Virus record (IMG/VR): IMGVR_UViG_3300021401_000005
Coordinates: 9,766 to 73,765 of that record
Length of the DNA: 64,000 nucleotides
Reading direction: 5' to 3' (one strand)
Origin: a virus
Taxonomy: Duplodnaviria; Caudoviricetes
The notes under the pieces: model-generated
What the model saw: only the letters and a program-made list of their open reading frames with translations
The model's database searches: none
What the model was told of the DNA's origin: nothing
Translations under genes and position numbers: made by a program
Shown here: one piece after another, positions 1 to 64,000 of the stretch
Layout of the letters: each line of letters begins with the position of its first letter
Position numbering within the stretch: the first letter of the stretch is position 1

Positions 1-99
1 GCTATTGGCTGGCGGCGAATCAGCGTTCCCGCGTACTTGGGAAGGGGACGGTTGCGGCGAATGGCGCGTTGGGCTGCCCCAGGCGCGGGCGGTGCAGAA

Positions 100-384
100 G
101 TGAAGCTGCCCAAGCTCGGCCCGACCGGCGACTTCCCGCACGGTAAGCTGTTCGGCGACGATCAGGGCGGCATCAATGTCGCGCTCCGCCGCTTCACCGC
201 TCCGGACGGTCGCCGTATGGTGCGGATCGATTTCGGCAAGCCGGTCGATTGGCTGGCGCTGCCGCGCGAGCAGGCGTTAGCGTTCGCTGCGGTGATCGCG
301 CACTTTGCCGGGGAGGAAGACGATGCCGAAGATCTGGGAAGACGCGGTCCGAGCGATCCGGAAGGCGAGTCCGAACGTCAATGA
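100..384 (+). CDS. Hypothetical phage protein
   Basis: ORF 37..384; GTG at 100 (MKLPKLGPTGDFPHGK) chosen as the likely start. Confidence 0.5.
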   Translation: MKLPKLGPTGDFPHGKLFGDDQGGINVALRRFTAPDGRRMVRIDFGKPVDWLALPREQALAFAAVIAHFAGEEDDAEDLGRRGPSDPEGESERQ

Positions 385-565
385 GTACGCAGTGGCGACG
401 AGCGCCCTCCAAAAGGCGGGCGAATTGAAGCCGGGGACTCGCGAAGCGACCAAGCTCGGGACCAAGCGCGGCAAGATGAGCCGCAAAGAGCGACACGCGA
501 AGCCGCTGGCGGTCGGCGGCGCGGCGAAAGGGCCGTCACTGGGGAGAGCTGCGCGTCCCTCTTGA
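323..565 (+). CDS. Small basic protein with GG motif
   Basis: GGAGG RBS before ATG 323. C-terminal LAVGGAAKGPSLGRAAR resembles FATGGAAKAPSLGRAGR in ORF 7411. Confidence 0.7.
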   Translation: MPKIWEDAVRAIRKASPNVNEYAVATSALQKAGELKPGTREATKLGTKRGKMSRKERHAKPLAVGGAAKGPSLGRAARPS

Positions 566-704
566 CGTCAACTGCCATCCCTGCGCGAACTCCGCCACCG
601 AGATGGCGGACTTCTGACGGCGGACCGGCAGCAAGCGAGCCATGGGAGGGGCACCGCCCGGTCCGTCTCTTGGCGTCCCCTCCCGCCCAACCGGGAGAAA
701 GCCC

Positions 705-1076
705 ATGGCCCAAGCCCCTCAACGCCCAACGCATCAGTCGCAGAGTCAGCAACGCTCCCACCCCGCTCCCACCCCGCCACCGCGCCATCCAGCACAGGGG
801 CCGCCCGCCCGAGCCGGCGTTCCCCAGCGCGATCAGCAGCCGCGCCCGGAACCCGAGGACGAAGCGCCCCCCGAGAAGATCCTCGAAAAGGACGAAGCCC
901 TGGCGCTCTTCCGCGCCGGCCACCGGCTGAAGAAAGCGGGCGACCCGCCAAACAAGTGGATCGCGGCGTCGCGGATACACGGCGTGATGGTCTTGTGCTA
1001 CCCAATGGACGAAGAGATCGAGAAGGGCATCATGGACCAAGAGTTGGTCCTCGCGGATGATCTTCCACAATCTTGA
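705..1076 (+). CDS. Hypothetical protein
   Basis: GGGAGA RBS, ATG 705; ends just before the portal gene. Confidence 0.6.
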   Translation: MAQAPQRPTHQSQSQQRSHPAPTPPPRHPAQGPPARAGVPQRDQQPRPEPEDEAPPEKILEKDEALALFRAGHRLKKAGDPPNKWIAASRIHGVMVLCYPMDEEIEKGIMDQELVLADDLPQS

Positions 1077-1093
1077 TCTGAACGGGGTCGGCG

Positions 1094-3850
1094 ATGGCCG
1101 GGTTTGGCGGATTGGGTGCGATAAGACTCCCGCCGTCAGCCATCGATGGCAGCGTAGACGACCCCGACGACCTCTCGACCCGCTTCGCGCCGAAGACTAT
1201 CGACCTCGACGCTGACGACGGCGACATCGACTACGACAAGGCGACCAAGATCGAGACCGAAGACGGTGGCGTCATCGTCTATGTCGGCCCCAGGCGCATC
1301 CCGAAAGAGGATACCGAGTTCGGCGACAACCTTGCCGAGGTGCTCGGCGACTCTGAGCTGAACGGGATCGCCGACGATCTCCTGCGGCTGATCGAACAAG
1401 ACAACGAATCACGCCGCGAGTGGCTCGACACGCGCGCTCGCGGCATGGAGCTGATGGGCCTTCGCATCGAGTCGATGCGCTCGTCCGGTTCTGACGGCTC
1501 CGCGCCGCTCGAAGGCCAGTCCCAGGTCCGGGCTACGCTACTGGCGGAAGCGGTAATCCGTTTCGGCGCCAACGCTTTCGCCGAGCTGTGCCCCACTGAC
1601 GGGCCAGCCAAGGTCTCCGAAGACACATCGGGCTCGACTGAAGATCTCGACGACCTTTCCGACGCGCTTGAGCACGATCTCAATCACTATCTGACCACCA
1701 CCGACAAGCCGTGGGTCCCTGACACAGACCAGATGCTCCTCCGTGTGGGGCTCGACGGTTGTACCTTCAAGAAAGTCTATCATGACCCGATCCTCCGGCG
1801 GCCGATCTCACGCGCCGTGTTCGGCGACGATCTGATCGTCAACAATAGCGCGACCTCGATCTACGACGCAGGCCGCATCACGCACCGCTCATTCATGCGC
1901 CCGTCGATGATCCGCCGCATGCAGCTCGTCGGGGCCTATCGCGATGTCCCGCTCAACGATACCGGCTTCATCGAAAAGGGACCGATGGAGCTTCAGGCCG
2001 AGCAAATCTCCGGCGTTCGCCGCTTCGACAGCTGGGAGAAGGACGACCGCGATCACGAGATCTTGGAATGCTACTGCGAACTGGACCTACCGGGGTTCGA
2101 GCACGAGACGGATGGCGAGCCGGACGGCTTGGCGGTCCCCTACAAGGTGGCGATCCACAAGGAGACAAGAACAGTCCTTGAGCTGAGAAGGAATTGGAAC
2201 GAAGACGATGAGATGTGTTTGCCGAAAACGTATTTCGTACAGTATCCATTCATTCGCGGGTTCGGATTTTATGCTATTGGCCTAAGTCATCTTCTTGGAA
2301 ATATTACGAACGGCATCACGGCTGCTTGGCGAGAGATCGTCGATGCTGGCATGTTCGCCAACTTTCCAGGCCTTTTAGTTGCGAAGGGCGCGGCTAGACA
2401 GAATAACAACATATTCAGAGTTCCGCCAGGGGGTTCGGCCGAAGTCGAGACCGGCGGCCTGCCAATCCAGCAAGTGGCGATGGGCTTGCCTTACCGATCG
2501 CCAGACTCGGTCTGGGTCGGCTTCGTTCAGCAGCTGAACCAAGAGGGGAAGAGCCTCGGCGGCACGGCCGAGATCATGGTCGGCGAAGGCCGCCAGGACG
2601 CGCCGGTCGGGACGACCCTCGCCCTCATCGAGCAGGCGATCAAACCGCTCATGGCGACGCACAAGAGGCTGTGCGCGGCGCAGAGCGACGAGCTTCAGCT
2701 CCTATGCGAGCGCTTCCGCGAAGATCCGGAGGCGTTTTGGCGCTCGAACAAGCGTTCCGCCTACGACTGGGATGAGCAAGTCTTCCAGCAGGCCTTGAAC
2801 ACGAGCGAAATTGTCACGCGCGCGGACCCGAATACGGCCTCGCATCTCCAGCGAATGTTGAGGAATGCCGCCCTCTACCAGATGGCGAAGGACGAACCGA
2901 GCGCTTTCAACGTCGCTACGATTCGTAAACTCTGCATTCGGGGAATCGGCTTCGCGAACCCTGATCAATTTTTAAATCCGATGCCCTCCGGCCCGCCGCC
3001 GGACCCGAAAGCCCAGGCCGCGATGCTAACCGGGCAGGCGGCGATGATGGATGCGCAGACACGGGCCGGTCAGCTCCAGCTCGACATGCGCGACAAGCCG
3101 ATGGACGACCAGCAGCACCAAGTCGATGCGCAAGTGAAGATGGCGACGTCGAAGATGGCGCTCCAGAAGCAGCAGCTCGCCACCCATACCGCTGGTTTCC
3201 AGGCCCAAAACGAGGCCCGGAAGCCACAGATGGAGGCGCAGAAGCAGCAGCACGAGGCCCAACAGAGCCAGCTCGACCGCGCGCACGACACCGCGAAGCA
3301 ATTGCGCGACCAAGCGCACGAGATGAGCCTGGAAAGAGGCGGCTGGGCGCACGAAGACGCCCGGGAGATGAGGGGTCAACAGCACGAGGCCCAAATGGGC
3401 CAGCAAGAGCAGATGCACGACCGCGTTATGGGCGCGCAGCAGCAGCGATTCGACGCTGTGCGGGACATGCAGGGGCGGCAATTCGACGCCGCGAACGCAC
3501 AGCAGGACCGCGCGCACGAAGACCAGATGGGTCAGCGCGAACAAGCCATCGAATCGCAGCGCGAAGAGCGCGGCCGGCAGCACGAAGAGCAAATGACCGA
3601 CCGCTCGCAGCAGCACGAACGCGTCATGGGCCAGCAACAGGCCCGGGCGAAGATCCAAGAGGTGAAAGCGAGGCCTCAACCGCAGCGCACGAACGGTTCT
3701 GGCTCAGATCGGCAGAAGCGGGCGAGCGGCGGCTCGGTCCATGATGGAATCGACACGCCCTACGGTTTCGCGCGGCGCGCGCCGGACGGAAATCACTACG
3801 TGCAACATCCAAAAACGGGCCAGTACTTCAAGATAACGAGGCGCAAATGA
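1094..3850 (+). CDS. Portal protein (podovirus type) with long Gln/His-rich coiled-coil C-terminal extension
   Basis: 918 aa, first large structural gene. Motifs GCTFKKVYHDP, FIRGFGFYAIGLSHLLGN, DAGMFANFPG and APVGTTLALIEQ are typical of this portal family. Confidence 0.9.
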   Translation: MAGFGGLGAIRLPPSAIDGSVDDPDDLSTRFAPKTIDLDADDGDIDYDKATKIETEDGGVIVYVGPRRIPKEDTEFGDNLAEVLGDSELNGIADDLLRLIEQDNESRREWLDTRARGMELMGLRIESMRSSGSDGSAPLEGQSQVRATLLAEAVIRFGANAFAELCPTDGPAKVSEDTSGSTEDLDDLSDALEHDLNHYLTTTDKPWVPDTDQMLLRVGLDGCTFKKVYHDPILRRPISRAVFGDDLIVNNSATSIYDAGRITHRSFMRPSMIRRMQLVGAYRDVPLNDTGFIEKGPMELQAEQISGVRRFDSWEKDDRDHEILECYCELDLPGFEHETDGEPDGLAVPYKVAIHKETRTVLELRRNWNEDDEMCLPKTYFVQYPFIRGFGFYAIGLSHLLGNITNGITAAWREIVDAGMFANFPGLLVAKGAARQNNNIFRVPPGGSAEVETGGLPIQQVAMGLPYRSPDSVWVGFVQQLNQEGKSLGGTAEIMVGEGRQDAPVGTTLALIEQAIKPLMATHKRLCAAQSDELQLLCERFREDPEAFWRSNKRSAYDWDEQVFQQALNTSEIVTRADPNTASHLQRMLRNAALYQMAKDEPSAFNVATIRKLCIRGIGFANPDQFLNPMPSGPPPDPKAQAAMLTGQAAMMDAQTRAGQLQLDMRDKPMDDQQHQVDAQVKMATSKMALQKQQLATHTAGFQAQNEARKPQMEAQKQQHEAQQSQLDRAHDTAKQLRDQAHEMSLERGGWAHEDAREMRGQQHEAQMGQQEQMHDRVMGAQQQRFDAVRDMQGRQFDAANAQQDRAHEDQMGQREQAIESQREERGRQHEEQMTDRSQQHERVMGQQQARAKIQEVKARPQPQRTNGSGSDRQKRASGGSVHDGIDTPYGFARRAPDGNHYVQHPKTGQYFKITRRK

Positions 3851-4137
3851 GCGAACCACTCGATCCCAATGAAGCGGCCACCCTTTTCTATTCGGGCTCG
3901 CCGATGGCGTTCGTCGCGGTCCCCACCGAGAGCTTCGTCTGCGGCCAATGGATGGGCCAGCGCGCCCTGGTCATGCCGATTCCGTTCGACGATCCTGTCG
4001 CCTACTTCACCGAACACCCGGTGATGCTCTACGACCCCGATTCCGTGCCGTCCGGGCCTGCCGTCTCGGCGACAATCACGGCTGGTGCCCCCTACGCCAC
4101 GGCTCCAAAGGAGAGGAAACATGGTCGCGCTCGTTAA
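3847..4137 (+). CDS. Hypothetical protein
   Basis: ATGA overlap with the portal stop. Confidence 0.6.
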   Translation: MSEPLDPNEAATLFYSGSPMAFVAVPTESFVCGQWMGQRALVMPIPFDDPVAYFTEHPVMLYDPDSVPSGPAVSATITAGAPYATAPKERKHGRAR

Positions 4138-4412
4138 TGGACAATCTGTTGATCTGACCGTCGCCTACACCGATTCTGGAGGTGCGAGCGCCCCCGCGCC
4201 TGGGGCGGTGACTTGGTCGTCGTCTGACGACTCGATCGCTACCGTCGAAGCCAATCCGGACGATGACACTCAGGCGACGGCGGTCTCGGTCGCGGAGGGC
4301 GTTGCGACGATCACCGCCGAGTCCGGCGGGATCGAGACCACCGAGGATGTCGACGTCTCTGCTAGCGAGGCTGTGGCGACTGAGGGCGCCATCACGGCTG
4401 GTGCCCCCTACG
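4075..4412 (+). repeat. Exact 22-bp direct repeat ATCACGGCTGGTGCCCCCTACG (4075-4096 and 4391-4412)
   Basis: Read directly; encodes ITAGAPY in frame in both adjacent ORFs. Confidence 0.9.
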
Positions 4413-4519
4413 ATACGAGTCTGCCGGGAGCGCAGGGCAGCCGTCTGCCGGGTCAGCAGCCGAAGGCTCCGGCGCCTCCCCGGCAAGTTGTGCGGACAAC
4501 GACTACCCAGCGTAGGTAA
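4121..4519 (+). CDS. Ig-like (Big_2-type) domain protein
   Basis: VTWSSSDDSIATV...AVSVAEGVATITAESGG is the bacterial Ig group 2 signature; GGAGAGG RBS. Confidence 0.8.
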   Translation: MVALVNGQSVDLTVAYTDSGGASAPAPGAVTWSSSDDSIATVEANPDDDTQATAVSVAEGVATITAESGGIETTEDVDVSASEAVATEGAITAGAPYDTSLPGAQGSRLPGQQPKAPAPPRQVVRTTTTQRR

Positions 4520-6978
4520 TGGTTGACGATCTCGGCGACTACGACGTCGACCCGGTCGAGGGAAATCCCTTTGGCTCGATGGCGTCGTCGCCGAACGATT
4601 TCGACGTCGCGCCGGTCGATCACGATCCTTTCGCTGGCGCTGGCGGAACCCCGGCGCCAGACCAGTTCGAGCTAGCGTCGAGGCAGCCCGAAGCCACGCC
4701 GTCGAGCGCTGGCGGTCCGCCCTTGGACCCTGGCGATCGGCAAGACCTGATCCGGACTGTCTACGGCGAAGCCGCCGGCGAGCCCGCGCTCGGCCAAGCG
4801 GCAATCGCCCACGCCATCCTCAACCGCGTCCGAGCTGGTGGCTACGGCCAGGGCATTGCTGGCGTCGTCCACGCCCCGGCTGCGGGCGTGAACCCGAAGT
4901 TCGGGTATCATGAGTTCAGCCCCTGGAACACGGGCCGCGCCACGGAAGGCAATCCCGTCGCGCAGAACCTCTCGCCGAAAGACCCGGCTTATGCGCGGAT
5001 CGGCGACATCGTCGACAAGTCCTATTCGGGTCTCATACCCGATCCGACGCACGGCGCGACGCACTATTATGGGCGAATGCCGCACCCGCCGTCATGGGCG
5101 CCGCCGCTCGCCGCGCTGAACAAGGTCAGGATCGGCGGCCAGACCTTCGTCGGTGGCGCGGAAGGCCCAGGTCGAACGCCGATCCAGACTGCCGGCGGCT
5201 ACGCGGGCGGTGGCCCGGTGCAGATGAACGCGGACTTGCAGCGGCGTCTTGCGATGATAACGCGGCCTCGACACGGGTTCGCCGACGGTGGCGATCCGGA
5301 CCAGCCCGCGCCAGATGATGCGGCTCCCGCCATCATGGGCCACGTCGCAGCGACGCCAGACCCCAATCAGCCAATGACGGCGCGCTACCTCGAAACCCGT
5401 CCGCAGGGATCGATCGCGCCTTACGACCCGTCATGGGGCGAGCGGATTCAGCAGGGCGTCAGCGAAGCGGGGCAGGCGCTCGGTCAGCCTGCTCAAGGTG
5501 CTGAGCGCCTAGGCGAGGCGGTGCGGACCGGCGCGGAGATGGTGCCCATCTCCGGCAACATCCTGTCTGGCAACGAAGCCTATCGCGACGTCCAGTCTGG
5601 CAATTACGGCTCTGCGGCGCTGAGCACGCTCGCCGCCTTTCCGATCCCCGGCGCAACCGCCGAGGAGGGCGCAACGCGCAGTGTCTTGCGTCACGCTGAC
5701 GAGGCTTTCCCCGAGGGGCGGATCGCCACGGCGGTGCCGTCCAACAAGGCGCTCGTCGATTCGGCGCACGCCTCGAACGATCGGACCATCAGCTTCGACA
5801 CCATGCGAGCCGACCCTGTCATGTACGGCAAGACTGCCGATCTCATTCGCAGCATGCCCGACATCCAGCTCCCGCCGAATGCCACCGACGACGAGGTGCA
5901 TCAGGCGTTCATCGCTCACGCCAAGAGCAACATTTTGGCGCTGCACGACGCTGTCCCTGACGACATCCGAGGCGGCTCGCAACAGTGGTACGACGGGGCC
6001 AACCAGATCGCGGGCGATCGGGCGCAGCGGTTCAATCGCCCGCTCGAAAACGTCGCGGGCGTCTATGCCGCGCTCTCCCCGAAAATGGACTGGTTCAAGA
6101 ACGTCAGCCTCGGCGACCGGCTGATGGACATCATGCACAACCAGAAATGGTCTGGCTTTACTCCCGAGATGGATGCCTGGGTCGCCAATCGCTACGGCGG
6201 CAGCCAAGTGCCGGCCGACGTCAAGGCCGCCACTGCTTATGCGAACCTCAAGGCCAAGATGGGCCAAGGCCAGATGCTCGGCGATCTCTCTGACCCGATC
6301 GAGCAAGCGCACTTCGTCCGCGCCTATGACGAAGCGCACAACCCTCGCGGCTACAACATCGTCAATCCCGATGGCTCGTTCGCAGGCCCAGCCATGACCG
6401 GGAAAGGCGAGGAAGGCGAAGTCGGTTGGGCCGGGTTCAACGCGATGGCGAACGCCATCAAGTCATTCAACGCACAAGACATGACGACGGTCTCGAAAGC
6501 GATGGGCGACCGGCACAAGGTGCGCTCGTTCTACAACAACATCGTCGCGCCGAACTCGCTCGCTGGCGATGTCACTGCCGACACGCACGCTATCGCCGCC
6601 TCGCACTTGCGACCCTTCTCGCTCGCTGACGAAGAGGTGACTAACGGTCTTGGAAGCACTGGACCGAAGTCAGGCGAAACCGGCGCCAAAGGGCTCTATG
6701 GACTCTACGCCGATGCTTATCGGCAGGCGGCGGCCGAGCGCGGGATTCTACCGCGCCAGATGCAATCGATCACTTGGGAGGCGCTGCGCGGCCTGTGGAC
6801 CCCGGCAGAGAAGCGCAGCGCTTCCATCAAGCAGGGGGTCGAGGATTCGTGGAACGCCTACGGGGGGCGCAACGGCCTGACACTGCCGCAAGTCCAACAG
6901 CGGCTGATCGGAACGCCGTCGCGCATCAGGGCACCGTCTTGGCACACGGGCGCCGCCGGGGAGGAGCTGGAGCCCTAG
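4519..6978 (+). CDS. Multidomain protein: SleB-like cell wall hydrolase plus C-terminal DUF7178/HhH-like domain
   Basis: RTVYGEAAGEPALGQAAIAHAILNR...GATHYY (Hydrolase_2). Later QWYDGA, YAALSP, KVRSFYNNI, VTADTHA and AYRQAAAERGILPRQMQSITWEALR. Confidence 0.75.
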   Translation: MVDDLGDYDVDPVEGNPFGSMASSPNDFDVAPVDHDPFAGAGGTPAPDQFELASRQPEATPSSAGGPPLDPGDRQDLIRTVYGEAAGEPALGQAAIAHAILNRVRAGGYGQGIAGVVHAPAAGVNPKFGYHEFSPWNTGRATEGNPVAQNLSPKDPAYARIGDIVDKSYSGLIPDPTHGATHYYGRMPHPPSWAPPLAALNKVRIGGQTFVGGAEGPGRTPIQTAGGYAGGGPVQMNADLQRRLAMITRPRHGFADGGDPDQPAPDDAAPAIMGHVAATPDPNQPMTARYLETRPQGSIAPYDPSWGERIQQGVSEAGQALGQPAQGAERLGEAVRTGAEMVPISGNILSGNEAYRDVQSGNYGSAALSTLAAFPIPGATAEEGATRSVLRHADEAFPEGRIATAVPSNKALVDSAHASNDRTISFDTMRADPVMYGKTADLIRSMPDIQLPPNATDDEVHQAFIAHAKSNILALHDAVPDDIRGGSQQWYDGANQIAGDRAQRFNRPLENVAGVYAALSPKMDWFKNVSLGDRLMDIMHNQKWSGFTPEMDAWVANRYGGSQVPADVKAATAYANLKAKMGQGQMLGDLSDPIEQAHFVRAYDEAHNPRGYNIVNPDGSFAGPAMTGKGEEGEVGWAGFNAMANAIKSFNAQDMTTVSKAMGDRHKVRSFYNNIVAPNSLAGDVTADTHAIAASHLRPFSLADEEVTNGLGSTGPKSGETGAKGLYGLYADAYRQAAAERGILPRQMQSITWEALRGLWTPAEKRSASIKQGVEDSWNAYGGRNGLTLPQVQQRLIGTPSRIRAPSWHTGAAGEELEP

Positions 6979-7190
6979 CCCCGCTCCACCCGCTGCCAAG
7001 GCTCCGGCAGCTCGGCCTCGTCCTCGGCCGTCCACGGCTTCGGCGTATCGCCGCCCCAGTTCAGGTCGATCCACGTCTGCCGGGTGAGCGGCAGGCCGTT
7101 CTTGATCATGTAGGCCAGCATCGGGTTGTGCTGGGCCGCGTGGAGCAGCTCCGGGTCGACTCGTCGTTGGGTCTGCTGGATTTGGGCCAT
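6975..7190 (-). CDS. Small hypothetical protein, antisense within the late region
   Basis: GGAGG RBS on the - strand; 71 aa with normal composition; convergent overlap with the 4519 ORF. Confidence 0.65.
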   Translation of the reverse strand: MAQIQQTQRRVDPELLHAAQHNPMLAYMIKNGLPLTRQTWIDLNWGGDTPKPWTAEDEAELPEPWQRVERG

Positions 7191-7240
7191 CCCAGCCTCC
7201 TATTGGAATGGGGCGGGACCTAAGCCCCGCCCCCCGCGCC

Positions 7241-7305
7241 TGCCTTGCCGTGCCATGCCGGACCGAGTCCAGCCTCGCCCAGCCAAGCCGCGCCTTGCCA
7301 CGCCT
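7241..7305. repeat. Array of 13 pentamers, consensus NGCCN
   Basis: tgcct tgccg tgcca tgccg gaccg agtcc agcct cgccc agcca agccg cgcct tgcca cgcct. Confidence 0.85.
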
Positions 7306-7314
7306 CGGTGCGAT

Positions 7315-7329
7315 TTGCACCAACTGCAA
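7315..7329. promoter_or_regulatory. Palindromic operator TTGCA-N5-TGCAA
   Basis: GATTTGCACCAACTGCAAGAT is 20/21 identical to the copy at 34185-34205. Confidence 0.75.
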
Positions 7330-7410
7330 GATAAGAGCCCTTTCGCCCAATTGCAATCGGCGCCATAAACTCACGCCGTTGAAAGGCTGGACCCGAACGA
7401 GGGTCAAGCC

Positions 7411-8457
7411 ATGGGCCAATATTCACAGAAGTCGTTCACGACCGACAAATTGAAAAAATTTGCGGTCAGTGGCAACAACGGCAGCAACGGCGACAAAGCC
7501 GAGGCGGCCGACGATTACGGGCGGAAAGCCGCCAAATCGAGCGATTCTTCGGCCTTCGCCACGGGCGGGGCGGCGAAGGCGCCATCGCTTGGTCGCGCCG
7601 GCAGAGCTGGCGGCGGCCGGGTTGCGCGCGCCGAGGGCGGCAGGACGCGCGACCTCAGCAAGCTCACCGACGGCGGCCCGGAATCCTATGGCGACCGGCC
7701 TCTCATTCGCGCCAAGGGCGGCCGAATCGGGAAGCAGCTCGGCGGCGCTCTGCCACAAGGGACGCCCCCTGGCTTGGCCGCGCCGCCCCCGGCGGGCCAG
7801 ATCCCTGGCCTGCCTGGGCTGGGGCGCAAGAAGGGCGGCCGGGTCGGGCGCTGGAAGGGCGGCCCGTCGTATGACCGGCTCGGCCAGAAAGACGCTATGG
7901 CCTCGGACGCCCCCGGTTACGGGGAGGACATCCCTGGTGGCCGAGAATACTACGACTTCATTCGCGGTGGTCTCGGCACCTCGAAGATCGGAGCGCCGCG
8001 AGGCCAAGGCGGCATTGGCTCCGATGAGACCGCTGAGCCAACGGACCAGCGTCGTGGCGGCCGGGTCGGCCGCGCGCATGGCGGACGCACCAAGGGCAAG
8101 GGCAAGACCGTCGTCAACGTCATCGTCGGCGGCCACGGCGATCAGCAGCAGCCCCCGCCGCCGCCCGTCATGCCGCATCCAGCGATGCCGCCGCCTCCAC
8201 CTCCGCCGCAGGCCGCGCCACCGAAGCCGCCGATGCCGATGGGCATGCCTATGATGCCTCCCGGCGCCATGGGCGGCGCTCCGCCGATGGGCATGCCGCC
8301 CCCAGGAGGCGGAGGCATGCCTCCTGGGATGCCGCCTCCCGGCATGGGCCGCGCTCACGGCGGCCGGATCAACGAGAGATTCGGCGCGGCGTCCGGCCAG
8401 GGCCGGATGGAGAAGGCGCGTCGCGAGAACGATGGAAAGGTGAAGTTGGCCGAATGA
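7411..8457 (+). CDS. Gly/Pro-rich low-complexity protein with about 10 [RFK]-x-x-GG motifs (probable internal head protein)
   Basis: FATGG, RAGGG, RAEGG, RAKGG, KQLGG, RKKGG, RWKGG, QRRGG and RAHGG x2. Confidence 0.75.
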   Translation: MGQYSQKSFTTDKLKKFAVSGNNGSNGDKAEAADDYGRKAAKSSDSSAFATGGAAKAPSLGRAGRAGGGRVARAEGGRTRDLSKLTDGGPESYGDRPLIRAKGGRIGKQLGGALPQGTPPGLAAPPPAGQIPGLPGLGRKKGGRVGRWKGGPSYDRLGQKDAMASDAPGYGEDIPGGREYYDFIRGGLGTSKIGAPRGQGGIGSDETAEPTDQRRGGRVGRAHGGRTKGKGKTVVNVIVGGHGDQQQPPPPPVMPHPAMPPPPPPPQAAPPKPPMPMGMPMMPPGAMGGAPPMGMPPPGGGGMPPGMPPPGMGRAHGGRINERFGAASGQGRMEKARRENDGKVKLAE

Positions 8458-8687
8458 GCATGTTCGTGAACAGCGAATCGGACGATCGCACCATCAACAA
8501 CGACGTCAGGCATCAGTACCGAGTTCTCACTGATGCCGAGAAGACGATCATGGTCCGCATCAAGGACGAGGGCGCGCTGTTTCTGGCGATGATCGATTCC
8601 GTCATCCCGCAAGGCCGGGAGAACTCGCTCGCTAAGACGAAGATCGAGGAGGCCGTCATGTGGGCCGTCAAAGGGCTCACGAAATAG
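8454..8687 (+). CDS. Acb2/Tad1-like cyclic nucleotide sponge candidate (anti-defence)
   Basis: YRVLTDAEKTIMVRIKDEGALF and GRENSLAKTKIEEAVMWAVK match the helical-hairpin pattern recalled for Acb2/Tad1-family proteins. Confidence 0.65.
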   Translation: MSMFVNSESDDRTINNDVRHQYRVLTDAEKTIMVRIKDEGALFLAMIDSVIPQGRENSLAKTKIEEAVMWAVKGLTK

Positions 8688-8912
8688 ATGGACGCGACCT
8701 CAGTCTTCCTCGCCAACAAGCTGATCGAGCGCATCGAGGCCAAGCAGAAGGAAATGTTGCGTCCGCTGATCAACGGCGCGGCGACTGACTTCCCCGACTA
8801 CAAAAAACGCGCCGGATACCTTGAGGCGCTTGGTCACGTCATCGACTGGATTGGCGAAATCAGCGCCGAAGAAGACGAACACGGAAGAGGCCCAATTGCC
8901 CGCGCATCATAG
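8688..8912 (+). CDS. Hypothetical protein preceding the GroES-like gene
   Basis: Tightly coupled ORF; small helical protein. Confidence 0.65.
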   Translation: MDATSVFLANKLIERIEAKQKEMLRPLINGAATDFPDYKKRAGYLEALGHVIDWIGEISAEEDEHGRGPIARAS

Positions 8913-9303
8913 AATCGTAACCCTCCATCTGGAGGACCCGCGAGACACTATCTGGAACGGTTGCGGCGAGGATCTCGGCAAGGTCGAGCCCTTCAACCAA
9001 CAGGTGCTCGTCGCGACCTATATCCGCCCCGCCACGCGCACCGCGAGCGGCCTGGAGATCGCCGAAGAGGCGGTCGATGAGGATCGCTATCAAGGCAAGA
9101 TCGGCATGGTCTTGAAGAAGGGGCCGCGCGCTTTCGTCGATGACGGTCCGGTCCAGTTTTATGGCCAGAATGTTGAGCCTGGGGACTGGGTGGTCTTCCG
9201 GGGTTCTGACGGCCTCAAGAGCATGATCGGCTCCCGCGAGGTCCGGTTCATTCCCGACGTTTTCATCAAGGCGAAAATCGATCACCCGGACGCGGTATTC
9301 TGA
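8896..9303 (+). CDS. GroES/Cpn10-like co-chaperonin
   Basis: VEPFNQQVLV...RTASGLEI...GMVLKKGPRAF...VEPGDWVVF is the Cpn10 pattern. TTG start at 8896 inferred from the GGAAGAGG RBS. Confidence 0.8.
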   Translation: MPAHHRIVTLHLEDPRDTIWNGCGEDLGKVEPFNQQVLVATYIRPATRTASGLEIAEEAVDEDRYQGKIGMVLKKGPRAFVDDGPVQFYGQNVEPGDWVVFRGSDGLKSMIGSREVRFIPDVFIKAKIDHPDAVF

Positions 9304-10364
9304 TGCCACGAGAGACGGACGACCCCGAGCAGGCGACGCACTTCGGCGCGCTGATCGACGAACCGGACGACGATCTCTCGCCGGAGGAGCGATTAGAGCC
9401 GAAAACCGTCGTTGTCGGCGGCGCGCCGGTCCGCAAGGGCGACAAAAAGCCCACGCCGGCCGAGGTAGACTCGCCGATGCGGGCGTCGCCGGAGCCCCCG
9501 CCGGAGGATGAGGGCGTCCTTGAGCTGAAGCGCCAGCTCGCCAACCAGCAAAGTATGACGGCGCGCGCGGCCCAAGTGGCCCAGGCCGAGCACCAGCGGC
9601 GCATCCAGGCCGAACGCGGCCTAACCCAGTCGAATGTGCAGATGGTCGACGCCGCGATCGAGGCGGCGAAGCGCGATTCCGAACAGGCGCGAGCCTACTT
9701 CCAGGGCGCGCTCGATCGCGGCGACCACAAGGGCGCGTCCGAGGCCCAGGTCCTGCTCTCCGACGCCCGAGCCAACCTTCTGCGGCTGATGGAGATGCGC
9801 GAAGGCGTCGTCGCCGAGGCGCAGCAGCAGCCACAGCAGCAGCCGCAGCCGAGGCAGGCGCCGCAACCGCAGCGCCAGTACACGGACCCCAGCCAGCTGA
9901 TGCAGGCCAACGTCCAAAACCTCTCCGGCCACCTCGACCGAACCGGCTTCCCGAAGAGCGCTGCGTGGATCAGGTCCCACCCCGAGGCGGTCAAGGATCA
10001 GGCGGCGATCGACTCGGTCGACGGCGCGCACAACGCTGCCGTCAAGACGTTCAAATTGATCCCCGAAACAGACGCCTACTTCGACAAAATCGAGGAGCTG
10101 CTTGGCGCAGGAGAAGACCGACAGATGGGACCACAGACGCGCCAGGGCCAGCGCCAGATGGGCCAGTTGCAGCGAAACATGGCCGCGCCGGCCCGCGCCG
10201 AAGCGCCAAGCTTGCGCACCGGCCGCACGCGCGGCACGGCGGTCGCGCTCACCGCTCGCCAGCGTGAGCATGCCCGCGACGTCCTCGGCATGAGCGACGA
10301 CGAGTACGCGGCCGAGCTGCTCGACGCTCAGTCGCGAGGCAAAATGTTGGGAGCCCGCTCATGA
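9303..10364 (+). CDS. Probable capsid scaffolding protein
   Basis: Acidic N-terminus, coiled coil, C-terminal VALTARQREHARDVLGMSDDEYA; lies upstream of the capsid genes. Confidence 0.7.
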   Translation: MPRETDDPEQATHFGALIDEPDDDLSPEERLEPKTVVVGGAPVRKGDKKPTPAEVDSPMRASPEPPPEDEGVLELKRQLANQQSMTARAAQVAQAEHQRRIQAERGLTQSNVQMVDAAIEAAKRDSEQARAYFQGALDRGDHKGASEAQVLLSDARANLLRLMEMREGVVAEAQQQPQQQPQPRQAPQPQRQYTDPSQLMQANVQNLSGHLDRTGFPKSAAWIRSHPEAVKDQAAIDSVDGAHNAAVKTFKLIPETDAYFDKIEELLGAGEDRQMGPQTRQGQRQMGQLQRNMAAPARAEAPSLRTGRTRGTAVALTARQREHARDVLGMSDDEYAAELLDAQSRGKMLGARS

Positions 10365-10933
10365 CCCTTCGTACCAACGGCGACGAGGAGCCGGCCGGCT
10401 TCATGGGTGCTAGGCGTCCAGGCATCCGAACTGAAGAAGAAGCCCGCCCTGGCTACGTCGACCACGCCGAGCGTGCGCGGCTTAGGATCTCCGAGCTGCG
10501 CGCCCAGTACGGCGATCTCGATGACGAGGGAGATGGCGATCTCTACCTCGACCGCTTCTATGCCGAAGCGCCTCCCGGCTGGACCTATGAGTGGAAAACC
10601 CACACGGTCTTCAATAAGACGTTCCCCCATTACACGAACCAGCTGCTTAGGAGTGGTTGGTCGCCGGTTCCGGCCAACCGCCACCGCGAGCTTCTGTATC
10701 CTGAATACACGGATGAGTCCGTGATTCTGGACGGCCTTATGTTGATGGAAAGGCCTAAAGAACTGACTGATCGGCGCAGGATGCGCGAGCGCATCAAAGC
10801 GACCGAGCAAGTAAGGACGTCCGAGGCGAAGTTGGTTGAGGCGCCACCCGGGACGGCGCCACGCGATCAGCATCGGAAAACGCATCCTCGGGTGGGGTCC
10901 ACCGTGGGTCCCATAGGCATTCCCGACGACTAG
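10361..10933 (+). CDS. Conserved head-region hypothetical protein
   Basis: PPGWTYEW...GWSPVP...DGLMLMERP; coupled to the scaffold gene. Confidence 0.65.
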   Translation: MTLRTNGDEEPAGFMGARRPGIRTEEEARPGYVDHAERARLRISELRAQYGDLDDEGDGDLYLDRFYAEAPPGWTYEWKTHTVFNKTFPHYTNQLLRSGWSPVPANRHRELLYPEYTDESVILDGLMLMERPKELTDRRRMRERIKATEQVRTSEAKLVEAPPGTAPRDQHRKTHPRVGSTVGPIGIPDD

Positions 10934-10935
10934 CC

Positions 10936-11175
10936 TTGACAGATCGCCGAATCTTGCGCGAGAAACTGAACCGCCACCGACAAGTGCGTAATTCGGAGCC
11001 TCGCGAGCATCGGAAAGCGCAAACTCCGGACGGGCAACACCGTCGGCCCATGGCATTCCCGACTTAGGCGGTAGGTGAGGGTGCGGCGCTCGTGCTCTCG
11101 CTTGAAAGACTGCAAGTCACGTCCGGCGCTCGGTGTGACGAACCCTGAAATCCCGCAATCGCGGAAGGGATCGTC
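10936..11175 (+). promoter_or_regulatory. Candidate promoter (TTGACA at 10936) and structured ~240-nt leader of the capsid operon
   Basis: Perfect -35 hexamer but no clear -10; several hairpins, two carrying CGGCGCTCG. Confidence 0.45.
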
Positions 11176-11775
11176 ATGGCCAATACGAATGCGCCTTTCG
11201 GCTTCGCTGACTCACACCGCCTCGGCGCCGCCGTCAATTATCAGATGTCCCGCCGCTGGATCTCGGCCAGCAACCCCACTCCCATTTTCACGGGCGATCC
11301 AATCGTCCAGCTCTCGACCGGCTACATCGCCCAGGCCGCCCCTAGCGGGACCCAGATCGGCGGCATCTTTGTCGGTTGCGAGTATATGTCGGCGTCGCAG
11401 AAGAAGTGGATCGCCGTCCCGTATTGGCCTGGGAACGACGCGGTCCTGAGTGGCTCCGGCTTCGACGTCCAGGCGAAAATCATTGACGATCCGCTGACCG
11501 TCTTCAGGGTTCAGGGCAACGGCTCGATCACGCTCGCGATGGTGGGCATGAACGGCCAGTTTGCGATCGGCACGGGCAATACGGTGAGCGGCAGATCGGG
11601 CGCGACGCTCGATGTGGTGACCAACATACCCGCTGTGACGGCGGGCTTCCCGTTCCGCATCATCGACCTCGTTCGGGACCCGCCGGGGAGCCAGGGGGCG
11701 GATCTGACGACGCCCTACAATTGGGCCTACGTCACCTTCAATAATCAGGATTACAAATCCCTAACGGGCATCTGA
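11176..11775 (+). CDS. Capsid decoration/cement protein
   Basis: MANTNAPFGF start, IFTGDPI, GIFVGCEY, IIDDPLTVFRVQ; immediately before the major capsid gene. Confidence 0.7.
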   Translation: MANTNAPFGFADSHRLGAAVNYQMSRRWISASNPTPIFTGDPIVQLSTGYIAQAAPSGTQIGGIFVGCEYMSASQKKWIAVPYWPGNDAVLSGSGFDVQAKIIDDPLTVFRVQGNGSITLAMVGMNGQFAIGTGNTVSGRSGATLDVVTNIPAVTAGFPFRIIDLVRDPPGSQGADLTTPYNWAYVTFNNQDYKSLTGI

Positions 11776-11789
11776 GGAGGATCTGACCG

Positions 11790-12704
11790 ATGGCTGTCTC
11801 AGTCGCCCAGGCTTATGACCTCCTGTTTCCCGGCCTCCGAAAGGTGGCGGGGCAGTACAAGGACATCGACCGGATTTATCCGAAAATCTATAAGGTCGAT
11901 AAATCCAACATGTCCGTGGAGCGCACCGCCTCGATGCGCTTCCTCGGCCTCGCTGCACTGAAGAACGAGGGCGGACCGACCACTTTCGATAATCAGGCCG
12001 GCGAGAGGTACGTCTATAACCAGTACCACAAGGAAATCGGCCTCGGGTACGCCTTCACCCGAAAGATGATCGACGACAATCTGTACAAGAGACAATGGCA
12101 GCCATCGAACCTCGGGCTGCAAAAGTCTTTCAATCAGACCAAGGAAATCTACGGGGCTTATCCCCTCAACAACGCGACGGTTTACGACCCCACGATCTTA
12201 GGGGATCAGCAACCGCTTTGCTCGCTCAATCATCCTATCGACACGGGCGTCGTTCCCAACCGCTTCGCCGTCGACATGGATCTGAACGAGGCCTCGCTGC
12301 TCAGCGCCCAGGCCTCGATTCGCGGCTTGTTCCGCGACAACGCCGGCCTCCGCATGCAGGCCCGCGCCCGCAAGCTGGTCGTCCCCATCGCGCTCGAACC
12401 GATCGCCATCCGGCTGCTAAGAACAGTCTTGCGTCCTGGCACCAGCGACAATGACGTCAACGCAATTCCGGAGACCTCTGGAGGTATTCCCGATGGTCAT
12501 CTGGTGCATGATTACCTGACATCGCCGACAGCTTGGTTCGTAATGACGGATCAAGAAGGCTTGCTATACTTGCAGCGAGTGTCATTTGAGCTTGATATGC
12601 AAGTGGACTTTACTAGCGACAACTTGCTTGTGAAGGGTTACGAGCGCTATAGCTTCGGCTATTTCGACTTCAGAGCGATCTGGGGTTCGTTCCCTACCCA
12701 ATAA
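11790..12704 (+). CDS. Major capsid protein (Mu gpT-like HK97 fold)
   Basis: 304 aa. LLFPGL, LGYAFTRKMIDDNLY, DLNEASL, HDYLTSPTAWF and KGYERYSFGYFDFRAIWGS; GAGGAGG RBS. Confidence 0.92.
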   Translation: MAVSVAQAYDLLFPGLRKVAGQYKDIDRIYPKIYKVDKSNMSVERTASMRFLGLAALKNEGGPTTFDNQAGERYVYNQYHKEIGLGYAFTRKMIDDNLYKRQWQPSNLGLQKSFNQTKEIYGAYPLNNATVYDPTILGDQQPLCSLNHPIDTGVVPNRFAVDMDLNEASLLSAQASIRGLFRDNAGLRMQARARKLVVPIALEPIAIRLLRTVLRPGTSDNDVNAIPETSGGIPDGHLVHDYLTSPTAWFVMTDQEGLLYLQRVSFELDMQVDFTSDNLLVKGYERYSFGYFDFRAIWGSFPTQ

Positions 12705-12718
12705 ACTGAGGAAATACG

Positions 12719-13939
12719 ATGGCCAAGGAAACATTTACCGGGCCAATCCTCGTCCTCGGTGGGCTGGCTGGCGGTCCTAGCGGCGGGCAACCGAGGGAAT
12801 ATTCGGACGAGATCGGCCCCTCGCTGTTCTGGGGCGGCTACGGGATTCCTGCGACCGGCGCGGTTGCCAGCAAGGATAAAACCGGCCCGGGGACGATCCC
12901 CTGCATCACCGGGGCGAGCCCGATCAAGACGGTCAGCGTGCCCGTGACCCCCGGCGCAGCCGCGCTAACCACCGCCGCCAATGCCGTCGCCGGCACGCCC
13001 TTGCCGAACCTGACGACTTACAACGCTGGCCGCGCGCCCGTTCCGGCCCTCGTCGGCGGCCAGACGGTGAACGCCATCGCCTTGGACATGGGCATCGACA
13101 CGGCCACCTTCCAAACGGCTGGAACGGTGACGCTGGCGGTCGCCGCCAACGCATGGCGCTATTCGAGACCCGGCATGTGGCTGGCGCTGCTCAACGGCGG
13201 CGTTGCCGGCGCGTGCTTCTTCACCCAGGTCCGGTCCGTCAACCTCGCCACGGGCGTGATCACCGTCTCCCCCGCGCCGACAAGCGCGAACAATGCGACC
13301 GGCCAGATCTCGTTCACCAGCCGCTTCAACCCGAACAGCTACGGCTTCCCGGCGCCGACCGGCGTGTCGGGCGAAGCGCCCGCCGGGAGCGCGCGCATCA
13401 GCATTCCGGAGATGGGCAACGGGCGCGGCGTCGGCGTGACGGGCGTCGCGGGCGGCACGGGTGGCCCCGTCCTGATCCAGGGCGTCGATGTTTTCGGCGC
13501 GCCCACCAGCGAAATCATCGTCGCCGGGGCCGGCGCGGGCACGACCTGGGGCAAGAAAACCTACGACGTGTTCATCTCGGCGACGCCGCAGTTCACCAAC
13601 GCCGCCAACTATACCGTCGTCACCTCCGACCTCATCGGCTTGCCGATTACCCTGCTCGGGCCGAGCGGCCTCTATGCGGTGATCTTCGGCGCCACGACGG
13701 AACCAGCGGCGGATTACACCATCGTCCCCGGCGACCTGACCTTCCCGGCCACGCAAACGACCGGCGATCCGCGTGGCGGCATTCAAGTCACCGCCAATGG
13801 TCCGGCGGCTGCGCCTGGAACGCCGCTCGTCCTCGACGGCACGACCGTGCTCCAGATTTGGCAGATACTGGACCCGCTCCAAGTCGCGCTTGCGACCACG
13901 ACCAATCCCGGTCCATTGCTGGGCGTGCCATCGGTTTAA
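12719..13939 (+). CDS. Virion structural protein
   Basis: MAKETFTGP start, beta-rich and Gly/Thr-rich; directly after the capsid gene. Confidence 0.65.
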   Translation: MAKETFTGPILVLGGLAGGPSGGQPREYSDEIGPSLFWGGYGIPATGAVASKDKTGPGTIPCITGASPIKTVSVPVTPGAAALTTAANAVAGTPLPNLTTYNAGRAPVPALVGGQTVNAIALDMGIDTATFQTAGTVTLAVAANAWRYSRPGMWLALLNGGVAGACFFTQVRSVNLATGVITVSPAPTSANNATGQISFTSRFNPNSYGFPAPTGVSGEAPAGSARISIPEMGNGRGVGVTGVAGGTGGPVLIQGVDVFGAPTSEIIVAGAGAGTTWGKKTYDVFISATPQFTNAANYTVVTSDLIGLPITLLGPSGLYAVIFGATTEPAADYTIVPGDLTFPATQTTGDPRGGIQVTANGPAAAPGTPLVLDGTTVLQIWQILDPLQVALATTTNPGPLLGVPSV

Positions 13940-13949
13940 GGAGGCTTCG

Positions 13950-14333
13950 ATGCGAGGCGAATCGGGTCGCAGTAATCGGGCGTCTGGCGGCAGCGCGCTC
14001 AAGAAGCAGTCAGCCAAGCATGTCGTGCGTGAGGCGAAAGGCGCCCATCCGCACAACGAGCCTGACGACGCCACCTCGCGCGGCGATGGACCGATCTTCC
14101 GCGCCAAGGGCGGCAAGGTGAAGAAATTCGCCGACGGCGGCGCGCTCAAGCGGGCCTTCGGCGGCGCAACGATCGGCGGCGGCGGCAAGAAGCCCTCGGC
14201 AGGGCGAGCCGCTCGCGCACGCGGCGGCGGCGTCGGCGCGGATCTGCATCCCAAAACGCACGAGGGTGGCTCCGGACCGAAAGGCCGCAAGATCATGAGC
14301 GATTCGGAGAAAGAACCCGAGGACTGCAACTAA
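13950..14333 (+). CDS. Small basic protein with five xAxGG motifs
   Basis: AAGGAGG RBS before ATG 13950; RASGG, RAKGG, FADGG, RAFGG, RARGG. Confidence 0.75.
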   Translation: MRGESGRSNRASGGSALKKQSAKHVVREAKGAHPHNEPDDATSRGDGPIFRAKGGKVKKFADGGALKRAFGGATIGGGGKKPSAGRAARARGGGVGADLHPKTHEGGSGPKGRKIMSDSEKEPEDCN

Positions 14334-14406
14334 TTCGGAGAGACGCCCGCGACTTTTGTCGAACCGGCAGCCCAGCCTCTCAACACCCGGGCGTCTATAT
14401 CCGCAT

Positions 14407-14435
14407 ACGCCGCCCTCCAAGGCGGCGTTTTCTTT
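14407..14435 (+). terminator. Rho-independent terminator
   Basis: ACGCCGCC-ctccaa-GGCGGCGT followed by TTTCTTT. Confidence 0.75.
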
Positions 14436-14446
14436 AGGAGAGTTGA

Positions 14447-14785
14447 ATGCGCCCGATCTCAGTGACCCAGGCAGGCGTAGGCGCATCGCAAATGGTGCGC
14501 TTGGATGAGTGGGCGGACGCGCCAGTCGGCATTCAGGTCTCGATCCTCGCGGGCTCGCCAACCTTCACGGTCCAACATTCGTTCGACGACCCGAATGACT
14601 TGATCAATCCCGTGCCTGTGGGGAGCATGTTCTGGGATACAGGGCTCGTCCCGGCTGGAGCTGTCGGCGGGACGGCGGGTCTGACCTTCTCGATAGCGAC
14701 CGCGCCGCTCTGGATGAGGCTCAACGTGACCGCAGCGGGCACGGCCAAGATGGTCGTCACGCAATACAATGTCGTTGAGGGATGA
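14447..14785 (+). CDS. Virion protein, paralog 1 of 3
   Basis: HSFDDPNDLINPVPVGSMFWD...ATAPLWMRL is shared with the next two ORFs. Confidence 0.75.
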   Translation: MRPISVTQAGVGASQMVRLDEWADAPVGIQVSILAGSPTFTVQHSFDDPNDLINPVPVGSMFWDTGLVPAGAVGGTAGLTFSIATAPLWMRLNVTAAGTAKMVVTQYNVVEG

Positions 14786-14786
14786 T

Positions 14787-15224
14787 GTGCGCGCGATCAC
14801 CGCCGTCGTGAGTCCGGGATCAGCCAACCTTCAGGCGATGATCCGCATGGACAATTTCGCGACGGCGGTCCTCGGCGGCCAAATCATCGCCTCGGGCGGC
14901 GCCACGTATCAGCTCAGACATTCGTGCGACGACCCGAACGACCTCGTGAATCCGGTGCCGGTCAACTCGATGTTCTGGGACAACTCGCTCCTGCCAACCG
15001 AGATGCAGCCCACTCCCGCGACCGCGAGCGGCAGCTTTCAGATAATGGCCACGCCGTTGTGGTTCAGGCTTCTCCTCGTCAATGGGCAAGGCTCGGTGCG
15101 CTTGACGCTGCTTCAGGTGGGCGAGCACAGCCACTCGAACATCACCCAAGGGCCGTTCGCGCCGGCTGGTACTGTCGACGATGAGGTGCCCGAAGGCTCG
15201 AACTTTAGGGCGATGATGAAATGA
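14787..15224 (+). CDS. Virion protein, paralog 2 of 3
   Basis: HSCDDPNDLVNPVPVNSMFWD...ATPLWFRL; GTG start inferred. Confidence 0.7.
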   Translation: MRAITAVVSPGSANLQAMIRMDNFATAVLGGQIIASGGATYQLRHSCDDPNDLVNPVPVNSMFWDNSLLPTEMQPTPATASGSFQIMATPLWFRLLLVNGQGSVRLTLLQVGEHSHSNITQGPFAPAGTVDDEVPEGSNFRAMMK

Positions 15225-16177
15225 GGGCGCTCACCGCCATCGCGACTCCAGCAGCGCCATCGCCGATGGTCTGCCTCGATTCGTGGGCGGGTTCGATGCT
15301 GGGCGTTCAGGTCGTCCCATCGGGTGGCGCGCAATTCACGATTGACTACAGCTTCGACAACCCGAATGACTTGATCTCGCCCGTTCCAGCTGGGTCCATG
15401 TCCTTCGACAGCTCGATGGTTCCGGCTGGGGCAGTTGGCGGGGCGGCTAGCGTAAGCTTTCAGATCCCGGCCGCGCCGATCTGGGGGCGGCTAAGGCTTC
15501 TGAACGGTTTGGGTCAGGTGCGCGCGGTCTTTCTCCAGCCAGGAAAGCGCGCCTATCCGCCCGCCGTTAGCGGGGCGCCTCCGGTTGTCACTTCGGTCTG
15601 GAGCCCCTCGGACGCCGCCGCCAATGGCATGACGCTCACCAATGGCGGGCTGACGGTGACGCCGTCTGGTTTTGTTGGCAATCAAGCCATACGGGGAAGT
15701 ATAAGTCATAACACTGGCAGGTATTATGTTGAATTTTTGACCACTGTAGCGGCGGTAAATGGGAATATGATGTTTGGAATGGCCGATACAACTTTCAATG
15801 CGGCCGATCAATATCCAGGATCGAATGGAATTTCTTTTGGTTTCCAATTGGCTGGAGCAACCTATCAGACGGCTGGTTTTACCGCTCACTTCACTCCTAC
15901 AGCGACGCCAAATGCCAATGATGTGTTTGCGTTTGCGGTGGATTTTGATGCTGGCGCAGTCTGGATGGCTTTAAACAATGTTTGGTATGGCGAAGGCAAT
16001 CCAACCGTTGGTATTGGAGTAAATCCGACCATGACTATGAGTGCAGCGCCTGCTCTTGGCGCTGCACTTTTTCCTGCTTTGGGATTTTACGGGTCAAGCC
16101 AAGGCGTCTGGACCCTTCAGCCGACCGCCGCCAGCCAGAAGTACGCCCCGCCAACCGGGTTCAGCCGATGGGGATGA
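15221..16177 (+). CDS. Virion protein, paralog 3, fused to a SPRY/B30.2-like domain
   Basis: YSFDNPNDLISPVP N-domain, then MTLTNGGLTV...GRYYVEF...FAVDFDAGAVWMALNNVW (SPRY/ConA-like). Confidence 0.75.
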   Translation: MRALTAIATPAAPSPMVCLDSWAGSMLGVQVVPSGGAQFTIDYSFDNPNDLISPVPAGSMSFDSSMVPAGAVGGAASVSFQIPAAPIWGRLRLLNGLGQVRAVFLQPGKRAYPPAVSGAPPVVTSVWSPSDAAANGMTLTNGGLTVTPSGFVGNQAIRGSISHNTGRYYVEFLTTVAAVNGNMMFGMADTTFNAADQYPGSNGISFGFQLAGATYQTAGFTAHFTPTATPNANDVFAFAVDFDAGAVWMALNNVWYGEGNPTVGIGVNPTMTMSAAPALGAALFPALGFYGSSQGVWTLQPTAASQKYAPPTGFSRWG

Positions 16178-16181
16178 TCTG

Positions 16182-16889
16182 ATGAGCAACGGCGTCGTTC
16201 AGCCGAGCAATACGAGCGGCAGCTTCGGCTTCTTCCCTTCGCTGGGCGAGGTCACGCTCAACGCCCTCTCGCGCATCCGGATTCGCGGCCCGATGGTGCT
16301 CGCCGAGCACCTCCACCAAGCCTGGATGGAGGCGAACCTTCTACAGGTCGAGTGGTCGAACAAAGGCCCCAATCTCTGGAAGGTCACCGAGCAAGTCATC
16401 GAGACGGTTCCGGGCGTGCCGACCTATCCGATCCCGAGCACGACGATCATGGTGCTCAACGTCACGATCGGCACCGGAGACCCGCCGAACGAGACCGAGC
16501 TGACCATCACGCCGATGACGCGGCAAGAGTACACGATGCAGCCGAACAAGTTGCAGCAAGCGAGGCCGACGACGTTCTGGTTCGACCGCACGATCTCGCC
16601 GACGATCACGCTCTGGCCCTGCCCGAATCAGGTCTTCAACATGCATGTGTGGAGCTTCGGTCAGCAGATGGACGCGATGCAACGCGGTGCGATGCAGCTC
16701 GACGTTCCCTATCGTTGGCTCGATGCGGCGGCGGCCGGCCTCGCCTACCGACTCGCGATGCATTACGCCAATGATCTCGAAGCGCAGCGCAAAGCGCAGT
16801 CGGATGACGCCTATCAGGCCGCCGCGACGCAGGACACGGAGACCGGATCGATCTACGTTCTGCCGATGATCCAGGGCTACTACGATTGA
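16182..16889 (+). CDS. Probable head-to-tail adaptor
   Basis: NLLQVEWSNKGPNLWKV, PNKLQQARPTTFWFDR, ITLWPCP, DVPYRWLDAAAAGLAYRLA. Confidence 0.7.
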   Translation: MSNGVVQPSNTSGSFGFFPSLGEVTLNALSRIRIRGPMVLAEHLHQAWMEANLLQVEWSNKGPNLWKVTEQVIETVPGVPTYPIPSTTIMVLNVTIGTGDPPNETELTITPMTRQEYTMQPNKLQQARPTTFWFDRTISPTITLWPCPNQVFNMHVWSFGQQMDAMQRGAMQLDVPYRWLDAAAAGLAYRLAMHYANDLEAQRKAQSDDAYQAAATQDTETGSIYVLPMIQGYYD

Positions 16890-16900
16890 GGTAGGACCAG

Positions 16901-17278
16901 ATGGGGTACGCGAGCCAATCCGGCCGAGCCATCACCAACCCCGGAGCGCCACGCGCCTTCGGCGTCTGCGATCGGTGCGGCATTTGGTACAACCTCCACA
17001 GGCTCGGCTATCAGTACGAGTGGCAAGGCACCCAGCTCATCAATACGCGCATGCGCGTCTGCTACCTGTGCAAGGATCGCCCGAATCCGCAGATGAAGGC
17101 GAAGGTCGCGCCGCCTGATCCGGTGCCCGTGTACGATCCGCGCCCCGAGAATTTCATCGCCAGCCGCTTCGATCCGGCGCCCGTCTCGGGGAACCCGCTC
17201 ACCACGCAGCAGCAGCCTCCGCCACGGTTCCGGCCGATCATGACCGAAGGCAGCGCCGACGCGATCGCGATCGAATAG
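16901..17278 (+). CDS. Cys-motif tail-region protein
   Basis: AFGVCDRCG...VCYLCKDRPNPQ...DPRPE. Confidence 0.65.
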   Translation: MGYASQSGRAITNPGAPRAFGVCDRCGIWYNLHRLGYQYEWQGTQLINTRMRVCYLCKDRPNPQMKAKVAPPDPVPVYDPRPENFIASRFDPAPVSGNPLTTQQQPPPRFRPIMTEGSADAIAIE

Positions 17279-17286
17279 GGGGCTCC

Positions 17287-19878
17287 ATGAACAAGCGCGT
17301 CCTGCCTCCGACCGTTCCCGATCCGGCTGCGCCGTCGTCGCCGATCGAAGGCGTGCCTGGACCCGCTACCTGGGACCCTGGCCAAGCGCCGCAGAACACG
17401 ACGCCGATCTCGGAGCTGCCGCTAGCCGGCGCGCTCCAGGGTCCCGAATTGATGGCGGTGGTTCAGGGCGGGATCACTGCTCAGACATCGATTGCGCAGC
17501 TCATTCGGTTCGTCGAAATGCCGACGCCGATCGCGGTGGGGCTGGGCGGCACGGGCACCGCGTCTCTCCCGCCGAACAGCGTGCTTCTCGGCGGCGTGAC
17601 CCAAGTCGGCGTGATCTTACCGCAGACGAACGGCTCGGTGCTCGTCAGCGGCGTGGGGCCGCATTGGACGCCGGCCGGCGCTGCCGGCCAGTTTTTGCAA
17701 AGCCAGGGCGCGGGGAACGATCCGATCTGGTCGGCGATAGCGGGGATTCCCGGGCCTGCGGGACCGACTGGGCCGCAGGGGGCGACCGGCGCGCCAGGGC
17801 CGCAAGGTTCTCCGGGTCTTGCGGGGCCGCCAGGAGCGCAAGGACTGCCCGGGCCGCAGGGCTCGACCGGCTTGACCGGCGCGCAAGGGCCGACCGGCGC
17901 GCAAGGACCGCCAGGGGCCACCGGGCCGCAGGGGCCGACTGGGCCGGAGGGCGCCGATGGTCAGAGCGCGGTCATCATCGGCGAGTTCGGCGCATCCAAG
18001 ACGCCGGCCAATCTGCCAGCCAACGGTATCATTCCGGCGAACTGGGACGCTGCTGGCGTTCCGCCTGCGCAAATTACGATGGGGCTCAGCCAAGCTCTCG
18101 TTTACACGGTCAATGAGAACATCTGGGTCTATGTCGGCACGAGCGTTGTCTCGGCCGGATGGATTGACATTGGAGCTGCGGAGGGTCCTGCGGGGCCGAC
18201 CGGGCCGCAGGGGCCGGCCGGCGCGACTGGGTCGACTGGGCCGCAGGGGGCGACTGGGCCGCAGGGGGCGACTGGGCCGACGGGACCTACCGGGCCGACA
18301 GGTCCGCAAGGGCCGACCGCTGTGTCAACCAATGCGGGCAATCAGGCCACGCTTGGGACCGATAGCCTGACGTATGTTCCCCTCGGCGCCGGGGTTAACC
18401 CAGGCGCCGCTACGCCGCTCATGGACGGGACGGCGTCGGTCGGGTCGTCAGCGCTCTATTCGAGACAGGATCACGTTCACCCGAGCGATACATCGCGCTA
18501 CGCCGCTTCCAACCCGTCCGGCTTCCAGACGGCTGCGCAAGTCACAGCTTCGCTCGGCAACTATCTGCCGCTGTCGGGCGGCACGGTCTCGGGTGGCACC
18601 GCCTTCACCGCCGGGATCATTCTCGCAGGCCCCACCAATCTCAACCTTGGCGGCGGCTCGGCGGGACAGGTTCTAACCGCCACTGGCACCGGCGCCCTGC
18701 TGTCGTGGGGCGCTGTTGTGCCCGCCGCCTCGACCACCACGCCGTTGGTGGCTAGTGGGGCGGGGGCGATCGGCTCCTTGGCCACCTCTTTCGCGCTCGC
18801 CGATCATGTCCACCCAGCGCAGACCGTTTCGGCCGGCGATACTACGGACATCGCTTATTTCGGCGATGGGTCGGACGGCGCGGTCAGCATCACCACCACG
18901 GTCGCACTGACCCGCGACATGTACTATTCGAGCCTGACGATCAGCGGCGCGGGCATCCTGCAAACAAATGGTTGGCGGGTGTTTGTTTCTGGCGTGCTCG
19001 ACCTTTCATCGGCGGGCGCGGGCGCGATTTTCCCTACAACCTTACCGTCGACTGTTGGAGGCAACGGCGGCAGTCCGACAGGGGGGACCGGTGGGCTGAA
19101 TAGGCAAGGACAATGGTTCACAAGTGTGTCGGGCGGTGTGGGTGGCGCAGGTTCCAGCACCGCTAACGGCAACGGTACTGCGGGAGGCTTGGTTACCCCG
19201 CCAAATAGCATCACAGGTTGTCTCGGCGGCGCGGGCGGCGTTGGCGGCGTTGGCGGATCACCTGGGATCGGGGGGGCTCCAGGGAACGGTGGCGCCATGA
19301 ACTACACTTTGGGTCGCCTTCGTTATCCAACGGTTTTCCCCCTTTATCCCATCAGCAGCAGCCCCGCCCCTACGTATTGTGGCGGCCTTCCCGGTTCGGG
19401 TGGCGGCGGGGGCGGCAGCCCCAATGGTGTATCCAGTCAAGGGGGCGGAGGGGGCGGAGGGGGCGCGGGTGGCGTTCTCTTCATCTGGGCGCGCACCATC
19501 AATCGCGGCGTAGGGACAGCGGCGGGAGTGATCAATCTGTCGGGTTTCAATGGCGGCAACGGTGGCGCTGTCGCCAATAGCGGTGGAGGCGGCGGAGGGG
19601 GTGGAGGCGGTGGCGGGGTTTATCTCGTTTTCCGGTTCTTGACCGGGACGCCTGTAGCCAATGCGATCAATCTGTCGGGCGGCAATGGCGGCAACGCCGG
19701 AACCGGGACTGCTGCTGCTCAAGGGCAAGGCGGTGCGGGCGGCAGCGCTGGGACTTTGACGATGTGCAATATCGCTGCTGACACGGTGACGGCGCAAATC
19801 GGATCGCCGGGGAGTCCGCCAACCGGCACCGGCAGTGTGACCGGCGGCTTGGGCGGCGTGGGCTTGTTCACCCTATGA
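17287..19878 (+). CDS. Tail fibre with collagen-like G-X-Y repeats and Gly-rich C-terminus
   Basis: Two runs of GPTGPQGAT-type triplets; DHVHP motifs; [10 protein letters not shown] followed by a Gly-rich domain. Confidence 0.85.
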
Positions 19879-20096
19879 GCACGATCACCGACATGTATGG
19901 CCGGGAGATCACCATTCAGACGGGCGTCGTGACGCAGACGATGGAGGGCGCTGTAACTGAGGATGTCTACTCGCTCGATGGCGTCGATGTCTGGCTTCCG
20001 GCCGGGACGCCTCAGAATGTTGCTTTGCAGACGATCGAGGCGATGGCCCCGGATTGGTGGACGACGCCAGAGCCGGATCAAGGGCTGCCGTCGTGA
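19875..20096 (+). CDS. Small acidic protein (possible fibre chaperone)
   Basis: ATGA overlap with the fibre gene stop. Confidence 0.55.
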   Translation: MSTITDMYGREITIQTGVVTQTMEGAVTEDVYSLDGVDVWLPAGTPQNVALQTIEAMAPDWWTTPEPDQGLPS

Positions 20097-20893
20097 GCTA
20101 CACCTACGCCAGCTTCCAGAAGGCGCTCGCGCTGGAGATGATCATCCCCAACGCCAACGTGAGCGATCCGAACTTCGTCGCCATCCTGCCGACCATCGTC
20201 GATTACGCCGAGCAGCGCATCTATCGCGAACTCGACCTCCTGGCCACCCAGGTGGTGCAATGGTTCGCCATGACCCCGAACTCGCGCGCGCAGAGCTTCG
20301 CGGCTAGCAGTTCCGTCTACGCCAATCATACCCCGGCGCAGCAAATCCTCGTCGTTGAGCGGGTCCGGGTGATGCCTCCCACCGCGACCCCTGGCGGCGG
20401 CTTCAATCAGGGCGGCGAGCCGCTTACTCCGAGCAGCATGGATTATCTCGACGCCGTCTACAGCGGCATCTTCCCGGCCCCAGGCCCGACCGGGCGGCCT
20501 GTAAAGTTTTCGCAGCGCGACGATCAGACGATCGTCTTCGGCCCCACGCCGGATCAGGCCTATTTCTTCGACATCCAGGGTGAAGCGCGCCCGGTGCCGC
20601 TCTATAGCGCCGCGCCTGGAGACGGCTCGCAGACGACGTTCCTGACGACGGTCCTGCCCGATCTCTTCCTCGCAGGCGCGATGATCGCGGCGTCCGGCTA
20701 TCGTCACAACTTCGGCGCTCAGTCCGACGATCCGCGCATGGCGCTGAGCTGGGAGAGCCAGTACATGGAGCTGCTCCTTTCCGCGAAGACGGAAGAGGTG
20801 CGCAAGCGGTTCCTCGGCTGGCAGCAAATGTCATCGCGCAGCGGACCGGCGAGTGCAGGCGGAGCCGCGCCCCCGGCGCCAGCTGGGGGATGA
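20093..20893 (+). CDS. Probable tail tubular/adaptor protein
   Basis: IVDYAEQRIYRELDL, FGPTPDQAY, TFLTTVLPDLFL; GTG start inferred. Confidence 0.7.
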   Translation: MSYTYASFQKALALEMIIPNANVSDPNFVAILPTIVDYAEQRIYRELDLLATQVVQWFAMTPNSRAQSFAASSSVYANHTPAQQILVVERVRVMPPTATPGGGFNQGGEPLTPSSMDYLDAVYSGIFPAPGPTGRPVKFSQRDDQTIVFGPTPDQAYFFDIQGEARPVPLYSAAPGDGSQTTFLTTVLPDLFLAGAMIAASGYRHNFGAQSDDPRMALSWESQYMELLLSAKTEEVRKRFLGWQQMSSRSGPASAGGAAPPAPAGG

Positions 20894-20896
20894 GCT

Positions 20897-23800
20897 TTGC
20901 CCTTCTTGACCGTCAAGATTCAGCCTGGGGTCAAGACCATCGCGACCCCGACGCTGCTCAACGCGAACATCGTCGCCTCAAACTTGATCCGCTGGCGCGG
21001 CGGCCTGCCCGAGAAGTACGGCGGCTGGATGAATTTCTTCACCAACCTAGGCCCGGGCGGCGGCCCGGGCGCCGCCACCCTTCCGGGTATCGTCCGCGAC
21101 ATGTGCGCCTGGGCGGACCTCGACACCATCAACCACCTCGCGCTTGGCGGAACCAATGGCTTGACAGCCCTGACGCCAAACGCGGCGGGAGGGCCGCCGA
21201 CGGTGGGCGATATCGCGCCGCGCTACGTGCTGACCACGAGCACGACTGCGATCACGACCGATGGGTCGACCTTTTCGTCATACGCTCTAGACGCATCACC
21301 GCCAGGAAGCATGACTATCACCCTTGCTGGCAACGTAGCCGCGTCGGTGCAAGTCGGATGGCGCGTTCGCTGCTTTGGCTCCAGCGCAGGGGGCCCCCTT
21401 GGCCCCACGTTCGCGATCCCGCAGGGGACAGTCGTCACCGCGATAGCCCTGGCGCCTCCGCCCGGAGGCGGCGGCGACGTGACGACAATCACTTTAAGCC
21501 AGCCAGTTGCGCCAGGGTTTCCTGGGGTAGCGGGCGCTCCTGGGCCAGGGGTGGAGCAAGCCGCTGAGATTGTTTTCGACAGCCCCGCGACAATCATCAC
21601 GTTCACCGACCCCAGCATGCCATCGGGGTTCAACACCCACTGCTCGATCCAGGTTCTGAACCACGTCTGGCTCGGCGACGGGCAGATCCTGTTGGGGACA
21701 TATCCGGTACAAACCGTCACGCAGGGTTTGAGCGGGGTCTTCACGATCGCCGCGCCGCCGGGGTGGTTTTACTGTGCCACGCCGGCCGTGCTGAGTCTCC
21801 AACTAACTAACGGCGTCGCCGGCCCACCAGAGGGGATAGGCACCTTCCCTTACACACTGAACATTGGCGGCAGCGGCGGCTACAACATCGCAACGGTCGG
21901 CATAGTGCCATATCAGGCGGGCGGCACGCTCGCTATCGCAGCGCCGACGACCTTTGGCGGGGTCAATTTTGAGGGGCAGTTTTACGCGATCACGGCGCTC
22001 GACGTGGGGCAAAACATTCCAATGAACACCGGGCGAAGTTTCGCCTTCAGCCTACCCAATCCCCCCAGTGCAAACGGCAACGTGAACGAAGGCAATCTCG
22101 TCAGCCCGCAAATCGCGGAGATTATTTACTGGCTTTCGGAGCCGCCCGTAGGCACGGCGCACAACGCGCGCGGCGCGCTCGGCGGGAATCCTTACCCGCC
22201 TCTCTACGGCAGTGCGGACTATGGAGCGCGCTGGGTCGGCGGTGTCACCAGTGACGACTGGTCGCTCGCCAACTTCGGCTCGACGCTCCTATCGAGCCCG
22301 CTCAATGGGCCACTGTTCCAGTGGGACCCGACGGCGGGCGTTCCGAACTCGGCCGCGATCGGCGGCGCGCCCACCACTTGCGCGGGCTTTTTTGTCGGCA
22401 TGCCCGAGCAGCAGATCATTGTTTACGGGGCAAGCTACGATCAGGTGCAGGACCCTCTGCTCGTCGCGTGGTGCGACAACGCCAACTACAACGTTTGGAT
22501 TGCCAATACCGACAATCAGGCTGGGACGTTTCGGCTGTCGCGCGGAAGCAAGATTGTCGGCGGCATCCAGGGGCCGCAGCAGGCGATGCTGTGGACCGAT
22601 GTCGGTCTCTGGGTGATGAGTTACATCGGATATCCGGATGTGTTCGGGTTCAATGAGGTGGCGCAGGGATGCGGGCTGATCGGCAAGCACGCCGTCGCGG
22701 TCTACGGCCCCCAGGTGTTCTGGATGGGACGCGACGCCTTCTGGGTTTACGCTAACGGCGCGGCGCAGCGGCTCCCGTGCGATGTGTGGGACGTCATCGT
22801 CAAGAACCTCAACAATACGCGAAACACCAACGGGGATTACGTCTATTGGGGCCACATTCGCGGAGCCGCGAACTCGGACTATGACGAAGTCGCGTGGCAC
22901 TTCCCCTCACAGGCCGCGACGGACGGCGAGAACGACAGCTTCGTCAAATTCAATACGGTCACCGGGGAATGGGACTATTCGATCTCGACCCCGCAACAAG
23001 GCATGGTCGGCAATACGCCGGTCCGGATAACCGAGTGGACCGACCACAATATTTTCGGTCACCCGCTCTCGGTGATGCTTGGCCACACCGTCATAACCGG
23101 GGTGGCCTCCATCGGAGGCCTCGCAGGCGCAACCACTTTCTCGCTCGTTGGGGGGCTGCCCGCAGGCGTTCTCGTCGGGATGACTATCGCCGACCTCACC
23201 AACCCGGCTGCGATTACGGCTGGGACCCAGTTGTCCATCGTCACGACCCAAGTGACTTTGAGCCTGCCTTTGACGGCAAACGTGCCTGTCGGGAGTTTGA
23301 TTACCTTTGTGGCGCCAAGCGGCTATCCGTCCATGACCGTGGCCACGAGCGCGGCGAGTGCTTCTGGATCATCCGTTCTGATCTTCACTACCAATCTGGC
23401 GGGGCTCGCTGTCGGCTGGGAGGTCTTTGCTTTCGCTGGCGCGATAGCAACCGCGACCACGGTAAGCAGCTTCATCGCGTCGCAGATCACGGTGAGCGAG
23501 CCTTTGGCGGCGAATGTCTCGGCTGGCGACACGATCCAGTTCACCGGCTGGAACTCATCGGTGATGCAGCATGAAATGGGAATGGACGCCAACGGCTCGC
23601 CCATCAATTGGATGGTCCAGACCGGCTTCTTCATGCTCAGCGACGGCGAGGACAAAGTCTTCGTCGACTATATGCTGCCCGACTTCCTATGGCGGCGGTG
23701 GCAACAGCCGCAGTCCACCAGCGCCACAGTCGAGATCACGCTCTACACCGCCGATGAGCCGGACGATCCGACTGACCCGTGGATCGCCTACGGGCCTTTT

Positions 23801-23941
23801 GTGGTGACCAACGCCTCCGGGGGCGTCGAGGTCCGATGCAGAGGCCGATACTTTTTCGCCTTGATCCAAGGCAATGACCTTGGATCGTTCGTCCGGTTGG
23901 GCGGCATCAAGTTTCGCTTTGCACCTGACGGGCGCAATTAG
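20897..23941 (+). CDS. Tail nozzle / stabilisation protein (beta-propeller) with inserted domains
   Basis: IQPGV, IRWRGGLPEKYGGW, WSLANFG, NQAGTFRLSRGSKIVG, CGLIG, C-terminal PDGRN. Confidence 0.75.
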   Translation: MPFLTVKIQPGVKTIATPTLLNANIVASNLIRWRGGLPEKYGGWMNFFTNLGPGGGPGAATLPGIVRDMCAWADLDTINHLALGGTNGLTALTPNAAGGPPTVGDIAPRYVLTTSTTAITTDGSTFSSYALDASPPGSMTITLAGNVAASVQVGWRVRCFGSSAGGPLGPTFAIPQGTVVTAIALAPPPGGGGDVTTITLSQPVAPGFPGVAGAPGPGVEQAAEIVFDSPATIITFTDPSMPSGFNTHCSIQVLNHVWLGDGQILLGTYPVQTVTQGLSGVFTIAAPPGWFYCATPAVLSLQLTNGVAGPPEGIGTFPYTLNIGGSGGYNIATVGIVPYQAGGTLAIAAPTTFGGVNFEGQFYAITALDVGQNIPMNTGRSFAFSLPNPPSANGNVNEGNLVSPQIAEIIYWLSEPPVGTAHNARGALGGNPYPPLYGSADYGARWVGGVTSDDWSLANFGSTLLSSPLNGPLFQWDPTAGVPNSAAIGGAPTTCAGFFVGMPEQQIIVYGASYDQVQDPLLVAWCDNANYNVWIANTDNQAGTFRLSRGSKIVGGIQGPQQAMLWTDVGLWVMSYIGYPDVFGFNEVAQGCGLIGKHAVAVYGPQVFWMGRDAFWVYANGAAQRLPCDVWDVIVKNLNNTRNTNGDYVYWGHIRGAANSDYDEVAWHFPSQAATDGENDSFVKFNTVTGEWDYSISTPQQGMVGNTPVRITEWTDHNIFGHPLSVMLGHTVITGVASIGGLAGATTFSLVGGLPAGVLVGMTIADLTNPAAITAGTQLSIVTTQVTLSLPLTANVPVGSLITFVAPSGYPSMTVATSAASASGSSVLIFTTNLAGLAVGWEVFAFAGAIATATTVSSFIASQITVSEPLAANVSAGDTIQFTGWNSSVMQHEMGMDANGSPINWMVQTGFFMLSDGEDKVFVDYMLPDFLWRRWQQPQSTSATVEITLYTADEPDDPTDPWIAYGPFVVTNASGGVEVRCRGRYFFALIQGNDLGSFVRLGGIKFRFAPDGRN

Positions 23942-23952
23942 GGAGAAGGGCT

Positions 23953-24300
23953 ATGGCCGACATCGGCGCGGGCGACCTCCAGACGCTGATCTCGACGTTG
24001 CAGAACAGCAACAAGCAGTCCGGCCATATCATCAAAGCCATCGAAGGGGTCGGCAGTTCGTTGGCCAGCTCTTTGAGCGGCAGTATCGGTACGAGCGTCG
24101 CCCAAGCCGTCTCTCAAGCCCTCGCCTCCGCGAGCGCGGCCCAAAGCGCTGTCACGCCCATGAGCGCGCGGGTGACGGCCGAGCCCTCGTTCGGAGCCAC
24201 GACAGAGGGCGGGCCTCTCCCGGCTGAGCCGGACGGCTACATCACCATCACCATTCCTGGCGTCGGGGATCGCTTCATCCCCTATTACTCGGCGGGGTAG
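23953..24300 (+). CDS. Hypothetical virion protein
   Basis: RBS present; in operon. Confidence 0.6.
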   Translation: MADIGAGDLQTLISTLQNSNKQSGHIIKAIEGVGSSLASSLSGSIGTSVAQAVSQALASASAAQSAVTPMSARVTAEPSFGATTEGGPLPAEPDGYITITIPGVGDRFIPYYSAG

Positions 24301-24305
24301 GCCTC

Positions 24306-25019
24306 ATGCCCGGTTACAATCCATCGTCAATTAGAATCCAGCGCATGCTTGGCGCGACGGCGCCTATCCGCCCGCCGAAGATGCCGAAACCGATGTCGAC
24401 GCCGAAGTTCGGCCCCGGGATCAGCGATCGGATGCTGATGCGGCCAGGGCGCGCCGACGGCGGCGGCATCACCGACAGTCCCGCCTCACCCTTCGCGGGC
24501 GGCATCATGTCGACCGGCGCGGGCCGCGCCGACGACGTCCCGATGCATGTCCCGAACGGGGCCTATGTCATGCCAGCCTGGGCGGTCAGCCATCTCGGCG
24601 AGGGGAACACCATCAACGGCATGAGCCAATTGAAGATGATGTTCGGCAGTCCGTGGGGCGCGCCAAAGACGCCGTTCGGCGCTCCGAGCCCCGCGCTTTC
24701 GGTCGGCAAGGGCGTCCCCATGCCGCATCCGAAGCCTCCGCCCATGCACTTCCAACCACCGAATTTCTACCCACAGGGCATGTCGGCGGAGAACCCGGCG
24801 CTGAGCGACAAGCAGAAGCACGGCGGTGCGGCGGTCGGCGGTGGGGGAGCGATCCCGATCAACGCGAGCGGCGGCGAGTTCGTGATCGACCCGGACGAGG
24901 TTGCGAGAATCGGGGACGGCAACGTCAATAAGGGACACAAGGTCCTCGACTTGTGGGTCATGAAGTTGAAGAAAGAGGCAGCCGACACGCTCAAGAAGCT
25001 CCCCGGTCCGGCGAAATAG
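24306..25019 (+). CDS. Protein with duplicated GG...G(E/A)(F/Y)V module
   Basis: RADGG...GAGRADDVPMHVPNGAYVMPAWAVSHLGEGN and KHGG...INASGGEFVIDPDEVARIGDGN. Confidence 0.7.
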   Translation: MPGYNPSSIRIQRMLGATAPIRPPKMPKPMSTPKFGPGISDRMLMRPGRADGGGITDSPASPFAGGIMSTGAGRADDVPMHVPNGAYVMPAWAVSHLGEGNTINGMSQLKMMFGSPWGAPKTPFGAPSPALSVGKGVPMPHPKPPPMHFQPPNFYPQGMSAENPALSDKQKHGGAAVGGGGAIPINASGGEFVIDPDEVARIGDGNVNKGHKVLDLWVMKLKKEAADTLKKLPGPAK

Positions 25020-25029
25020 GAGGCGAGGC

Positions 25030-25596
25030 GTGAAAGAGTTCTCGCGCGAGCACGAAGCCGAGCTGCGGGACACGCCGCCGCGCACCCCGATCCGCTTAGC
25101 CGATGACGACGACGAGCTGGGCATCCTCGACATGTGTCGGCTGATGCACCGAGAGCAGCCCTATCACCCGCTCAACGTCGGCAAGGTGGCGGCGATGATC
25201 AGGCTCGCCATCCATCAGGGGCCGGAGCGGCGTGGCATCCTCGGCGTGATCGGCGAGCGCGACCATCTCCGGGGCGCGATCTTCCTGCTGATCGAACCAA
25301 TCTGGTACTCGGACGACTGGCAGCTGCTTGAGTTTTTCAATTACGTGCGGCCGGAATATCGGCGCGAGGGCTACGCCCAAGATCTCATAGCCTACGCCAA
25401 GCGGTGCAGCGATCAGATCGGCATCGACCTCACCATCGGCGTGTTCTCGAACATCCGGACCGCCGCGAAGATCCGCCTCTATCGCCGCTGGGTCCCGCAG
25501 TTCGGCGCGTTCTTCTGTTACGCGCCCCCGAACCGGAAACCGTTTATCGATCGCCTCGCTGAAATGACGCCCGTGAACAAAGTCGCGGCGGAGTAG
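25030..25596 (+). CDS. GNAT-family acetyltransferase-like protein
   Basis: IRLADDDD, FFNYVRPEYRREGYAQDLIAYAK (GNAT motif A); precedes the ejection genes. Confidence 0.75.
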   Translation: MKEFSREHEAELRDTPPRTPIRLADDDDELGILDMCRLMHREQPYHPLNVGKVAAMIRLAIHQGPERRGILGVIGERDHLRGAIFLLIEPIWYSDDWQLLEFFNYVRPEYRREGYAQDLIAYAKRCSDQIGIDLTIGVFSNIRTAAKIRLYRRWVPQFGAFFCYAPPNRKPFIDRLAEMTPVNKVAAE

Positions 25597-25601
25597 CAAC
25601 C

Positions 25602-28600
25602 ATGGGCTCGAAGGGCGGCACCACTCAGCAGACATCGACGCAATCCTCGTCGGGTCCCCCGCCCCAGGTCCTGGCCGAGTATCAAGGCCTCGTCGACCGC
25701 GCGACCAACGTCGCGAACCAACCCTATCAGCCCTACCAGGGCGAACAGGTCGCCCCGCTGGCGTCCCAAACGCTTCAGGGGCTTGGCCAGATCGGGCAGT
25801 ACGCCAACGCGGCCCAACTTCCCTTATTTGGAGCGAGCGCGGGCACCTCCCAGGCAATGCAATCGGCGACGGACGAAGCTCTGGGCTCGGCTGGCGCAGC
25901 ATCGGGCATGACTGGGAATGTGGCGAACGCGGCCATGGGCATGACCGAAGCCGCCGCCGCGCCCGTCAACGCGGAGCAATTCCAGGGCCAAAGTTCGCTC
26001 CAGCCTTTTATGAACCCGTACACGTCCGATGTTGTCCAGGCGACCCAGAACGAGTTCAATAATCAGAACCAACAGCAGGCACAGTTTCTCAACAGCGCGA
26101 ACATAAGTTCAGGCGCGTTCGGCGGCGACAGGGCTGGCGTCAGCCAGGGGATTCTGGCCAATCAGCAGCAGCTCGCCGAAGCGCCGACGATCGCCGGCTT
26201 GAACCAAGCCAACTTCACCCAGGCCATGCAGGACTGGCAGCAGCAGCAAGGGGTGAACCTCGGGGCAGCGCAAGCGAATCGCAGCGCCTTGATGGGCGCC
26301 GCGAACCAGTACGGAAACCTCGGCCTGACTGCCGCCAACCAGATTGGGAACCTCGGCCTAAACGCCGCGCAAGAAGTCGGGAATGTCGGCCTAGCCGGGT
26401 CGAACCAGATGGGGCAGATCGGCCTGTCTGAGCAGCAAGCAGGGCTTCAGGGCGGCCAAGCGCAGATCCAAGCCGGCACGATCCCGCAGACCGAACAGCA
26501 GGCGATCGATACCGCCGCCCAGAACATGTACCAGACTGGGCAATCGTATCCGTTCACCACCACCGGCTGGCTCGGCAACATCATCGAGGGAACCGGAAGC
26601 CTCTCCGGCGGCCAGGGCTCCAGCACCACGACCTCTCCTGGGCCGAACGCGATCACTCAGGGGCTCGGCGCGGCCTCGCAAGGCGTTGGGCTCCTGGGCA
26701 GCATAATGTCGCTCTCCGACGAGCGCGCGAAGGAGAACATCGAGCCGATCGGCGAGACCTACGACAATCAGAAAATCTACAGGTACAACTTCAAGGGTGA
26801 CCCGCGCACCCAGATCGGCTTGCTGGCGCAAGAAGAGGCCTATCACCATCCAGGCAGCGTCCAGCGGATCGGCATGGGCGATCTGCTTGGCATCGACTAC
26901 GGCGGCGCGACCGAAGACGCGGCCGATCGCGGTCACTTTGCCTCTGGCGGCGCGCCGCCGGCGAGCATGGCGGGGCTGGGCGCCATGGGCGGGATGGGCG
27001 GCGGCGGCGCGATGTCTCCGGGCTCGGATCTCATGTTTAGCGGCGATCCTGGCGCGCGGATGGGCATGGGCACGTTCGCTCTCATGGGCGGCTCCAATGT
27101 CCGTCCGGAACCGACTACGGCCATGTCGCGTCCGCCTGGGTGGGAGCCTCCATATCAGCCTGCGCCGCAGGCGCCTCCGCCGCAGCAGAATTTGCCACAG
27201 TCTTCGTTTCGCCAGTTGCAGCAGTATGGTCTTAGCGGAGGCGAGGCCCGCCCGAGCTTCCAAGGCGGCGGCACGGCCATCACTACCCCAGAGGAAGCCA
27301 TTCCGATCGGCACGAGCGGCCAGTCCAGCTACACCCAAGGCTGGCAGCCGGGGGATCTCCTGAACCCTGCCGCTGGTGTATCCGAGGCGTTGTTCGGCGA
27401 GGCGACGGCGGGGTCGAAGACCCCCTACTACGGGCTGGATCTCGACCAGCTGAACGCGATCGGCGGCGGGCAATGGATGCCGCCGGACACCAACGCGCCG
27501 CAGCCGGACTATGGGAACCTCCAGAACTCGCCGCAGTTCGGCGCGGCCGAGAAGTCGCTCTCGGGCCTGTTCGGCCCCGGCTACACGCCGGGATCGACCG
27601 GCGCTCCGCCTGCGACATCTCCGGTGGCCGCCGCCGCCGCCAAGCCCGCCGCGCAACAGCAACCAGCGGGGCATTGGCAATCAGTTGGCGGGACGACCAC
27701 TGGCGGTGCAGCCGGGGGCGAAAACCTGGGCATGGGCGCTCAGATCGGAAACGTCTTTCAAAATGAATGGGTGCCCGACCCGGCCGTGTCGACCGTAGCG
27801 GCCACCGCCGCGCCGGGGCTCGCGACGGGAAAAGCAGACGGCGGAGGAGTGAGCATGAGATCCGGCTTCCAGCGCGGCGGCTTCCCGCAATTCACCACCT
27901 ACCAGCCGACCGCGAACCCGGCGCGCACCCCGCCGACCTATACCGCGCTCGATCTCTCGCACATGTTCGGCGGCGGGCAGCAGCCGCAGCAAGCGCCGCG
28001 CGCCATCCAGATCCAGCGCCAGCTCGGGCAGGCGCGCGCCCAGGCGGCGGCCCAGCGTGGCATCGTGCGGCCTCGCGTCATCGCCCCGGACCCGGTGACC
28101 GGCCAGCATCACGACATCACCCCGCCCGACCATCCTTCGACCGCGCGCTATCCCGGCTGGCCGACTCCTGGGCCGGGAAACGCAACCCCTGATGGCTTGC
28201 CGATGAGGCCGCCAGCGCGGGTGCCGCTCCAGACCTCGCCGAACGCCTTTCCTGGGGGCGTGGCCAATCCGACCATTCCGTCTTCGCGCGGCGGCGGCAT
28301 GGGCTTCCCGAGTTTGGGCATGGTGCCCGCAGCGGCGGCTGGCACGCCACCGGGACCGCTGGCCTCGGCGTCGTGGTGGGGCGGTTTGCCGAAGGAGGAA
28401 CTGCCTTCGAGATCTCGTGGCCTGACAACGGTCGCGCCGCCGCTTGATGGCACGCAGGAATGGAACAAGCCTTCGGCCGAGGTCGAGAGCCCCCGCGAGA
28501 GCGCCGAATTTTCAGAGGCGGGGCGACCGCTGATGGCGCCGAGGCTCATTGGCGCCGATCCTGGCGGGCAGCACACTTTGCTAGGGCCGCACTCGATGCA

Positions 28601-31600
28601 GGCGCTCCCGCCGCCGTCCGGCGACGAAGCGCCCATGCACAGTGGCTGGGACGTCGACCTCCCGGGCGTCTTCCGAGGCGGTGGCCACGGGATCGCCGCC
28701 GAGGCGCGCGGCGGGCGGGTTCCTCGCTACTACGGAGGCCGGATCGGCCGCGATGACGGCGGCTCGATCCCGATCGGCGGTGGCGCGGGCAACGTCATGG
28801 AGGCACCCACTGGCACCCCTGCCTCGCCCGATCTCAGCGATATCGATTGGAACTCGATCTTCGGCGGGGACCCAGGCCAGGGAGCGGTTAGGACGCCGGA
28901 CTTCTCCGCGCTTCCCGATGATACGTTCGATCTCGGCGGCGGCTCTCCGCAGCGCGCCCAGATCGATCCGCGAGCTGTCGCCCAAGCGCCTAGCTTCCAG
29001 GGCGCAAGCGGGGGCGGAGGCGGCGGCCCTCACTTTACCCAGGTCTCCAACATGGGCGGGCCGCCGATCTCCGCGCTTGACCTCTCGGGCCACTACACGC
29101 CGACCACCGGCAACGCGCGCGGCGCAACCTATGTCCCGGGAGCCGGCGGCGCAGCTGGCGCAGGGATCAGCCCGAACGCGCGCGCTGAAGCGCCGGAGCA
29201 CCCAGCGATTGCGGTGGCGCGCCATATCGCCAGCAGAGCGCACGCGGCAGGATTCGCGGCGGGCCACGCGGCGGGGAGAGGGGCGTCGGGGAGAATCATC
29301 CCGACCCAGATGGGGCCGGAGGGGGTAGCCAGTCCGAGGCCCTACGGGCCACAGCTGTCCACGAACCCCACCCAGATGGGGCCGGAGGGGGTAGCGAATT
29401 ATCAGGGCGGCGGCGGCGTCATGGGCTCCTCGCCCGTCATGAACGCGGGCGCCTACACCCCGCAGGGCGAGGGCGTGACAGGCCAGACCTCGCAGGGTCG
29501 AGGCATGGGGTTCGGCGATCTGTTCGGCGGCGGCGACCGCGCTGGCTTCCAAACCGGCGGAGAGGCCGGGGTCGATCCGTTCCTGGCGGCGATTGACGCC
29601 GCCGTGACGCAGGGGCCGAGAGGACAAGGCCCGCCCCAGGCGCCCCAGGCGCCCAAGCCGCCGGAGCCGCCGGGGCAGGGGCAGCAACCGGGAGGCGACC
29701 TCGGCAAGAACATCCAGAGCCTTACCAGCGGTATCAAAGGCCTCGGCGGCCAATCGCAAGGCGGGGGCGGGGGCGGGGACGGCTCATCGGGCCTGACCGG
29801 CGGCGACCCGAGTGACCTCTCCGGAGGCTGGGGCGACATGGCGGGCACGCCGAATATGGACGACGCCTCGCTCGGTCTGTCCATGGGCGATGATTTCGGC
29901 TTTGCGATGGGAGGTGGCGTGGGGCTTGGCTCCCTACGCGGTGGCTTTTCCGATGGCGGGACGCCGGACCTCGATGCGCTCGATGCCGAGGTTGCAGGGG
30001 CTCCGCCCCCTGGCCAAGTAGCGGCCGCTCCCGCGACGGGCGCAGGCAAAGGAGGCGGAGGCGGGAACGTCTCTGACCTCATCAATCAGAATTTCGGCAA
30101 TCGAGCGGGATACGCCTCGACGATCTCCTCGCTCGAAAGCAGCATGGGCAAGAACTATGTCGGCGACGGCGGCTCGTCCTTCGGGCCGTACATGCTGCAC
30201 TACGGCGGGGTCAGTCAGAAGTATCCGCACCCCGGTCTCGGTGATGAGTTCACCAAGCAGACCGGCCTCGATGCGCGCGATCCGTCGACCGTGCCGCAAC
30301 AGATCAAATTCGTTGCGGATTACACCGCCGCGCACGGCTGGCACGATTGGTCGACGAAGGCCCAAGCCGACAAGCTAACGGGCGGCGCGCCGACTGCGGT
30401 GGCCGGCGCTGATGTCCCGTCTGCGGCAGCTCAGCCCGCGCAGGCGAGCACGGAAGCCTACGGCGGCGGCTTCCAGATTCCTCCTGGCCAGGGCAGTCCG
30501 CCTCCTGGGCAGCTGAACCGGGCCAATCTTCAGGCGCCCACCATGGGCGACGAGATCCGGCACGATCCGTTCGGCTACATGATGACGGTCGGCGCGGGGA
30601 TGATGGCTTCGCGCTCGCCGTGGCTCGGCGTGGGGATCGGCGAAGGCTTCGAGGCCGGGAACAAATACCTCCAGTCGCAGAAAGAGCTGGAGAAGAGCTG
30701 GGGCCAGACGCAGGCGCAGATCAACAACCTGTCGCAGGAAGCGCGCGATCATGGCGCGGACGCGGATCTGAAGGCCCAGCAGCTCCAGACTGCGTCGCTG
30801 ATGAACAAGCTCATGATTGAGAGGATGCGCCAGAAAGGTCTGATCCCCGGCGGGACCAGCGGCGCGCCCTCGCCAGCGCCCACAGGAGGCCCAGGACAGG
30901 GCCTCCAGCCTACCCAGCCCCTTACGACCCTCGGCGGCGGCTCGGGCTCCAGCGGGGCTCCTAGCGGCCCCAGCGCGCCATCCGGAGGTGCCGCCGCTCC
31001 TTCCGGTCCGGCTCCTGCGGACCCAGATGCGGCCCCGAGGATCGAGGACGACCCGCTCTACAAGCAGGCCCAGGATCTATACACGAAGGCTCAAGACGCG
31101 GAACTCGACGACAGATTGATGGGCACGCACACGGCCGAGGATATGCGGGCACAGGCTAAGGAGCTGAGCGACGCCGCGCAGAAGAATTTCGAGAAAACCT
31201 CGGCCCCCTACGGCGCGAAAATCGAAGCGCAAAAGGCTGGCTTTACCGAGTACCAGAAGAGGGCTGACGAGTTCACTGGCGACTATCAGAGCAATGTCGA
31301 GATGCTTCAGCAGCTCGGGAAGATCTACCAGCACTATCGATCCGGAACCGGCGCGGGAGACATCGGCGAAATTCAGGGCTTCGCCGATCGCTTCGGCCTC
31401 GGCGGTGTTCTGCCGCAGGGGTGGGACAAGGCCGGTTATGACGCCGCCATGAAGACGGCGGTCGATGCCGCCTTCCAAAAGATGCAGTCCAGCGGAGCTA
31501 ACAAGGCGCCCAGGTCCATCATGCAAGAGGCGTTGACGACTTCGCCGACGCCAACCAACGATCCGGCAGCCAACTGGAAGATCATCACCGAGACCCTGGC

Positions 31601-31871
31601 GCGGCTCAAATACAGCAAGGAGATGATGGACTCGGTCATGGGGAGCGGTTCACTCAACGTTACCAAGGCTGAGAACGCCTGGATGAAGACACACGCCTCG
31701 CTTGATCCCTATCGGTCCGAGGCGCGCAAGAACACGCCAGTGTTCATGGGCATGACGCCTGACACCTATGCTCAAGTCACCGGCGCCAAGCTGGAGAAGG
31801 CCAAAGATGGTCGAGTTTTCGACCGCGAGAGCGGCAAGGTGTGGGACGCGAAGGGCAACCCGTTGAACTAA
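25602..31871 (+). CDS. Large DNA ejection/internal virion polyprotein with an internal peptidase S74-like domain and a lysozyme-like domain
   Basis: 2089 aa. N-terminal QPYQPYQG/FMNPY/GAFGGDRAG ejection-type region; SDERAKENI...IYRYNFKGD...IGLLAQE (S74, ~26715-26910); ISSLESS...SSFGPYMLH...WHDWST (~30075-30365). Confidence 0.8.
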   Translation: MGSKGGTTQQTSTQSSSGPPPQVLAEYQGLVDRATNVANQPYQPYQGEQVAPLASQTLQGLGQIGQYANAAQLPLFGASAGTSQAMQSATDEALGSAGAASGMTGNVANAAMGMTEAAAAPVNAEQFQGQSSLQPFMNPYTSDVVQATQNEFNNQNQQQAQFLNSANISSGAFGGDRAGVSQGILANQQQLAEAPTIAGLNQANFTQAMQDWQQQQGVNLGAAQANRSALMGAANQYGNLGLTAANQIGNLGLNAAQEVGNVGLAGSNQMGQIGLSEQQAGLQGGQAQIQAGTIPQTEQQAIDTAAQNMYQTGQSYPFTTTGWLGNIIEGTGSLSGGQGSSTTTSPGPNAITQGLGAASQGVGLLGSIMSLSDERAKENIEPIGETYDNQKIYRYNFKGDPRTQIGLLAQEEAYHHPGSVQRIGMGDLLGIDYGGATEDAADRGHFASGGAPPASMAGLGAMGGMGGGGAMSPGSDLMFSGDPGARMGMGTFALMGGSNVRPEPTTAMSRPPGWEPPYQPAPQAPPPQQNLPQSSFRQLQQYGLSGGEARPSFQGGGTAITTPEEAIPIGTSGQSSYTQGWQPGDLLNPAAGVSEALFGEATAGSKTPYYGLDLDQLNAIGGGQWMPPDTNAPQPDYGNLQNSPQFGAAEKSLSGLFGPGYTPGSTGAPPATSPVAAAAAKPAAQQQPAGHWQSVGGTTTGGAAGGENLGMGAQIGNVFQNEWVPDPAVSTVAATAAPGLATGKADGGGVSMRSGFQRGGFPQFTTYQPTANPARTPPTYTALDLSHMFGGGQQPQQAPRAIQIQRQLGQARAQAAAQRGIVRPRVIAPDPVTGQHHDITPPDHPSTARYPGWPTPGPGNATPDGLPMRPPARVPLQTSPNAFPGGVANPTIPSSRGGGMGFPSLGMVPAAAAGTPPGPLASASWWGGLPKEELPSRSRGLTTVAPPLDGTQEWNKPSAEVESPRESAEFSEAGRPLMAPRLIGADPGGQHTLLGPHSMQALPPPSGDEAPMHSGWDVDLPGVFRGGGHGIAAEARGGRVPRYYGGRIGRDDGGSIPIGGGAGNVMEAPTGTPASPDLSDIDWNSIFGGDPGQGAVRTPDFSALPDDTFDLGGGSPQRAQIDPRAVAQAPSFQGASGGGGGGPHFTQVSNMGGPPISALDLSGHYTPTTGNARGATYVPGAGGAAGAGISPNARAEAPEHPAIAVARHIASRAHAAGFAAGHAAGRGASGRIIPTQMGPEGVASPRPYGPQLSTNPTQMGPEGVANYQGGGGVMGSSPVMNAGAYTPQGEGVTGQTSQGRGMGFGDLFGGGDRAGFQTGGEAGVDPFLAAIDAAVTQGPRGQGPPQAPQAPKPPEPPGQGQQPGGDLGKNIQSLTSGIKGLGGQSQGGGGGGDGSSGLTGGDPSDLSGGWGDMAGTPNMDDASLGLSMGDDFGFAMGGGVGLGSLRGGFSDGGTPDLDALDAEVAGAPPPGQVAAAPATGAGKGGGGGNVSDLINQNFGNRAGYASTISSLESSMGKNYVGDGGSSFGPYMLHYGGVSQKYPHPGLGDEFTKQTGLDARDPSTVPQQIKFVADYTAAHGWHDWSTKAQADKLTGGAPTAVAGADVPSAAAQPAQASTEAYGGGFQIPPGQGSPPPGQLNRANLQAPTMGDEIRHDPFGYMMTVGAGMMASRSPWLGVGIGEGFEAGNKYLQSQKELEKSWGQTQAQINNLSQEARDHGADADLKAQQLQTASLMNKLMIERMRQKGLIPGGTSGAPSPAPTGGPGQGLQPTQPLTTLGGGSGSSGAPSGPSAPSGGAAAPSGPAPADPDAAPRIEDDPLYKQAQDLYTKAQDAELDDRLMGTHTAEDMRAQAKELSDAAQKNFEKTSAPYGAKIEAQKAGFTEYQKRADEFTGDYQSNVEMLQQLGKIYQHYRSGTGAGDIGEIQGFADRFGLGGVLPQGWDKAGYDAAMKTAVDAAFQKMQSSGANKAPRSIMQEALTTSPTPTNDPAANWKIITETLARLKYSKEMMDSVMGSGSLNVTKAENAWMKTHASLDPYRSEARKNTPVFMGMTPDTYAQVTGAKLEKAKDGRVFDRESGKVWDAKGNPLN

Positions 31872-31872
31872 G

Positions 31873-33630
31873 ATGGCCAACGACACCAACCCTGACCTGA
31901 CCATCCCCGATCAATCCGAAACGACGCCCTATGTCCCATCAGCTGGGGCGCCGCCTGTGGCAGCGCCGCCCGTGGCAGCGGGGTCAACTGATCTTCCTGC
32001 CCCTTCGGAAACGACGCCCTATGTCCCAGGGGCGCCGAAACCTGGGGCGGCGCCAGTTACGGCAGGCGGGGTGGCCGCGCAGTTCGGCCGGGGCGCTGAA
32101 TCCGCGCCCTATCACGTCGCCGGGACGCCGGTCGATCTCGGCACCACGGTGCATGACGTGGTGAATAACCCGAAATTCTGGAGCGTTTTCGGCCCCGGAG
32201 TGTCGTTCAGCGATATGCCGAAGCGCGATCAGCCCGTCGTTGGTGGCTCCGACTGGCTAATGCAGCAGGCCGGGGAGAAAATCAGCCCGCAGCTCAACCC
32301 CAACAATTACCCACCGCAGAACGAGGCGGAGCGCCTCGCGCGAAGCGCAGGCGACGTCGGAACGCAAGCGCTGATGGGTCGAGGCATCTTTGCTGGGGTC
32401 GGGGCATTAAGGGGCGTGCCGTCGTCAATCAGCATCGGCAGACAGCTCGCGGGCGCTGGGGTTGGCGGGATGGGAGGCGGATTCGGCGGTGTGGCGGGGC
32501 GCGACGCCGCGTCCAAGGCCATCGATCTCTATCCCAACTTTCGCGCGCAGCACCCCGACGCAGCCCAGACGATCGAGACCGCCAGCGGTTTTGTCGGTGG
32601 CGGCGTTGGCGGCCTGACTGGTTCCGGCATCGCCAACCGCTTCGGGGCTCCTGGCGGTGCGCCTGCGGCTAGCCAGTCTCCCAAGGAATTGGAAACGATC
32701 GCCAAGAACCAATACACGACCGCGAATAATATCCCGGCAAACTTCACGCCGTCAGGGGTCGCCGCCTGGGCCAATTGGCACTTGCAGAACCTCTACAAGA
32801 ACTATGGATCGGCGGATATTGGCCCGGTTGTGTCGCGGCTGAATAAGCTCGCCAATCCTCCGGCGAATGCCGTTCATGTTCCGCTAAAAGAGCTAACTTC
32901 CCTCGATGACGATCTCGGCGGGGTCGGTAAAATTCTTCCCGGCGGCGTGGATAAGTTGCGTTCGGCCGCCGCAGACACGCAACGCTCGATCAAAGGTTTC
33001 ATCCGGAACCCACCACCAGGGACCATCCACTCGGGTGATCCCATTTTGGCCGCGCAAACTTACAAGACGGCTGACGCAAATTTCGGCGCGGCTAGGCGAG
33101 GCCAGAAGTTAGCGGACATCCAGACGGACGCCGCGCTGCCGGGGAGACCTTCGGCGCGAGCGCAAGTCACGAATCTTGTTCGCCCGAGCGTGATCGACAA
33201 GCAGTTACGTGGGTTCCCAGATGAAGACAGACAAAGTCTGACCGAGTACGCCCACGGAACGCCGCTCGGGAATGCCCTAGAGAATTTTGCTGGGCCAGCT
33301 GGCGGTCATGGCGGGAGCGGCGCCTTTGGGGCGCTATACCCAGTGATCGAGGGCGCGAAAGTCGGCGGCGAATTGGGGCACCATATAGGCGGCCTGCCCG
33401 GTCGGGTTATCGGCGGCACGCTTGGTGCTTTTGCTTACCCCGCCGCAAAGGGGATCGCGCGGCGAGCCGCAAACTGGCGGCAGCCCCAACTCAGCCCGAT
33501 CATCCAGCAAACAATGTCCAGGGCGCCGGGTTACCAAACTCCCACGCCCGCCTCGCCGTTCCGGACTGCGGTTCCAGTCGGCCTTGGCGCTCTCAGTGGT
33601 CTCGCGGATCAAGAGGGCGACGGTCAATGA
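31873..33630 (+). CDS. Probable DNA ejection / internal virion protein
   Basis: Follows the polyprotein; Gly/Ala-rich amphipathic segments; SETTPYVP x2. Confidence 0.65.
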   Translation: MANDTNPDLTIPDQSETTPYVPSAGAPPVAAPPVAAGSTDLPAPSETTPYVPGAPKPGAAPVTAGGVAAQFGRGAESAPYHVAGTPVDLGTTVHDVVNNPKFWSVFGPGVSFSDMPKRDQPVVGGSDWLMQQAGEKISPQLNPNNYPPQNEAERLARSAGDVGTQALMGRGIFAGVGALRGVPSSISIGRQLAGAGVGGMGGGFGGVAGRDAASKAIDLYPNFRAQHPDAAQTIETASGFVGGGVGGLTGSGIANRFGAPGGAPAASQSPKELETIAKNQYTTANNIPANFTPSGVAAWANWHLQNLYKNYGSADIGPVVSRLNKLANPPANAVHVPLKELTSLDDDLGGVGKILPGGVDKLRSAAADTQRSIKGFIRNPPPGTIHSGDPILAAQTYKTADANFGAARRGQKLADIQTDAALPGRPSARAQVTNLVRPSVIDKQLRGFPDEDRQSLTEYAHGTPLGNALENFAGPAGGHGGSGAFGALYPVIEGAKVGGELGHHIGGLPGRVIGGTLGAFAYPAAKGIARRAANWRQPQLSPIIQQTMSRAPGYQTPTPASPFRTAVPVGLGALSGLADQEGDGQ

Positions 33631-33902
33631 GGCAAGACGAGGAACAGTGCTCCGAGGATGGAGCAGAGAACGACGGCGACACTCGCGAGTACTGTCAAGT
33701 CATGCTTTCGCTCGGCTGCGGTTGGACGATGGGCGGAAATCCTCGCGTCGCGGGCCGACCGGACTATCATAGCGATGACGGAAATTACCCCCACGAGCGT
33801 CACCCAAAAGATCGCCCAAAGCACCACGCCTAACGCGCCGCCACCCACCGCAAGGGCGAGCGAAAACATCATCGTGAAAAACAGGACCCACAAGCTTGCC
33901 AT
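33624..33902 (-). CDS. Small membrane protein (about 3 TM)
   Basis: MASLWVLFFTMMFSLALAVGGGALGVVLWAIFW... hydrophobic segments. Confidence 0.6.
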   Translation of the reverse strand: MASLWVLFFTMMFSLALAVGGGALGVVLWAIFWVTLVGVISVIAMIVRSARDARISAHRPTAAERKHDLTVLASVAVVLCSILGALFLVLPH

Positions 33903-33906
33903 CGCC

Positions 33907-34149
33907 CTATCTCCCCAGCTTCTCGTTGGGCAAGGTGATGATGATCGGCTGCGGGGCGGGTTGATGGGCATTCAAGTAGGTCACGATCACGCCGCCAATG
34001 ACGCCTCCGGCGACAAGGAGACTGACCATAAGAGCCGCGAACTGAATGCGGTACTTGCGCGGCTCGAAAATAATTTCTTGGGTTTTGCGCGCGATGTCTG
34101 TGCGGATTTGCTCGCGCCGCAATTCGTCCGCGTGGTCGGCTAGGCTCAT
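33907..34149 (-). CDS. Small single-TM protein
   Basis: GGAGTCGAAACC-ATG at 34149; TM segment IQFAALMVSLLVAGGVIGGVIVTYL. Confidence 0.7.
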   Translation of the reverse strand: MSLADHADELRREQIRTDIARKTQEIIFEPRKYRIQFAALMVSLLVAGGVIGGVIVTYLNAHQPAPQPIIITLPNEKLGR

Positions 34150-34175
34150 GGTTTCGACTCCTGTAGGCCACCCAA

Positions 34176-34205
34176 ATATAGCGTGATTTGCACGAACTGC
34201 AAGAT
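34176..34205 (-). promoter_or_regulatory. Sigma70-like promoter overlapped by a TTGCA-N5-TGCAA operator (34188-34202)
   Basis: CTTGCA-N16-CTATAT on the - strand, Rhizobiales-type consensus. Confidence 0.7.
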
Positions 34206-34528
34206 CAGCCCTCGCGCCGCTGCCGCGCTTTCGCCTCAAGCCGCTCCGCTCGGCGGATCATGCCCGCAGCCCTTGCTCTCAATGACTGGGCTTCATGCTC
34301 CAAAATATCAGGGGCCAATTCCTCGGCCAAATAGCGCTCGCCGTCGAAGGCAAGCATCAGCTGGTCCGGATCGTTCAGCTCAATTGCGATCAGCTGACGC
34401 AGTCGGACCCGACCCAGGCGCTCGCGGGTTTTTTCCGGAAGGGCTTCCCAGACTGCGTCCTCAAGTGGGACGGCGCGGTGGACATCGGCAACGGCATCTT
34501 TGATCAGGTCCGAGATCCGGTCGCTCAT
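34205..34528 (-). CDS. Hypothetical protein
   Basis: 107-aa ORF, divergent from 34614. Confidence 0.55.
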   Translation of the reverse strand: MSDRISDLIKDAVADVHRAVPLEDAVWEALPEKTRERLGRVRLRQLIAIELNDPDQLMLAFDGERYLAEELAPDILEHEAQSLRARAAGMIRRAERLEAKARQRREG

Positions 34529-34540
34529 CGGTCATGCTCA

Positions 34541-34612
34541 CTTATCGTTTCGTTATGGTCCCGTTTATCGTAATGGCATGACGATAAGCAAGGCCGATAA
34601 AGGGACGATAAG
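34541..34612. promoter_or_regulatory. Array of five TTATCG/CGATAA boxes between divergent genes
   Basis: TTATCG at 34542 and 34565; CGATAA at 34582, 34595 and 34606. Confidence 0.65.
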
Positions 34613-34613
34613 C

Positions 34614-34955
34614 ATGCCTCGTGGATTAGGTAGGGTGCAGTTGGCGATCGTTGAGCGACTCCGGCTCGCGTCGGAAAGGAAGCTCGGCCGCTTCGTGGAA
34701 GATCAGACTCCAGTTCAGCTGGCGTGTCACATCTATGGGTATGAGGAGCCCCGAGAGGTCACTGACAATCAGCTGCAAGCGATCCGGAAGGCGCTCAGAT
34801 CTCTGTTGCGGTACTCGATCGTTACGACCCTCGATTACCGATCGCCAGAAGGCGAGCGGAGATACCAGCTCCACAAACGTGCGCTGTCGAGCCGCAAGCT
34901 TAAGCCGCGAGGGGATGGGCCGCCGAAGCCGAGTGGCCTGAAGGTCGTCAAATGA
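34614..34955 (+). CDS. Basic protein, possible winged-helix DNA-binding protein
   Basis: MPRGLGRVQLAIVERL...AIRKALRSLLRYSIV; adjacent to the box array. Confidence 0.5.
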   Translation: MPRGLGRVQLAIVERLRLASERKLGRFVEDQTPVQLACHIYGYEEPREVTDNQLQAIRKALRSLLRYSIVTTLDYRSPEGERRYQLHKRALSSRKLKPRGDGPPKPSGLKVVK

Positions 34956-35058
34956 GAGGGGATCGGTGATCTCGCGCGTTGACGGTAGCCCGGGCGTCAT
35001 CGAATCGTGCTACTCGCAAGGCGCTGAAAGGGAAGAAACCCCCCAAAGGAGAAACGTA

Positions 35059-35724
35059 ATGGCAAGAGGAAAGCAATTAGTCTGGATTACCCCCGTTCAT
35101 TTTGATCATGCAGGACGCCCCGTCGATCCCGATTACGGCGTCGATGAAGGCGTTGACCCAGGATACGGCATTCCGGGCGGCGGTCGCCCTCCTCACGTCG
35201 GCAACCGGCCTCCTGGCTCTTGGGGCGGGTTCCCTGGCCATCCTGACCAGGGGCTTCCCGGCGGCGGCTGGGGCGGTCGCCCGGTCGATCCGGGCTACGG
35301 CGTCGAGGGCGGCGGCGAGGCGGGTCAGCTCCCGGTCTTCCCGGTCGATCCCGAGCACCCGGATCAGGGTTTGCCGCCGGAAGTGCCACCGGGCATTCCG
35401 GAGCTTCCCCCAGGCACTATCTGGCCGCCGCTGCCGCCCAGCATTCCCGCCGGCAAGGCGATTGCTGTGGTCTGGATTTCCGGCGTCGGCTCGCGCTACG
35501 CGGTGATCGACATTCCGGAGCGCCCGGTCGATCCGGGCTACGGCGTCGGCGAAGAGCATCCGGACCAAGGCTTGCCTCCGACACGCCCTCGTCCGCCGAC
35601 CGCAGGCCAACCCTTGCCCCCGACCGGCCGCCCGCCGCGTCCTGGCCAAGGCCTGCCCCGCCCGCCAGGAGCCCCGCCGCGTCCGGATCAGGGCTTGCCT
35701 CCGACGGCCCAGCCGAAGCGGTAA
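35059..35724 (+). CDS. Pro/Gly-rich repeat protein (VDPGYG and PDQGLP repeats)
   Basis: AAGGAG RBS; VDP[DG]YG x4 and PDQGLP x4; own terminator. Confidence 0.75.
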   Translation: MARGKQLVWITPVHFDHAGRPVDPDYGVDEGVDPGYGIPGGGRPPHVGNRPPGSWGGFPGHPDQGLPGGGWGGRPVDPGYGVEGGGEAGQLPVFPVDPEHPDQGLPPEVPPGIPELPPGTIWPPLPPSIPAGKAIAVVWISGVGSRYAVIDIPERPVDPGYGVGEEHPDQGLPPTRPRPPTAGQPLPPTGRPPRPGQGLPRPPGAPPRPDQGLPPTAQPKR

Positions 35725-35774
35725 ACACCGCCGAATCGCTGAGGTCTCTCGCGCAGGGGCAGTAGGCGATTAAA

Positions 35775-35822
35775 GCGGCGGCGGCGCGTACCTCCCACGG
35801 CGCCGCCGCTGCCGACCTTTTT
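35775..35822 (+). terminator. Rho-independent terminator
   Basis: GCGGCGGCGGCGC...GCGCCGCCGCTGC followed by TTTTT. Confidence 0.65.
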
Positions 35823-35926
35823 ACGTCGAAATTGCGACGGATTTGGCGCCCCGTGCGAGTGAGTGTTATCAAACTGTGTTTGTAGAGTTGTAGGGGGGAC
35901 CTACAGCTGAAACACGGGATGATGTA

Positions 35927-36583
35927 ATGCACAAGCTTCTTTTGTCCGCCGCGATGCTCGCTGCGATCGGCGTTTCGCCCGCTCATGCGACGCTGCAAAT
36001 CGAGATCTTCGATAATGGGACGCTGATCGACAACGTCACGGGAATCACCACGGGCGCGGCGAGCCTCACCACCAACGACGCCAACTTCGCCAACATCACC
36101 ATCAACGCGCAGGGCTCACCCATCCTGCCCAATGCGGACCTGTCCAGCGTCACGCTCGACGCCACCGCTTCGGCCGGCTTCACGGGCTCGCACGAACTGA
36201 CGTTTGACGTCATTCAAAGCGCCGTGGCTGGGACCGGGAACACGCAATCGACCTTCACGGTCAACGGGCTGGTCAACGATCCCGGCCCGACAACCGAGCG
36301 CACGTTCGCAGATGGCGTGCTGCTCGCCTCGCACACGTTCCCTGTCGGGCTGCTTGACGGCTCTTTTGGCCCGGTCTCGGCAGCGACTGGTGCATTCACC
36401 GAGGATGAAATCCAATTCGCCGTCGACTTCACGGCAGCGAGGCAATCGTTCGGCGGTTCGGCCCAGCTAACGACTAGCATTCCAGAGACGAAGACCTGGG
36501 CGATGATGCTGCTCGGCTTCGGCCTGATGGCGTTCCTTGGTGTCAGGAAGTCCCGCAAGGACAGGTTGGCCGCATTCGCATAG
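35927..36583 (+). CDS. Secreted protein with PEP-CTERM (PEPxxWA-type) sorting signal
   Basis: Signal peptide MHKLLLSAAMLAAIGVSPAHA; C-terminus IPETKTWAMMLLGFGLMAFLGVRKSRK. Confidence 0.85.
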   Translation: MHKLLLSAAMLAAIGVSPAHATLQIEIFDNGTLIDNVTGITTGAASLTTNDANFANITINAQGSPILPNADLSSVTLDATASAGFTGSHELTFDVIQSAVAGTGNTQSTFTVNGLVNDPGPTTERTFADGVLLASHTFPVGLLDGSFGPVSAATGAFTEDEIQFAVDFTAARQSFGGSAQLTTSIPETKTWAMMLLGFGLMAFLGVRKSRKDRLAAFA

Positions 36584-36694
36584 GGGCGGGCGTAGGGCTG
36601 GGGCTTTTTCAACGAAATTTATCAATTCCGGACGCTCTATTTGCGTCCGGATTCCGGGGCGACGGCTTCGCCCATTAAAGGCATGGGTGACACT

Positions 36695-36982
36695 ATGAAG
36701 CGCATTCTTCTGGCAACGGTTGCATTGTTTGCTCTCGCGGATGTGGCTTACGCCGCTTCGGCTGCGGTCGGCGCGGCCACGTCCACGTCCAGCGTGGTCA
36801 CGGTCGGGCGCGGTGCTGGTTCGGCCAGCAATGCCTCGGCCGGTCTTGGCGTTGGCGTTTCCCGCCCCGGCGTTACGGTCGGCTTCGGCGCCGCGACCAC
36901 CAACTCGGCAGGCGCGAGCGTTGGCCATGCGGCCACCTTCACCACCGGCTCGGCGTTTGGCGCAGGCGCGGGCGTTCACTAA
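36695..36982 (+). CDS. Small secreted Ala/Gly/Ser/Thr-rich protein
   Basis: Signal peptide MKRILLATVALFALADVAYA. Confidence 0.75.
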   Translation: MKRILLATVALFALADVAYAASAAVGAATSTSSVVTVGRGAGSASNASAGLGVGVSRPGVTVGFGAATTNSAGASVGHAATFTTGSAFGAGAGVH

Positions 36983-36995
36983 GCCGTCGTCAAAC

Positions 36996-37031
36996 AGCCC
37001 CCGCTCCCAAGACCGGGCGGGGGCTTTCTTC
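36996..37031 (+). terminator. Rho-independent terminator
   Basis: AGCCCCCGCTC...GGGCGGGGGCT followed by TTCTT. Confidence 0.6.
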
Positions 37032-37052
37032 TCTCTCATGGAGGGCGATGTG

Positions 37053-37415
37053 ATGAAGCGATACGCACTTTTATTTCTGGGCATGACGCTGGCCGCGTCA
37101 GCCGCCACTGCCGGGTCAGTCAGTCTGCCTAAGCCTGGAGCGGCGCCGACTGCGGCAGGCCAGGGCGTCACCACCAATATCGGCGGCGGCACGGCAGTTG
37201 GCCATACGCCGACGATCTCGATCTCGACCTCGGCTGGCGCAGGAGCGAATCCAACGGCAAGCGCCTTTGGCAATTCGGCGGCGAGCAACCCAGGCAACGG
37301 CACGTCGCGGGCGGGCGCAGTGGCGCTGACCTCGGCGTCTGGCACGGGCGCAGGCGGCGCAGCCGCAGCGGTCGGCGCTGGCAATGTCAGCAATGGAGCG
37401 ACGACCACGCACTGA
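37053..37415 (+). CDS. Small secreted Ala/Gly/Ser/Thr-rich protein
   Basis: Signal peptide MKRYALLFLGMTLAASAATA; GGAGG RBS. Confidence 0.75.
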   Translation: MKRYALLFLGMTLAASAATAGSVSLPKPGAAPTAAGQGVTTNIGGGTAVGHTPTISISTSAGAGANPTASAFGNSAASNPGNGTSRAGAVALTSASGTGAGGAAAAVGAGNVSNGATTTH

Positions 37416-37425
37416 GGAGGGAGCG

Positions 37426-37794
37426 ATGAAACGATTGGGAATTGCGCTGGGCGCTGTCGCTCTGGCTAGCGCCGCTTACGCGCAGGACATCACCCGCGTC
37501 TTGCCCAACGGCTCGACGCTGACCATCGACAAGTCGCCGGGGACGATCACCGTGTCGAAGCAAGGCGTGTCGAATAGTGGCCGGGAGGTGTCGTGGTCGC
37601 GCACCAGAACCGACGCTGGCACGGTGTCGGCCAGCTCCACCGCATCAGCGACCGGCACGCACTTCGCTTATGCGAAGGCCACTGCCAGCACGTCGGAGAG
37701 GGTGACGCCGAGTGGTAAGGATATCGGCATTGCCAAAGCCCGCGCAGTGGCGATTGGCAATCTCACCACTTCAACTTCGGCGGTCACCAAGTAG
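37426..37794 (+). CDS. Small secreted Ser/Thr-rich protein
   Basis: Signal peptide MKRLGIALGAVALASAAYA; GAGGAGG RBS. Confidence 0.75.
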   Translation: MKRLGIALGAVALASAAYAQDITRVLPNGSTLTIDKSPGTITVSKQGVSNSGREVSWSRTRTDAGTVSASSTASATGTHFAYAKATASTSERVTPSGKDIGIAKARAVAIGNLTTSTSAVTK

Positions 37795-37815
37795 GCTGGT
37801 TCACGGGGATGAGCC

Positions 37816-38571
37816 ATGCGCAAAGCCGTCCAGTATCCCTTGGCATTCGGCGCGCCGATGCTGGGGATGCTGCTGCTCATCGATACGGTTGCTGAACCAG
37901 AATCGCTCGTCCGTCGCGCGCGGCAGATGGCCGACGACCTTGCATCGGCCGTCACCAAGGTAATCACCAAAGCCAGCTATCCCCACATGCCGTGGCCGCC
38001 CGCCGTGGTCGCCAAACTCAAGCCAATCGATCCTGACGACGTTCAAAAGAACGACAAGCACTTATTTTGGCGCACGGTGTACGACACCAACGAAATCCAT
38101 CGCGTTGAGGCCGATCCGCCGCCAGCAATGAATTTCAACACTTCGGTGGCTCAGCCGCCGTTGCCGCCAACGGTTACTTTCAACGATGGCGGCTCTTCGT
38201 CGGGCGGCGGCGCGACCGACTCGACCACGCCTTGCATGACGGCGATGGTCGGTGGCGTCTGCCCCGTGCCATGCTCATCGAATGATATTTCTCTGTTGTG
38301 CGAGGAAAAGAAGGTGGACACCGCCGCTGCCGATCTCTCCCCGGCCTTGCAGAAGCTGCTTGGCTTTGATGATCCCGGCGCCCCAGTGATCGGCGATCCG
38401 CCGCATGTCGGCGGCATTGGCGGCTTCGCAGGGGGTGGCGGCGGCGGCGCAGGCGGCGCAGGCACCATCCCCGAGCCGTCCACATGGGTGATGCTGATCT
38501 TTGGCTTTGGGCTGATGGCATGGATGAGTCGACGCTCCATCGCGCGGCGGGCTTCTTCGTCAATGGACTGA
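37816..38571 (+). CDS. Protein with PEP-CTERM sorting signal
   Basis: C-terminus IPEPSTWVMLIFGFGLMAWMSRRSIARR; hydrophobic N-terminus. Confidence 0.85.
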   Translation: MRKAVQYPLAFGAPMLGMLLLIDTVAEPESLVRRARQMADDLASAVTKVITKASYPHMPWPPAVVAKLKPIDPDDVQKNDKHLFWRTVYDTNEIHRVEADPPPAMNFNTSVAQPPLPPTVTFNDGGSSSGGGATDSTTPCMTAMVGGVCPVPCSSNDISLLCEEKKVDTAAADLSPALQKLLGFDDPGAPVIGDPPHVGGIGGFAGGGGGGAGGAGTIPEPSTWVMLIFGFGLMAWMSRRSIARRASSSMD

Positions 38572-38690
38572 TCGCGCTCGCGCTCAGCATGCTGATCTGG
38601 AGATTGACCGGCAACGTCCTGGGCTGGGCAGTCCTGTTCGGCCCAGGCGCCGCGCTCGTGATCCGGGGCATTGCCTTGCTGGTTCTCTGA
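38520..38690 (+). CDS. Possible small 2-TM protein
   Basis: Two hydrophobic segments, but overlaps the upstream gene by about 50 nt. Confidence 0.4.
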   Translation: MDESTLHRAAGFFVNGLIALALSMLIWRLTGNVLGWAVLFGPGAALVIRGIALLVL

Positions 38691-38785
38691 TCGTTCTCGA
38701 AGAACGAATCGCGAATGGGGACAACCGTCATCGGTCTATGGCATAAGCATGTCGGGCTAGCCGTTCGGCAGTGGGAGAATCCCCC

Positions 38786-39457
38786 ATGCCGTATGATCGT
38801 AAGCACTTCTTCGACACGGTCCGAAAGGATCTCTTTCGCGGCAACCTGACCCAGTCTCAGGTCGACGGGATGAACTATCTCCTCGAAGTGTGGGAGCTGC
38901 ATTTCGAGGCGGCCAATCCGCGCGACGGCACCAACTGGCTGGCCTACGCCCTGGCGACTTTCTTTCACGAAACCGCTGAGACGATGCAGCCGATCGAGGA
39001 ATACGGCAAAGGCTCCGGCAAGAGCTACGGCCAGCCGGCGGGGCCGCATGGCCAGCGATATTACGGGCGCGGCCACGTCCAGCTCACCTGGGAAGAAAAT
39101 TACAAAAACGGCCAGAAATTCCTCAAAGACCGCTACAACGTCCACGCCAACATCCACCCTGAAGCGCATCTGATGCTGCACCCGCAGACGTCAGCCCTGG
39201 TCAGTTATGACGGGATGATTCATGGCTGGTTCACGGGAGTCGGGTTGCCCAAATACTTCAATGCGACGGTCGAGGACCCGCGCAACGCGCGCCGGATCGT
39301 CAACGGCACCGACAAGATGGACCTCATCGCTGGCTACTATTCCAAGTTCAAGAAGGCGCTGAAACAGGTGCCTGCGGCGCCGCCGCTAGAAGAGGCTGAG
39401 CTGCCTGGGCTTCCCGAGTGCCCGTGCATGCCCGAGCCGACAGCGACGACCTCCTAA
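38786..39457 (+). CDS. Endolysin, glycoside hydrolase family 19
   Basis: AYALATFFHET...PIEEYG...YYGRGHVQLTWEENY...ARRIVNGTD. Confidence 0.9.
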   Translation: MPYDRKHFFDTVRKDLFRGNLTQSQVDGMNYLLEVWELHFEAANPRDGTNWLAYALATFFHETAETMQPIEEYGKGSGKSYGQPAGPHGQRYYGRGHVQLTWEENYKNGQKFLKDRYNVHANIHPEAHLMLHPQTSALVSYDGMIHGWFTGVGLPKYFNATVEDPRNARRIVNGTDKMDLIAGYYSKFKKALKQVPAAPPLEEAELPGLPECPCMPEPTATTS

Positions 39458-39463
39458 AATGAG

Positions 39464-39685
39464 ATGGCGCATGTCAGCGGCATCATCGCGATCTGCGGCG
39501 CGCTGGCGATCCTTGGGGTTTTTGCGGCGATGGACTTCTATGCGGTGCGCCAATGCTTCTCGCTAGCGCACAGCGGGATCGCCCAGACCGAGCTGTGCGC
39601 GCCGGAGCACATCTTCCGGACCGCGCTAGAAATCGGGGGGATGGCGATCGGCATGTACGGCGTCGCCCGCGTGATGAAGTCGTGA
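39464..39685 (+). CDS. Small membrane protein of the lysis module
   Basis: Hydrophobic termini; follows the endolysin. Confidence 0.55.
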   Translation: MAHVSGIIAICGALAILGVFAAMDFYAVRQCFSLAHSGIAQTELCAPEHIFRTALEIGGMAIGMYGVARVMKS

Positions 39686-39990
39686 GCCCTGGCGATCTGA
39701 TCAACGCGCCGCCGTCGCCCAAAGTTCTCGATTATCCAGGCGCCATGGGGATCGGGATCGGCATCGTATTCACGGCGGCCTTGCTGTTCGTCGCCGGCAA
39801 GTTCGATCCGACCCACGGCACGCTGACGATCTCGATCTTGGTGACGGTTTCGTTTTTCGCGGTCGTCGCAGTGTGCCTGTTCTATACAATCCCCGTGGAC
39901 GAAGCGACGTCGATGGTCATCGGCGCGCTGGTCGCAGCGTTCGGCGCCGTGGTGGCGCATTGGCTTGGTCGCCCGAGGGATAAGCCATGA
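39682..39990 (+). CDS. Holin candidate (3 TM)
   Basis: GTG overlap start; three hydrophobic helices, basic C-terminus. Confidence 0.6.
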   Translation: MSPGDLINAPPSPKVLDYPGAMGIGIGIVFTAALLFVAGKFDPTHGTLTISILVTVSFFAVVAVCLFYTIPVDEATSMVIGALVAAFGAVVAHWLGRPRDKP

Positions 39991-40169
39991 GCCTGGGAAC
40001 CCTCCTCCTCATCATCCTGATCATCATCCTGATTGGAGGCGTCGGCCCGCGCTTCTACTCCGGCGCACCCTGGCAACCGGGCTACGGCTTTGGCAACGGC
40101 GGCATCAGCCTGATCGGCATCCTGCTGATCATCGTCGTCGTCTTGCTGCTGACAGGCAGGCTAGGCTAG
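39987..40169 (+). CDS. DUF3309-like small membrane protein
   Basis: MSLGTLLLIILIIILIGG...GYG...GILLIIVVVLLLTGRL. Confidence 0.75.
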   Translation: MSLGTLLLIILIIILIGGVGPRFYSGAPWQPGYGFGNGGISLIGILLIIVVVLLLTGRLG

Positions 40170-40198
40170 TTTCGATCCACGCCCCTCTGCGGGGCGAC
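40169..40198 (-). CRISPR. Solitary type I-C-like CRISPR repeat (no array, no cas genes)
   Basis: The - strand reads GTCGCCCCGCAGAGGGGCGTGGATCGAAAC: GTCGC 5' end, CGCCCC/GGGGCG stem and GCGTGGATCGAAAC 3' end typical of I-C repeats. Confidence 0.75.
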
Positions 40199-40403
40199 TC
40201 GGTTTTAAAAGAGGGAGACCGCGCTTCCGTAGGAGGTAAAAATCTATTGAAGGCGGTCTCCCGAAGTGCCCCCAGGCGAGGCGGCGCCGGGGGCAAAGCC
40301 GGGTTGTGGGACCCGGCTCAATTCGCGTGTAACGCAAATTTGAACAATTTGCACGTTCTGTTTTAGCGCTAGGCCTGGGAAAAATTACCTAACCGCGTTG
40401 AGA

Positions 40404-40434
40404 AGGAGGGGCGGGTTAGGTGCCCGCCCCTCCT
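40404..40434 (-). promoter_or_regulatory. 12-bp hairpin with CACCUAA loop (GCCUA family; may also act as a terminator)
   Basis: AGGAGGGGCGGG-CACCTAA-CCCGCCCCTCCT on the - strand. Confidence 0.65.
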
Positions 40435-40455
40435 AAATGCACGGCCTGCCACGCC

Positions 40456-40525
40456 TGCCGTGCCTTGCCGAGCGACGCCGCGCCTAACCGCGCCATGCCG
40501 CGCCGAGCCCAGCTCTGCCATGCCT
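40456..40525. repeat. Array of 14 pentamers, consensus NGCCN
   Basis: tgccg tgcct tgccg agcga cgccg cgcct aaccg cgcca tgccg cgccg agccc agctc tgcca tgcct. Confidence 0.85.
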
Positions 40526-40540
40526 GCCACAGCTTATGCC

Positions 40541-40906
40541 TTACCCTTCAAGCGAAATCAACATGTCCGCGATGCTGTAGGCCGTGTCCGCGTCCTTCGT
40601 CGACCAGTCGCTGATCGGGCTCTCGCCCCGCCGATGGATCGCCAGCGCGACCATGAGAATGGCATCTCGCCGCGCCTCGGAGCGCTTCTTGGCATTGCCG
40701 TTGGCGGCGGCGGCGATGCCGTGGTCTGCGTCGCCCAGGATCTCCTTTTCGCTTGGCGGGATGGCGCCGAGCATGCGCTTGAAGGCGGGGATCTCGCGCG
40801 TGGGCTCGCGCGTCGGGGTTGCGGGGATGCCGACGCCGGCGCCGGCGCGAACCTCGGCTTGTCCTTCGATGGTGGGTCGCCACGTCTGGTTCAACTCGTC
40901 ACTCAT
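40541..40906 (-). CDS. Hypothetical protein
   Basis: AAGGAG RBS; last gene of the leftward operon. Confidence 0.6.
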   Translation of the reverse strand: MSDELNQTWRPTIEGQAEVRAGAGVGIPATPTREPTREIPAFKRMLGAIPPSEKEILGDADHGIAAAANGNAKKRSEARRDAILMVALAIHRRGESPISDWSTKDADTAYSIADMLISLEG

Positions 40907-41178
40907 TTCAGTTGCTCCTTTAGCTTGTTGAGGCCCCTGGCCCGGTCAGGGTCTTCGGCGGGCGGCTCGTCATCGAGCTTCCAAGTCGGCGGCAGCTTGA
41001 CGATCTCGACCTTCCAGTCGTGGTCTTGCTCCTCGGCCCGATGGACGAGGGGCTGCGGCGCATAGGCGGTGAAGCAGCGTTGCGGAAAAGGGTAGTGCCA
41101 GATGCTGTGCATGCGACATGCGGCGGCCGGGTCCGTCGCCAGTGTGATGGCGATCACAGCCAGGGCCGCGCGCCTCAT
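40903..41178 (-). CDS. Small secreted hypothetical protein
   Basis: MRRAALAVIAITLATDPAAA signal-like start; coupled to neighbours. Confidence 0.55.
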   Translation of the reverse strand: MRRAALAVIAITLATDPAAACRMHSIWHYPFPQRCFTAYAPQPLVHRAEEQDHDWKVEIVKLPPTWKLDDEPPAEDPDRARGLNKLKEQLK

Positions 41179-41720
41179 GCTCCACCTAGAGCTTGGAGAA
41201 CCTGGGCGAACGAATGGTTTCCCTCTTGCACATTGCCGTGCGTCTTCTCCAGCCACTCGCCATTGTCCATCATGTACGGCGGAACCAGCACCATCCCGTT
41301 CTCGTTGTCGAAGCGGACGAGGCCGACGAATCCCGTGCGCCGGATCAGCCACGCCCGCAGCGCGGGATCGCGATGGGCGTCAGGAAATTTCGGGTCAACC
41401 CAGATCTGGACGGCGGGGATTTTGATCTCGCCGAGCTTGGGGTCCTGTGCCGTGACGAAGTCGGGCATGATATCAATTACACAATGACTGCGGTCAGGGC
41501 GGCTCAGATCGCCCGTGTCTTCGCCTTGCAGCCAAATGCAATTCCATAGGCCGCACTCCCACGGGAACCCTTTCTCGGGCTTGTGGTAGACCTGACAGCC
41601 TGAGTGGCGTTGGAATTTGCAGCGCGTGTTCGCTGGCTTGTTGAGGCCCTTCACGGGCAAGAGCTTGCAACATAAGTTGCAGTCACCGCACTCACGCCTC
41701 TGACGCGAGACAATTTTCAT
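41175..41720 (-). CDS. YkgJ-like CxxCxxCC (Zn/Fe-S) protein
   Basis: CGDCNLCCK...C...GCQVY...ECGLWNCIWL. Confidence 0.7.
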   Translation of the reverse strand: MKIVSRQRRECGDCNLCCKLLPVKGLNKPANTRCKFQRHSGCQVYHKPEKGFPWECGLWNCIWLQGEDTGDLSRPDRSHCVIDIMPDFVTAQDPKLGEIKIPAVQIWVDPKFPDAHRDPALRAWLIRRTGFVGLVRFDNENGMVLVPPYMMDNGEWLEKTHGNVQEGNHSFAQVLQALGGA

Positions 41721-41761
41721 CGACTCATTCCTTGTTGGGGGCTAGGCGCGCCCCCGTTAGC

Positions 41762-42316
41762 TCACTCGCTGATGTCGCCGAGCATGACGCCGCGAAAGGC
41801 GTCGTGGCGCGCGGGGACGCAATTGCAGAAGTCGAGCATCGGCGTGATCTGCTGAGCCTGCATCCTAGCCTGCGCCGCCTGCGCCGCCTCCGCCCCCGCC
41901 TGCGCCGCCTGCGAGTTCAGCGCGTTCATCAATCGCCGCTGCGTCGTCTCATCCATCTGTCTGGCGACCAGAGGCCTACCCACGCCCACCGTCAGAGGCC
42001 CGCCGGCCCCGCCGCCCGTGACCATGATCTGCGGCGGCATTTCGGTGATGTACCGCCGCGCCAAGAGATCGCGCTCCAGGCGATGGCGCATCTCCTGCGC
42101 ATGAATCTGGGCTTGAAGCCGCCTGTTCTCGTCGAGCAACTCATCGACCCGGCGTTCCTCGTCGAGTAGCTCATCGACCCGGCGTTCCAGCGCATCGATC
42201 CTCGCATCGTACTCGGCGAGACTGAGCGTCGGCTCTGGCTCTGGGTCCGGTCTCGGCCCCTCAAACCGGGCGAGTATCGCGGTCGAAACGAACGCGAGCA
42301 TGTCTGTGAGTGTCAT
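41762..42316 (-). CDS. Hypothetical coiled-coil protein with a 10-aa tandem duplication
   Basis: RRVDELLDEE-RRVDELLDEN. Confidence 0.6.
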   Translation of the reverse strand: MTLTDMLAFVSTAILARFEGPRPDPEPEPTLSLAEYDARIDALERRVDELLDEERRVDELLDENRRLQAQIHAQEMRHRLERDLLARRYITEMPPQIMVTGGGAGGPLTVGVGRPLVARQMDETTQRRLMNALNSQAAQAGAEAAQAAQARMQAQQITPMLDFCNCVPARHDAFRGVMLGDISE

Positions 42317-42573
42317 TAGGCCTCTCCCTCTTCAAACAGATCCATCGTCTGCGGGACGACGAACTTCGACTTCACGCCTAGCGCATCGAACTCGTTCCAT
42401 TCCAGGCGCATGAAGGCATCTCCGGCAGGCTCGCCTCGCGCCTTGGGGATCGTGCAATAGGCCCGAATCCCCCAGCTCTTCACCGTATTGACCACGAGGA
42501 TACAGCGGAACCAGTGCGCCGGTCCGTCCTCGTTAACTTGAATCAGGTCACCTTCCGAAACCTCTTTGCGCAT
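42316..42573 (-). CDS. Hypothetical protein
   Basis: Coupled ORF in the operon. Confidence 0.6.
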   Translation of the reverse strand: MRKEVSEGDLIQVNEDGPAHWFRCILVVNTVKSWGIRAYCTIPKARGEPAGDAFMRLEWNEFDALGVKSKFVVPQTMDLFEEGEA

Positions 42574-42775
42574 TGGGCGCGTCCTTCAGCTGTCGTTCCT
42601 CCAGCGCGTCGAGCCGCGCTATCAGCCATCCAATCTCCCGGCGATATTCCCGGATCGCGTTCAGCGTTAGGGTGACGTTCTTCTTCGTCTTGAGCGCGTA
42701 CCAAGCGCCGAGCCCTACGGCGATCAGGATCACGATCTGCATCACGGCAGTGGCGAGTTGGAGCCACGCGATCAT
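42548..42775 (-). CDS. Small TM protein
   Basis: N-terminal hydrophobic helix; ATGA coupling. Confidence 0.5.
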   Translation of the reverse strand: MIAWLQLATAVMQIVILIAVGLGAWYALKTKKNVTLTLNAIREYRREIGWLIARLDALEERQLKDAPNAQRGFGR

Positions 42776-42984
42776 TGGATCGACTCGATCCATCGGATGA
42801 CCGCAGGCGAATCATCGCTCATGGCGTGCATTGTACCGGCCAAGATCTGAGCGTGGTGGACCTTCATGTCCTGCCGGCGGTTGACCTCGATGCCGATCAG
42901 GCTGACCGCGTGCTGGAGATCCCCGGCGCGCGCCAGCTCCAAGGCGCGCCTCTTCAGATCGGCGAGCCACTCCTCCTTGGTCAC
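42772..42984 (-). CDS. Hypothetical protein
   Basis: GTGA overlap with the RecT stop. Confidence 0.55.
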   Translation of the reverse strand: MTKEEWLADLKRRALELARAGDLQHAVSLIGIEVNRRQDMKVHHAQILAGTMHAMSDDSPAVIRWIESIQ

Positions 42985-44228
42985 CGCGCGCCCACCTTGT
43001 CGGCGACGTTGCGCCATGCCTTGAGCTGGGCCAGGGAGATCCGCGCCATTTCATCTGGGGGTAATTCGTTTACCCAGCGCTCCAGCTCGGGACGGCCTTT
43101 CTTGGCCATGTCCGCGCCGCGCTCTTCGACCGGCGGCGTCAGCAGAAGATCGGGGGCGGAACCACCGGGAGCCGGCGCGGGGGTTTGCGATGCTCCCGGT
43201 GGCGCCTGTGAGCCGGGAGAGTGGCGCCCTTCCGGCTCTGGCGGCGCGCGGTGCGAAGGCGCGCCATCCGGGGCGGGGGGGATCTCCGCCCTGGATTCGA
43301 GAGGTTGCGCGGCCCCCTCGTCTCCGGCGCCTACTCCGGAGATGTCATGGGGGGCCGCGCGTTCCTGCGACAGGGGAGTCGACACCCGGTCAGCAGAACC
43401 AAATTCACCAGTCTCGGGATCGACTCCGACGAGAAGCTCTAGGCGGTCATCGAGTACGCTCGGCGCTTGAATACGGTCGGCGCGATCTCGCTCGACATTA
43501 TATAGCTCATCGTCGCGCGATAACAAACCCATGATGTCGCTGGACATCGGCAATTGCTTGGCGTGCCTCCTCGCGATCGTCTTTTTCGCCATCTCGTCGA
43601 AGCTCTTGCGCCACGCGGGCGAGAACTCGCCCTTGCGGTTCTTCCGCGCATACGTGTCGCGCACCAGCTCGACCTCGGCGCGCGTCATGACGTCCCGGCT
43701 TTTGTCGCCGCCTCTGATTTTGGCGACCGAATAGACGTGGGTCAGGAGCCCGTGGTCGAGATGCCGGCGCAGGCGCTTGTTGTAATCCTCGTCGGTTTCG
43801 CCGTCGGCGCGCACCAGCTCCGGCGCCATGTAGGGCTTGTGCTTGATGAACGGATCATCGCCCAGCTCGTAGTCGAAGAAGTCTTTGGCGTGGACCGCCG
43901 TAACGTCCCAGCTGGTCACCTCGCCAGAGCGGCGGACCTTCTTCCGGACGCCCGCCACCATTGGCATCCATGTCACTTGGCCGTCGAAGGGCACGAGCGC
44001 GCCGTCGTGGCCGTCAGGCAGGAGCCCATCGCTCGCCGCCTTCATGGCCGCGTTCATCAGGCTGCGCCGATTGCAGTTGAGCAGATTGGGGTCGAGGTTG
44101 ATCGCCGTCATGATGACGCGGACGAACTTCTTGGGATCGACGCCAGACCCGGTTAGCGCCGCCTCGAACTGGGTCATCCGCTGGCCCAGCTCCTGCGGGA
44201 TCGTAAGCTCCTTAGACTCCGCCATCAT
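42981..44228 (-). CDS. recT: RecT-family single-strand annealing protein
   Basis: SLMNAAMKAASDGLLPDGHDGALVPF, SPAWRKSFDEMAKKTIARRHAKQLPMS; adjacent to an exonuclease. Confidence 0.88.
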   Translation of the reverse strand: MMAESKELTIPQELGQRMTQFEAALTGSGVDPKKFVRVIMTAINLDPNLLNCNRRSLMNAAMKAASDGLLPDGHDGALVPFDGQVTWMPMVAGVRKKVRRSGEVTSWDVTAVHAKDFFDYELGDDPFIKHKPYMAPELVRADGETDEDYNKRLRRHLDHGLLTHVYSVAKIRGGDKSRDVMTRAEVELVRDTYARKNRKGEFSPAWRKSFDEMAKKTIARRHAKQLPMSSDIMGLLSRDDELYNVERDRADRIQAPSVLDDRLELLVGVDPETGEFGSADRVSTPLSQERAAPHDISGVGAGDEGAAQPLESRAEIPPAPDGAPSHRAPPEPEGRHSPGSQAPPGASQTPAPAPGGSAPDLLLTPPVEERGADMAKKGRPELERWVNELPPDEMARISLAQLKAWRNVADKVGAR

Positions 44229-45165
44229 CGACTCCCTTGACCGAAACTTGCGGGTATTGCGTCGCCTTCACGGTATATGATTTCTTCTTCACAACCTTCA
44301 CCGTCACCACGCGCGAACCGCAGCGCGCGCCAGGAGCGTTGGCCAGCTTGGTCATGATTCGCGCGTCGAGGATCTTGCGCTGATCCGTCGCGTCGGCACC
44401 CGCCTTCTCAACTTGCTTGAGCTGCGCTCTGTCGTTCAGGATCTCGCGGAACTCGACGTCGGGCGTGAGATCGATGATCGGCCCGGTGCCCTCCTCGTAG
44501 AGATCGAAGACCACCTTGCGGTCGCGGCCGAAGTCCGGATCGTAGGGGTCTCCCTCGGCCACCCGGCGCCATAGCTCGCCGGTCAGATCCTCGATCTTGT
44601 GGATAAGGTGCGGCTTGAGCGGGATGTCGATGTAGACGACCTCGATGCCGCCATCGCCCAGCTTCATCGCGGCCACGCCGGCCCAGCTGGCGCCGGTCAG
44701 ATAGGCTTCAATCGAGGCCTGGACGGCCACCCAGGTGGGCACCGCAATGTTGCCGTGCTCGTCATGCCAGCGGCGCTTGAAGGCGAACTGGCCGACGGTT
44801 TTGATCTGCACGATGCCAGCACCCCCATAGGCGGCGTCCTCTGGCCGGACCGCCCTAGCGTCCGGCGTGCAGCCGATCCGGGTCTCGTCGTCCCAGAAAT
44901 AGTGGTCGCTCTTGTCGAGCTTCCAGCTCGGATAATCCTCGCGCAGGATGTCGACGACGACCGGCTCGAACCGGCGCCCGCGCCGCAGCGTCGGGTTGTC
45001 TTCCTCATCGGGGAGCTTGCCGCTCTTCGCCGCCCAGAGCTTAAATGGAGTCCAGTACGGGTGAATATCGGGGCCAAATAGGCCCGCCGCTTCCGACGCA
45101 TTCACATTGCTGCGGCGCCTCGCTAACCATTGCTCGCGAGAGGTTATGGGCCAGCTGTGAATCAT
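44212..45165 (-). CDS. YqaJ-family (lambda-type) exonuclease
   Basis: WLARRRSNVNASEAA, TPFKLWAAKSG, RRGRRFEP, IGCTPDA, VQIKT. Confidence 0.88.
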   Translation of the reverse strand: MIHSWPITSREQWLARRRSNVNASEAAGLFGPDIHPYWTPFKLWAAKSGKLPDEEDNPTLRRGRRFEPVVVDILREDYPSWKLDKSDHYFWDDETRIGCTPDARAVRPEDAAYGGAGIVQIKTVGQFAFKRRWHDEHGNIAVPTWVAVQASIEAYLTGASWAGVAAMKLGDGGIEVVYIDIPLKPHLIHKIEDLTGELWRRVAEGDPYDPDFGRDRKVVFDLYEEGTGPIIDLTPDVEFREILNDRAQLKQVEKAGADATDQRKILDARIMTKLANAPGARCGSRVVTVKVVKKKSYTVKATQYPQVSVKGVDDGGV

Positions 45166-45413
45166 CGACGGGGCCTCTGATTTAGCCGCTGCTCTTTCCG
45201 AGTTGCCCCATGGATAGTTTTGGCGGCGGCGGCGCGCTCAAGCATGAGGCAGCCGCAGGATTGAGTGGTGCCTGACCTCAAGCGATCTTTCCGCGTCGTT
45301 TTCTGCCCGCCGCAATCACAACGACAGACAGCGAGGATGCGCCTCCCATCGCCTTGAAGCTCGATGACAGTGAGTCGTCCGAACCGGCGACCTATCAAGC
45401 TTTCAGGGATCAC
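45162..45413 (-). CDS. Isolated Zn-ribbon module of the AP2/HNH homing-endonuclease type (possible remnant)
   Basis: LIGRRFGRLTV...CRCDCG...LRSGTTQSCGC with no nuclease domain following. Confidence 0.6.
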   Translation of the reverse strand: MIPESLIGRRFGRLTVIELQGDGRRILAVCRCDCGGQKTTRKDRLRSGTTQSCGCLMLERAAAAKTIHGATRKEQRLNQRPRR

Positions 45414-45703
45414 GCGTGGCCCTCTGTTTCGGGCTGGCCCTCGAACCGGGCGATCATCTCCTTGAACAGCGTCACGATGTCGCGTCGGTCAGCGCCATTG
45501 CTGATGAAGTTCGCCCGTCCCTCGTGATCGGCGAAGGGAAACACGAGAAGGACGAATCCGGTCTTGCGGTCCTTGCCCTTGGCTTTGCCATTGAACATCT
45601 CATCGAGAGCGCCCGCCATCGCGTTCATCATCTCGATGTATTCTGGCTCGATCGGCCCGTCGCCGAGTGAATGCTTAACCATCGGCCTTCTCCGATATTT
45701 CAT
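45410..45703 (-). CDS. Hypothetical protein
   Basis: GFVLLVFPF...ANFISNGADRRD; start at 45703 or 45682. Confidence 0.6.
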   Translation of the reverse strand: MKYRRRPMVKHSLGDGPIEPEYIEMMNAMAGALDEMFNGKAKGKDRKTGFVLLVFPFADHEGRANFISNGADRRDIVTLFKEMIARFEGQPETEGHA

Positions 45704-46017
45704 CGCTGGAAAACCGTGACGCGGATAAAGGAATCCGGCCCGCGCATGCGCCGGACCCAATCGGCGAAGCTCTCGCCCTCCGGACAGAAGCCGTGGATGA
45801 AGTGCTCTTCGTTGCAGCGCTTGATCTCTGCGAGGCCGCGCTCCGCGCACTTGGGACAATAGGAATACGAGCCGAACAGGAAGCCGCCGCTCTCCGGCCG
45901 GTTCGTCCAATCCTGGCTGCAAATATCGCAGACGACCGTGGCGCCGATCAGAACCTTGGTTCCCGGCTCGGCGAAGGCCTTCGACCATTTGCCATGCAGA
46001 TCGTCAGGTATTGTCAT
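45700..46017 (-). CDS. Cys-containing hypothetical protein
   Basis: CDIC...CPKC. Confidence 0.6.
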   Translation of the reverse strand: MTIPDDLHGKWSKAFAEPGTKVLIGATVVCDICSQDWTNRPESGGFLFGSYSYCPKCAERGLAEIKRCNEEHFIHGFCPEGESFADWVRRMRGPDSFIRVTVFQR

Positions 46018-46438
46018 CGACCTTCACCGCGCGCGTTTTCTGGTTGACGAGGTATTTCCGGACCGCCGCCCGATGCCCGATTTCGGCGTCGTCCCAAGAC
46101 GAATAACGCTCCTGACAGAGCGTCTCGGGGACTGGCTCCGGCGGGCCGCCGCAGAAGCTCATCGTCCGGCCCTCTTGCTGGAAAGCCATGGTCTCGAACA
46201 GAAGCGGCGGCCCCTTGCCCAAGTGCCAGCGATGATCGAGGCCCATGAACACCGTCGAAACCCACTTAGTCGCGTTGCCGCTCCACCAGAGGCTTCGATG
46301 CGCAGGCTCCTCCAGCCACCGGCCCCACTTGTGCATGCTGTAGCAGGGGATTGGCGTGTGCCCGTCCTCGCCGCCCAGGATGTATTGGCCGAGCCACGGA
46401 AGGTCAGGAAAATCATCCAGCATGCGCCGCTTCGGCAT
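46004..46438 (-). CDS. Conserved phage hypothetical protein
   Basis: WVSTVFMGLDH...PLLFETMAF...RYSSWDDAEIGH. Confidence 0.65.
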   Translation of the reverse strand: MPKRRMLDDFPDLPWLGQYILGGEDGHTPIPCYSMHKWGRWLEEPAHRSLWWSGNATKWVSTVFMGLDHRWHLGKGPPLLFETMAFQQEGRTMSFCGGPPEPVPETLCQERYSSWDDAEIGHRAAVRKYLVNQKTRAVKVDDNT

Positions 46439-46772
46439 CGTTTAGGCTCCACAATCCACCGTCCGAGCGGATCTTCCCCTCTTTCCGCCACTTGGCGATC
46501 AGGCCGTTCAGCGAAGATTCGGCGAACCCGGCAATCCCGAGGGCCTGTCGCAGCTCGCCCCAGCGCTTAGGTCCAGTCTTCAGGGCGCCGTGGAGGATTT
46601 CGCCTGACGACACATAAATACCCACCGCTGCCTTTTTGGGCGGCTCGATCGCTGCAACCTCCTCGACCGGCCAGACCTTCAGGTCCGGGTCCCACTGGGC
46701 GCCCTTGAACGCGGCATCGATGATGGCGGCCAGACGGTCCCCGCTGACTGTCACCTGAATGCGGTATTTCAT
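46413..46772 (-). CDS. First gene of the leftward operon, possible winged-helix C-terminus
   Basis: GGAGTCGAAA-ATG at 46772. Confidence 0.65.
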   Translation of the reverse strand: MKYRIQVTVSGDRLAAIIDAAFKGAQWDPDLKVWPVEEVAAIEPPKKAAVGIYVSSGEILHGALKTGPKRWGELRQALGIAGFAESSLNGLIAKWRKEGKIRSDGGLWSLNDAEAAHAG

Positions 46773-46925
46773 TTTCGACTCCTGCGGGGGACGACCCTGA
46801 CTGGGGCCGCCCCCCGACCTCCCGTGGATCGGCCAGCTATTGGCGCGCGCCTTAGCGGCCTGCCTCGCTGCCGTTCCCGACGCCAGCGCTCGATTCGGCC
46901 GAACAGCTAACCGATGGGCGAATCC

Positions 46926-46990
46926 ATCTTGCAGAACGTGCAAGACGCGGTCAAATGGAATTTGCATCGACCGCAACTCGCGCGCTATCC
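46926..46990. promoter_or_regulatory. Divergent promoters with two operators
   Basis: Leftward TTGACC-N17-CAAGAT (46954-46926); rightward TTGCAT-N17-CTATCC (46962-46990); operators at 46929-46943 and 46962-46976. Confidence 0.75.
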
Positions 46991-46997
46991 TGCGGCG

Positions 46998-47225
46998 ATG
47001 CGCTTGAGCGAATATCTGGCCAAGAACGAAATGAACCCCGAGCAATTCGCGGCGAAGGTGGGCGTCCACCCGACCACGATCTATCGACTGCTCTCGGGCG
47101 CGACCATCCCCAAGCGCCAAAACCTTAAGAAAATCATGGCGGCGACCGAGGGCGAGGTCGATATCAGTGATCTGATGTTTGCTGTCTCCTCCCAGTCGAA
47201 ACCCGATGCCAAGGAGGCAGTATGA
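46998..47225 (+). CDS. Cro-like HTH regulator
   Basis: MRLSEYLAKNEMNPEQFAAKVGVHPTTIYRLLSGATIP...TEGEVDISDL. Confidence 0.85.
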   Translation: MRLSEYLAKNEMNPEQFAAKVGVHPTTIYRLLSGATIPKRQNLKKIMAATEGEVDISDLMFAVSSQSKPDAKEAV

Positions 47226-47662
47226 CCGAGCGACCGAACGGGCCAACCCAAGAGGAAACAGAGGAAGTCGTCCAAGCGATCGAGGGGTACATGGCGGACC
47301 TTCAGTCCGAGAAATCCCTCTATATGTCCCGGTGCAAGCCGATCCACGAGGCGATCAAGGACACCATCGAGGATGCGGTCAAAACCAAGGGGTTCGACAA
47401 AAAAGCGTTGAAGGTGGGCGTCAAGCAGCGCGAATTTCTCCGCAAAATGGAGAAGCTTGAAAACGAGCTGGACGAGGTCACCCAGCACGCGCTCGACCGG
47501 CTCCAGCTCCACCTCGGGACGTTCGTTGATTCGCCGCTCGGCAGGGCGGCCATGGATGCGGCAAGGGCTGGCACGGTGCGGCGCCCGCGTAAGAGGCGCG
47601 ATCCCATCGAGGAGCTGGTGCGCGAGGACGAGCCGCCGGAAGACGCCGCCGCCGCCGAATAG
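47222..47662 (+). CDS. GapR-like (DUF2312) DNA-binding protein
   Basis: IKDTIEDAVKTKGFDKKALK...LGTFVDSPLGRAA pattern. Confidence 0.6.
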   Translation: MTERPNGPTQEETEEVVQAIEGYMADLQSEKSLYMSRCKPIHEAIKDTIEDAVKTKGFDKKALKVGVKQREFLRKMEKLENELDEVTQHALDRLQLHLGTFVDSPLGRAAMDAARAGTVRRPRKRRDPIEELVREDEPPEDAAAAE

Positions 47663-47671
47663 CTGGCGGCC

Positions 47672-48229
47672 ATGCCCAAAATCCTCGCCATCGATGCGGC
47701 GACGCAATGCGGCCTTGCTTCCGGCGAGGCCGGAGAAATTCCACGGCTCGGAACCGAACAGTTTGGGGATAGCGGGGACAACCAGCTGGAGGTTGGCGCC
47801 CGGTGCTTGAGATGGATCGCCCATCGGCTGACAGATGACCGTCCGGATGAAATTTGGATGGAGGAACCGTTGCCGTTTGGGGGGAAGGAAGGCCAATCGA
47901 GCGCGGCGTCCCGCCTCCGGCTTACCGGGCTCGTCATGGTCATCGGCTCAGCCGCGCGCCTCAAGGGCGTACCCGTACACATGGTCCGGATCACGACGGC
48001 CCGCAAAGGCTTCATCGGCCATGGCGGGCTCAAGCGCGAGATCGCCAAGAAGCGCTCGCGCGCCATGTGCCGGTTGCTCGGCTGGAACCCGATGAACGAC
48101 GACGAGGCGGACGCGGGCTGCATCTTCTGGTTCGCCAGCCTCGCCCACGGCAAGGCGCCGCTGATCTCCAAGCTGATGCACAAGCAGTGCGTCGAGGTTG
48201 TTCCGTTCCGACGGCGGGTGGCCGCATGA
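47672..48229 (+). CDS. RuvC-like Holliday junction resolvase
   Basis: ILAIDAATQCG, IWMEEP, ARKGFIGHGG, DDEADA. Confidence 0.75.
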   Translation: MPKILAIDAATQCGLASGEAGEIPRLGTEQFGDSGDNQLEVGARCLRWIAHRLTDDRPDEIWMEEPLPFGGKEGQSSAASRLRLTGLVMVIGSAARLKGVPVHMVRITTARKGFIGHGGLKREIAKKRSRAMCRLLGWNPMNDDEADAGCIFWFASLAHGKAPLISKLMHKQCVEVVPFRRRVAA

Positions 48230-48447
48230 TCGACGCCGAATGGCACGCCATGCGCAAACGCTATGAGGCGTTTCTCGCCACCGATCTGGGCAAGCTCTAT
48301 CGCGCTTACGATCACGCGACCATCGACTATTGGCGGCGCGACGGCGACGACAGCATCTCCCCAGCGCGGCTAAGGGAGCTTGACCAGATCTGCCGGGAGA
48401 AGACCAACGCCTTCGTCGCCAAGCTGATGGAACTGGCGAATGTCTGA
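48226..48447 (+). CDS. Hypothetical protein
   Basis: ATGA coupling. Confidence 0.55.
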   Translation: MIDAEWHAMRKRYEAFLATDLGKLYRAYDHATIDYWRRDGDDSISPARLRELDQICREKTNAFVAKLMELANV

Positions 48448-48769
48448 CGCGCCCGTCATCGACCACAGGGCCGAAGAGGAGGAGGCCAAGGACCGGAAGC
48501 GCGAGGCGATGCTTTGCTTCATCCGCGACGTGCTCATCGAGAGCGCCTGCGGCCTACGCACCGGCTTCGAGGCCAACAGCTTCCTCTACTGCCAGAGCAA
48601 AGAGGGCAAGGCCCAGCTGAAGCGCGTCGTCGCCATGGAGGCGGCGGCCGACGTGTTCACGCACATCGTCGGCCAATGGCAGAATGTCGATCAGAAGCAC
48701 CCGCGCCAAGACTGGGTGAAGACGATCGCCAAGCAGGCGATGGCGACGTTCATCGAGGCGTTCCGATGA
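48440..48769 (+). CDS. Hypothetical protein
   Basis: Coupled ORF. Confidence 0.55.
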   Translation: MSDAPVIDHRAEEEEAKDRKREAMLCFIRDVLIESACGLRTGFEANSFLYCQSKEGKAQLKRVVAMEAAADVFTHIVGQWQNVDQKHPRQDWVKTIAKQAMATFIEAFR

Positions 48770-48948
48770 CGATGCCCAAAGAGGTCTGGCAGTGGGAAAG
48801 CAGGCCACTGACGCGCAAGCAGGCTGAGCTATTCCAGCCACGCGGCGCGTCGCGCAAACCGTCCCAGGTCTACGACCGGGATGCGGTGAGGGAATATCTG
48901 AGCGGCAAGATCAGCCGCGAGGAGATGCTGAGACGAATAAGAAGTTGA
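48766..48948 (+). CDS. Hypothetical protein
   Basis: ATGA coupling. Confidence 0.45.
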   Translation: MTMPKEVWQWESRPLTRKQAELFQPRGASRKPSQVYDRDAVREYLSGKISREEMLRRIRS

Positions 48949-48982
48949 ACTTAGCGCCCAATTCGGAAGGCGGACCGAGCGA

Positions 48983-50179
48983 ATGGCGCGTGCAAGTAGA
49001 GCCGAATGGGAGAACTGGATCGCGCTCGCTCGAACGCGGGACATCCATGACGTCGCCGTCGAGCATGGCGCGCACCTAAAGCGCGAGGGCCACGAATGGA
49101 TCGGCCCCTGCCCGATCTGCGGCGGCCGAGACCGCTTCGCCGTCAATCAGCAAAAGCGGATCTTCAATTGTCGAGGCGCCGGCGAAGGCACCTATGGCGC
49201 GGGCGACAACATCAATCTCGTGATGCATGTCGTCGGCTGCGACTTCATCGAGGCGGTCGAGCGCATCACCGGCACGCCGCGCCCGGATCGGACCCGCGAC
49301 GAGAACGCGGACGAGCGCAAGAAACGAGAGCTACGGCACGCCGCGCTGGCGACCGAATATGCCCGCCGGGAGGCAGAAGAGCGGGCCGCGCTGGAGGCCA
49401 AGGCGGCGGCGGACGAGGCCAAGGTCGCCGACGTCATCAAGCGCGCCAAGCCGCTCGACGGGACAACCCACGCGGACGCTTACATGCGCGAGACGCGCGG
49501 CCTGACCCCGCCGCGTTGGCTCACGGGCGATCTCCGGTTTGTGGCGTCCCTTGATTATTGGGGGGCGGGCGACAACGGCTCCAACGAGCCCGTTCTCCTC
49601 GCCAGCGTACCAGCTCTGATCGCCATAATCCGAGACGCGCTCGGCGACGTCATCGGCATCTCCCAGACCTATCTCGACCCCAACGAGCCCCGGAAATGGA
49701 CGCCAACCGGGAGCCCGCGAAACAGCCCGAAGAAAATTCGCGGCAAGAAACACGGCGGCATGATCCGTCTCGGGCGTCCGGCCGAGACGATCGCGATAGC
49801 GGAGGGCTGGGAGAATGCGCTCGCTTGGTATCAGCTCGGGCTCGGCCCCGAAGAGGTGATGCTGGCCGCCGCAGTCGACCTGGGGAACCTCGCCGGCCGC
49901 GCGACCGGCCAAATCGCCCATAAGACGCTAGTCGATCCGGAAGGGCGGCCCAGGCGTATGCCCAACGGCAAGCCAGACCCGAAGGCTCCAGGCCTCATCC
50001 TGCCGCAGGGCATCCGCTCCGTGATCATCATCGCCGACACCGATTCCGAGAGCTACGCCACGGCAGGGCTTCTCGCGGTCGCGGTGCGCCGTTTCCAGGC
50101 GCAGGAACTCAACGTCGAGATCAGCTGGCCGCCGGCCGGCAAGGATTACAACCAAATTTTGCTGGAGGAGAGTCGATGA
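48983..50179 (+). CDS. DNA primase (Zn finger plus Toprim)
   Basis: GPCPICGGRDRF...FNCRG; IAIAEGWENALA; IIIADTD; PPAGKDYN. Confidence 0.85.
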   Translation: MARASRAEWENWIALARTRDIHDVAVEHGAHLKREGHEWIGPCPICGGRDRFAVNQQKRIFNCRGAGEGTYGAGDNINLVMHVVGCDFIEAVERITGTPRPDRTRDENADERKKRELRHAALATEYARREAEERAALEAKAAADEAKVADVIKRAKPLDGTTHADAYMRETRGLTPPRWLTGDLRFVASLDYWGAGDNGSNEPVLLASVPALIAIIRDALGDVIGISQTYLDPNEPRKWTPTGSPRNSPKKIRGKKHGGMIRLGRPAETIAIAEGWENALAWYQLGLGPEEVMLAAAVDLGNLAGRATGQIAHKTLVDPEGRPRRMPNGKPDPKAPGLILPQGIRSVIIIADTDSESYATAGLLAVAVRRFQAQELNVEISWPPAGKDYNQILLEESR

Positions 50180-50185
50180 GCCCAC

Positions 50186-50200
50186 TTGCACGAACTGCAA
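50186..50200. promoter_or_regulatory. Operator TTGCACGAACTGCAA between primase and helicase
   Basis: Identical to 34188-34202. Confidence 0.7.
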
Positions 50201-50216
50201 ATGCCGGGGTAGGCTG

Positions 50217-51542
50217 ATGACCGTCTACCCCGCCGTTCTGGAGCACCCGGTCGGGATCGAGTCGGGCACCGATTTCCTCAAGCGCATCGCCTTCATTTTT
50301 GAGGAGCCGGTCCGCAGCAAGTTTGGAGCTTTGTACTTGGACCAGCTCGACGATCCTGGCCCGGAGCACAATTGGCTGGTAGCTGGCTGGCTCGCCGCTA
50401 ACGAGGTTTCCGTGGTCGCCGGGGCCTCGCGCTCGGGCAAGTCATTTCTCGCCCTCGAAACCGGGTTATGCGTCGCCGAGGCGCGCCCGCTCTTTGGCTT
50501 GAAGGTCAAGCATGGCGCGGTGGTCTATCAAGCGGGCGAGGGCGCGATAGGCGTCAAAAAGCGGTTGCGTGCTTGGCGCCAGCATCACGGCCGGATCTGG
50601 ACCCGTGAGACGCCGTTCGTCTTGTTGCAGCGGCCGATCGATATCTATCACTCCACCGAAGACGTCGATTCGCTGATCGCCGAGATCTTAGCTCATGCCA
50701 AGGTTTTCGAGGACCCGCTCCGCCTCGTCGTCATCGATACGCTCGCGACCGCAACCCCAGGCGCCGATGAGAACTCGGGCCGGGACATGTCGACGGTTCT
50801 CGGGAATGTCGCGCGAATCAGCGACAAGTGCGGTTGTCACGTCATGCTCGTCCACCACCTCAACGCGGCGGGCGGCAAGCTGCGCGGCCACACATCGGTC
50901 TACGCGAATGTTGGCCAAGTGATCTTGGTCGAGCGCGACGAGGAAACCGGAATCAGGACGGTCAAGCTCGACAAACAGAAAGACGACGAAGACGGCAAGA
51001 CGATGAAATTCGAGCTGATGCAGATCACGATCGGCGTCGATGAGGACGGCGAGAAAATCACGTCATGCGTCTGCCTGCCGGTCGGCGAGAAGGACGCCGT
51101 CAGGCGCGAGGAGGAGCTGAAGGGCTTCCGCCTCAACAAGACCCAAGAGGTGTTTATGCAGGCCTTCTTCGACTGCGAGCGCCGATATGGCACCCCGGTG
51201 CCCCGAGAGGTTTCCTTGCCTGTCTATGTGCGTTCTCTGGCCCCGTGGGAGGACGTCAAGCGGATCTATGGCGACATGAGCCCATCTGATGCGCTGACGC
51301 CGGACCAGCAGACCACCGCAGAGGCGGAGATCGCCGACAGGCGCTGGAGGGAAACCATGAAGAAACGGATTCAGCGGATGCGCGAGGACTTGGAGGCGCT
51401 GGGCGTCCTGGGCGTCGTGCGCCACGAGGGAAAGACCTCAGTGTACTGGACCGGCAAGCCGCTCCGCGCGTTTCCCGAAACACAACCCCGCCAGAAGCCC
51501 GAGAGTGAAGACTCGGAGCCCGTGGCTGACGTGGATTTTTGA
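50217..51542 (+). CDS. RepA-like (AAA_25, SF4) replicative helicase
   Basis: GASRSGKS Walker A, VVYQAGEG, LVVIDTL Walker B, MLVHH, LRGHTS. Confidence 0.88.
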   Translation: MTVYPAVLEHPVGIESGTDFLKRIAFIFEEPVRSKFGALYLDQLDDPGPEHNWLVAGWLAANEVSVVAGASRSGKSFLALETGLCVAEARPLFGLKVKHGAVVYQAGEGAIGVKKRLRAWRQHHGRIWTRETPFVLLQRPIDIYHSTEDVDSLIAEILAHAKVFEDPLRLVVIDTLATATPGADENSGRDMSTVLGNVARISDKCGCHVMLVHHLNAAGGKLRGHTSVYANVGQVILVERDEETGIRTVKLDKQKDDEDGKTMKFELMQITIGVDEDGEKITSCVCLPVGEKDAVRREEELKGFRLNKTQEVFMQAFFDCERRYGTPVPREVSLPVYVRSLAPWEDVKRIYGDMSPSDALTPDQQTTAEAEIADRRWRETMKKRIQRMREDLEALGVLGVVRHEGKTSVYWTGKPLRAFPETQPRQKPESEDSEPVADVDF

Positions 51543-51543
51543 T

Positions 51544-51768
51544 ATGGCGCGCAAGACAATCCCGGCCGCCGAAGAGGTGCAGTGGATGGGCCTGTGCCCG
51601 TGCGGCTGCGGCTCGTTCAAGGCCGTGCTGGTCGACGCGAACGACAAGTGCATCGCCACGTTTGGATGGGACCGCGAGGGCTGGGTGGCGTTCACGGCCG
51701 GCGTGATCCGGCAGATTGATGGAGAGTCGATGGATGGCACGATCTGCCCAAGCCACACGGCGCATTGA
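51544..51768 (+). CDS. Small Cys-rich protein
   Basis: CPCGCG. Confidence 0.5.
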   Translation: MARKTIPAAEEVQWMGLCPCGCGSFKAVLVDANDKCIATFGWDREGWVAFTAGVIRQIDGESMDGTICPSHTAH

Positions 51769-52172
51769 TGGGTGAGAAGAAACGGCGCGGCGGCGGTCTG
51801 CACGAGCGGATCAACGCGCGCCTTCACGCGCCCGACCATCGTATGCCCCCGTCCGCCTGTCTTGAGTGCGGCAAGCTGCTCGACTGCGCCTCGGTCACCG
51901 ACGGCGAGGATGTCGCGCCCCATCCCGGTGCGATCTCGATCTGCTTCTCTTGCGGCCACATCCAAGCTTTTGGCGACGATCTGAGGTTCCGGCCACTCAC
52001 CGACGAGGAAATCTACGACATCGCCGGCCATCCAGAGATCGTCATGGCTGGAACCGTGCTCGCGCCCTGGCGCGAGCTATACGAGCAACGGGACGCGCTC
52101 ACCGAGAAGGAAATCGAGGCGCGCTTGACCATCATCATCAAGGCGATGGCCAAAGCCGAGAGGAGCCGCTGA
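51768..52172 (+). CDS. Zn-finger hypothetical protein
   Basis: CLECG...PHPGAISICFSCG. Confidence 0.6.
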   Translation: MGEKKRRGGGLHERINARLHAPDHRMPPSACLECGKLLDCASVTDGEDVAPHPGAISICFSCGHIQAFGDDLRFRPLTDEEIYDIAGHPEIVMAGTVLAPWRELYEQRDALTEKEIEARLTIIIKAMAKAERSR

Positions 52173-52381
52173 TGATGGGTCCAGGCAGATACGACGACGA
52201 AGCCACGAAGGTCATGGAAGCCACCAAAGCCAACGGCGTGATCGTCATCGTGATCGGCGGCAACAAGGGCGAAGGCTTTGCCTGTCAGGCGACGCTGGAG
52301 GTCACACACGCCTTGCCTTCGATGCTGAGACATATCGCCGATCAAATCGAGGCCGACTTCAATACGGGAGATCACCATTGA
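52172..52381 (+). CDS. Hypothetical protein
   Basis: GAGGAG RBS; MMGPGRYDDEAT. Confidence 0.6.
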   Translation: MMGPGRYDDEATKVMEATKANGVIVIVIGGNKGEGFACQATLEVTHALPSMLRHIADQIEADFNTGDHH

Positions 52382-52662
52382 ACGACGAGACCCCGAAAGA
52401 GGCTCCTCATCCCTTCCCGCGATCGGTCGAGGCGTTCGAGGAGGTTCTCAAGCGCGCGCACGACGCTACGATCGCCGCCTTCGCTGTGCTGACCATCGAC
52501 CCCGCCGGCATCGTTAAGTGGACTTGGCATTTTGGCGCCCGCCCGCAAACGGACCTGATCGGCGGCCTCGAATGTATGCGGTGGACGATTGTCACCAAAG
52601 CCATGCAGCCGGTCGAGCCGCCGCCGCCGATACCGGACCCGCCGACCAACGTGCGCCAATGA
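52378..52662 (+). CDS. Hypothetical protein
   Basis: TTG start coupled to the upstream stop; GGGAG RBS. Confidence 0.5.
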   Translation: MNDETPKEAPHPFPRSVEAFEEVLKRAHDATIAAFAVLTIDPAGIVKWTWHFGARPQTDLIGGLECMRWTIVTKAMQPVEPPPPIPDPPTNVRQ

Positions 52663-52758
52663 AAACGCCGCACGACGAGAAGTTGAAGGCGACGATTCAC
52701 GAGTGCCAATGCTCGATTGACGAGATCGAGGCCTACATCAACGATTTGAGAAGTCGAC

Positions 52759-53118
52759 ATGGAACTGTGGAAGCTCAAGCGCCTGAGACAGTGCGAGCAT
52801 TGCCCTTGGAGAAAGGCGACAAACCCCCACGACATCCCAAACGGCTACACCGAAGAGCGGCACCGTAACCTCAAGGAGACGATCGCGGCGGACCCCATGG
52901 CTTCGCTCGCCGCCTACCTCGAAGGGCGCGAGATGAAGATTATGGCGTGTCACGAAATGCAGGACACGCATTGCGTCGGGTGGCTCAACCATCAGCTCGG
53001 CCCCGGCAACAATGTGCAGCTGCGCCTGCACATGCGCGGCTGCACCAACGCCAAGGCTATTCGCCTGCGGGGTCCCCAGCACCTGACGTTTGAGGATACC
53101 TTGCCGCCCGACGCTTGA
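52759..53118 (+). CDS. Cys/His-rich hypothetical protein
   Basis: QCEHCPWRK...MACHE...HCVGWL. Confidence 0.6.
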   Translation: MELWKLKRLRQCEHCPWRKATNPHDIPNGYTEERHRNLKETIAADPMASLAAYLEGREMKIMACHEMQDTHCVGWLNHQLGPGNNVQLRLHMRGCTNAKAIRLRGPQHLTFEDTLPPDA

Positions 53119-53246
53119 GCGTGTCAGCGAGCGCGGCCTTGGCCGTCATAAATGATCGGTAATAGCCAAGGACGCAGTAGCCCTCACTGAGGACGTAGGT
53201 CCAGCCAACGATAGACTTGAACTTTGTGATGCGCATGGGGGAATCG

Positions 53247-53756
53247 TTGGGCAAGCGATCGACTTTCGCGAGGGTCGAGAGAGATCTCTACCAGACGCCC
53301 GTGGAGGCCGTCAGGCCACTGCTGCGCTGGCTCAAGCCGCAAACCCCGTTCATCGAGCCATGCTGCGGCGAAGGGGCGCTGGCGGGCATCCTAGAGGCTT
53401 CTGGGCACCGTCTCGTTGGCAGCTTCGATCTGCCGACTGACGCGCGCTCTCACTCCTACAGCCCCTATTCGGTGCCTGGAGTGATCTTCATTACGAATCC
53501 CCCCTTCTGGGGGAGGCCCAAGGAGCTGCACCCGCTGATCGAAAACTTGTCGGATCAGGCGCCAACATGGCTCCTGATGTCGGCCGATTGGCTTTTCAAC
53601 CAAACGTCCGGCCCCCTCGTCGCCAAGCGGCTGCGCCGGGTTGTCGCGATCGGCCGCGTCAAGTGGATCGAAGGATCGCCCCATGTCGGTAAGGACAATT
53701 GCGCGTGGATGCTGTTTTACAAGCACGGGCGCCGCGCCACATTCATCGGGCGATGA
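53247..53756 (+). CDS. DNA amino-methyltransferase (N6-adenine type)
   Basis: DLYQTP, IEPCCGEGAL (motif I), ITNPPF (motif IV); TTG start inferred. Confidence 0.8.
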   Translation: MGKRSTFARVERDLYQTPVEAVRPLLRWLKPQTPFIEPCCGEGALAGILEASGHRLVGSFDLPTDARSHSYSPYSVPGVIFITNPPFWGRPKELHPLIENLSDQAPTWLLMSADWLFNQTSGPLVAKRLRRVVAIGRVKWIEGSPHVGKDNCAWMLFYKHGRRATFIGR

Positions 53757-53768
53757 TATGACTGGGGC

Positions 53769-54008
53769 ATGGACTCGGCCGCAACGCTGGCTCACGACCT
53801 CTCGCCACGCGAGCGCGAATGCCTGCTGTGGGTTGCGCGCGGCAAGACCTATGCGGAAGCCGCGCTGATTATTGGAATGTCGTTCGGCTCGGTGAAAACC
53901 TACCTCGACAATGCGCGCTACAAATTGAATTGCGCCACCCTGGCCCAGGCGACAGCCAAGGCGGTCACCCTTGGCATTTTCACCGCTGACGATCTGGCAG
54001 GGCGCTAG
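53769..54008 (+). CDS. LuxR-type HTH regulator (DNA-binding domain only)
   Basis: LSPRERECLLWVARGKTYAEAALIIGMSFGSVKTYLDNARYKL. Confidence 0.88.
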   Translation: MDSAATLAHDLSPRERECLLWVARGKTYAEAALIIGMSFGSVKTYLDNARYKLNCATLAQATAKAVTLGIFTADDLAGR

Positions 54009-54331
54009 CCCAGCTTGAGCGCCTTAGCGCGCTCGCGCACTTCCTTCGCAAAGATCCACCAGTTCTCGTCCTGCGGCAGGCTGGCGACATAGCTCAACTT
54101 GAATCTTTGATGATACTTACGCGCAAACTCATCGTCGCCTGTCGCATGCGCCAGGAGCGCGAGCGCGAGTTGAGCTGGGCCGCTTCCGCCGTAACCCCAC
54201 TCGAAACCGTCAGGGGAGTGGTTGTCGAGGTCGAGGCGCAGGGGAAGTTCCCTCGTGTCAACCTCGACGTGAGTGGAGCCCTTCTCGTCGCGATAGCCGA
54301 TGTAAAGATGGTTGCGCCGCCGCCAGCTCAC
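54005..54331 (-). CDS. DUF6166-like protein
   Basis: NHSPDGFEWGYGGSGPAQLALALL. Confidence 0.75.
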   Translation of the reverse strand: MSWRRRNHLYIGYRDEKGSTHVEVDTRELPLRLDLDNHSPDGFEWGYGGSGPAQLALALLAHATGDDEFARKYHQRFKLSYVASLPQDENWWIFAKEVRERAKALKLG

Positions 54332-54534
54332 GCGGGCCTCCTGTCATCGTCGGGGGTCAGCGGGCCGTGCGGCAGCGACCAGCGGTTCGACCACAACACT
54401 TTGCGCAACTTGTAGGGCAGCGCGTCCTTGTCGATGGCCGCAAGGCCGAGATTCACCGCCTCGCGCAAGACCTCGTACTCATTGTCTGTAAGGCGCACGC
54501 GCCAGCCCCGGCGCATCCGGGCGACTTCCATCAC
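54328..54534 (-). CDS. Hypothetical protein
   Basis: GGAGTCGA RBS. Confidence 0.6.
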   Translation of the reverse strand: MMEVARMRRGWRVRLTDNEYEVLREAVNLGLAAIDKDALPYKLRKVLWSNRWSLPHGPLTPDDDRRPA

Positions 54535-54812
54535 TGTTTCGACTCCTCAAGGTTGAGAACCACGCGCGTCCCGTCTTTGAAGTTGAGAACCCCATCCGAG
54601 AACATCGAGCGCAGGAGAATCCCCGCCGTCATGCGCTTGGTTCCATTATTGCCGTCGCTCGGGATCAGCTCCTCGGCATCGAGCGCCTTGAACAGCTCGA
54701 CCATTTTCGCGAACGAAAACTTGCCGTCGTCGCCCATTGACGCCTCGCTGATGAAGCGGTCGAAGGCATCGCCCGAATGCTTGGGGTATTGGCGGCGCCT
54801 AATCCGGCTCAC
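54531..54812 (-). CDS. Hypothetical protein
   Basis: Coupled ORF. Confidence 0.6.
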   Translation of the reverse strand: MSRIRRRQYPKHSGDAFDRFISEASMGDDGKFSFAKMVELFKALDAEELIPSDGNNGTKRMTAGILLRSMFSDGVLNFKDGTRVVLNLEESKQ

Positions 54813-55240
54813 GGCAGATACTCCGCCGCCATCTGGCGCAGCACGCTGATGTGGTACGGGCGGGCGAAATGCTCATACGCCGCGCGGGCGAGCGTTTCGG
54901 CGTCGCCGCCTTTAGCGTGCTCTTTCATCCACGCGCGGACCGTCTCGGGCAAGGCGTCTTCCTGGGTCCAATCCGGCTCATCTGGCTTTTGCTTTGCCAT
55001 GAAATCGGCGTTGAGCTGCTTGAACTCGGGATCAACCACGCCGCCGTCAGGCGCCTCGCCAGCGTGGACGATCACCTTGGTGACGCGCGCGGGATCGTTC
55101 TCGGTGACCCACGGGAAGTCAGCGCTGCGCGCCATGTCGAGCGCTTTGGCTTGCGCCTCGGCGAGCCCCTCGGACACGACCTCGACTGTCGCGGTCTGGA
55201 GCGGGTATCGGGTCAGATCGATGGTGTAGCGCTGCCTCAT
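54809..55240 (-). CDS. Hypothetical protein
   Basis: GAGGA RBS; coupled. Confidence 0.6.
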   Translation of the reverse strand: MRQRYTIDLTRYPLQTATVEVVSEGLAEAQAKALDMARSADFPWVTENDPARVTKVIVHAGEAPDGGVVDPEFKQLNADFMAKQKPDEPDWTQEDALPETVRAWMKEHAKGGDAETLARAAYEHFARPYHISVLRQMAAEYLP

Positions 55241-55361
55241 AGACGTCCTCGTTTCTTTCGCACAACTGGAGTTCGATCTACGCTGAGCGCATCAAATACC
55301 GCGCCGCTTATCAGCCCGATTATGTTCACAACCAGCAGCACCAAAACGATTTCTAAGATCG

Positions 55362-55844
55362 TCAATTCGCCCTCCCGCGATCGTCCATCAGGAGGTTGTC
55401 GAAGATGCCAGAGGAGATCCGGTCCTCGGGACCGTCCAGACGGCGCAGCTCGCGCGTGCGTCCCTGGAAGTCGCGCACAATCTCCCAATGACGGTAAATG
55501 TGCGTGCCATCGCGAGAGGCGGCCATGGCGATGACCGCCTCTTTGCGGTCAGCGCGCTCGCTCGGCGGCGGTCCCGTGTATTCCGGCCCCACCTCTGCGG
55601 CTGGCAGCACGCTGTACCAAGCCTCGGTCAGCAGGCTGTAGGCGGTCGCGCTTTGCTCGCGCATCAGCGCTCGCATGAGTTCGACCGTCATCTGCTTTTG
55701 GTCGCTGTTCGCCCACGGCGTGGCGATGACCTCAAGCTTGCCCTGCGAGTGGACGAGCCAGAGCGGCGTCAGCTCCTCGCGCGTGCCGATCAGGACGCGC
55801 CGCGCCTGATCCTCGGCGAGTTTGATCATGTGCTCTAGGTCCAT
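55362..55844 (-). CDS. Hypothetical protein
   Basis: YSLLTEAW...PPSERADRKEAV. Confidence 0.6.
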   Translation of the reverse strand: MDLEHMIKLAEDQARRVLIGTREELTPLWLVHSQGKLEVIATPWANSDQKQMTVELMRALMREQSATAYSLLTEAWYSVLPAAEVGPEYTGPPPSERADRKEAVIAMAASRDGTHIYRHWEIVRDFQGRTRELRRLDGPEDRISSGIFDNLLMDDRGRAN

Positions 55845-55845
55845 C

Positions 55846-56151
55846 TCAGCCCTCCGATCCGCGCTCGTCCGCGTCATCGCCAAAGATCGCATTGCGCGCG
55901 GGATCGAACTCGACGCCGAGATCCATCGCGCGACGCTCCAGCGGACTGACCCGCGCGTACATATTAAACTTGGGCGGCGTTTCCTCCTGGGTCTCCCAAT
56001 ATTCGCGCAGCTCGGACAACGTGCGCTCGACGCCAATCAGGGCGTGCCCTAGCCCCTTCCAGTCGTCCTGCGTCAGGTGATGCACAGCGTTCACTGAAAA
56101 CCCTGCCAAGGCCTTCGCGCGCGCGATGGCGTCGCTTTTCGTTATTGTCAT
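55846..56151 (-). CDS. Hypothetical protein
   Basis: GGAGAGTCGA RBS. Confidence 0.6.
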   Translation of the reverse strand: MTITKSDAIARAKALAGFSVNAVHHLTQDDWKGLGHALIGVERTLSELREYWETQEETPPKFNMYARVSPLERRAMDLGVEFDPARNAIFGDDADERGSEG

Positions 56152-56221
56152 CGTCTCGACTCTCCACCGGGCGGATTGCCCGCGACCGCGCCACGAAACG
56201 TCGAGGCGCGCGCGCTGGCAG

Positions 56222-58225
56222 TCACGCAGCGGATTTGATAATCGCTAGGAGATCAGCCGGAAGTTGGCGATGGTACTTGAGGACGATCTTGCGCCCCAGG
56301 GCGGCCTGCTTGGCGGTGAGCCGGGGGGACGTGGCCAGCGATTTGCCGACATGCGTATCCATGCGGTTGAACCCCATGTCATCCAAGCTGGCGGCGCCGT
56401 CGCAGATGCCAGCCAGCGCACGCAGAGCCGCGTGGACGGCCAGGACGGCCTCTGGGCTAATCTTCACCGCCTCCTCGGCTACTTGCGCCTGGGTGACCGC
56501 CCTAGTGGCCGGAGGCCCCGCCCTATCGGCCGGGGGAACGTCAACCGGCTCGACGTCTGGGAGCCGTTCCTTGTCGTCGAGGGCCGCGTCGAGGTTGCGC
56601 TGCTTCTCGACGAGGATCTCCGCCGCTCTCTGTTCGTAGCTCCCGTCAAGCACAAGATGCTGGATCAGCACTGACTGATCCTGCCCCCTCCTGTGCGCGC
56701 GGTCCTCGGCCTGCGTCATATTGCCGGGGACGACATCAAGCTCCCCGAAAACGACGAGGCTCGCCGCTGTCAGCGTGATGGCCACGCCGGCCGCTTTGAT
56801 CGAGCCGATAAACAGCGTCTTGGCCGGGTTCGTCTGGAACGCATCCACCTCGGCCATGCGGTCCCGCTGCGCCGTCTCGCCGGTCACCATCACGGAGGCC
56901 GCGCCGAAATGCGCCTTGAGCGCGTTCGCCACGTCGTGGTGCCAAATCATCACGATCGTCTTGCCCTGATTCTCAATGCACTCTTCGAGGTGCGTGATCA
57001 GCTGGGGAATCTTGGCGACCGCGACCTCATGACGAACACGGCTGATCTCGGCGAAGTCCACCGCTGCGGCCTCACGCAGGGCCGCCACGGCGTTCCGATA
57101 GTCGGCTGGGTCCTCTGACGCCTTGGACAGCTCAACGGCCAGCCGTAGGGCTTCCAGGCGCTTCTCGGACGCTGCCTCGGCAGCGCTCTCCCGCGCCAGC
57201 GCTTTCTTGGCGGCGGCGCCCTCGGGGGCGATAACCACGATCTGGCGCCGCTTCGCCGGCAGTTCCTTGAGGACATCGCGCTTAAGGCGGCGAATCATGA
57301 TCGACGCGCGAAGCTTCGCCTGTAGCTCATCGAGGTTCGACGCGCCGGACACGTCCCAGCCATAGGAGCCGTGATAGCCCGCGCAGTAGCGCGTCACGAA
57401 GCTCTTCCAATTGGCGCCCAGGCCTTTCTTGTCGAGCGCCTGGACGATCGGCCAAAGCTCGATGGGCCGATTGAGGAACGGCGTTCCGCTCAGAAACACC
57501 CGGCGCCGCGCCTTGAGCGGCTCGATCTCCCAGGCGCGCGCCTTCGCGTCCCACTTGCCGAAAACCAGCGAGGTGCGCTGCGCCTTCTTATTTTTCAGGT
57601 AGTGAAATTCATCCGAGACAAGCATGTCCCACTGGCGCGCACGCAACGCATCGTGATGCTTGCTCAACATTTCATAGTTGATGATCACGACATCTGTCGC
57701 CGGAAACGCGCCATTGGCCACGCCGACAGACATGTCGCGGACCAGCCATTTCTTGGCCTCGCGCTTCCAATTGAGCTTGGGCGTGGCTGGGCAAATGATC
57801 AGCACGCTCTTGATGCTCTGATCGGCGTTGATGATGCCCAGAGCCTCGATCGTTTTGCCGAGTCCCATTTCGTCGCCGATCAGAACGCTCGGGCGATTCA
57901 TCGCGTAAGCGACCGCCGCGCGCTGGTACGCGTCAAACTTGCAGCCCTCGGGGGCTGGGATATCAACGTCTGCATCGGCCGCGCGGGAGGCCTCGATCGC
58001 CGCTGCATCGCGATCGTGCTTGGCTTGGCGTTGCGCGGTGAGGTTCGCAGCTAGCTCGCCGGGGTCCTTCCCTAGCTGGGCCGCGATTGACGCGTCCCCA
58101 GTCCACCAATATTTGTTGACGGGATCGAACCGGAAACCGGCGGCCTTAACGAGGTCTTTCGTCGCGTAGTCAAAGGGAAACCGGGCGATGAATTTGCCGC
58201 CCTCTTGCGTGACTGTGATGCTCAT
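56222..58225 (-). CDS. SNF2-family (SMARCAL1/HARP-like) helicase
   Basis: [42 protein letters not shown]; start 58225 after GGAGTCGA. Confidence 0.9.
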
Positions 58226-58248
58226 GAACTCGACTCCAGAAAGGGAAA

Positions 58249-58303
58249 ACCGGGCGGTAGGCGCCGCCCGGTCTGATATGGCACTAAACGCAAAAACCGT
58301 CAA
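58249..58303 (-). promoter_or_regulatory. Promoter TTGACG-N17-CATATC plus CGCCUA-loop hairpin
   Basis: ACCGGGCGG-CGCCTA-CCGCCCGGT immediately downstream of the -10. Confidence 0.7.
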
Positions 58304-58611
58304 CCTTGCGACAGTTTTTTCTGCGCCTCATCCTCAATATATCCCCTCGCATAGGCCTTGCGCGCGTAACTCAGGGCGCAGCGCAGCGTGCAGAACGGCT
58401 CATAGCCGCCCAGCCAGGACTTGCCGTCCCAAACCTCGATGTGGCGGATTGATGCGCCATCGGCGCGCTTGCGCACCGCGTCGCTTCTGACGATGCGTAG
58501 GTTGCCCTCATAAACAGCCTCCGCCGCCCCCTGGACCCAACATAGGGTCACAGTGTGAGTGTGCCGCTGGCCATAACGCTCGCCGCAATGGCCGCAAACC
58601 GGGCGAGTCAT
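58300..58611 (-). CDS. Cys-motif hypothetical protein
   Basis: CGHCG...FCTLRCA. Confidence 0.6.
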
Positions 58612-58901
58612 CGGATCGATCCCGCCGGGAACTTGAACCGCACCAGCCAGGACGGGCCGCGCGAGTTGCGCAAGTACGCAAGCGGCTGGATGTGCCGATC
58701 GGCGACGCCCATATACTCGTGACGCTCCCACGCGGTCCCCAGAGCGGCCCGCCAGCGGCGTCCGTACACCTTGCGCCACGCCACCATCGCTTCTAGCTCG
58801 ACGTCGGTCAGCGGGCGCGTGATGCGCCCCGCCTTGTAGCCGGCCATGTCATCCCAGCGCACGCGGTACGTCAGGCGCGAGGGCGTTCCTTCGTCGCTCA
58901 T
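58608..58901 (-). CDS. Hypothetical protein
   Basis: YGRRWRAAL...LRNSRGPSWL. Confidence 0.6.
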   Translation of the reverse strand: MSDEGTPSRLTYRVRWDDMAGYKAGRITRPLTDVELEAMVAWRKVYGRRWRAALGTAWERHEYMGVADRHIQPLAYLRNSRGPSWLVRFKFPAGSIR

Positions 58902-59191
58902 GACAGCGCCTCGTTGCTGACCCAGCTATCGCGCGGCGCCGCCCACTTGGGGTTGCCATGCTGCTCGACAATGCGCTCGATCTTGCGCTGATTCAGCTCC
59001 TCATATTCGGTCTTCGCGATCTCGACCGCCGGATTCGGATAGACGCTCGGGCTGGCGGGTTTCATGCTGAACCCGTAGCTCGTCACGCGGTGCGCGTCGC
59101 ACTGTATCCACGCGCTGAGATAGACGCGGCTCTCGCTCCCGCGAAACACCGTGAAGCGACCGTTCGTCGCCTTGAAATAGCGGAGCGGCAT
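58898..59191 (-). CDS. Hypothetical protein
   Basis: GGAG RBS; coupled. Confidence 0.55.
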   Translation of the reverse strand: MPLRYFKATNGRFTVFRGSESRVYLSAWIQCDAHRVTSYGFSMKPASPSVYPNPAVEIAKTEYEELNQRKIERIVEQHGNPKWAAPRDSWVSNEALS

Positions 59192-59391
59192 CAGATCAAC
59201 TCCGCATCGGGCGAGCCGCAGGCGGTCCGCGCCTCTTCCAGCGTGGGGTAAATCTCGCCCAGCTGGGGGACATTTCGGCGCAAAAAGCGGATCGGCTGGA
59301 AGCCGTAGGTCTGCGGCACCATCGAGCGCGCAGCCACAGAACCGGGCTGCACATCCCGCACTTGCTGGATGTACCAAACATTCAATTTCAT
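59191..59391 (-). CDS. Hypothetical protein
   Basis: GGAGTCGAAACC-ATG. Confidence 0.6.
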   Translation of the reverse strand: MKLNVWYIQQVRDVQPGSVAARSMVPQTYGFQPIRFLRRNVPQLGEIYPTLEEARTACGSPDAELI

Positions 59392-59464
59392 GGTTTCGAC
59401 TCCTTGTCGGGCAAGAGCGCCCGCGAGGCGGCGACGATCGCTCGACGCCGTCCCGCTCGCGTTC

Positions 59465-60391
59465 TCAGGCTGCTAGAAGCGCAGGCGCGCCCGTGGACGC
59501 CTCTTCGTCCGCGTCCGCCTCCTCGGCCGCCGCCGCGCCTCGGAGCCAGTCTACAGCCTTGCTGGCCGCGCTGGCGGCGGTGATGATCGCCGTTTCCCGC
59601 TCCTCAAGCAGCGAAACCCAAGTCTCGATGTAGGAAGCAGGAGCCTCGCCCATATCGATCCCCCACTCCGCACAGACGAACGCGCTGGTTAGCTCCGCGA
59701 TCAATTCCTCGGCCGCATAGGTCCGGTCGCCAAACTTGGCCCCAAAGGTCCGGTTGAGGCGCGAGGGATGTCCACTGGCGTGGCCCATCTCATGGAACAT
59801 GGTCGCGTAGTAGGGATGGGCGCCCTTGAACTGCGCGAAAGGCGGCATCTCGATGCGGTCGAGCAACGGCGAATATTGCGCCTTGCTGCCCTGCTCAACG
59901 AACCGAATCTCGGTCGCCGCAACGAAGGCGTCGAGGTCACCATCGCGCCCGTCCGGATTGACCGGCGCATGCTGGCGCGGCGCGCCAATGCCCAGGACTG
60001 AGTCCGGCAGCCCGTCGCACTGCGCGACGTTGAAAACCGGGTACGCCTTGAGGAAACCAATGCTCTTGTGCTTGTCGGGGTCCTGCCGATCGCGCACGAC
60101 CATTTTCTTGACGAAGATCACGGTGAGGCTCTTCTCGCCCGCGCGAACGGTTCCGCCGGCCGCCTTCGCTTGCTTGAACGTGAGCCAGCGCGGACCCCAG
60201 CCGTTCGCCTCGGCATGCGACCAGAGCAGGATGACGTTGGCGCCGCTGTAGGCGTGTCCGGTGACCGCGTTGCGCGGCATCACGCTTCCGTGAGCCTGGA
60301 CGCGCTCGGACCATGGCTTGCGCCACGGCGCAACGCCGGTCTTGAGCATGGCGAGGATTTTGTCGGTGATTTCGCGGTGCATGTCGCGCAT
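59465..60391 (-). CDS. ardC: ArdC antirestriction protein (ssDNA-binding plus zincin-like domain)
   Basis: GVAPWRKPW, YSGANVILLW, WLTFKQA, VFNVAQ, FHEMGHASGHPSRLNR, YAAEELIAEL. Confidence 0.9.
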   Translation of the reverse strand: MRDMHREITDKILAMLKTGVAPWRKPWSERVQAHGSVMPRNAVTGHAYSGANVILLWSHAEANGWGPRWLTFKQAKAAGGTVRAGEKSLTVIFVKKMVVRDRQDPDKHKSIGFLKAYPVFNVAQCDGLPDSVLGIGAPRQHAPVNPDGRDGDLDAFVAATEIRFVEQGSKAQYSPLLDRIEMPPFAQFKGAHPYYATMFHEMGHASGHPSRLNRTFGAKFGDRTYAAEELIAELTSAFVCAEWGIDMGEAPASYIETWVSLLEERETAIITAASAASKAVDWLRGAAAAEEADADEEASTGAPALLAA

Positions 60392-60412
60392 TGGGTTCGA
60401 CTCCAAAAAGTT

Positions 60413-60468
60413 AGGGGCGGGTTAGGCGCCCGCCCCTCTCATATAGCAGCGTCTGCAAAAGATGTCAC
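60413..60468 (-). promoter_or_regulatory. Promoter GTGACA-N16-CTATAT with near-operator and CGCCUAA-loop hairpin
   Basis: AGGGGCGGG-CGCCTAA-CCCGCCCCT; TTGCA-gacgc-TGCTA overlaps the spacer and -10. Confidence 0.7.
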
Positions 60469-60549
60469 CATCACGACGCTTTTTATTTTCAGATGCGCCC
60501 GCTCGCCATCATGAACAGCGCGAAAGCAAGCGACAGGCCGGTGCAAAGT

Positions 60550-60834
60550 TCAGCCACGGCGCACCTCCGTTAGCCGGATGGCGACCGTCCCGCCGCGCAC
60601 GACGCCCTGCCCCGCCTCGCAGCGGTAGACGCCAATTGCAGCCTGGAACGCGCACGGCGCGCACTGCATCAGGAACGAGGATTCGGCCTCGTCGCCATAG
60701 CGGCGGCGCGCGGCAAGGTTGGCGACATGGCGCGCAACCGTGAACGCATCGCCCTCAATCGCCACGGTGCAGAATCGGTCGCTCTCGCTCGGGTCAGCGG
60801 CGAGGTGGACGACATCGGCGGTGAAGCGGGTCAT
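60550..60834 (-). CDS. Hypothetical protein
   Basis: GGAGG RBS. Confidence 0.55.
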   Translation of the reverse strand: MTRFTADVVHLAADPSESDRFCTVAIEGDAFTVARHVANLAARRRYGDEAESSFLMQCAPCAFQAAIGVYRCEAGQGVVRGGTVAIRLTEVRRG

Positions 60835-61053
60835 TTAGCCCACCTCCCCGGCGACGACGATTCCAAGCTCGGCGAGCGACGTCTCGACCTGTAGCCGGCA
60901 GGCCGCCCGCTCGGCCGACTTGCGCGCGGTGAACGTCTTACCCTCGCGCATCTCGATCTCGCGCCCGTCGCGCAGGAAGAGCGCATAGCGGCGCTCGCCT
61001 TTCGAGGGATAGCGCGGGTTCAGGTCCGCGTAGACCTTGAGGCGGCACGTCAC
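60835..61053 (-). CDS. Hypothetical protein
   Basis: GTGA coupling. Confidence 0.5.
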   Translation of the reverse strand: MTCRLKVYADLNPRYPSKGERRYALFLRDGREIEMREGKTFTARKSAERAACRLQVETSLAELGIVVAGEVG

Positions 61054-61451
61054 GAGCGCACCGCCCGCTCGATGTTGCCCCACGGGGCTTGGGCGTAATC
61101 AACGCCCGCGTGCGGCAGGCGCGCCTCAAGGTGACCGATCACCCGGCGCGCCTCGGAGGCCTCCCAGGCGTCATGCTCGCAGGCTTGGTAGGCGTAGCAA
61201 TCGACGATCTTGCCGGCGGCGCCAGCGGCCAGCGTCAGCGGCTCGAAGCGATAGGCCTCGACGTCCGCCAGATAGCGCGCATGCTCTTCTGCGTGGCGCT
61301 TGGGCATGGCGTAGCGGTAGGCTACGCTCTTGACGTTCTCGCCCCAAAGCAGGCGGCCCAGGAGGTTCGCCGGCCGGGTTGAGACGCCCAACTCCAGGGC
61401 GATGGTGACAATGGCGTCAATATCGCGTTTAGAGACAACAAAAGCAGACAT
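61050..61451 (-). CDS. Conserved phage early hypothetical protein
   Basis: MSAFVVS...LWGENVKSVAYRY...CYAYQACEH; directly downstream of the ribozyme. Confidence 0.7.
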   Translation of the reverse strand: MSAFVVSKRDIDAIVTIALELGVSTRPANLLGRLLWGENVKSVAYRYAMPKRHAEEHARYLADVEAYRFEPLTLAAGAAGKIVDCYAYQACEHDAWEASEARRVIGHLEARLPHAGVDYAQAPWGNIERAVRS

Positions 61452-61472
61452 GTTTCGACTCCTCAGATTGGC

Positions 61473-61541
61473 TGACGCTTAGGCTCATCAGCTGGCGCAT
61501 CACGCCAGGACGCGAGAGGTCGAGCCCCTCGTGTTTCGCCT
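61473..61541 (-). ncRNA. Type II hammerhead ribozyme
   Basis: The - strand reads AGGC GAAA CACGAGGGG-CTCGA-CCTCTCGCG TC^ CTGGCG-TGATG-CGCCAG CTGATGA GCCT AAG CGTCA. It has the intact CUGAUGA and GAAA core, a GUC cleavage triplet, three stems, and loop I UGAUG complementary to the 3' tail CGUCA (pseudoknot). Confidence 0.9.
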
Positions 61542-61723
61542 TATTGCTCGACGCTGAACTGCCCCACCTTGTTGCCGTTGGCGTCCACCAGCGCTCCAAC
61601 CGTCTCGGTTTCGCCGCTGAACGCCAGCCGGTCGGTCACGGTGCGGAGGAGGCGCTCTATCTCGCCCAGGCAATCGTCCTCGAAAGCGGCGTTGTCGCAG
61701 GTAATCTCAATGCGCAATTTCAT
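61541..61723 (-). CDS. Conserved small phage protein
   Basis: ITCDNAAFED...LVDANGNKVG. Confidence 0.7.
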   Translation of the reverse strand: MKLRIEITCDNAAFEDDCLGEIERLLRTVTDRLAFSGETETVGALVDANGNKVGQFSVEQ

Positions 61724-61726
61724 GGT

Positions 61727-61966
61727 TCAAGCCCTCCCGCGCAGGAGGGCATGAATCCGGCGAGCCTCGGCGTTCGACACGCGAGACGAACGGCGCGCGC
61801 TGGCGATAGCCTTGTCGATCGCAATCTCTTGCTCGCGACGGGCGATGAAACGCTCGGCCGCATTGGACCCAGCGAAACCAGCGACCATCACGCCGCGATC
61901 AAAAACAAGCCAATCGTGCTCGGCGTGCTCGCTCCACTCGTTAAACTTCATCTCAAAACGGGACAT
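61727..61966 (-). CDS. Hypothetical early protein
   Basis: AAGGAGTCGAGATC-ATG at 61966. Confidence 0.65.
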   Translation of the reverse strand: MSRFEMKFNEWSEHAEHDWLVFDRGVMVAGFAGSNAAERFIARREQEIAIDKAIASARRSSRVSNAEARRIHALLRGRA

Positions 61967-61985
61967 GATCTCGACTCCTTTTTCG

Positions 61986-62042
61986 GGCGCCGTAGGCCAG
62001 CGCCTGTCCTCCAAATAGTGGGTTGGGATACACGCTGTCAAG
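61986..62042 (-). promoter_or_regulatory. Promoter TTGACA-N17-CTATTT plus GCCUA-loop hairpin
   Basis: GGCGCTG-GCCTA-CGGCGCC downstream of the -10. Confidence 0.7.
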
Positions 62043-62155
62043 CTTTTTCGGTCGCCATCGTGACGATATTTTGCGGCCGCTCTCGACTCCTTATTACATT
62101 GTCCCGCTCGACGTCCACGCAACCCCTAGCAATCCCTCGCATCACGCTTGCGCCA

Positions 62156-62236
62156 TGTCCCAGGATGTCCCAAACGTGTCCCGCCGCCTCGGACACGCTT
62201 AAATAGGCGGGACTGAGGCGGGACAAGCCAGGGACA
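62156..62236. repeat. Helically phased inverted TGTCCC/GGGACA array (candidate origin or packaging site)
   Basis: TGTCCC at 62156, 62166 and 62177; GGGAC[TA] at 62209, 62220 and 62231. Confidence 0.7.
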
Positions 62237-62453
62237 AACGCCTCAAACCCACCAAACACGATAGGCCTTTAATCGCGCTCAGAAGCCCGTTGAATGGGGT
62301 CTATTTTTTTGCATGATCTGCTATGGGCGTTTTTTGCCCCCATCAGGCGAGCCCCGCAATAGCCCTAGCGTCAATGTCTATTAGATCGGTAGGTGAAAAT
62401 TACGCGCCTAGTCGACTTTCCGATCTCGAGGCGTTTTTCAGAAATTCTGCCAA

Positions 62454-62663
62454 TCACTCAATGCCCTCAACGACATACCAATTCTTCTCGCCCTCCGGGC
62501 ACTCCTCCCGCATCAGCGCCAAACAACGCCGGATCGAGGCCTCGCCCGTCCCAAAGGATTCCGTCGTCGCCCCGCATCGCGAGCACGCCAGGATCACGCT
62601 CGGCACCAAACCATGGTCGCCCTCAAGCTCGGTTTCCTCCACCTCGCAGACGACGCGAGCCAT
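62454..62663 (-). CDS. Small Cys-containing protein
   Basis: CSRCG...CLALMREECP. Confidence 0.6.
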   Translation of the reverse strand: MARVVCEVEETELEGDHGLVPSVILACSRCGATTESFGTGEASIRRCLALMREECPEGEKNWYVVEGIE

Positions 62664-62666
62664 GGC

Positions 62667-62975
62667 TCACTCGTCGCCCTCTGGCGGCTTGATCACCTCG
62701 CGCCCCATGAGGCGGAAACTGATCACAAGGCGGACAAGCTCGGCCGCGAGCTTGGTCTCTTCGTTCGCCTGCGCTTTGTCGATTGCAGCGAGTTCAGCGC
62801 TCGTCGATGCCTTCGCTCGGCGCGCAATGACCCGCGTCTCAAGCTCGTCAAGCTTCGCCATATGCCATTCGTCCAGCAACGCCTCGTTGGACATGGCGAA
62901 CAATTGTTTGACGGTTGGCCGTGGGCGCATCGCACGCTTCTCGGCTCGGTCCTCCTCGGTCTCCTCATAGGTCAT
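62667..62975 (-). CDS. Hypothetical protein
   Basis: Coupled ORF. Confidence 0.55.
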   Translation of the reverse strand: MTYEETEEDRAEKRAMRPRPTVKQLFAMSNEALLDEWHMAKLDELETRVIARRAKASTSAELAAIDKAQANEETKLAAELVRLVISFRLMGREVIKPPEGDE

Positions 62976-63235
62976 GGTTTGCCCCGCTCGATCACCGCGT
63001 CACGCGCGGCATACAGGCGTTCGCGGTGAACCGAGACCCGTGCTCGACGCTTGCCCTTGCACAGTCGCCCAGGGCCGGCGCCGCATCGCGGACAAGGCAT
63101 CAAGAGCGCTGCATTGCGCGTCCAGCCGGCTGCGATTGTCGCCTTGGGTTTCGGCTCGTTTCGCATCAAACGCCAGTCTGCGGCCTTTCTCTGGCCCTTG
63201 TCGAGCCCTTTTTGCACCAAACGCCAGCCAACCAA
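62972..63235 (-). CDS. Small Zn-finger protein
   Basis: PCPRCGAGPGRLC...VHRER; start uncertain. Confidence 0.5.
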   Translation of the reverse strand: MVGWRLVQKGLDKGQRKAADWRLMRNEPKPKATIAAGWTRNAALLMPCPRCGAGPGRLCKGKRRARVSVHRERLYAARDAVIERGKP

Positions 63236-64000
63236 ATCAGCCGCTTAGACATTTATTTTTGAACCCGTCGCCATCACGACGCAAAGTCGCCTTGTCCCCT
63301 TGACACGCCAAATACATTCCCCCCCTAAAACCCTCCATCCCCTCGATCACGGTCCGTGAATTAGTGGCACAAGGGACGGAGCGCGCGGCATTCTTCGCCG
63401 CGCTCTTAGCGAGGTCCCGAAGTGCCCAGGCCCCAGGCGTTCAAACATTAGCGCTCCGCTGCAATCCTGGTTGTTCATTAGGTGGGGTTTTGCCCTCTTT
63501 CTGTCCCGCCTTTGTCCCGCAGAGGGACAAGAAAAGGGCGCTTCGCGTCCCGTTGGGCAGACCCTTTTCTCGTCCCTCCGCTAACGCCCGCAAAGCTCCT
63601 CCAAAAGGCAGCGGCCAGTGATCAGCCGCTCGTTTCATTCCCCGCTGGTTCCCTCTCCGGAAGCGAAGATTGATTGTCGGCGCGCGGTGCGCTGGCGTCC
63701 CGCTTTGCGGCGGTTCGCGGCGGTCAGCGGCGGTTCTGCGGCGGTCGAGCGGTGAGCGCCGCATGTCGAGCGGCTCGTCCTCGCAAAGCCCAGCGTTTGC
63801 AGGCGTCTCCGAGGATCGCTGTGCTTGTATCTCCGGATTGTGAGACACGCGTCAAATGCATGCCTAAACGTGAGCAATATCAGGCACATAGCCTGTTGAC
63901 GCGTCACATGAGGCCAGTGCCTATTCAGTGCCGTCGCTGTGCCAATAGAGTGCCGATATAGTGCCAGGAGGGTGGGGGGGGGGAGCGCCCCTTCGCTTCA

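Follow-up and report, generated by a model that had tools for sequence, protein, structure and literature searches.

A five-residue diglycine motif repeated in candidate injected proteins of a podophage-like virus coincides with the mapped cleavage site of the T5 tape-measure protein

The stretch of viral DNA analyzed here (the window; 64,000 nucleotides) is a podophage-like genome of about 64% GC (62-68%), and a megablast search with its positions 1-20000 returned no phage match. Its tail genes are of the podophage type (two SU10_adaptor genes and a fibre gene). The main carriers of the motif described below are the tail of the portal protein, three small basic proteins, a hydrolase/DUF7178 protein, ORF24306 and a 2089-aa ejection protein, which are listed here together with two further genes.

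323..565, + strand: ORF323, a small basic protein of 80 aa counted from the ATG at 323, with LAVGG at residue 62 (nt 506-520) in its C-terminal part
1094..3850, + strand: portal protein of 918 aa (phrog_1216), with RASGG at residue 876 (nt 3719-3733)
4519..6978, + strand: ORF4519, a virion protein of 819 aa with a SleB-type Hydrolase_2 domain and DUF7178, carrying YAGGG (nt 5200-5214) and FADGG (nt 5278-5292)
7411..8457, + strand: ORF7411, a basic, proline-rich protein of 348 aa (21% Gly) with 11 copies matched by the regular expression (nt 7555-8364)
13950..14333, + strand: ORF13950, a basic protein of 127 aa with RASGG, RAKGG, FADGG, RAFGG and RARGG (nt 13977-14228)
24306..25019, + strand: ORF24306, a protein of 237 aa with two cassettes, carrying RADGG at residue 49 (nt 24450-24464) and QKHGG at residues 170-174 (nt 24813-24827)
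25030..25596, + strand: GNAT acetyltransferase between ORF24306 and the 2089-aa protein, lacking the motif and given for context only
25602..31871, + strand: ejection protein of 2089 aa, of which the N-terminal approximately 435 aa match phrog_4287 ("DNA ejection protein"), with a Peptidase_S74 segment at residues 372-411
59465..60406, - strand: early-region gene for an ArdC-N plus MPTase-PolyVal zincin metallopeptidase, a weak candidate for a processing enzyme

The pattern [FYRK]xxGG has 46 matches in the 27 late ORFs of the window (10,669 aa), of which 37 lie in the named carriers and nine in the remaining late proteins (an MCP-like protein, 1; a 1014-aa protein, 4; ORF31873, 2; ORF20054, 1; ORF33658, 1). 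Every copy that the preliminary description had named in seven late proteins is present, including the five in ORF13950 and the pair between the hydrolase and the downstream domain of ORF4519 (residues 228 and 254); its totals of about 30 copies overall and ten in ORF7411 were too low. Expected counts were obtained from 1000 shuffles each carried out globally, within 20-aa blocks and within 10-aa blocks (local Gly richness preserved). Against 23-25.5 expected matches in the late set, the observed count gives a z of 4.5-4.8 and was reached by none of 1000 shuffles, and the alanine form [FYRK]AxGG occurs 18 times compared with 2.8-3.0 expected (z of about 9; 0 of 1000). The early/replication set (45 ORFs, 7,420 aa) has 12 matches to the general form compared with about 7, a count reached by 49-70 of 1000 shuffles, and 2 matches to the alanine form compared with 0.8. 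The check proposed earlier, late against early proteins with a composition-matched null, shows enrichment over the Gly-rich background in the late set, and chance is not supported. Two Gly-rich proteins served as controls, a collagen-like fibre (ORF17287; 23% Gly, 53 GG) and ORF12719 (14.8% Gly, 9 GG), and neither contains a single match.

Since the motif had been defined on the window data, we re-tested it in other sets. The related record MW202675.1, whose portal is 46% identical, has 31 matches to [FYRK]xxGG compared with 17.7 expected (0 of 1000 shuffles) and 8 to [FYRK]AxGG compared with 2.0 (1 of 1000), and 150 diverse representatives of the ORF24306 family, from clusters mutually less than 50% identical, hold 296 copies compared with 15.6 expected. 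The first residue is R, K, F, Y or H. Alanine occupies position 2 in 95 of 113 copies, with Q or K as occasional substitutes, whereas position 3 is unconstrained and takes 17 different residues; V, I or T often follows two residues after Gly-Gly. Twenty-three copies are encoded by 22 distinct 15-mers. The pattern is thus a genuine short linear motif kept by purifying selection, which acts on the peptide and not on the DNA, and an origin as a DNA repeat is rejected.

Conservation in related phages, proposed earlier as a check, holds in the individual carriers. The portal copy lies in the C-terminal tail, 42 residues before the end of the protein. All 28 of 28 homologues retain it, although the most distant of them have F or H in place of R. 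In ORF323, LAVGG is part of an element (GG-x-x-K-x-PS-x-GRA-x-R) shared with ORF7411 and ORF13950, and all 13 aligned homologues keep L-x-x-GG followed by K/R-x-P-x-x-GR (LAIGG in 10 of 13). ORF7411, which has no family match, contains six copies of the form [FR]AxGG among its 11, mostly as RAxGGR(V/I/T). An alignment of 12 homologues shows the copies as conserved islands within indel-rich segments, with 6-12 copies per protein. Identity among ORF7411 homologues is 0.89 at the fixed motif positions, 0.30 at the x position and 0.49 elsewhere. The ORF13950 frame stays open and conserved (70-77% identity) in all four of four related virus records, where its copies are kept.

In the larger carriers, copies tend to fall at the borders of domains and conserved blocks. 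The ORF4519 pair, YAGGG at 228 and FADGG at 254, separates Hydrolase_2 (residues 87-210) from DUF7178, for which the best match begins at residue 470 (profile position 17), and in mosaic homologues 9 of 15 internal BLAST block boundaries lie within 10 aa of the pair compared with 0.9 expected. An AlphaFold2 (AF2) model of this protein, built from a 10-sequence alignment, was too poor for use (mean pLDDT 43; residues 1-423 all below 50). The 2089-aa protein extends for more than 1600 residues beyond the phrog_4287 region and the S74 segment; it has 16 matches to the regular expression, which include all ten copies named earlier. A search for related loci found one locus; in homologues taken from related records, 13 of 17 matches are kept (four full-length homologues). 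These 13 conserved copies (nt 26937-30386) include several pairs spaced 8-15 residues apart. Proteins of phrog_4287 end at about FASGG 446 of the 2089-aa protein, conserved blocks begin at the copies at 553, 744 and 1591, and 6 of 18 block boundaries lie within 10 aa of a copy compared with 2.4 expected. Block ends at 660-666 and 1470 lie away from any copy, which counts against a junction or cleavage role.

ORF24306 belongs to a family of 3902 clusters and is built from two cassettes, each comprising the motif, 10-30 residues and a strand-strand-helix-helix unit; its C-terminal end is LPGPAK. Its AF2 model has a mean pLDDT of 58, with both motif regions below 50; Foldseek found no PDB match at E <= 0.001, and the sole hit of a profile search of PDB sequences was at chance level (E 0.82). 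In other phages the module is fused C-terminally to ART-PolyVal, DUF7178 or GNAT domains. For example, P0176 is a fusion of GNAT to the ORF24306 module, and in MW202675.1 the position of the window GNAT gene is also occupied. Six such polyvalent proteins (P0098, P0104, P0225, P0176, P0165 and P0189) carry the motif repeatedly over their length, in positions between domains, and in P0098 it flanks the ART-PolyVal domain on both sides and directly precedes the C-terminal cassettes. Within the window, ORF4519 and the 2089-aa protein resemble polyvalent proteins in joining at least two unrelated domains in one polypeptide encoded near virion genes.

The motif also occurs in tape-measure proteins, the proteolytic processing of which was already established in the 1970s and 1980s. 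In T5, pb2 is cut after R1127 (PMC10038345), the only precisely mapped tape-measure cut. In the pb2 sequence this published cut falls between R and A of RAEGG (VPR↓AEGG, the arrow marking the cut), leaving 92 residues; it is thus on the bond between positions 1 and 2 of the motif, one of only two such bonds among 1218. The second pb2 copy is RALGG at residue 138, where no cut is reported, so the motif alone may not suffice. A search with the pb2 C-terminus gave 431 homologues, of which the best 120 are all T5-like and at least 90% identical, a sample that does not probe conservation at distance. A lambda copy cited in the preliminary description proved genuine: gpH has FATGG at 733 and, in addition, YATGG at 778, both in the processed Gly-rich region that is removed as gpHC. 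A hypothetical cut after F733 would yield 79.8 and 12.5 kDa, compared with published values of approximately 78 and 14 kDa. The order F[AS]xGG ... GEFV ... YAxGG recurs in four of four other tape-measure proteins of diverse origin, and in all of these (lambda, T5 and the other four) a G-E-x-V-hydrophobic strand begins about 10-15 residues past the motif.

ORF24306 has the same layout (KHGG, 13-14 residues, GGEFVIDP; RADGG, about 30 residues, NGAYVMPA), whereas most window copies lack the GE-x-V module that follows the T5 and lambda copies. Profile alignment by hhalign with ORF24306 as query gave a weak match to a profile of five tape-measure proteins (44 columns, E 4.4e-4, probability 33.5%), a shorter one to lambda alone (21 columns, E 0.0039, probability 8.6%) and none to the T5 pb2 C-terminus. 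No tape-measure domain was found in any of the 27 late ORFs, and none is classed as a tape-measure protein. The tape-measure protein of HK97 lacks the GG form of the motif, and P22 gp7, gp20 and gp16 contain no [FYWHRK]xxGG copy; therefore, the motif is not universal. A 2023 paper on DT57C reported no conserved motif among C-terminal fragments of tape-measure proteins, a 2025 paper states that the lambda gpH cleavage site and enzyme are unknown, and our literature search found no published description of the motif.

Because the tape-measure protein of T5 is cleaved at this very sequence, the motif is probably a site of proteolysis common to many injected phage proteins, and we give the specific reading of a maturation cleavage or junction site an even chance. 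The motif marks the joints between modules of proteins that, on this reading, occupy the DNA-filled lumen of the virion and exit through the tail, in the window the inner tail of the portal, the three small basic proteins, ORF4519, ORF24306 and the 2089-aa protein, and the same motif heads the conserved C-terminal cassette of tape-measure proteins. The most probable mechanism is a maturation cut between position 1 and the alanine, as mapped for T5 pb2. Multi-module precursors would be divided while the virion assembles or afterwards, and their modules could then meet separate fates at ejection; proteins like ORF7411 would give rise to short basic peptides. The earlier proposal of a protease site has real but indirect support, from tape-measure C-termini, from the T5 cut within RAEGG and from the domain and mosaic junctions. 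Cleavage of the copies in the window phage, together with its register and timing, is what we infer by extrapolation from one mapped site in an unrelated siphophage. Counting against cleavage, most window copies lack the GE-x-V module, and one protease would rarely tolerate basic as well as aromatic residues at P1.

The strongest competitor, which we consider unlikely but serious, is that the motif is an uncut hinge or docking element, either a flexible joint that allows unfolding and threading through the portal and tail channel or a peptide that binds a partner in the lumen, and that T5 is cut there merely because the site is exposed. The low model confidence around the ORF24306 copies, the indel-rich surroundings of others and the T5 copy at 138, for which no cut is reported, are all compatible with such an element, no protease co-occurs with the motif, and the conserved portal-tail copy could be useful even if uncut. 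However, ordinary linkers do not hold a five-residue consensus across 150 clusters less than 50% identical, no binding partner is known, and the T5 cut falls exactly on one of the two eligible bonds in the protein. An improbable alternative treats the basic, Gly-rich copies, above all those of ORF7411, ORF13950 and ORF323, as RGG-like repeats that putatively bind and neutralize packaged DNA. The repeated R-x-x-G-G-R units (GGR/RGG-like) of the basic, Gly-rich ORF7411 and ORF13950 and the K-rich copies of a positional counterpart in MW202675.1 fit this idea, but many conserved copies combine an aromatic position 1 with acidic neighbours (FADGGD, RDDGGS, YADGGE), and the strongly conserved alanine at position 2 is not required by RGG boxes.

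The signal for loading cargo into procapsids that had been suggested as an alternative to cleavage appears just as doubtful: all window carriers are plausible head-internal proteins and the portal tail itself holds a copy, but the motif is conserved in siphophage tape-measure proteins, which assemble in tails and never in heads, and one protein can hold as many as 13 conserved copies at its internal junctions. If a domain for incorporation exists, the conserved C-terminal double cassette of ORF24306, with which polyvalent proteins end, is the better candidate. Finally, chance, a compositional effect of Gly-rich coding sequence at high GC, or a DNA repeat is a very improbable origin, since, despite carriers of 14-21% Gly in a genome of 62-68% GC and a definition made after looking at the data, local-composition shuffles never reach the late counts, the Gly-rich controls lack the motif, the result replicates in MW202675.1 and the ORF24306 family, and the copies differ at the DNA level.

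If the motif is a cleavage site, as we prefer, the enzyme may be supplied by the host. The only peptidase domain found in the window, besides the S74 segment, is the MPTase, which is not supported as the cognate protease since it occurs in only two of five records (two close relatives) and is absent from MW202675.1, lambda and T5; no protease was found to co-occur with the motif among these five records, and no embedded MPTase was found in the six polyvalent proteins scanned. Pfam and PHROGs searches revealed no prohead protease of the HK97, T4 or Mu type in the window, including the interval between the portal and capsid genes. Separately, and as a lead only, ORF9303 looks scaffold-like. A host peptidase is our leading guess, by analogy with P22, where host oligopeptidase A (OpdA) trims the ejection protein gp7 directly upstream of Gly-Gly (mature N-terminus KGGKG), and in view of a 1973 paper on T5 that mentions host involvement in its title. 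The P22 gp7 cut and that of lambda gpB (GenBank, REYA↓GYHGGG) are loose parallels only, as both lie just upstream of Gly-Gly and outside the motif register. Large folded proteins would not be expected to be cleaved at internal positions by an oligopeptidase.

The coincidence with one mapped site yields a concrete and cheap prediction for lambda and T1-like phages, a basis for forecasting which mature fragments arise from the large injected polyvalent proteins with their anti-host enzymes, and a handle for finding the protease. It also suggests that the ejection proteins of podophages have a module and a maturation step in common with the tape-measure C-termini of siphophages. A bolder version, which we advance tentatively and rate below an even chance, is that a single code, [R/K/F/Y/H]↓A-x-G-G, is used in thousands of phage lineages, both by tape-measure proteins and by ejection and polyvalent proteins that are injected, and is run by one conserved enzyme of the host or virion. 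If true, this code would predict a lambda gpH cut after F733 and/or Y778, and ORF7411-type proteins would be processed to short basic peptides that are packaged together with the DNA.

Several known systems invite comparison. Adenain, PLpro and the DUB/JAB enzymes cut after Gly-Gly. The motif resembles their targets in being a diglycine recognition element that recurs in several virion proteins, but the earlier analogy to ubiquitin-like processing fails because the T5 cut precedes GG (it follows the residue three before it) and no JAB, DUB or C39 peptidase or beta-grasp/ubiquitin-like domain was found by Pfam in the 62 window ORFs. P22 gp7 differs in having a single N-terminal cut, after residue 20, and no alanine at P1'. 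The polyvalent proteins of Iyer et al. 2017 (PMC5512222) are large, multi-domain and virion-delivered, and their processing was predicted to be carried out by MPTase peptidases; no junction motif was described, and "glycine" and "linker" do not occur in the main text. The window shares with them the ArdC-N/MPTase protein and relatives of ORF24306 fused to ART-PolyVal, GNAT or DUF7178, and departs from the MPTase model in that motif-bearing T5, lambda and MW202675.1 lack this peptidase. The closest likeness is to the processing of T5 pb2 (to pb2* and pb2C) and lambda gpH (to gpH* and gpHC), with which the window proteins share the same five-residue motif. Unlike these coiled-coil tape measures, however, the window carriers are podophage internal or ejection proteins, and the motif is multiplied in them, up to 13 conserved copies per protein.

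The window, which spans 9766-73765 of a virus record 73,765 bases long and is 62-68% GC, contains a podophage-like late operon on the plus strand from about 300 to 34,100, and the remainder carries RecT, YqaJ, primase, helicase and SNF2 genes and an ArdC-N/MPTase-PolyVal protein. A megablast search with window positions 1-20000 returned no close phage; by portal, the nearest named record is MW202675.1 (46% identity), and in IMG/VR the portals of 30 loci share 61-100% identity with that of the window.

Features of the late operon
323-565, +, small basic ORF (ORF323), first in the operon
1094-3850, +, portal (phrog_1216)
4519-6978, +, 819-aa protein (ORF4519), SleB-type Hydrolase_2 domain and DUF7178
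7411-8457, +, 348-aa protein (ORF7411), 21% Gly
8821-9303, +, GroES-like protein
9303-10364, +, probable scaffold (ORF9303), a lead only
11790-12704, +, capsid-like protein
16041-16889 and 20054-20893, +, two SU10_adaptor paralogues, either side of the collagen-like fibre gene (17287-19878)
after the fibre and adaptor genes and before ORF24306, +, 1014-aa structural protein
24306-25019, +, ORF24306, two motif cassettes
25030-25596, +, GNAT, between ORF24306 and the 2089-aa protein
25602-31871, +, 2089-aa protein; first ~435 residues, Peptidase_S74 segment included, match a 'DNA ejection protein' family (phrog_4287)

The GroES/Cpn10-like protein sits inside the head module, between Gly-rich ORF7411 and scaffold-like ORF9303; it is 45-100% identical in 13 related loci and annotated as a co-chaperonin in MW202675.1. 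Elsewhere, a 251-aa protein (37816-38571) has a PEP-CTERM sorting motif at its end (E 2.9e-07), a hint that the host may possess an exosortase system.

All copies of the diglycine motif, [FYRK]xxGG, named in the preliminary description are present in the window proteins. Against a Gly-matched null (sequences shuffled 1000 times in each of three ways that preserve composition, among them shuffling confined to blocks of 10 or 20 residues), the late ORFs exceeded expectation for both this pattern and the sharper [FYRK]AxGG, and two Gly-rich late proteins, the collagen-like fibre (53 GG dipeptides) and ORF12719, contained no copy.

Motif counts and shuffles reaching the observed count
27 late ORFs (10,669 aa), [FYRK]xxGG: observed 46, expected 23-25.5, 0/1000
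27 late ORFs, [FYRK]AxGG: observed 18, expected ~3, 0/1000
45 early-region ORFs (7,420 aa), [FYRK]xxGG: observed 12, expected ~7, 49-70/1000
45 early-region ORFs, [FYRK]AxGG: observed 2, expected 0.8, 177-187/1000

Since the motif had been defined on the very proteins tested, it was re-tested on other protein sets. The 29 late proteins of MW202675.1 contained 31 [FYRK]xxGG (17.7 expected, 0/1000 shuffles) and 8 [FYRK]AxGG (2.0 expected, 1/1000), and 150 ORF24306-family representatives, all distant from one another, contained 296 [FYRK]AxGG (15.6 expected, sd 3.6).

Selection on the motif acts at the peptide level, and 22 different 15-mers encode the 23 copies in the window whose second residue is A or Q. 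Conservation across related phages was likewise found, in homologues of the portal, ORF7411, ORF13950 and the 2089-aa protein. All 28 portal homologues examined retain the copy in the tail, including those whose tail identity is as low as 34-48%, and the most distant of them have F or H in place of R, indicating that a basic and an aromatic first residue can stand in for each other at this orthologous site. Across 12 homologues of ORF7411, an indel-rich protein, the 6 to 12 copies in each form conserved islands, with identities of 0.89 at fixed motif positions, 0.30 at the free third position and 0.49 in all other columns. The open frame of ORF13950 and its five copies are conserved in four of four related records, and of 17 regex matches in the 2089-aa protein, 13 persist as motifs in four homologues of full length; the others (1109, kept partly, 1379, 1483 and 1931) are probably chance matches. 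Among 313 family-wide copies, position 1 is R (43%), K (30%), F (13%), Y (8%) or H (6%), position -3 is R in 38%, and the second residue after Gly-Gly is most often V, A, T or I; position 3 is free (17 different residues in 113 copies upstream of the first cassette). An element of ~17 residues, GG-x-x-K-x-PS-x-GRA-x-R, is common to ORF323 (506-565), ORF7411 (7555-7617) and ORF13950 (14180-14228); it is conserved in homologues, with another motif copy next in two of the three proteins.

Motif copies also lie at joints between protein modules. A YAGGG/FADGG pair separates the hydrolase from DUF7178 in ORF4519, whose homologues are mosaics with extra copies on both sides of inserted domains; of the 15 internal boundaries between BLAST blocks, 9 lie no more than 10 residues from the pair (0.9 expected), although these boundaries are not independent events, the homologues being related to each other. 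In one related locus (L014) the counterpart is split into two genes, 5236-6417 (hydrolase and motif pair, 393 aa) and 6476-7645 (DUF7178 part, 389 aa). Copies 553, 744 and 1591 mark the start of conserved blocks in the 2089-aa protein, block ends at 660-666 and 1470 coincide with no copy, and overall 6 of 18 boundaries are near a conserved copy versus 2.4 expected. Stand-alone phrog_4287 proteins stop at about the position of FASGG 446. Shortly before this copy, at the end of the phrog_4287 part, is the Peptidase_S74 segment (endosialidase intramolecular-chaperone, self-cleaving; residues 372-411, about nt 26715-26834), which could make a second, autocatalytic cut. In one related record (L052, G003:C1:9000-16400) the counterpart of the 2089-aa protein is divided between open frames of 1081 and 1097 aa, and a single TGA is reported within the match; the break, at about residue 950-966 in window numbering, may reflect a split gene, a frameshift or a sequencing error.

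The same motif occurs in tape-measure proteins (TMPs). Lambda gpH indeed has the FATGG mentioned in the preliminary description, at 733, and with YATGG (778) it flanks a conserved GE-F-V module; a tblastn search with this region matched 1044 phage records, mostly annotated TMPs. Four of four diverse TMPs retrieved contain F[AS]xGG ... GEFV ... YAxGG, the two motifs lying 119-131 and 74-84 residues from the C-terminus. HK97 gp16 (L036) has a degenerate cassette at residues ~987-1007, FAKGAG followed by a G-P-E-A-I-M-P-L strand, without Gly-Gly. Linares et al. 2023 (PMC10038345) used LC-ESI-TOF-MS to place the maturation cut of T5 pb2 'after R1127'. In numbering shared with the PDB entries, this is the bond between R and A of RAEGG, with 92 residues remaining. 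With two [FYRK]AxGG copies in the 1218 bonds of pb2, exact coincidence is a roughly 1-in-600 event; for the second copy, RALGG 138, no cut is reported. For gpH, a 2025 paper describes removal of ~14 kDa from the Gly-rich C-terminal region and states that the precise site and enzyme are unknown. A cut after F733 would yield pieces of 79.8 and 12.5 kDa, in keeping with the ~78 and ~14 kDa that have been published, masses that fit cuts at 710-722 equally. An alignment of TMP C-terminal fragments in the DT57C paper gave no conserved motif.

From the established sequence-level facts and the T5 coincidence, we infer that the motif is most likely a cut site in this phage. In multi-module lumen proteins the bond joining position 1 to the alanine would be broken, either while assembly proceeds or later, and the modules could then go separate ways at ejection; the T5 authors' model has pb2C freed to act on peptidoglycan while pb2* forms a channel (Linares et al. 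2023, PMC10038345). No prohead protease, JAB, DUB or C39 domain was found among 62 window ORFs, and MPTase, present in the window and two close relatives, is absent from T5, lambda and MW202675.1. By analogy with P22 gp7, which host OpdA trims to leave a KGGKG N-terminus, a host peptidase is a reasonable guess for the enzyme. OpdA prefers Gly or Ala beside the scissile bond; an oligopeptidase fits poorly with cuts in the interior of large proteins.

A hinge or docking peptide that stays uncut is possible but doubtful: it accounts for the copy in the portal, for the T5 RALGG with no reported cut and for the failure to find a protease, but leaves the exact T5 register unexplained and gives no reason for a linker to keep a consensus over thousands of clusters. 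RGG-like DNA binding suits the basic small proteins, yet clashes with the aromatic and acidic variants and the conserved alanine, and is very unlikely. Of the two roles in the preliminary description, cleavage site or head-loading signal, the T5 cut lends indirect support to the first; the second is contradicted by the copies in tape-measure proteins and by their multiplicity at internal sites of single proteins, ORF24306 offers a better candidate for an incorporation domain in its C-terminal cassettes, and we regard the signal as quite improbable. Chance or composition, ruled out by the shuffles, is barely credible.

Processing of TMPs was known, and processing of polyvalent proteins by zincin peptidases was predicted by Iyer et al. 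2017 (PMC5512222), whose main text, by word search, contains no junction motif ('glycine' 0, 'linker' 0). The open-access literature searched contained no description of a shared junction motif that matches the T5 cut site and occurs in many copies in the ejection proteins of podophages.

In each ORF24306 cassette, the motif is followed after 10-30 residues by a strand-strand-helix-helix unit. The double cassette, which ends in LPGPAK, matches no Pfam model or PDB fold and defines a very large unnamed family (window 24306-25019, proteins P0086-P0231; 3902 clusters by profile search, E <= 0.001); it may serve in virion incorporation or in ejection. Longer members, in which the cassettes lie C-terminally behind ART-PolyVal, GNAT or DUF7178 domains, correspond to the 'polyvalent proteins' of Iyer et al. 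2017 (PMC5512222). The six examined repeat the motif along the chain, one (P0098) on both sides of its ART-PolyVal domain and ahead of the C-terminal cassettes. Finally, the ORF24306 cassette resembles the TMP C-terminal cassette: against a five-TMP profile, motif aligned with motif and GE-F-V with GE-F-V over 44 columns (E 4.4e-4, probability 33.5%), a weak match that indicates resemblance rather than proven homology.

Follow-up and report, generated by a model that had tools for sequence, protein, structure and literature searches.

Short hairpins presenting GCCUA in the loop were found in the early leaders of the phage, placed between promoter-like boxes and ribosome sites, with stems that covary beneath a conserved loop. 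They may be the leader hairpins of modular early units, protecting and insulating the 5' end while the loop is read by a putative partner; this reading is tentative and is given somewhat less than an even chance. The window, that is, the whole stretch of DNA analyzed, comprised 64,000 nucleotides of the viral genome IMGVR_UViG_3300021401_000005 (9766-73765), and all features described below lie on the - strand unless stated otherwise. The original prediction had placed seven sites in one family. All seven read in the sequence as described, but the grouping did not survive. The core family consists of three of them (58249-58272, 60413-60437, and 61986-62004) together with a copy that had been missed, at genome positions 8551-8568 (- strand), 1.2 kb to the left of the window. 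The sites at 41737, 40404, and 34162 failed on comparison with relatives, and the site at 61471 is part of a hammerhead ribozyme.

Leader hairpins of the early cassettes

In the core copies, which fall into types G, E, D, and A, conserved -35- and -10-like boxes are followed by the hairpin and then by the GGAGUCGA ribosome site (GGAG), with a gap of 3 to 16 nt after the hairpin end; the earlier placement of six of the seven sites upstream of a GAGUCGA ribosome site was confirmed. Homologous leaders were taken from about ten related phage records, and folding was assessed by minimum free energy and by z score against 200 shuffles per site. In the first cassette, the promoter-like boxes (62013-62041; TTGACA at 62041-62036, CTATTT at 62018-62013) were not called by an E. 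coli-type scanner, and the same boxes precede 10 distinct copies in relatives. The G-type hairpin that follows (61986-62004; 7-bp stem, loop GCCUA, -13.8 kcal/mol, z -1.9) lies 7 nt upstream of GGAGUCGA (61978-61971), with ATG at 61966. Its loop was kept in 10/10 distinct copies, which carry five different stems and stand before seven different first genes.

The E cassette (boxes at 60440-60468: GTGACA at 60468-60463, a 17-nt spacer, and TATATG at 60445-60440) contains a hairpin at 60413-60437 with a 9-bp stem and the loop CGCCUAA (-20.1 kcal/mol, z -3.4). It is followed by AACUUUUU and GGAGUCGA (60404-60397), and ATG at 60391 opens an ArdC-like gene. GCCUA was kept in 9/9 homologous leaders with nine different stems, and in an alignment of nine homologous ArdC leaders the invariant columns were GCCTA, GGAGTCGA, and the promoter boxes. 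Similarly, in the D cassette (boxes at 58275-58303: TTGACG at 58303-58298, a 17-nt spacer, and CATATC at 58280-58275), the hairpin at 58247-58274, with its core stem at 58249-58272 and the loop CGCCUA (-21.3 kcal/mol, z -4.8), is followed by a U-rich tract, GGAGUCGA (58237-58230), and the ATG at 58225 of a SNF2-type helicase gene. The loop CGCCUA(A/C) was kept in 9/9 distinct homologous helicase-slot leaders over eight different stems. Lack of loop conservation in homologous leaders had been set in advance as grounds for rejecting the prediction; the loop was retained in the helicase, ArdC-like, and first early cassette leaders alike.

Among 27 hairpins compared, 24 distinct stems were present, every stem position was paired, substitutions were compensating, and stem positions 2 to 7 used both G-C and C-G; the loops were (C)GCCUA(A/C), 5 to 7 nt in length. 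The prediction that variable stems under a fixed loop are the signature of a recognized loop was thereby strengthened, as the stems covary, and the data support structures that act at the RNA level and in a strand-specific manner. GCCUA was the top 5-mer in the 45 nt before GAGTCGA start sites, occurring in 24/54 leaders versus 1.46 expected, although these leaders were drawn from four related genomes and are therefore not independent. Its complement, TAGGC, occurred in only 1/54, which indicates strand specificity. RCCTA was present in 6/15 leaders of this genome. The window contained 89 occurrences of GCCTA, whereas shuffled sequence gave 62.9 ± 7.4 and 0/100 shuffles reached 89. Hairpins generally were only mildly enriched, with 72 perfect stems of at least 7 bp against 58.2 ± 5.6. 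The proposed scan of Rfam returned no family for the hairpins: at the gathering threshold there was no match within the window, and at E values up to 10 the only match in 54000-64000 was Hammerhead_3, at 25 bits against a threshold of 48.5.

TTGAC-type and TATnTn-type boxes, 16 to 17 nt apart, precede all 30 distinct promoter-proximal copies, and the stem-loop begins 0 to 11 nt downstream of the -10 box. The earlier statement that four sites follow a sigma70 promoter held to the extent that conserved boxes precede the copies, but an E. coli-consensus scanner called 0/5 of the proposed promoters in the window. With an assumed start 7 nt after the -10 box, transcription would begin in 30/30 copies at a point ranging from 5 nt upstream of the base of the stem to 7 nt within it; 4 to 8 base pairs would remain in the RNA, CCUA would fall at +7 to +12, and the D and E copies would lose part of the stem. 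Such a narrow distance would also fit a DNA-level or early-elongation signal, in which the non-template GCCTA would influence the initiating RNA polymerase, as an element for promoter-proximal pausing or for escape, with the inverted repeat playing a secondary part, and the stemless copy at 34162 likewise follows promoter-like boxes. This explanation is nevertheless very improbable, because compensatory changes maintain stem pairing in 27/27 copies, which a DNA word would not need, because GCCUA is likewise found in hammerhead tails, remote from any promoter, and because narrow spacing is an automatic result of a short 5'-terminal hairpin.

The hammerhead member and outlying sites

The site at 61471-61492, originally listed as a plain hairpin, belongs to a type II hammerhead ribozyme (61480-61541), of which it forms the 3' part; the ribozyme runs through AGGC-GAAA, stem III, GUC, stem I, CUGAUGA, and GCCUA. 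The core CUGANGA and GAAA, an NUH cleavage triplet, and three stems in the type II order are all present, and cleavage is predicted from the sequence after 61509. In the alternative hairpin (61471-61492; -9.6 kcal/mol, z -1.35), the core CUGAUG pairs with the tail and AGCCUAAG is placed in the loop, 8 nt upstream of GGAGUCGA (61462-61455), with ATG at 61451. Relatives carry one to five hammerheads each, between small early genes and directly before ribosome sites. Across 22 copies, 98.4% of cells were paired versus 80.0% when shuffled, 12/13 pairs of stems I and III changed on both sides, and the covariation score was 0.502 versus 0.142, reached by 0/500 shuffles. GCCU(A) was invariant, and stem II consisted of four invariant pairs that never covaried. 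Of 21 hammerheads from relatives, 15 refolded into a GCCUA-loop hairpin, whereas shuffled tails gave 4.1 ± 1.7 (maximum, 10). Four hammerheads of one relative scored 21.2 to 28.1 bits against the RF02276 threshold of 37, and RF02276 at gathering level gave no match in 93.7 kb of relatives or in the window.

A stem II of the form AGGC...GCCU is typical of the entire type II family (the Rfam consensus starts AgGCGAAAC), and the same ends are present in 11 unrelated genomes; it is thus possible that constraints of the ribozyme alone account for GCCUA in the hammerheads. The occurrence of the same five letters in the same slot of both devices, together with a stem II that never covaries while stems I and III do, raises the question of RNA-RNA pairing. 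The loop CGCCU is complementary to the hammerhead 5'-edge AGGCG, and the loops might be tail relics or might pair with 5' strands or released fragments, tuning cleavage or tethering messages. Sequestration of the catalytic core by the alternative hairpin in 15/21 copies makes ribozyme switching plausible. As a general account, however, such pairing is improbable. For the loops of the promoter-proximal copies, no pairing partner that is conserved came to light. Complementary words of 8 to 11 nt lay scattered across coding DNA in this GC-rich genome, and inspection by eye, rather than comparison with shuffles, gave no sign of an excess. Four genomes yielded no enzyme-type hammerhead whose stem II is closed and that could act in trans.

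The remaining sites were set apart from the core family. The intercistronic hairpin at 41737-41755 (loop GCGCCUA, -14.4 kcal/mol, z -2.6) has no promoter, and the same slot in three relatives (G001, G003, and G006) holds a hairpin with the loop GUGCGGC; it is probably not a true family member. The 12-bp hairpin at 40404-40434 (loop CACCUAA, -27.3 kcal/mol, z -6.0) lies in a non-coding stretch after the leftward operon, outside a leader, and was rejected as a member, being unique to this genome and missing from the slot in 5/5 relatives examined. Also rejected was the minimal hairpin proposed at 34162, where no stem forms (z +0.78; 161/200 shuffles fold equally well). The unstructured element there (34154-34170) has GCCUA at 34168-34164, 2 nt before GGAGUCGA (34161-34154) and after TTGCAG-N16-TATATT; in homologous leaders GCCTA was kept in G001 and read GTCTA in G002. 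An 8-bp hairpin that had been missed, at 7210-7233 on the + strand (loop ACCUAAGC), lies 20 nt upstream of a 71-aa - strand gene (6975-7190), in whose leader the loop reads GCUUAGGU. This copy is oriented the opposite way with respect to its gene.

U tracts, modular cassettes, and a possible role

Under a criterion of at least four T in the next 10 nt, U tracts follow 8/9 E and 7/9 D copies, which head internal units, and are absent from all 10 operon-heading G copies, both A copies, and 2/9 D copies. The ArdC leader of G009 is the sole E copy without promoter boxes and also lacks the U tract. In a terminator scan the E copy was listed as terminator-like and the D copy was not. Transcripts started at the promoters of such units would meet their own hairpin and U tract, which counts against the leader-hairpin reading. 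A rival reading is processive antitermination of the nut/boxB or put type, in which the nascent loop would either attract a phage protein or bind RNA polymerase itself, and transcription would then pass the hairpin-plus-U-tract terminators located later in the operon; an operon studded with terminator-like D and E copies could need it. The hairpins lie directly downstream of promoter-like boxes, and a fixed loop over variable stems is the boxB pattern. In boxB that loop is a GNRA-like pentaloop, which the loop (C)GCCUA(A/C) of 5 to 7 nt does not resemble. Several copies occur per operon, each 3 to 16 nt from a ribosome site, so that control at the 5' end or of translation fits better than processive antitermination. 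Promoter-less copies exist (the G009 ArdC leader and the hammerhead-derived hairpins), and the U tract is often missing, as counted above. A boxA-like word, searched with the consensus and up to three mismatches, occurred at chance (19 versus 17.9 expected) and never beside a hairpin. Among 20 early proteins, 16 had no Pfam match and none looked RNA binding; no arginine-rich or assignable small early protein was found by Pfam, and a PHROGs search gave nothing relevant. The original analogy with lambda nut/boxB was not supported, with no evidence for lambda-type antitermination and no nut-type features found, and antitermination is considered quite unlikely.

The cassettes also invite comparison with PeSLs, which have been described as strong sigma70-like promoters with terminating stem-loops and a Shine-Dalgarno sequence at the end that mediate modular shuffling (PMC2839356, PMC4122927). 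Composite promoter/terminator linkers of this type would be kept alike by recombination, and the loop, having no reader of its own, would be carried along. One first cassette stands before seven different genes, and the same gene is found behind different devices in sister phages: the gene starting MSRESDLRPF follows a promoter and hairpin in G003 and G006 and a hammerhead in G005. Sequence similarity between cassettes extends over about 100 bp and takes in spacer words such as TTTTGCA, and the phage encodes RecT and a YqaJ-type exonuclease. A sigma70-like promoter, a stem-loop, and a Shine-Dalgarno sequence do share one conserved intergenic cassette beside variable genes. However, homogenization should copy the stems too, whereas the stems vary among the cassette types of one genome as well as among orthologous cassettes, and it is the loop alone that is constant. 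In PeSLs the stem-loop is placed between the promoter boxes or over them and acts as a terminator; that arrangement was not found here, the stem-loop being downstream of the -10 box and a U tract not being present in every copy. This account, too, was assigned little probability.

The preferred reading remains that of leader hairpins with a protective and insulating role. In the mechanism that we infer, transcription would start at a host-type promoter, a GC-rich stem-loop would form within the first few bases of the RNA, and the GGAGUCGA ribosome site would follow 3 to 16 nt later. The stem would cap the 5' end against 5'-end-dependent decay and free the ribosome site from upstream context; where a U-rich tract is present, which is the case for most copies of types D and E, the hairpin would additionally block read-through from the upstream unit. 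At internal cistrons, the type II hammerhead would cut just upstream and leave a 5'-OH end starting with the stem I hairpin, and the freed core would refold into a hairpin again showing GCCUA near the ribosome site. A further point against this reading is that 5'-end protection needs no particular loop, so that the role of the loop, the central feature, rests on a putative partner. The RCCUA loop appears to be under its own selection and would most likely be the docking site of a protein or RNA through which all early messages would be controlled jointly in stability or translation. In a bolder version, regarded as unlikely, the early messages would form a phage-wide regulon whose operator is RCCUA, with a single putative reader binding both the 5' hairpins and the refolded hammerhead tails. 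If true, such a regulon would tie the on/off switching of the ribozyme to 5'-end protection and to the translation of all early units; the synthetic insulator that joins a ribozyme to a hairpin would then have a natural, regulated counterpart.

Comparison with known systems

Lambda nut (boxA plus boxB, with the N protein) has in common with the present hairpins that short hairpins follow early promoters and that a constant loop can sit on differing stems, a pattern implying that the loop is read. Here, in contrast, the loop is different, no boxA and no N-like protein were found, many copies occur per operon, and some are promoter-less.

Stabilization by a 5'-terminal stem-loop was reportedly established for E. 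coli by Emory in 1992 and in related papers. In the synthetic insulator RiboJ (PMC6206723), a ribozyme and then a hairpin precede the ribosome site, and the terminal hairpin is believed to stabilize the mRNA and to keep the ribosome site accessible. Like ompA/papA-type stabilizers and RiboJ, the present elements place a hairpin at the 5' end, or leave one after cleavage, near the ribosome site; those systems need no specific loop, whereas here the loop is the most conserved part.

Phages and prophages carry clustered hammerhead ribozymes that flank their genes (Perreault et al. 2011, PMC3088659; RF02276), and a type II member between small early genes is common to both. The present case differs in its sub-threshold score, in the four invariant pairs of stem II, in a tail that usually refolds onto the core, and in the presence of plain hairpins without a ribozyme core.

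With T4-type PeSLs (PMC2839356, PMC4122927), the shared features are ∼100-bp cassettes of promoter, GC stem-loop, and Shine-Dalgarno sequence that flank variable small early genes, with a stem-loop that can terminate upstream transcription. The differences are that here the stem-loop follows the -10 box and hence lies within the unit's own RNA, that the loop is conserved and the stems covary, that hammerheads alternate with the cassettes, and that the phages are unrelated and GC rich.

Three early leaders with a fixed loop

The 73.8-kb IMG/VR phage record from which bases 9766 to 73765 were taken has an estimated completeness of 94% and a G+C content of ~63%. Its late genes run rightward through the first 34 kb of the window, and a leftward early operon at 54 to 63 kb includes an ArdC-like anti-restriction gene and a SNF2-type helicase gene, with RecT and a YqaJ-type exonuclease encoded further in. 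No close relative was found in the named phage collection, and weak DNA similarity was observed to the replication genes (helicase, primase) of Caulobacter, Brevundimonas, and Sphingobium phages. A scan of genome contigs returned no prophage relative; the hits were 11 unrelated genomes with hammerheads whose two ends match those of the hammerhead described below. When the ArdC-like protein and the helicase were used as queries, approximately 10 related phage records were identified at 65 to 92% protein identity, of which seven were retrieved whole or nearly so; since these records form a single clade, orthologous counts drawn from them share ancestry. The word GGAGTCGA was used in all related phages retrieved. 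At 35 distant ArdC loci (identity of ≤50%), the GAGTCGA site and the hairpins were absent, as were both of these and this type of hammerhead at seven helicase loci (identity of ≤46%). Within the window there was no tRNA and no Rfam match at the gathering level; two relatives carry a tRNA gene, G007 at L094 positions 19833 to 19905 (minus strand, 61 bits) and G005 at L087 positions 3047 to 3119 (minus strand, 59 bits).

The order of the early operon was identical across all related records: a promoter and hairpin leading into the first gene, one to three hammerhead-headed genes, a promoter and hairpin leading into ArdC, additional units with other folded leaders, and a promoter and hairpin leading into the helicase. 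One gene is headed by a hammerhead in one phage, whereas in two other phages a promoter and hairpin precede it. The other folded leaders are different conserved modules placed before GGAGUCGA on the minus strand, at 59402 to 59475, 56162 to 56230, and 46781 to 46830, with similar sequence recurring in three related phages (G001 to G003). They comprise a two-hairpin module before a 66-amino-acid (aa) gene, another module before a 101-aa gene, and a long GC hairpin before a 119-aa gene, and none of them matched Rfam.

The original prediction grouped seven minus-strand sites into one family of variable stems with a common loop. Each site reads as described, and six of them fold as stated (−9.6 to −27.3 kcal/mol), the exception being a "minimal copy" at 34162, which has no stem. 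Conservation of the loop in homologous leaders was confirmed for three leader types. GCCUA was found in the loop in 9/9 distinct leaders of the ArdC-like gene (window copy at 60413 to 60437), carried on nine different stems; in 9/9 distinct leaders of the helicase slot (58249 to 58272), on eight different stems; and in 10/10 distinct leaders of the first early cassette (61986 to 62004), on five different stems, with seven different first genes standing behind this cassette. Among 27 hairpins there were 24 distinct stems with no unpaired stem position, and both G-C and C-G were used at stem positions 2 to 7; these counts were made per sequence rather than from the MAFFT alignment, which holds no single register because loop lengths differ. 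When the nine ArdC leaders were aligned, the columns without variation were those of GCCTA and GGAGTCGA, along with portions of two promoter-like boxes. Judged from sequence, a fixed loop over changing stems is the pattern that would be expected of an RNA hairpin with a loop-reading partner.

Three further sites fell outside this family. At 41737 to 41755, the slot keeps a hairpin in relatives, but its loop is GUGCGGC in all three comparable leaders. The hairpin at 40404 to 40434 lies outside any leader, is absent from the slot in 5/5 relatives, and is unique to this genome, while the unstructured site at 34162 reads GTCTA in one of two homologous leaders. Two additional hairpins were found, one just left of the window (genome positions 8551 to 8568, minus strand), which resembles the other copies in its promoter boxes and ribosome site, and one at 7210 to 7233, upstream of a minus-strand gene whose message would show the complement in the loop. 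GGC-NN pentamer tracts immediately precede the 40404 and 7210 hairpins (40440 to 40545 on the minus strand and 7234 to 7300 read on the minus strand, respectively). A 71-aa gene at 6975 to 7190 (minus strand), antisense within the rightward late block, has a third-position G+C of 0.92, its own AGGAGG ribosome site, and homologues in G005 and G007. Complements of the ArdC-leader loop (10 nt, ~40489 to 40480) and of the 40404 loop (8 nt, 40394 to 40387) are both noncoding and lie past the leftward operon. The latter, GGUUAGGU on the minus strand, begins 9 nt past the 40404 hairpin and could possibly form a pseudoknot with its loop. An antisense "anti-loop" RNA was considered but not favored; dozens of complements as long occur in coding DNA.

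Loop word, ribosome site, and promoter-like boxes

GCCTA was more common in the window than expected by chance (89 versus 62.9 ± 7.4). When all 5-mers were counted in four related genomes over the 45 nt leading up to each GAGTCGA start site, it ranked first, occurring in 24 of 54 leaders versus 1.46 expected, the leaders being partly homologous and hence not 54 independent trials. Its reverse complement was found in 1/54 of the same leaders. In this genome alone, 6/15 leaders carry the loop word. GAGTCGA itself was enriched genome-wide, with 25 copies versus 14.1 ± 3.5 in shuffles, and 15 of the 25 precede ORF starts; it is a general ribosome-site signature in this phage. GANTC, which we take to be a CcrM/HinfI-type site, was approximately 2-fold depleted in the whole genome (172 versus 367 ± 13 in shuffles); the enriched word GGAGTCGA contains it. 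The words of the loop and of the ribosome site presumably share one stretch of 16S rRNA close to its 5′ end. Inspection by eye showed no consistent complementarity of the loop to the 3′ end of 16S rRNA or to the Shine-Dalgarno region. Literature searches yielded no description of the hairpin family, and the listed papers retrieved with the loop word were unrelated by title.

A TTGAC-type box, a spacing of 16 to 17 nt, and a TATnTn-type box precede 30/30 distinct promoter-proximal copies. These boxes appear to us to resemble the alphaproteobacterial housekeeping consensus; a scanner built on the Escherichia coli consensus called none of them. With an inferred start 7 nt past the TATnTn-type box, the 5′ end of the message would fall anywhere from 5 nt ahead of the stem to 7 nt into it, leaving 4 to 8 pairs and placing CCUA at +7 to +12. 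TTGCA-N5-TGCAA-type palindromes, which may be operators, overlap the −35 region of some boxes (34185 to 34202 on the minus strand, 7315 to 7329, and genome positions ~8590 to 8610 on the minus strand).

The distance from the hairpin end to GGAG was 3 to 16 nt. Downstream of most copies in the helicase and ArdC leaders, which belong to internal units, lies a U-rich tract; none was found after the first-cassette copies or after the sole ArdC copy without promoter boxes. The hairpin could therefore also terminate transcription arriving from upstream, although this is not its conserved role. An antitermination system like lambda nut/boxB, one of the roles originally proposed, now seems less likely because the loop differs in kind from that of lambda, neither a boxA nor, among the early proteins scanned, a candidate protein was found, and the many copies per operon sit tight to ribosome sites, some of them without promoters.

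Hammerhead ribozymes in the same slot

The remaining site of the original prediction, 61471 to 61492, proved not to be a plain hairpin but to belong to the 3′ portion of a type II hammerhead, as indicated by motif order and covarying stems. The ribozyme spans 61480 to 61541 (minus strand), in the order AGGC-GAAA, stem III, GUC, stem I, CUGAUGA, and GCCUA, with one mismatch in stem III. A script search detected 21 further copies in relatives, a count that leaves out one copy at locus L034 recognized by the Rfam type II model. Across the 22 aligned hammerheads, 98.4% of positions were paired versus 80.0% in shuffles; both partners changed in 12 of 13 stem I and III pairs, while none of the four pairs of stem II covaried. 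At the Rfam gathering level there was no hammerhead match in the window or in the relatives' sequence searched, four L034 copies scoring 21 to 28 bits against a threshold of 37. There were one to five hammerheads per record, starting at or adjoining the upstream stop codon and ending 5 to 25 nt before GGAGUCGA (e.g., L034 positions 638 to 701, 1314 to 1377, 1794 to 1860, 2270 to 2337, and 4317 to 4376). Two matches to a trans-cleaving hammerhead were rejected, both lying in long unpaired coding stretches, and none of G000 (this phage), G001, G005, and G006 yielded an enzyme-type core (CUGANGA, closed stem II, GAAA) accompanied by a plausible hairpin.

The AGGC edge is present in the Rfam type II consensus, and both hammerhead ends recur in the 11 unrelated genomes. 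Because this edge is typical of the whole type II family, the hammerhead GCCU could reflect ribozyme constraint alone. RNA-RNA pairing of the hairpin loop with the AGGC edge is conceivable, though we give it a low probability, as we do a signal acting at the DNA level. Of the 21 copies from relatives, 15 have a tail that folds back to pair with CUGAYG, GCCUA lying in the resulting loop, versus 4.1 ± 1.7 (maximum, 10) with shuffled tails. This pairing survives changes such as U-G to C-G. Folding of the window hammerhead gave the same GCCUA-loop hairpin. After the predicted cleavage, which in the window copy would follow position 61509, hammerhead-headed messages too would carry such a hairpin ahead of the ribosome site.

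Role of the hairpins and comparison with known systems

We tentatively interpret the core family, at somewhat below even probability, as 5′-leader hairpins of modular early units: each would shield and insulate its early message, and a putative partner would read the GCCUA loop. Why phages put ribozymes and folded modules between early genes has been a question since 2011. In these related phages, one slot is taken either by a plain hairpin near the promoter or by a hammerhead, and both would end by showing the same five letters just ahead of the ribosome site, with the letters fixed while the stems drift. A dedicated reader, should one exist, would make this a new control pair (RNA-protein or RNA-RNA) and offer an insulator part ready for use in GC-rich bacteria.

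A PeSL-like cassette (PMC2839356 and PMC4122927) accounts for shuffling but leaves fixed loops over drifting stems unexplained. According to Perreault et al. (PMC3088659), hammerheads flank single genes in prophages, with processing to gene-length messages as their proposed role; hammerheads with the present ends may already be listed in Dataset S1 of that study. The synthetic RiboJ places a ribozyme, then a hairpin, and then the ribosome site, and its terminal hairpin is credited with increased stability and exposure of the site (PMC6206723).

What the first reader, a model, noticed from the sequence alone, without database searches (positions are those of the whole stretch)
40169..40198. Solitary type I-C CRISPR repeat: candidate RNA anti-CRISPR
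Seen: one 30-nt repeat-like unit with I-C-type ends and a 6-bp stem, no second repeat at spacer distance and no cas genes. It lies on the - strand downstream of the leftward early operon, preceded by CTCTTTTAAAACCGA. Established: solitary repeat units on mobile elements can act as RNA anti-CRISPRs (Racrs) by titrating Cas proteins, and I-C repeats are processed by Cas5d. It is slightly shorter than the usual 32 nt. Sequence 3' of it is antisense to the DUF3309-like gene, so a regulatory guide role is an alternative.
Basis: partly seen in the sequence, partly recalled or inferred. Interest (0 to 1): 0.85.

Follow-up and report, generated by a model that had tools for sequence, protein, structure and literature searches.

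The report
Lone type I-C CRISPR repeat in phage
A soil phage carries one genuine copy of a bacterial type I-C CRISPR repeat, a candidate RNA decoy against host immunity of a kind already described, but whether it is transcribed in the working direction is not shown.

Summary
At 40169-40198 (- strand) lies one 30-nt unit. Its first 8 and last 17 bases match repeats of real alphaproteobacterial CRISPR arrays, and two arrays I examined sit beside type I-C cas operons. A covariance model built from 33 real repeats scores it 40.1 bits. The next best hit in the whole 73.8-kb virus record scores 10.5 bits. It folds like an I-C repeat: 2-nt 5' overhang, 6-bp stem, 5-nt loop, and an 11-nt tail starting UGG. 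It is solitary, and the record has no Cas5c, Cas7c, Cas8c or Cas1 match. It lies in a ~40-nt segment that the only syntenic relatives lack.

The Racr reading is only partly supported. The RNA determinants for Cas5c are intact. But no promoter was found, and a strong - strand terminator-like hairpin ends 8 nt upstream. On the + strand, the unit's reverse complement plus a T-run looks like a terminator for the lysis operon. No RNA data were available.

My estimate is about 0.4 for a Racr decoy and about 0.3 for a captured repeat kept as a terminator. It is a new member of a known kind (solitary repeat units, RacrIC1). This scan has noted lone I-C repeats in other phages before.

The parts
40169..40198 (-). 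Solitary type I-C CRISPR repeat unit (SRU). Its RNA would have GU, a stem CGCCCC/GGGGCG, a loop GCAGA, and the tail UGGAUCGAAAC.
   Evidence: 40.1 bits; fold. Best natural match is 28/30 at 44.1 bits.
40168..40207 (.). About 40 nt present in this phage but absent from the syntenic relatives. It holds the repeat plus ACTCGGTTTT (+ strand). The boundaries are uncertain by a few bases.
   Evidence: Alignment A1. Contigs from runs X2 and X3 carry the identical form.
40180..40206 (+). Reverse complement of the repeat hairpin followed by ACTCGG-TTTT. This is a terminator-like site directly after the lysis-operon stop codon.
   Evidence: consensus scan.: -13.9 kcal/mol with a 3-4-bp lower stem, but z only -0.69.
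40207..40262 (-). Hairpin 2: a 10-bp outer stem (40213-40222 with 40253-40262) plus an inner stem, followed on the - strand by UCUUUU. It is terminator-like for leftward transcripts and is conserved in the relatives. Its loop carries CCUCC on the - strand.
   Evidence: I5; -28.6 kcal/mol, z -6.3; G-U cells on the - strand; a C-A break on the + strand.
40267..40295 (.). Hairpin 3. In the relatives the homologous hairpin scores weakly as an I-C-like repeat on the + strand. The window's copy does not.
40297..40318 (.). Hairpin 4 (AGCCGGGT/ACCCGGCT), with a compensatory change in the relatives.
   Evidence: (I12).
40325..40400 (.). Nearly invariant non-coding block shared with the relatives. Function unknown; possibly a promoter or operator.
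   Evidence: invariant columns. Unique in the window. Found only in the same 4 viral contigs.
40404..40434 (-). Perfect 12-bp hairpin with a 7-nt loop, specific to this phage.
   Evidence: I2.
39987..40169 (+). Last gene of the rightward lysis cassette: a 60-aa DUF3309 membrane protein. The last base of its stop codon is the last base of the repeat.
   Evidence: GC3 0.87. The endolysin is at 38771-39457.
40541..40906 (-). Last gene (121 aa, no known family) of the leftward operon that holds RecE-like and RecT genes. It ends 342 nt upstream of the repeat.
   Evidence: (GC3 0.84).

Best explanation
The element is a genuine type I-C CRISPR repeat. An uncultivated soil phage, probably of an alphaproteobacterium, captured it as a roughly 40-nt insertion where its rightward lysis operon and its leftward RecET operon converge.

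The most likely function is that of an RNA anti-CRISPR decoy (Racr). Leftward transcripts that read through the hairpin-2 terminator would carry the repeat in sense. The RNA would fold into the I-C hairpin with an intact U-G-G and 11-nt handle. Host Cas5c would bind and cut it, and Cascade subunits would be tied up on a non-targeting RNA, lowering interference.

Shown here: repeat identity, fold, solitariness, absence of cas genes, lineage-specific presence, and - strand RNA structure right up to the unit. Inferred: sense transcription, Cas5c binding, and any effect on immunity.
For: - Both flanks (8 + 17 nt) are identical to array repeats in 120 bacterial stretches. In 2 of 2 arrays examined (L009, L010) the array lies directly downstream of Cas5c/Cas8c/Cas7/Cas4/Cas1c/Cas2 genes and points the same way.
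- The covariance model gives 40.1 bits.
- An emulation of the SRUFinder criteria gives 93.3% identity, full coverage and 44.1 bits against one natural 30-nt variant. The published cut-off is 41.1 bits (PMC10651486, section 30).
- The architecture matches the reported I-C substrate. The differences sit where Cas5c is reported tolerant, in the loop (PMC8524198 passages; fold).
- It is truly solitary and the record has no cas genes.
- It is absent from the two distinct syntenic relative lineages, so it is a discrete gain or loss.
- It is identical in contigs from two further soil runs.
- Hairpin 2 shows G-U cells that work only on the - strand, so leftward RNA probably reaches the unit's doorstep.
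- All nine Racr candidates tested in PMC10651486, including the I-C one, inhibited when expressed (abstract and section 11).
Against: - No promoter-like site was found on either strand in 39700-41000. The upstream sequence does not fit the spacing of I-C array leaders.
- Hairpin 2 plus UCUUUU ends 8 nt before the unit on the - strand. Only read-through RNA would contain the unit.
- The + strand reading as a terminator fits the layout equally well.
- No RNA evidence: the one RNA run offered laid nothing.
- No acr or aca neighbour was recognised.
- The host is unknown, so a matching I-C system cannot be shown. None of 2317 spacers from the fetched arrays matched the phage.
- The exact unit was not found in any array. 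0 of 81 strict variants equal it. At up to 2 mismatches it was found in 0 of 401 and 0 of 401 sampled genomes of two alphaproteobacterial orders.
- Only one natural variant, a single copy, passes the published bit-score cut-off. All the other harvested variants (138 in all) score 38.2 bits or less.
Confidence: 0.4

Rival explanations
1. The captured repeat is kept as a terminator and has no CRISPR-related role now. The reverse complement of the repeat hairpin plus the T-run (40180-40206, + strand) terminates the lysis operon right after the DUF3309 stop codon. It stands back to back (TTTT|AAAA) with the - strand terminator, hairpin 2.
For: - The consensus scan lists CGCCCCTCTGCGGGGCG ACTCGGTTTT on the + strand as one of 2 terminator-like sites.
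- The inserted segment supplies both the hairpin and the T-run.
- The relatives have no T-run-bearing + strand hairpin next to the stop codon.
- The + strand is certainly transcribed up to here, because the unit abuts a coding gene.
Against: - It is a weak terminator. Six bases separate the 6-bp stem from the T-run. The 48-nt stretch folds no better than shuffles (z -0.69). The scan expected 1.1 such sites by chance.
- This reading does not explain why all 25 flank bases of a CRISPR repeat, including the single-stranded 11-nt tail that a terminator does not need, are intact.
Confidence: 0.3
2. It is a neutral or DNA-level relic: a fragment of a host array picked up by recombination. It is either without function or serves as a short homology patch for recombination with host arrays.
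For: - The unit comes with about 10 extra bases, as a piece cut from an array would.
- The phage encodes RecE-like and RecT proteins.
Against: - All positions that are invariant in the real repeats are kept, although the loop differs from every harvested variant. This is more easily explained by selection or very recent capture. Part of that invariance follows from the search pattern I used.
- Thirty bases is a very short homology patch.
Confidence: 0.12
3. It is a one-guide weapon or regulatory crRNA-like RNA. Cas5c cutting leaves an 11-nt handle joined to the downstream RNA (antisense to the DUF3309 3' end). That RNA guides host Cascade against repeat-less sibling phages or a host target.
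For: - The geometry exists: the handle is followed by 35 nt.
- In the relatives the homologous site is preceded by TTT.
- Other follow-ups in this scan read lone I-C repeats this way. These are leads only.
Against: - The relatives match 27/35 (L121) and 24/35 (L122-124), with only 5 of 8 seed bases. The PAM position is TTT, not the TTC reported for I-C (abstract of PMC8406640 as listed).
- There is no second repeat to define a 3' end.
- No other site in the phage's own genome matches at 23 or more of 35 bases.
Confidence: 0.05
4. It works as an anti-repeat. The abundant RNA is the + strand 3' end of the lysis mRNA. Its single-stranded GUUUCGAUCCA plus hairpin is complementary to host pre-crRNA repeats and crRNA handles. 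It blocks Cas5c processing or triggers double-strand RNA cleavage.
For: - The + strand is the strand most surely transcribed.
- Complementarity to the host repeat family is 8 + 17 contiguous bases.
- In the relatives the weak I-C-like element lies on the other strand, so strand is not fixed at this locus.
Against: - I found no precedent in the papers I read.
- Late (lysis) timing is poor for countering immunity.
- The complement is itself folded in a hairpin.
Confidence: 0.05

Closest known systems
RacrIC1 and other RNA anti-CRISPRs; solitary repeat units of viruses (Camara-Wilpert et al. 2023, PMC10651486)
   Same: A single repeat of a defined CRISPR subtype (I-C). It is intergenic, on a phage without cas genes, with a repeat-like fold and an intact processing site.
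   Different: RacrIC1 lies 11 nt downstream of an acrIC5 gene and is shown to be co-transcribed with it (find passages). Here no acr gene is recognised, no promoter is seen, a terminator-like hairpin precedes the unit, and nothing is known about expression or activity. The stem is 6 bp rather than 7 bp.
Type I-C CRISPR array repeats of Alphaproteobacteria (for example the arrays in L009, L010 and L031)
   Same: Identical 8-nt 5' and 17-nt 3' parts, and the same overhang, stem, loop and tail architecture. L031 has natural 30-nt, 6-bp-stem repeats.
   Different: There is only one copy and no leader, spacers or cas genes. The loop GCAGA was not seen in any of the 138 harvested variants.
Viral crRNA-like regulatory RNAs (Cracr) and virus-borne mini-arrays (bioRxiv 10.1101/2024.10.29.618823, section 7)
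   Same: Repeat-derived RNA on a phage that would use host Cas proteins.
   Different: Those have a spacer-like part flanked by (degenerate) repeats that matches a host cas or toxin promoter. Here no second repeat exists and no target is known.
Back-to-back intrinsic terminators between convergent operons
   Same: GC hairpin, TTTT|AAAA, GC hairpin, exactly between two converging gene ends.
   Different: One of the two hairpins is a full CRISPR repeat, including an 11-nt tail with no role in termination.

Membership tests
Viral solitary repeat unit (SRU) / Racr candidate | Close match to a bona fide CRISPR repeat of known subtype. SRUFinder requires >=90% identity, >=90% coverage and >=41.1 bits. 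| tested here: met
   Emulated with blastn-short (word size 6) against 138 harvested variants. The best match is 28/30, full length, 44.1 bits. It is borderline: only that one single-copy variant passes, and the others score <=38.2 bits. The covariance model gives 40.1 bits. I could not use the authors' own repeat database.
Viral solitary repeat unit (SRU) / Racr candidate | Solitary: no full or partial repeat in the flanks. | tested here: met
   (flank scores equal the null).
Viral solitary repeat unit (SRU) / Racr candidate | Intergenic, on a mobile element, not next to cas genes. | tested here: met
   It lies between the gene ends at 40169 and 40541. The record is a virus record with CheckV completeness 94%. 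Cas5c, Cas7c, Cas8c and Cas1 gave 0 matches. The Cas8c control rang in none of the 14 control genomes, so that one search is weak.
Viral solitary repeat unit (SRU) / Racr candidate | Transcribed in the repeat's sense orientation as a small RNA. | tested here: inconclusive
   No promoter was found. A - strand terminator-like hairpin lies just upstream. G-U cells support - strand RNA up to that hairpin. The RNA run X20 laid nothing.
Viral solitary repeat unit (SRU) / Racr candidate | Binds Cas proteins and inhibits interference. | not testable with these tools
   Needs a Cas5c assay and a phage or plasmid interference assay.
Viral solitary repeat unit (SRU) / Racr candidate | The host carries a CRISPR-Cas system of the matching subtype. 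| not testable with these tools
   The host is unknown. TerL is <=42% identical to cultured phages. There are no spacer hits. The repeat family itself is alphaproteobacterial I-C.
Viral solitary repeat unit (SRU) / Racr candidate | An acr or aca gene nearby. This is frequent but not obligatory. | tested here: inconclusive
   The neighbours have no informative family in Pfam or PHROGs, the PDB or the Atlas. No Acr library was available.
Type I-C CRISPR repeat | 2-nt 5' overhang, 7-bp stem, about 5-nt loop, 11-nt 3' overhang, and U-G-G after the cut site (PMC8524198). | tested here: met
   2 / 6 bp / 5 / 11, with a tail starting UGG. The stem is one pair short, as in the natural L031 repeats.
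Type I-C CRISPR repeat | Repeats of this sequence family accompany I-C cas operons. | tested here: met
   2 of 2 loci examined (L009, L010) have Cas5c and/or Cas8c, Cas7c, Cas4, Cas1c and Cas2 above the curated cut-offs, upstream and co-directional.
Mini-array / crRNA-like regulatory RNA (Cracr) | A spacer-like segment bounded by two (possibly degenerate) repeats. | tested here: not met
   At a start-to-start spacing of 56-80 nt, the best ungapped matches were 13 of 30.
Intrinsic terminator (+ strand) | A GC-rich hairpin directly followed by a U-run. | tested here: inconclusive
   It meets the loose consensus. The U-run starts 6 nt after the 6-bp stem, or 1 nt after a 3-bp lower stem, and z is -0.69.

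The most novel reading that the evidence does not exclude
The unit acts through its + strand transcript. It sits at the 3' end of the lysis mRNA as an 'anti-repeat'. Its 11-nt single-stranded lead and hairpin are complementary to every repeat of the host's I-C pre-crRNA. It would block Cas5c maturation or expose the duplex to RNase III, like a tracrRNA in reverse. This would be an antisense class of RNA anti-CRISPR. The intergenic region would be a hotspot where repeat mimics are gained, lost and flipped: the relatives carry a weak I-C-like hairpin on the other strand.
Probability: 0.05. Interest if true: 0.8.

Novelty: new member of a known kind. Interest (0 to 1): 0.4.

Why it matters
If active, this would extend I-C RNA anti-CRISPRs from a Bifidobacterium prophage to uncultivated soil phages of Alphaproteobacteria. 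It would also give a host clue: an alphaproteobacterium with GTCGCCCC...GGGGCGTGGATCGAAAC repeats.

The natural pair of a repeat-bearing phage and repeat-less relatives in the same soils is a ready-made comparison for asking what a lone repeat is worth.

The case also carries a caution. A perfect repeat mimic can sit where it would be transcribed mainly in antisense, behind a terminator. Sequence-based SRU lists therefore need strand and expression checks before an entry is called a Racr.

Tried and rejected
- **Second, degenerate repeat (mini-array or Cracr).** Rejected.
- **Guide against repeat-less siblings or self.** Rejected for the available relatives: 27/35 and 24/35 matches, seed 5/8, TTT at the PAM position.
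- **Rfam.** Only a sub-threshold CRISPR-DR9 hit (18.8 bits against a gathering score of 45, E 1.4). No family reached gathering score in the whole window.
- **Same repeat form in viral contigs.** 0 stretches. The phage's own record may be left out by the tool.
- **Metagenome scan for 30-nt forms.** 2 stretches, both decayed copies inside real arrays.
- **Spacer matches.** 2317 spacers from the 120 bacterial loci against the 73.8-kb genome gave no hit of 24 nt or more.
- **Exact unit in arrays.** At <=2 mismatches, only the L031 variant was found among 5 genomes. It was not found in the 401 + 401 genomes sampled from two orders. These are samples, not proof of absence.
- **Leader-like promoter upstream.** The spacing does not fit.
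- **'Solitary' bacterial hits.** Most proved to be ends of decayed arrays. L023, L028, L029 and L103 look solitary but were not followed.
- **RNA run X20.** Nothing laid. This says nothing either way.
- **Neighbouring proteins.** No informative match in Pfam, PHROGs, the PDB or the Atlas.
- **The scan's 'lone Cas7-like' ORF (L165:3456-4049).** No Pfam family and no Cas7c match in the record.
- **Cultured relatives.** TerL is at most 42% identical. The DNA search gave only 66-nt endolysin matches to Ruegeria phages.
- **Supplements.** Supplementary Data 1 and 2 of PMC10651486 (SRUFinder output on IMG/VR3) may already list this contig. Supplements were closed, so I cannot say.
- **What I read of each paper.**
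  - PMC10651486: outline, abstract, sections 11, 12 and 30, and find passages.
  - bioRxiv 10.1101/2024.10.29.618823: outline, abstract, section 7.
  - PMC8524198: find passages only.
  - PMC8406640: search listing (abstract start) only.
  - Faure et al. 2019: known to me only as cited in PMC10651486.

Full report
**What is there.** The window is 64 kb of a 73,765-bp single-contig virus record. The record is linear, with CheckV completeness 94% and 63.5% G+C. It was assembled from soil metagenomes. On the - strand at 40169-40198 lies GTCGCCCCGCAGAGGGGCGTGGATCGAAAC, preceded by CTCTTTTAAAACCGA. It occurs once in the window at up to 3 mismatches, and 0 of 100 shuffles gave a match.

**Is it a CRISPR repeat?**
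Nearly all were arrays in Alphaproteobacteria.
- These held 81 distinct repeat forms of 29-33 nt. None was identical to the window's unit.
- In the 2 arrays I examined (L009, L010), the array follows Cas5c and/or Cas8c, Cas7c, Cas4, Cas1c and Cas2 genes in the same direction. All scored above NCBIfam cut-offs. So the family is type I-C, and GTCGC-to-GAAAC is the sense direction.
- A covariance model built from 33 real 32-nt repeats scores the window's unit 40.1 bits. The next best hit in the whole phage record is 10.5 bits.
- I emulated the published SRUFinder rules (PMC10651486, section 30). The best natural match was 28/30 over the full length at 44.1 bits, against a cut-off of 41.1. That match is to a single-copy variant in the L031 array. 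All other variants score 38.2 bits or less. The unit is therefore borderline by that pipeline, and may or may not be in the published lists, which I could not open.
- Rfam gives only a sub-threshold CRISPR-DR9 hit.

**Fold and Cas5c determinants.** The unit folds as a 2-nt overhang, 6-bp stem, 5-nt loop and 11-nt tail (-13.0 kcal/mol). Real 32-nt repeats have a 7-bp stem. The natural L031 repeats have the same 6-bp form. Passages of PMC8524198 describe I-C repeats as having 2-nt and 11-nt overhangs, a 7-nt stem and a pentaloop. They report cleavage after nucleotide 21, with recognition centred on U22-G23-G24, the stem base and the 3' overhang, not on the loop or the 5' overhang. The window's unit keeps all of these. 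Its differences are the loop and one stem pair.

**Solitary and cas-less.** No degenerate second repeat lies in the flanks. Cas5c, Cas7c, Cas8c and Cas1 profiles find nothing in the record. The model finds no other copy in the record.

**Surroundings.**
- To the left, on the + strand, is a lysis cassette: a GH19-type endolysin at 38771-39457, small membrane proteins, and a 60-aa DUF3309 gene at 39987-40169. The last base of that gene's stop codon is the last base of the repeat.
- To the right, on the - strand, a run of genes ends at 40541. It includes a RecE-like exonuclease (44212-45165), RecT (42981-44228) and several small ORFs with no known family.
- The unit therefore lies in a 371-nt region between convergent operons. 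That region is unusually structured: z is -6.4 on the - strand and -4.1 on the + strand.

**Comparison with relatives.**
- 42 related viral loci were fetched with two neighbouring proteins. Only 4 share this intergenic region (L121-L124). L122-L124 are identical there, so these are two distinct lineages.
- They keep the DUF3309 gene, hairpins 2 to 4 and a nearly invariant ~75-nt block. They lack about 40 nt (40168-40207) that hold the repeat plus ACTCGGTTTT.
- Contigs from two other soil runs carry the repeat-bearing form with no differences. A divergent relative that skips 40131-40212 is present in the same runs.
- The unit is thus a discrete, lineage-specific gain (or a loss in the relatives).

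**Which strand is read?** The evidence is mixed.
- No sigma-70-like promoter was found on either strand. The upstream sequence does not fit the conserved geometry of I-C array leaders.
- On the - strand, hairpin 2 (-28.6 kcal/mol, z -6.3) is followed by UCUUUU, and that run ends 8 nt before the unit. In the relatives the same hairpin and U-run abut the DUF3309 stop codon.
- The inner stem of hairpin 2 has G-U cells on the - strand, where the + strand would have a C-A break. Leftward RNA therefore probably reaches this point but should mostly stop there. Only read-through RNA would carry the repeat in sense.
- On the + strand, the reverse complement of the repeat plus the T-run meets a loose terminator consensus right after the lysis operon. 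It is weak, however (z -0.69).
- No RNA data could be brought to bear.

**An unexpected neighbour.** With the same model, the best hits in 395 kb of related phage DNA are at hairpin 3 of the syntenic relatives. They score 20.5 bits (L166:3650-3691) and 14.6 bits (L167-L169), against 13.7 bits for the best unrelated hit. They read GTCGCCCCC, a 17-nt loop, then GGGGGCG and a 9-nt A-rich tail. They lie on the + strand, opposite to the window's unit. The window's own hairpin 3 does not score. This hints that repeat mimics have a history at this locus. It is weak evidence, though: the tail doubles as the U-run of the - strand hairpin 4.

**Mechanism.**
- My best reading (about 0.4) is the published one for solitary repeat units. 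Sense RNA mimics the repeat and is bound and cut by Cas5c, and it ties up Cascade subunits. All nine candidates tested in PMC10651486 inhibited when expressed, including an I-C unit, RacrIC1.
- The main rival (about 0.3) is that the captured repeat is kept because it gives the lysis operon a terminator.
- A neutral relic or recombination patch is about 0.12.
- A one-guide weapon against siblings is about 0.05. It was tested and not supported.
- An antisense anti-repeat is about 0.05.

**Novelty.** Solitary repeat units in viruses are known: PMC10651486 reports 2,103 on viral sequences. An I-C Racr is validated. This is a new candidate member, not a new kind. This scan has noted lone I-C repeats in other phages before. 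The points of interest are the clean comparison with and without the insertion, the position behind a terminator and in antisense to a 3' UTR, and the possible turnover of mimics at one locus.

Noticed in passing
L166:3650-3691 (+), L167:5053-5096 (+); homologous to window 40267-40295: Hairpin 3 of the syntenic relatives scores as a weak I-C-like repeat with a 17-nt loop. The scores are 20.5 and 14.6 bits, against 13.7 for the best unrelated hit in 395 kb. It lies on the strand opposite to the window's unit. The window's own copy has lost the resemblance.
   Followed up: partly
window 40436-40535: A tract with 5-nt periodicity (GGC-NN-like units, read on the - strand) lies between the stop codon of the 121-aa gene and the 12-bp hairpin at 40404-40434. 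The repeat finder lists short direct-repeat families there. It is absent from the relatives' intergenic region. Function unknown.
   Followed up: no
window 40223-40252 (loop of hairpin 2): The loop sequence is nearly invariant among the three lineages. On the - strand it reads ...UUUACCUCCUACGG..., an anti-Shine-Dalgarno-like CCUCC. This could mark a leftward small RNA that ends at the U-run.
   Followed up: no
window 40325-40400: A ~75-nt non-coding block is more conserved than the flanking genes. It contains short palindromes (GCGTGTAACGC, CAAATTTG) and TTGAAC-N17-TTAGCG on the + strand. It was found only in the same 4 viral contigs.
   Followed up: partly
window 37816-38571 (+): A phage gene encodes a 251-aa protein ending in a PEP-CTERM sorting signal (Pfam E 2.9e-7). 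This suggests a host with an exosortase system.
   Followed up: no
window 59465-60406 (-): A 313-aa protein matches PHROG 7245, annotated as an anti-restriction protein (E 2.9e-82). The phage therefore carries at least one recognisable counter-defence gene.
   Followed up: no
L001-L120 (leader sides of arrays): Alphaproteobacterial I-C array leaders share a common layout: TTCGCG, then ATTTnCC, then about 16-17 nt, then TTAGnn, then 7-9 nt, then the first repeat. This is probably the array promoter, and possibly an integration signal as well.
   Followed up: no
L023:4036, L028 (- strand, 518), L029 (- strand, 7680), L103:6568: Single I-C repeats lie in bacterial contigs with no visible neighbouring repeat within 110 nt. 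L103's copy is flanked by a 14-nt inverted repeat. L028's copy is next to a recombinase-like reading frame.
   Followed up: no
L031:353-847: In this natural array of '30-nt' repeats, the listed spacers all end in GT. The true unit may therefore be 32 nt with a shifted hairpin. The window's unit is preceded by GA.
   Followed up: no
window 1-64000: No Rfam family reaches its gathering score anywhere in the window. This bears on the scan's note of a hammerhead ribozyme at 61471-61541.
   Followed up: partly
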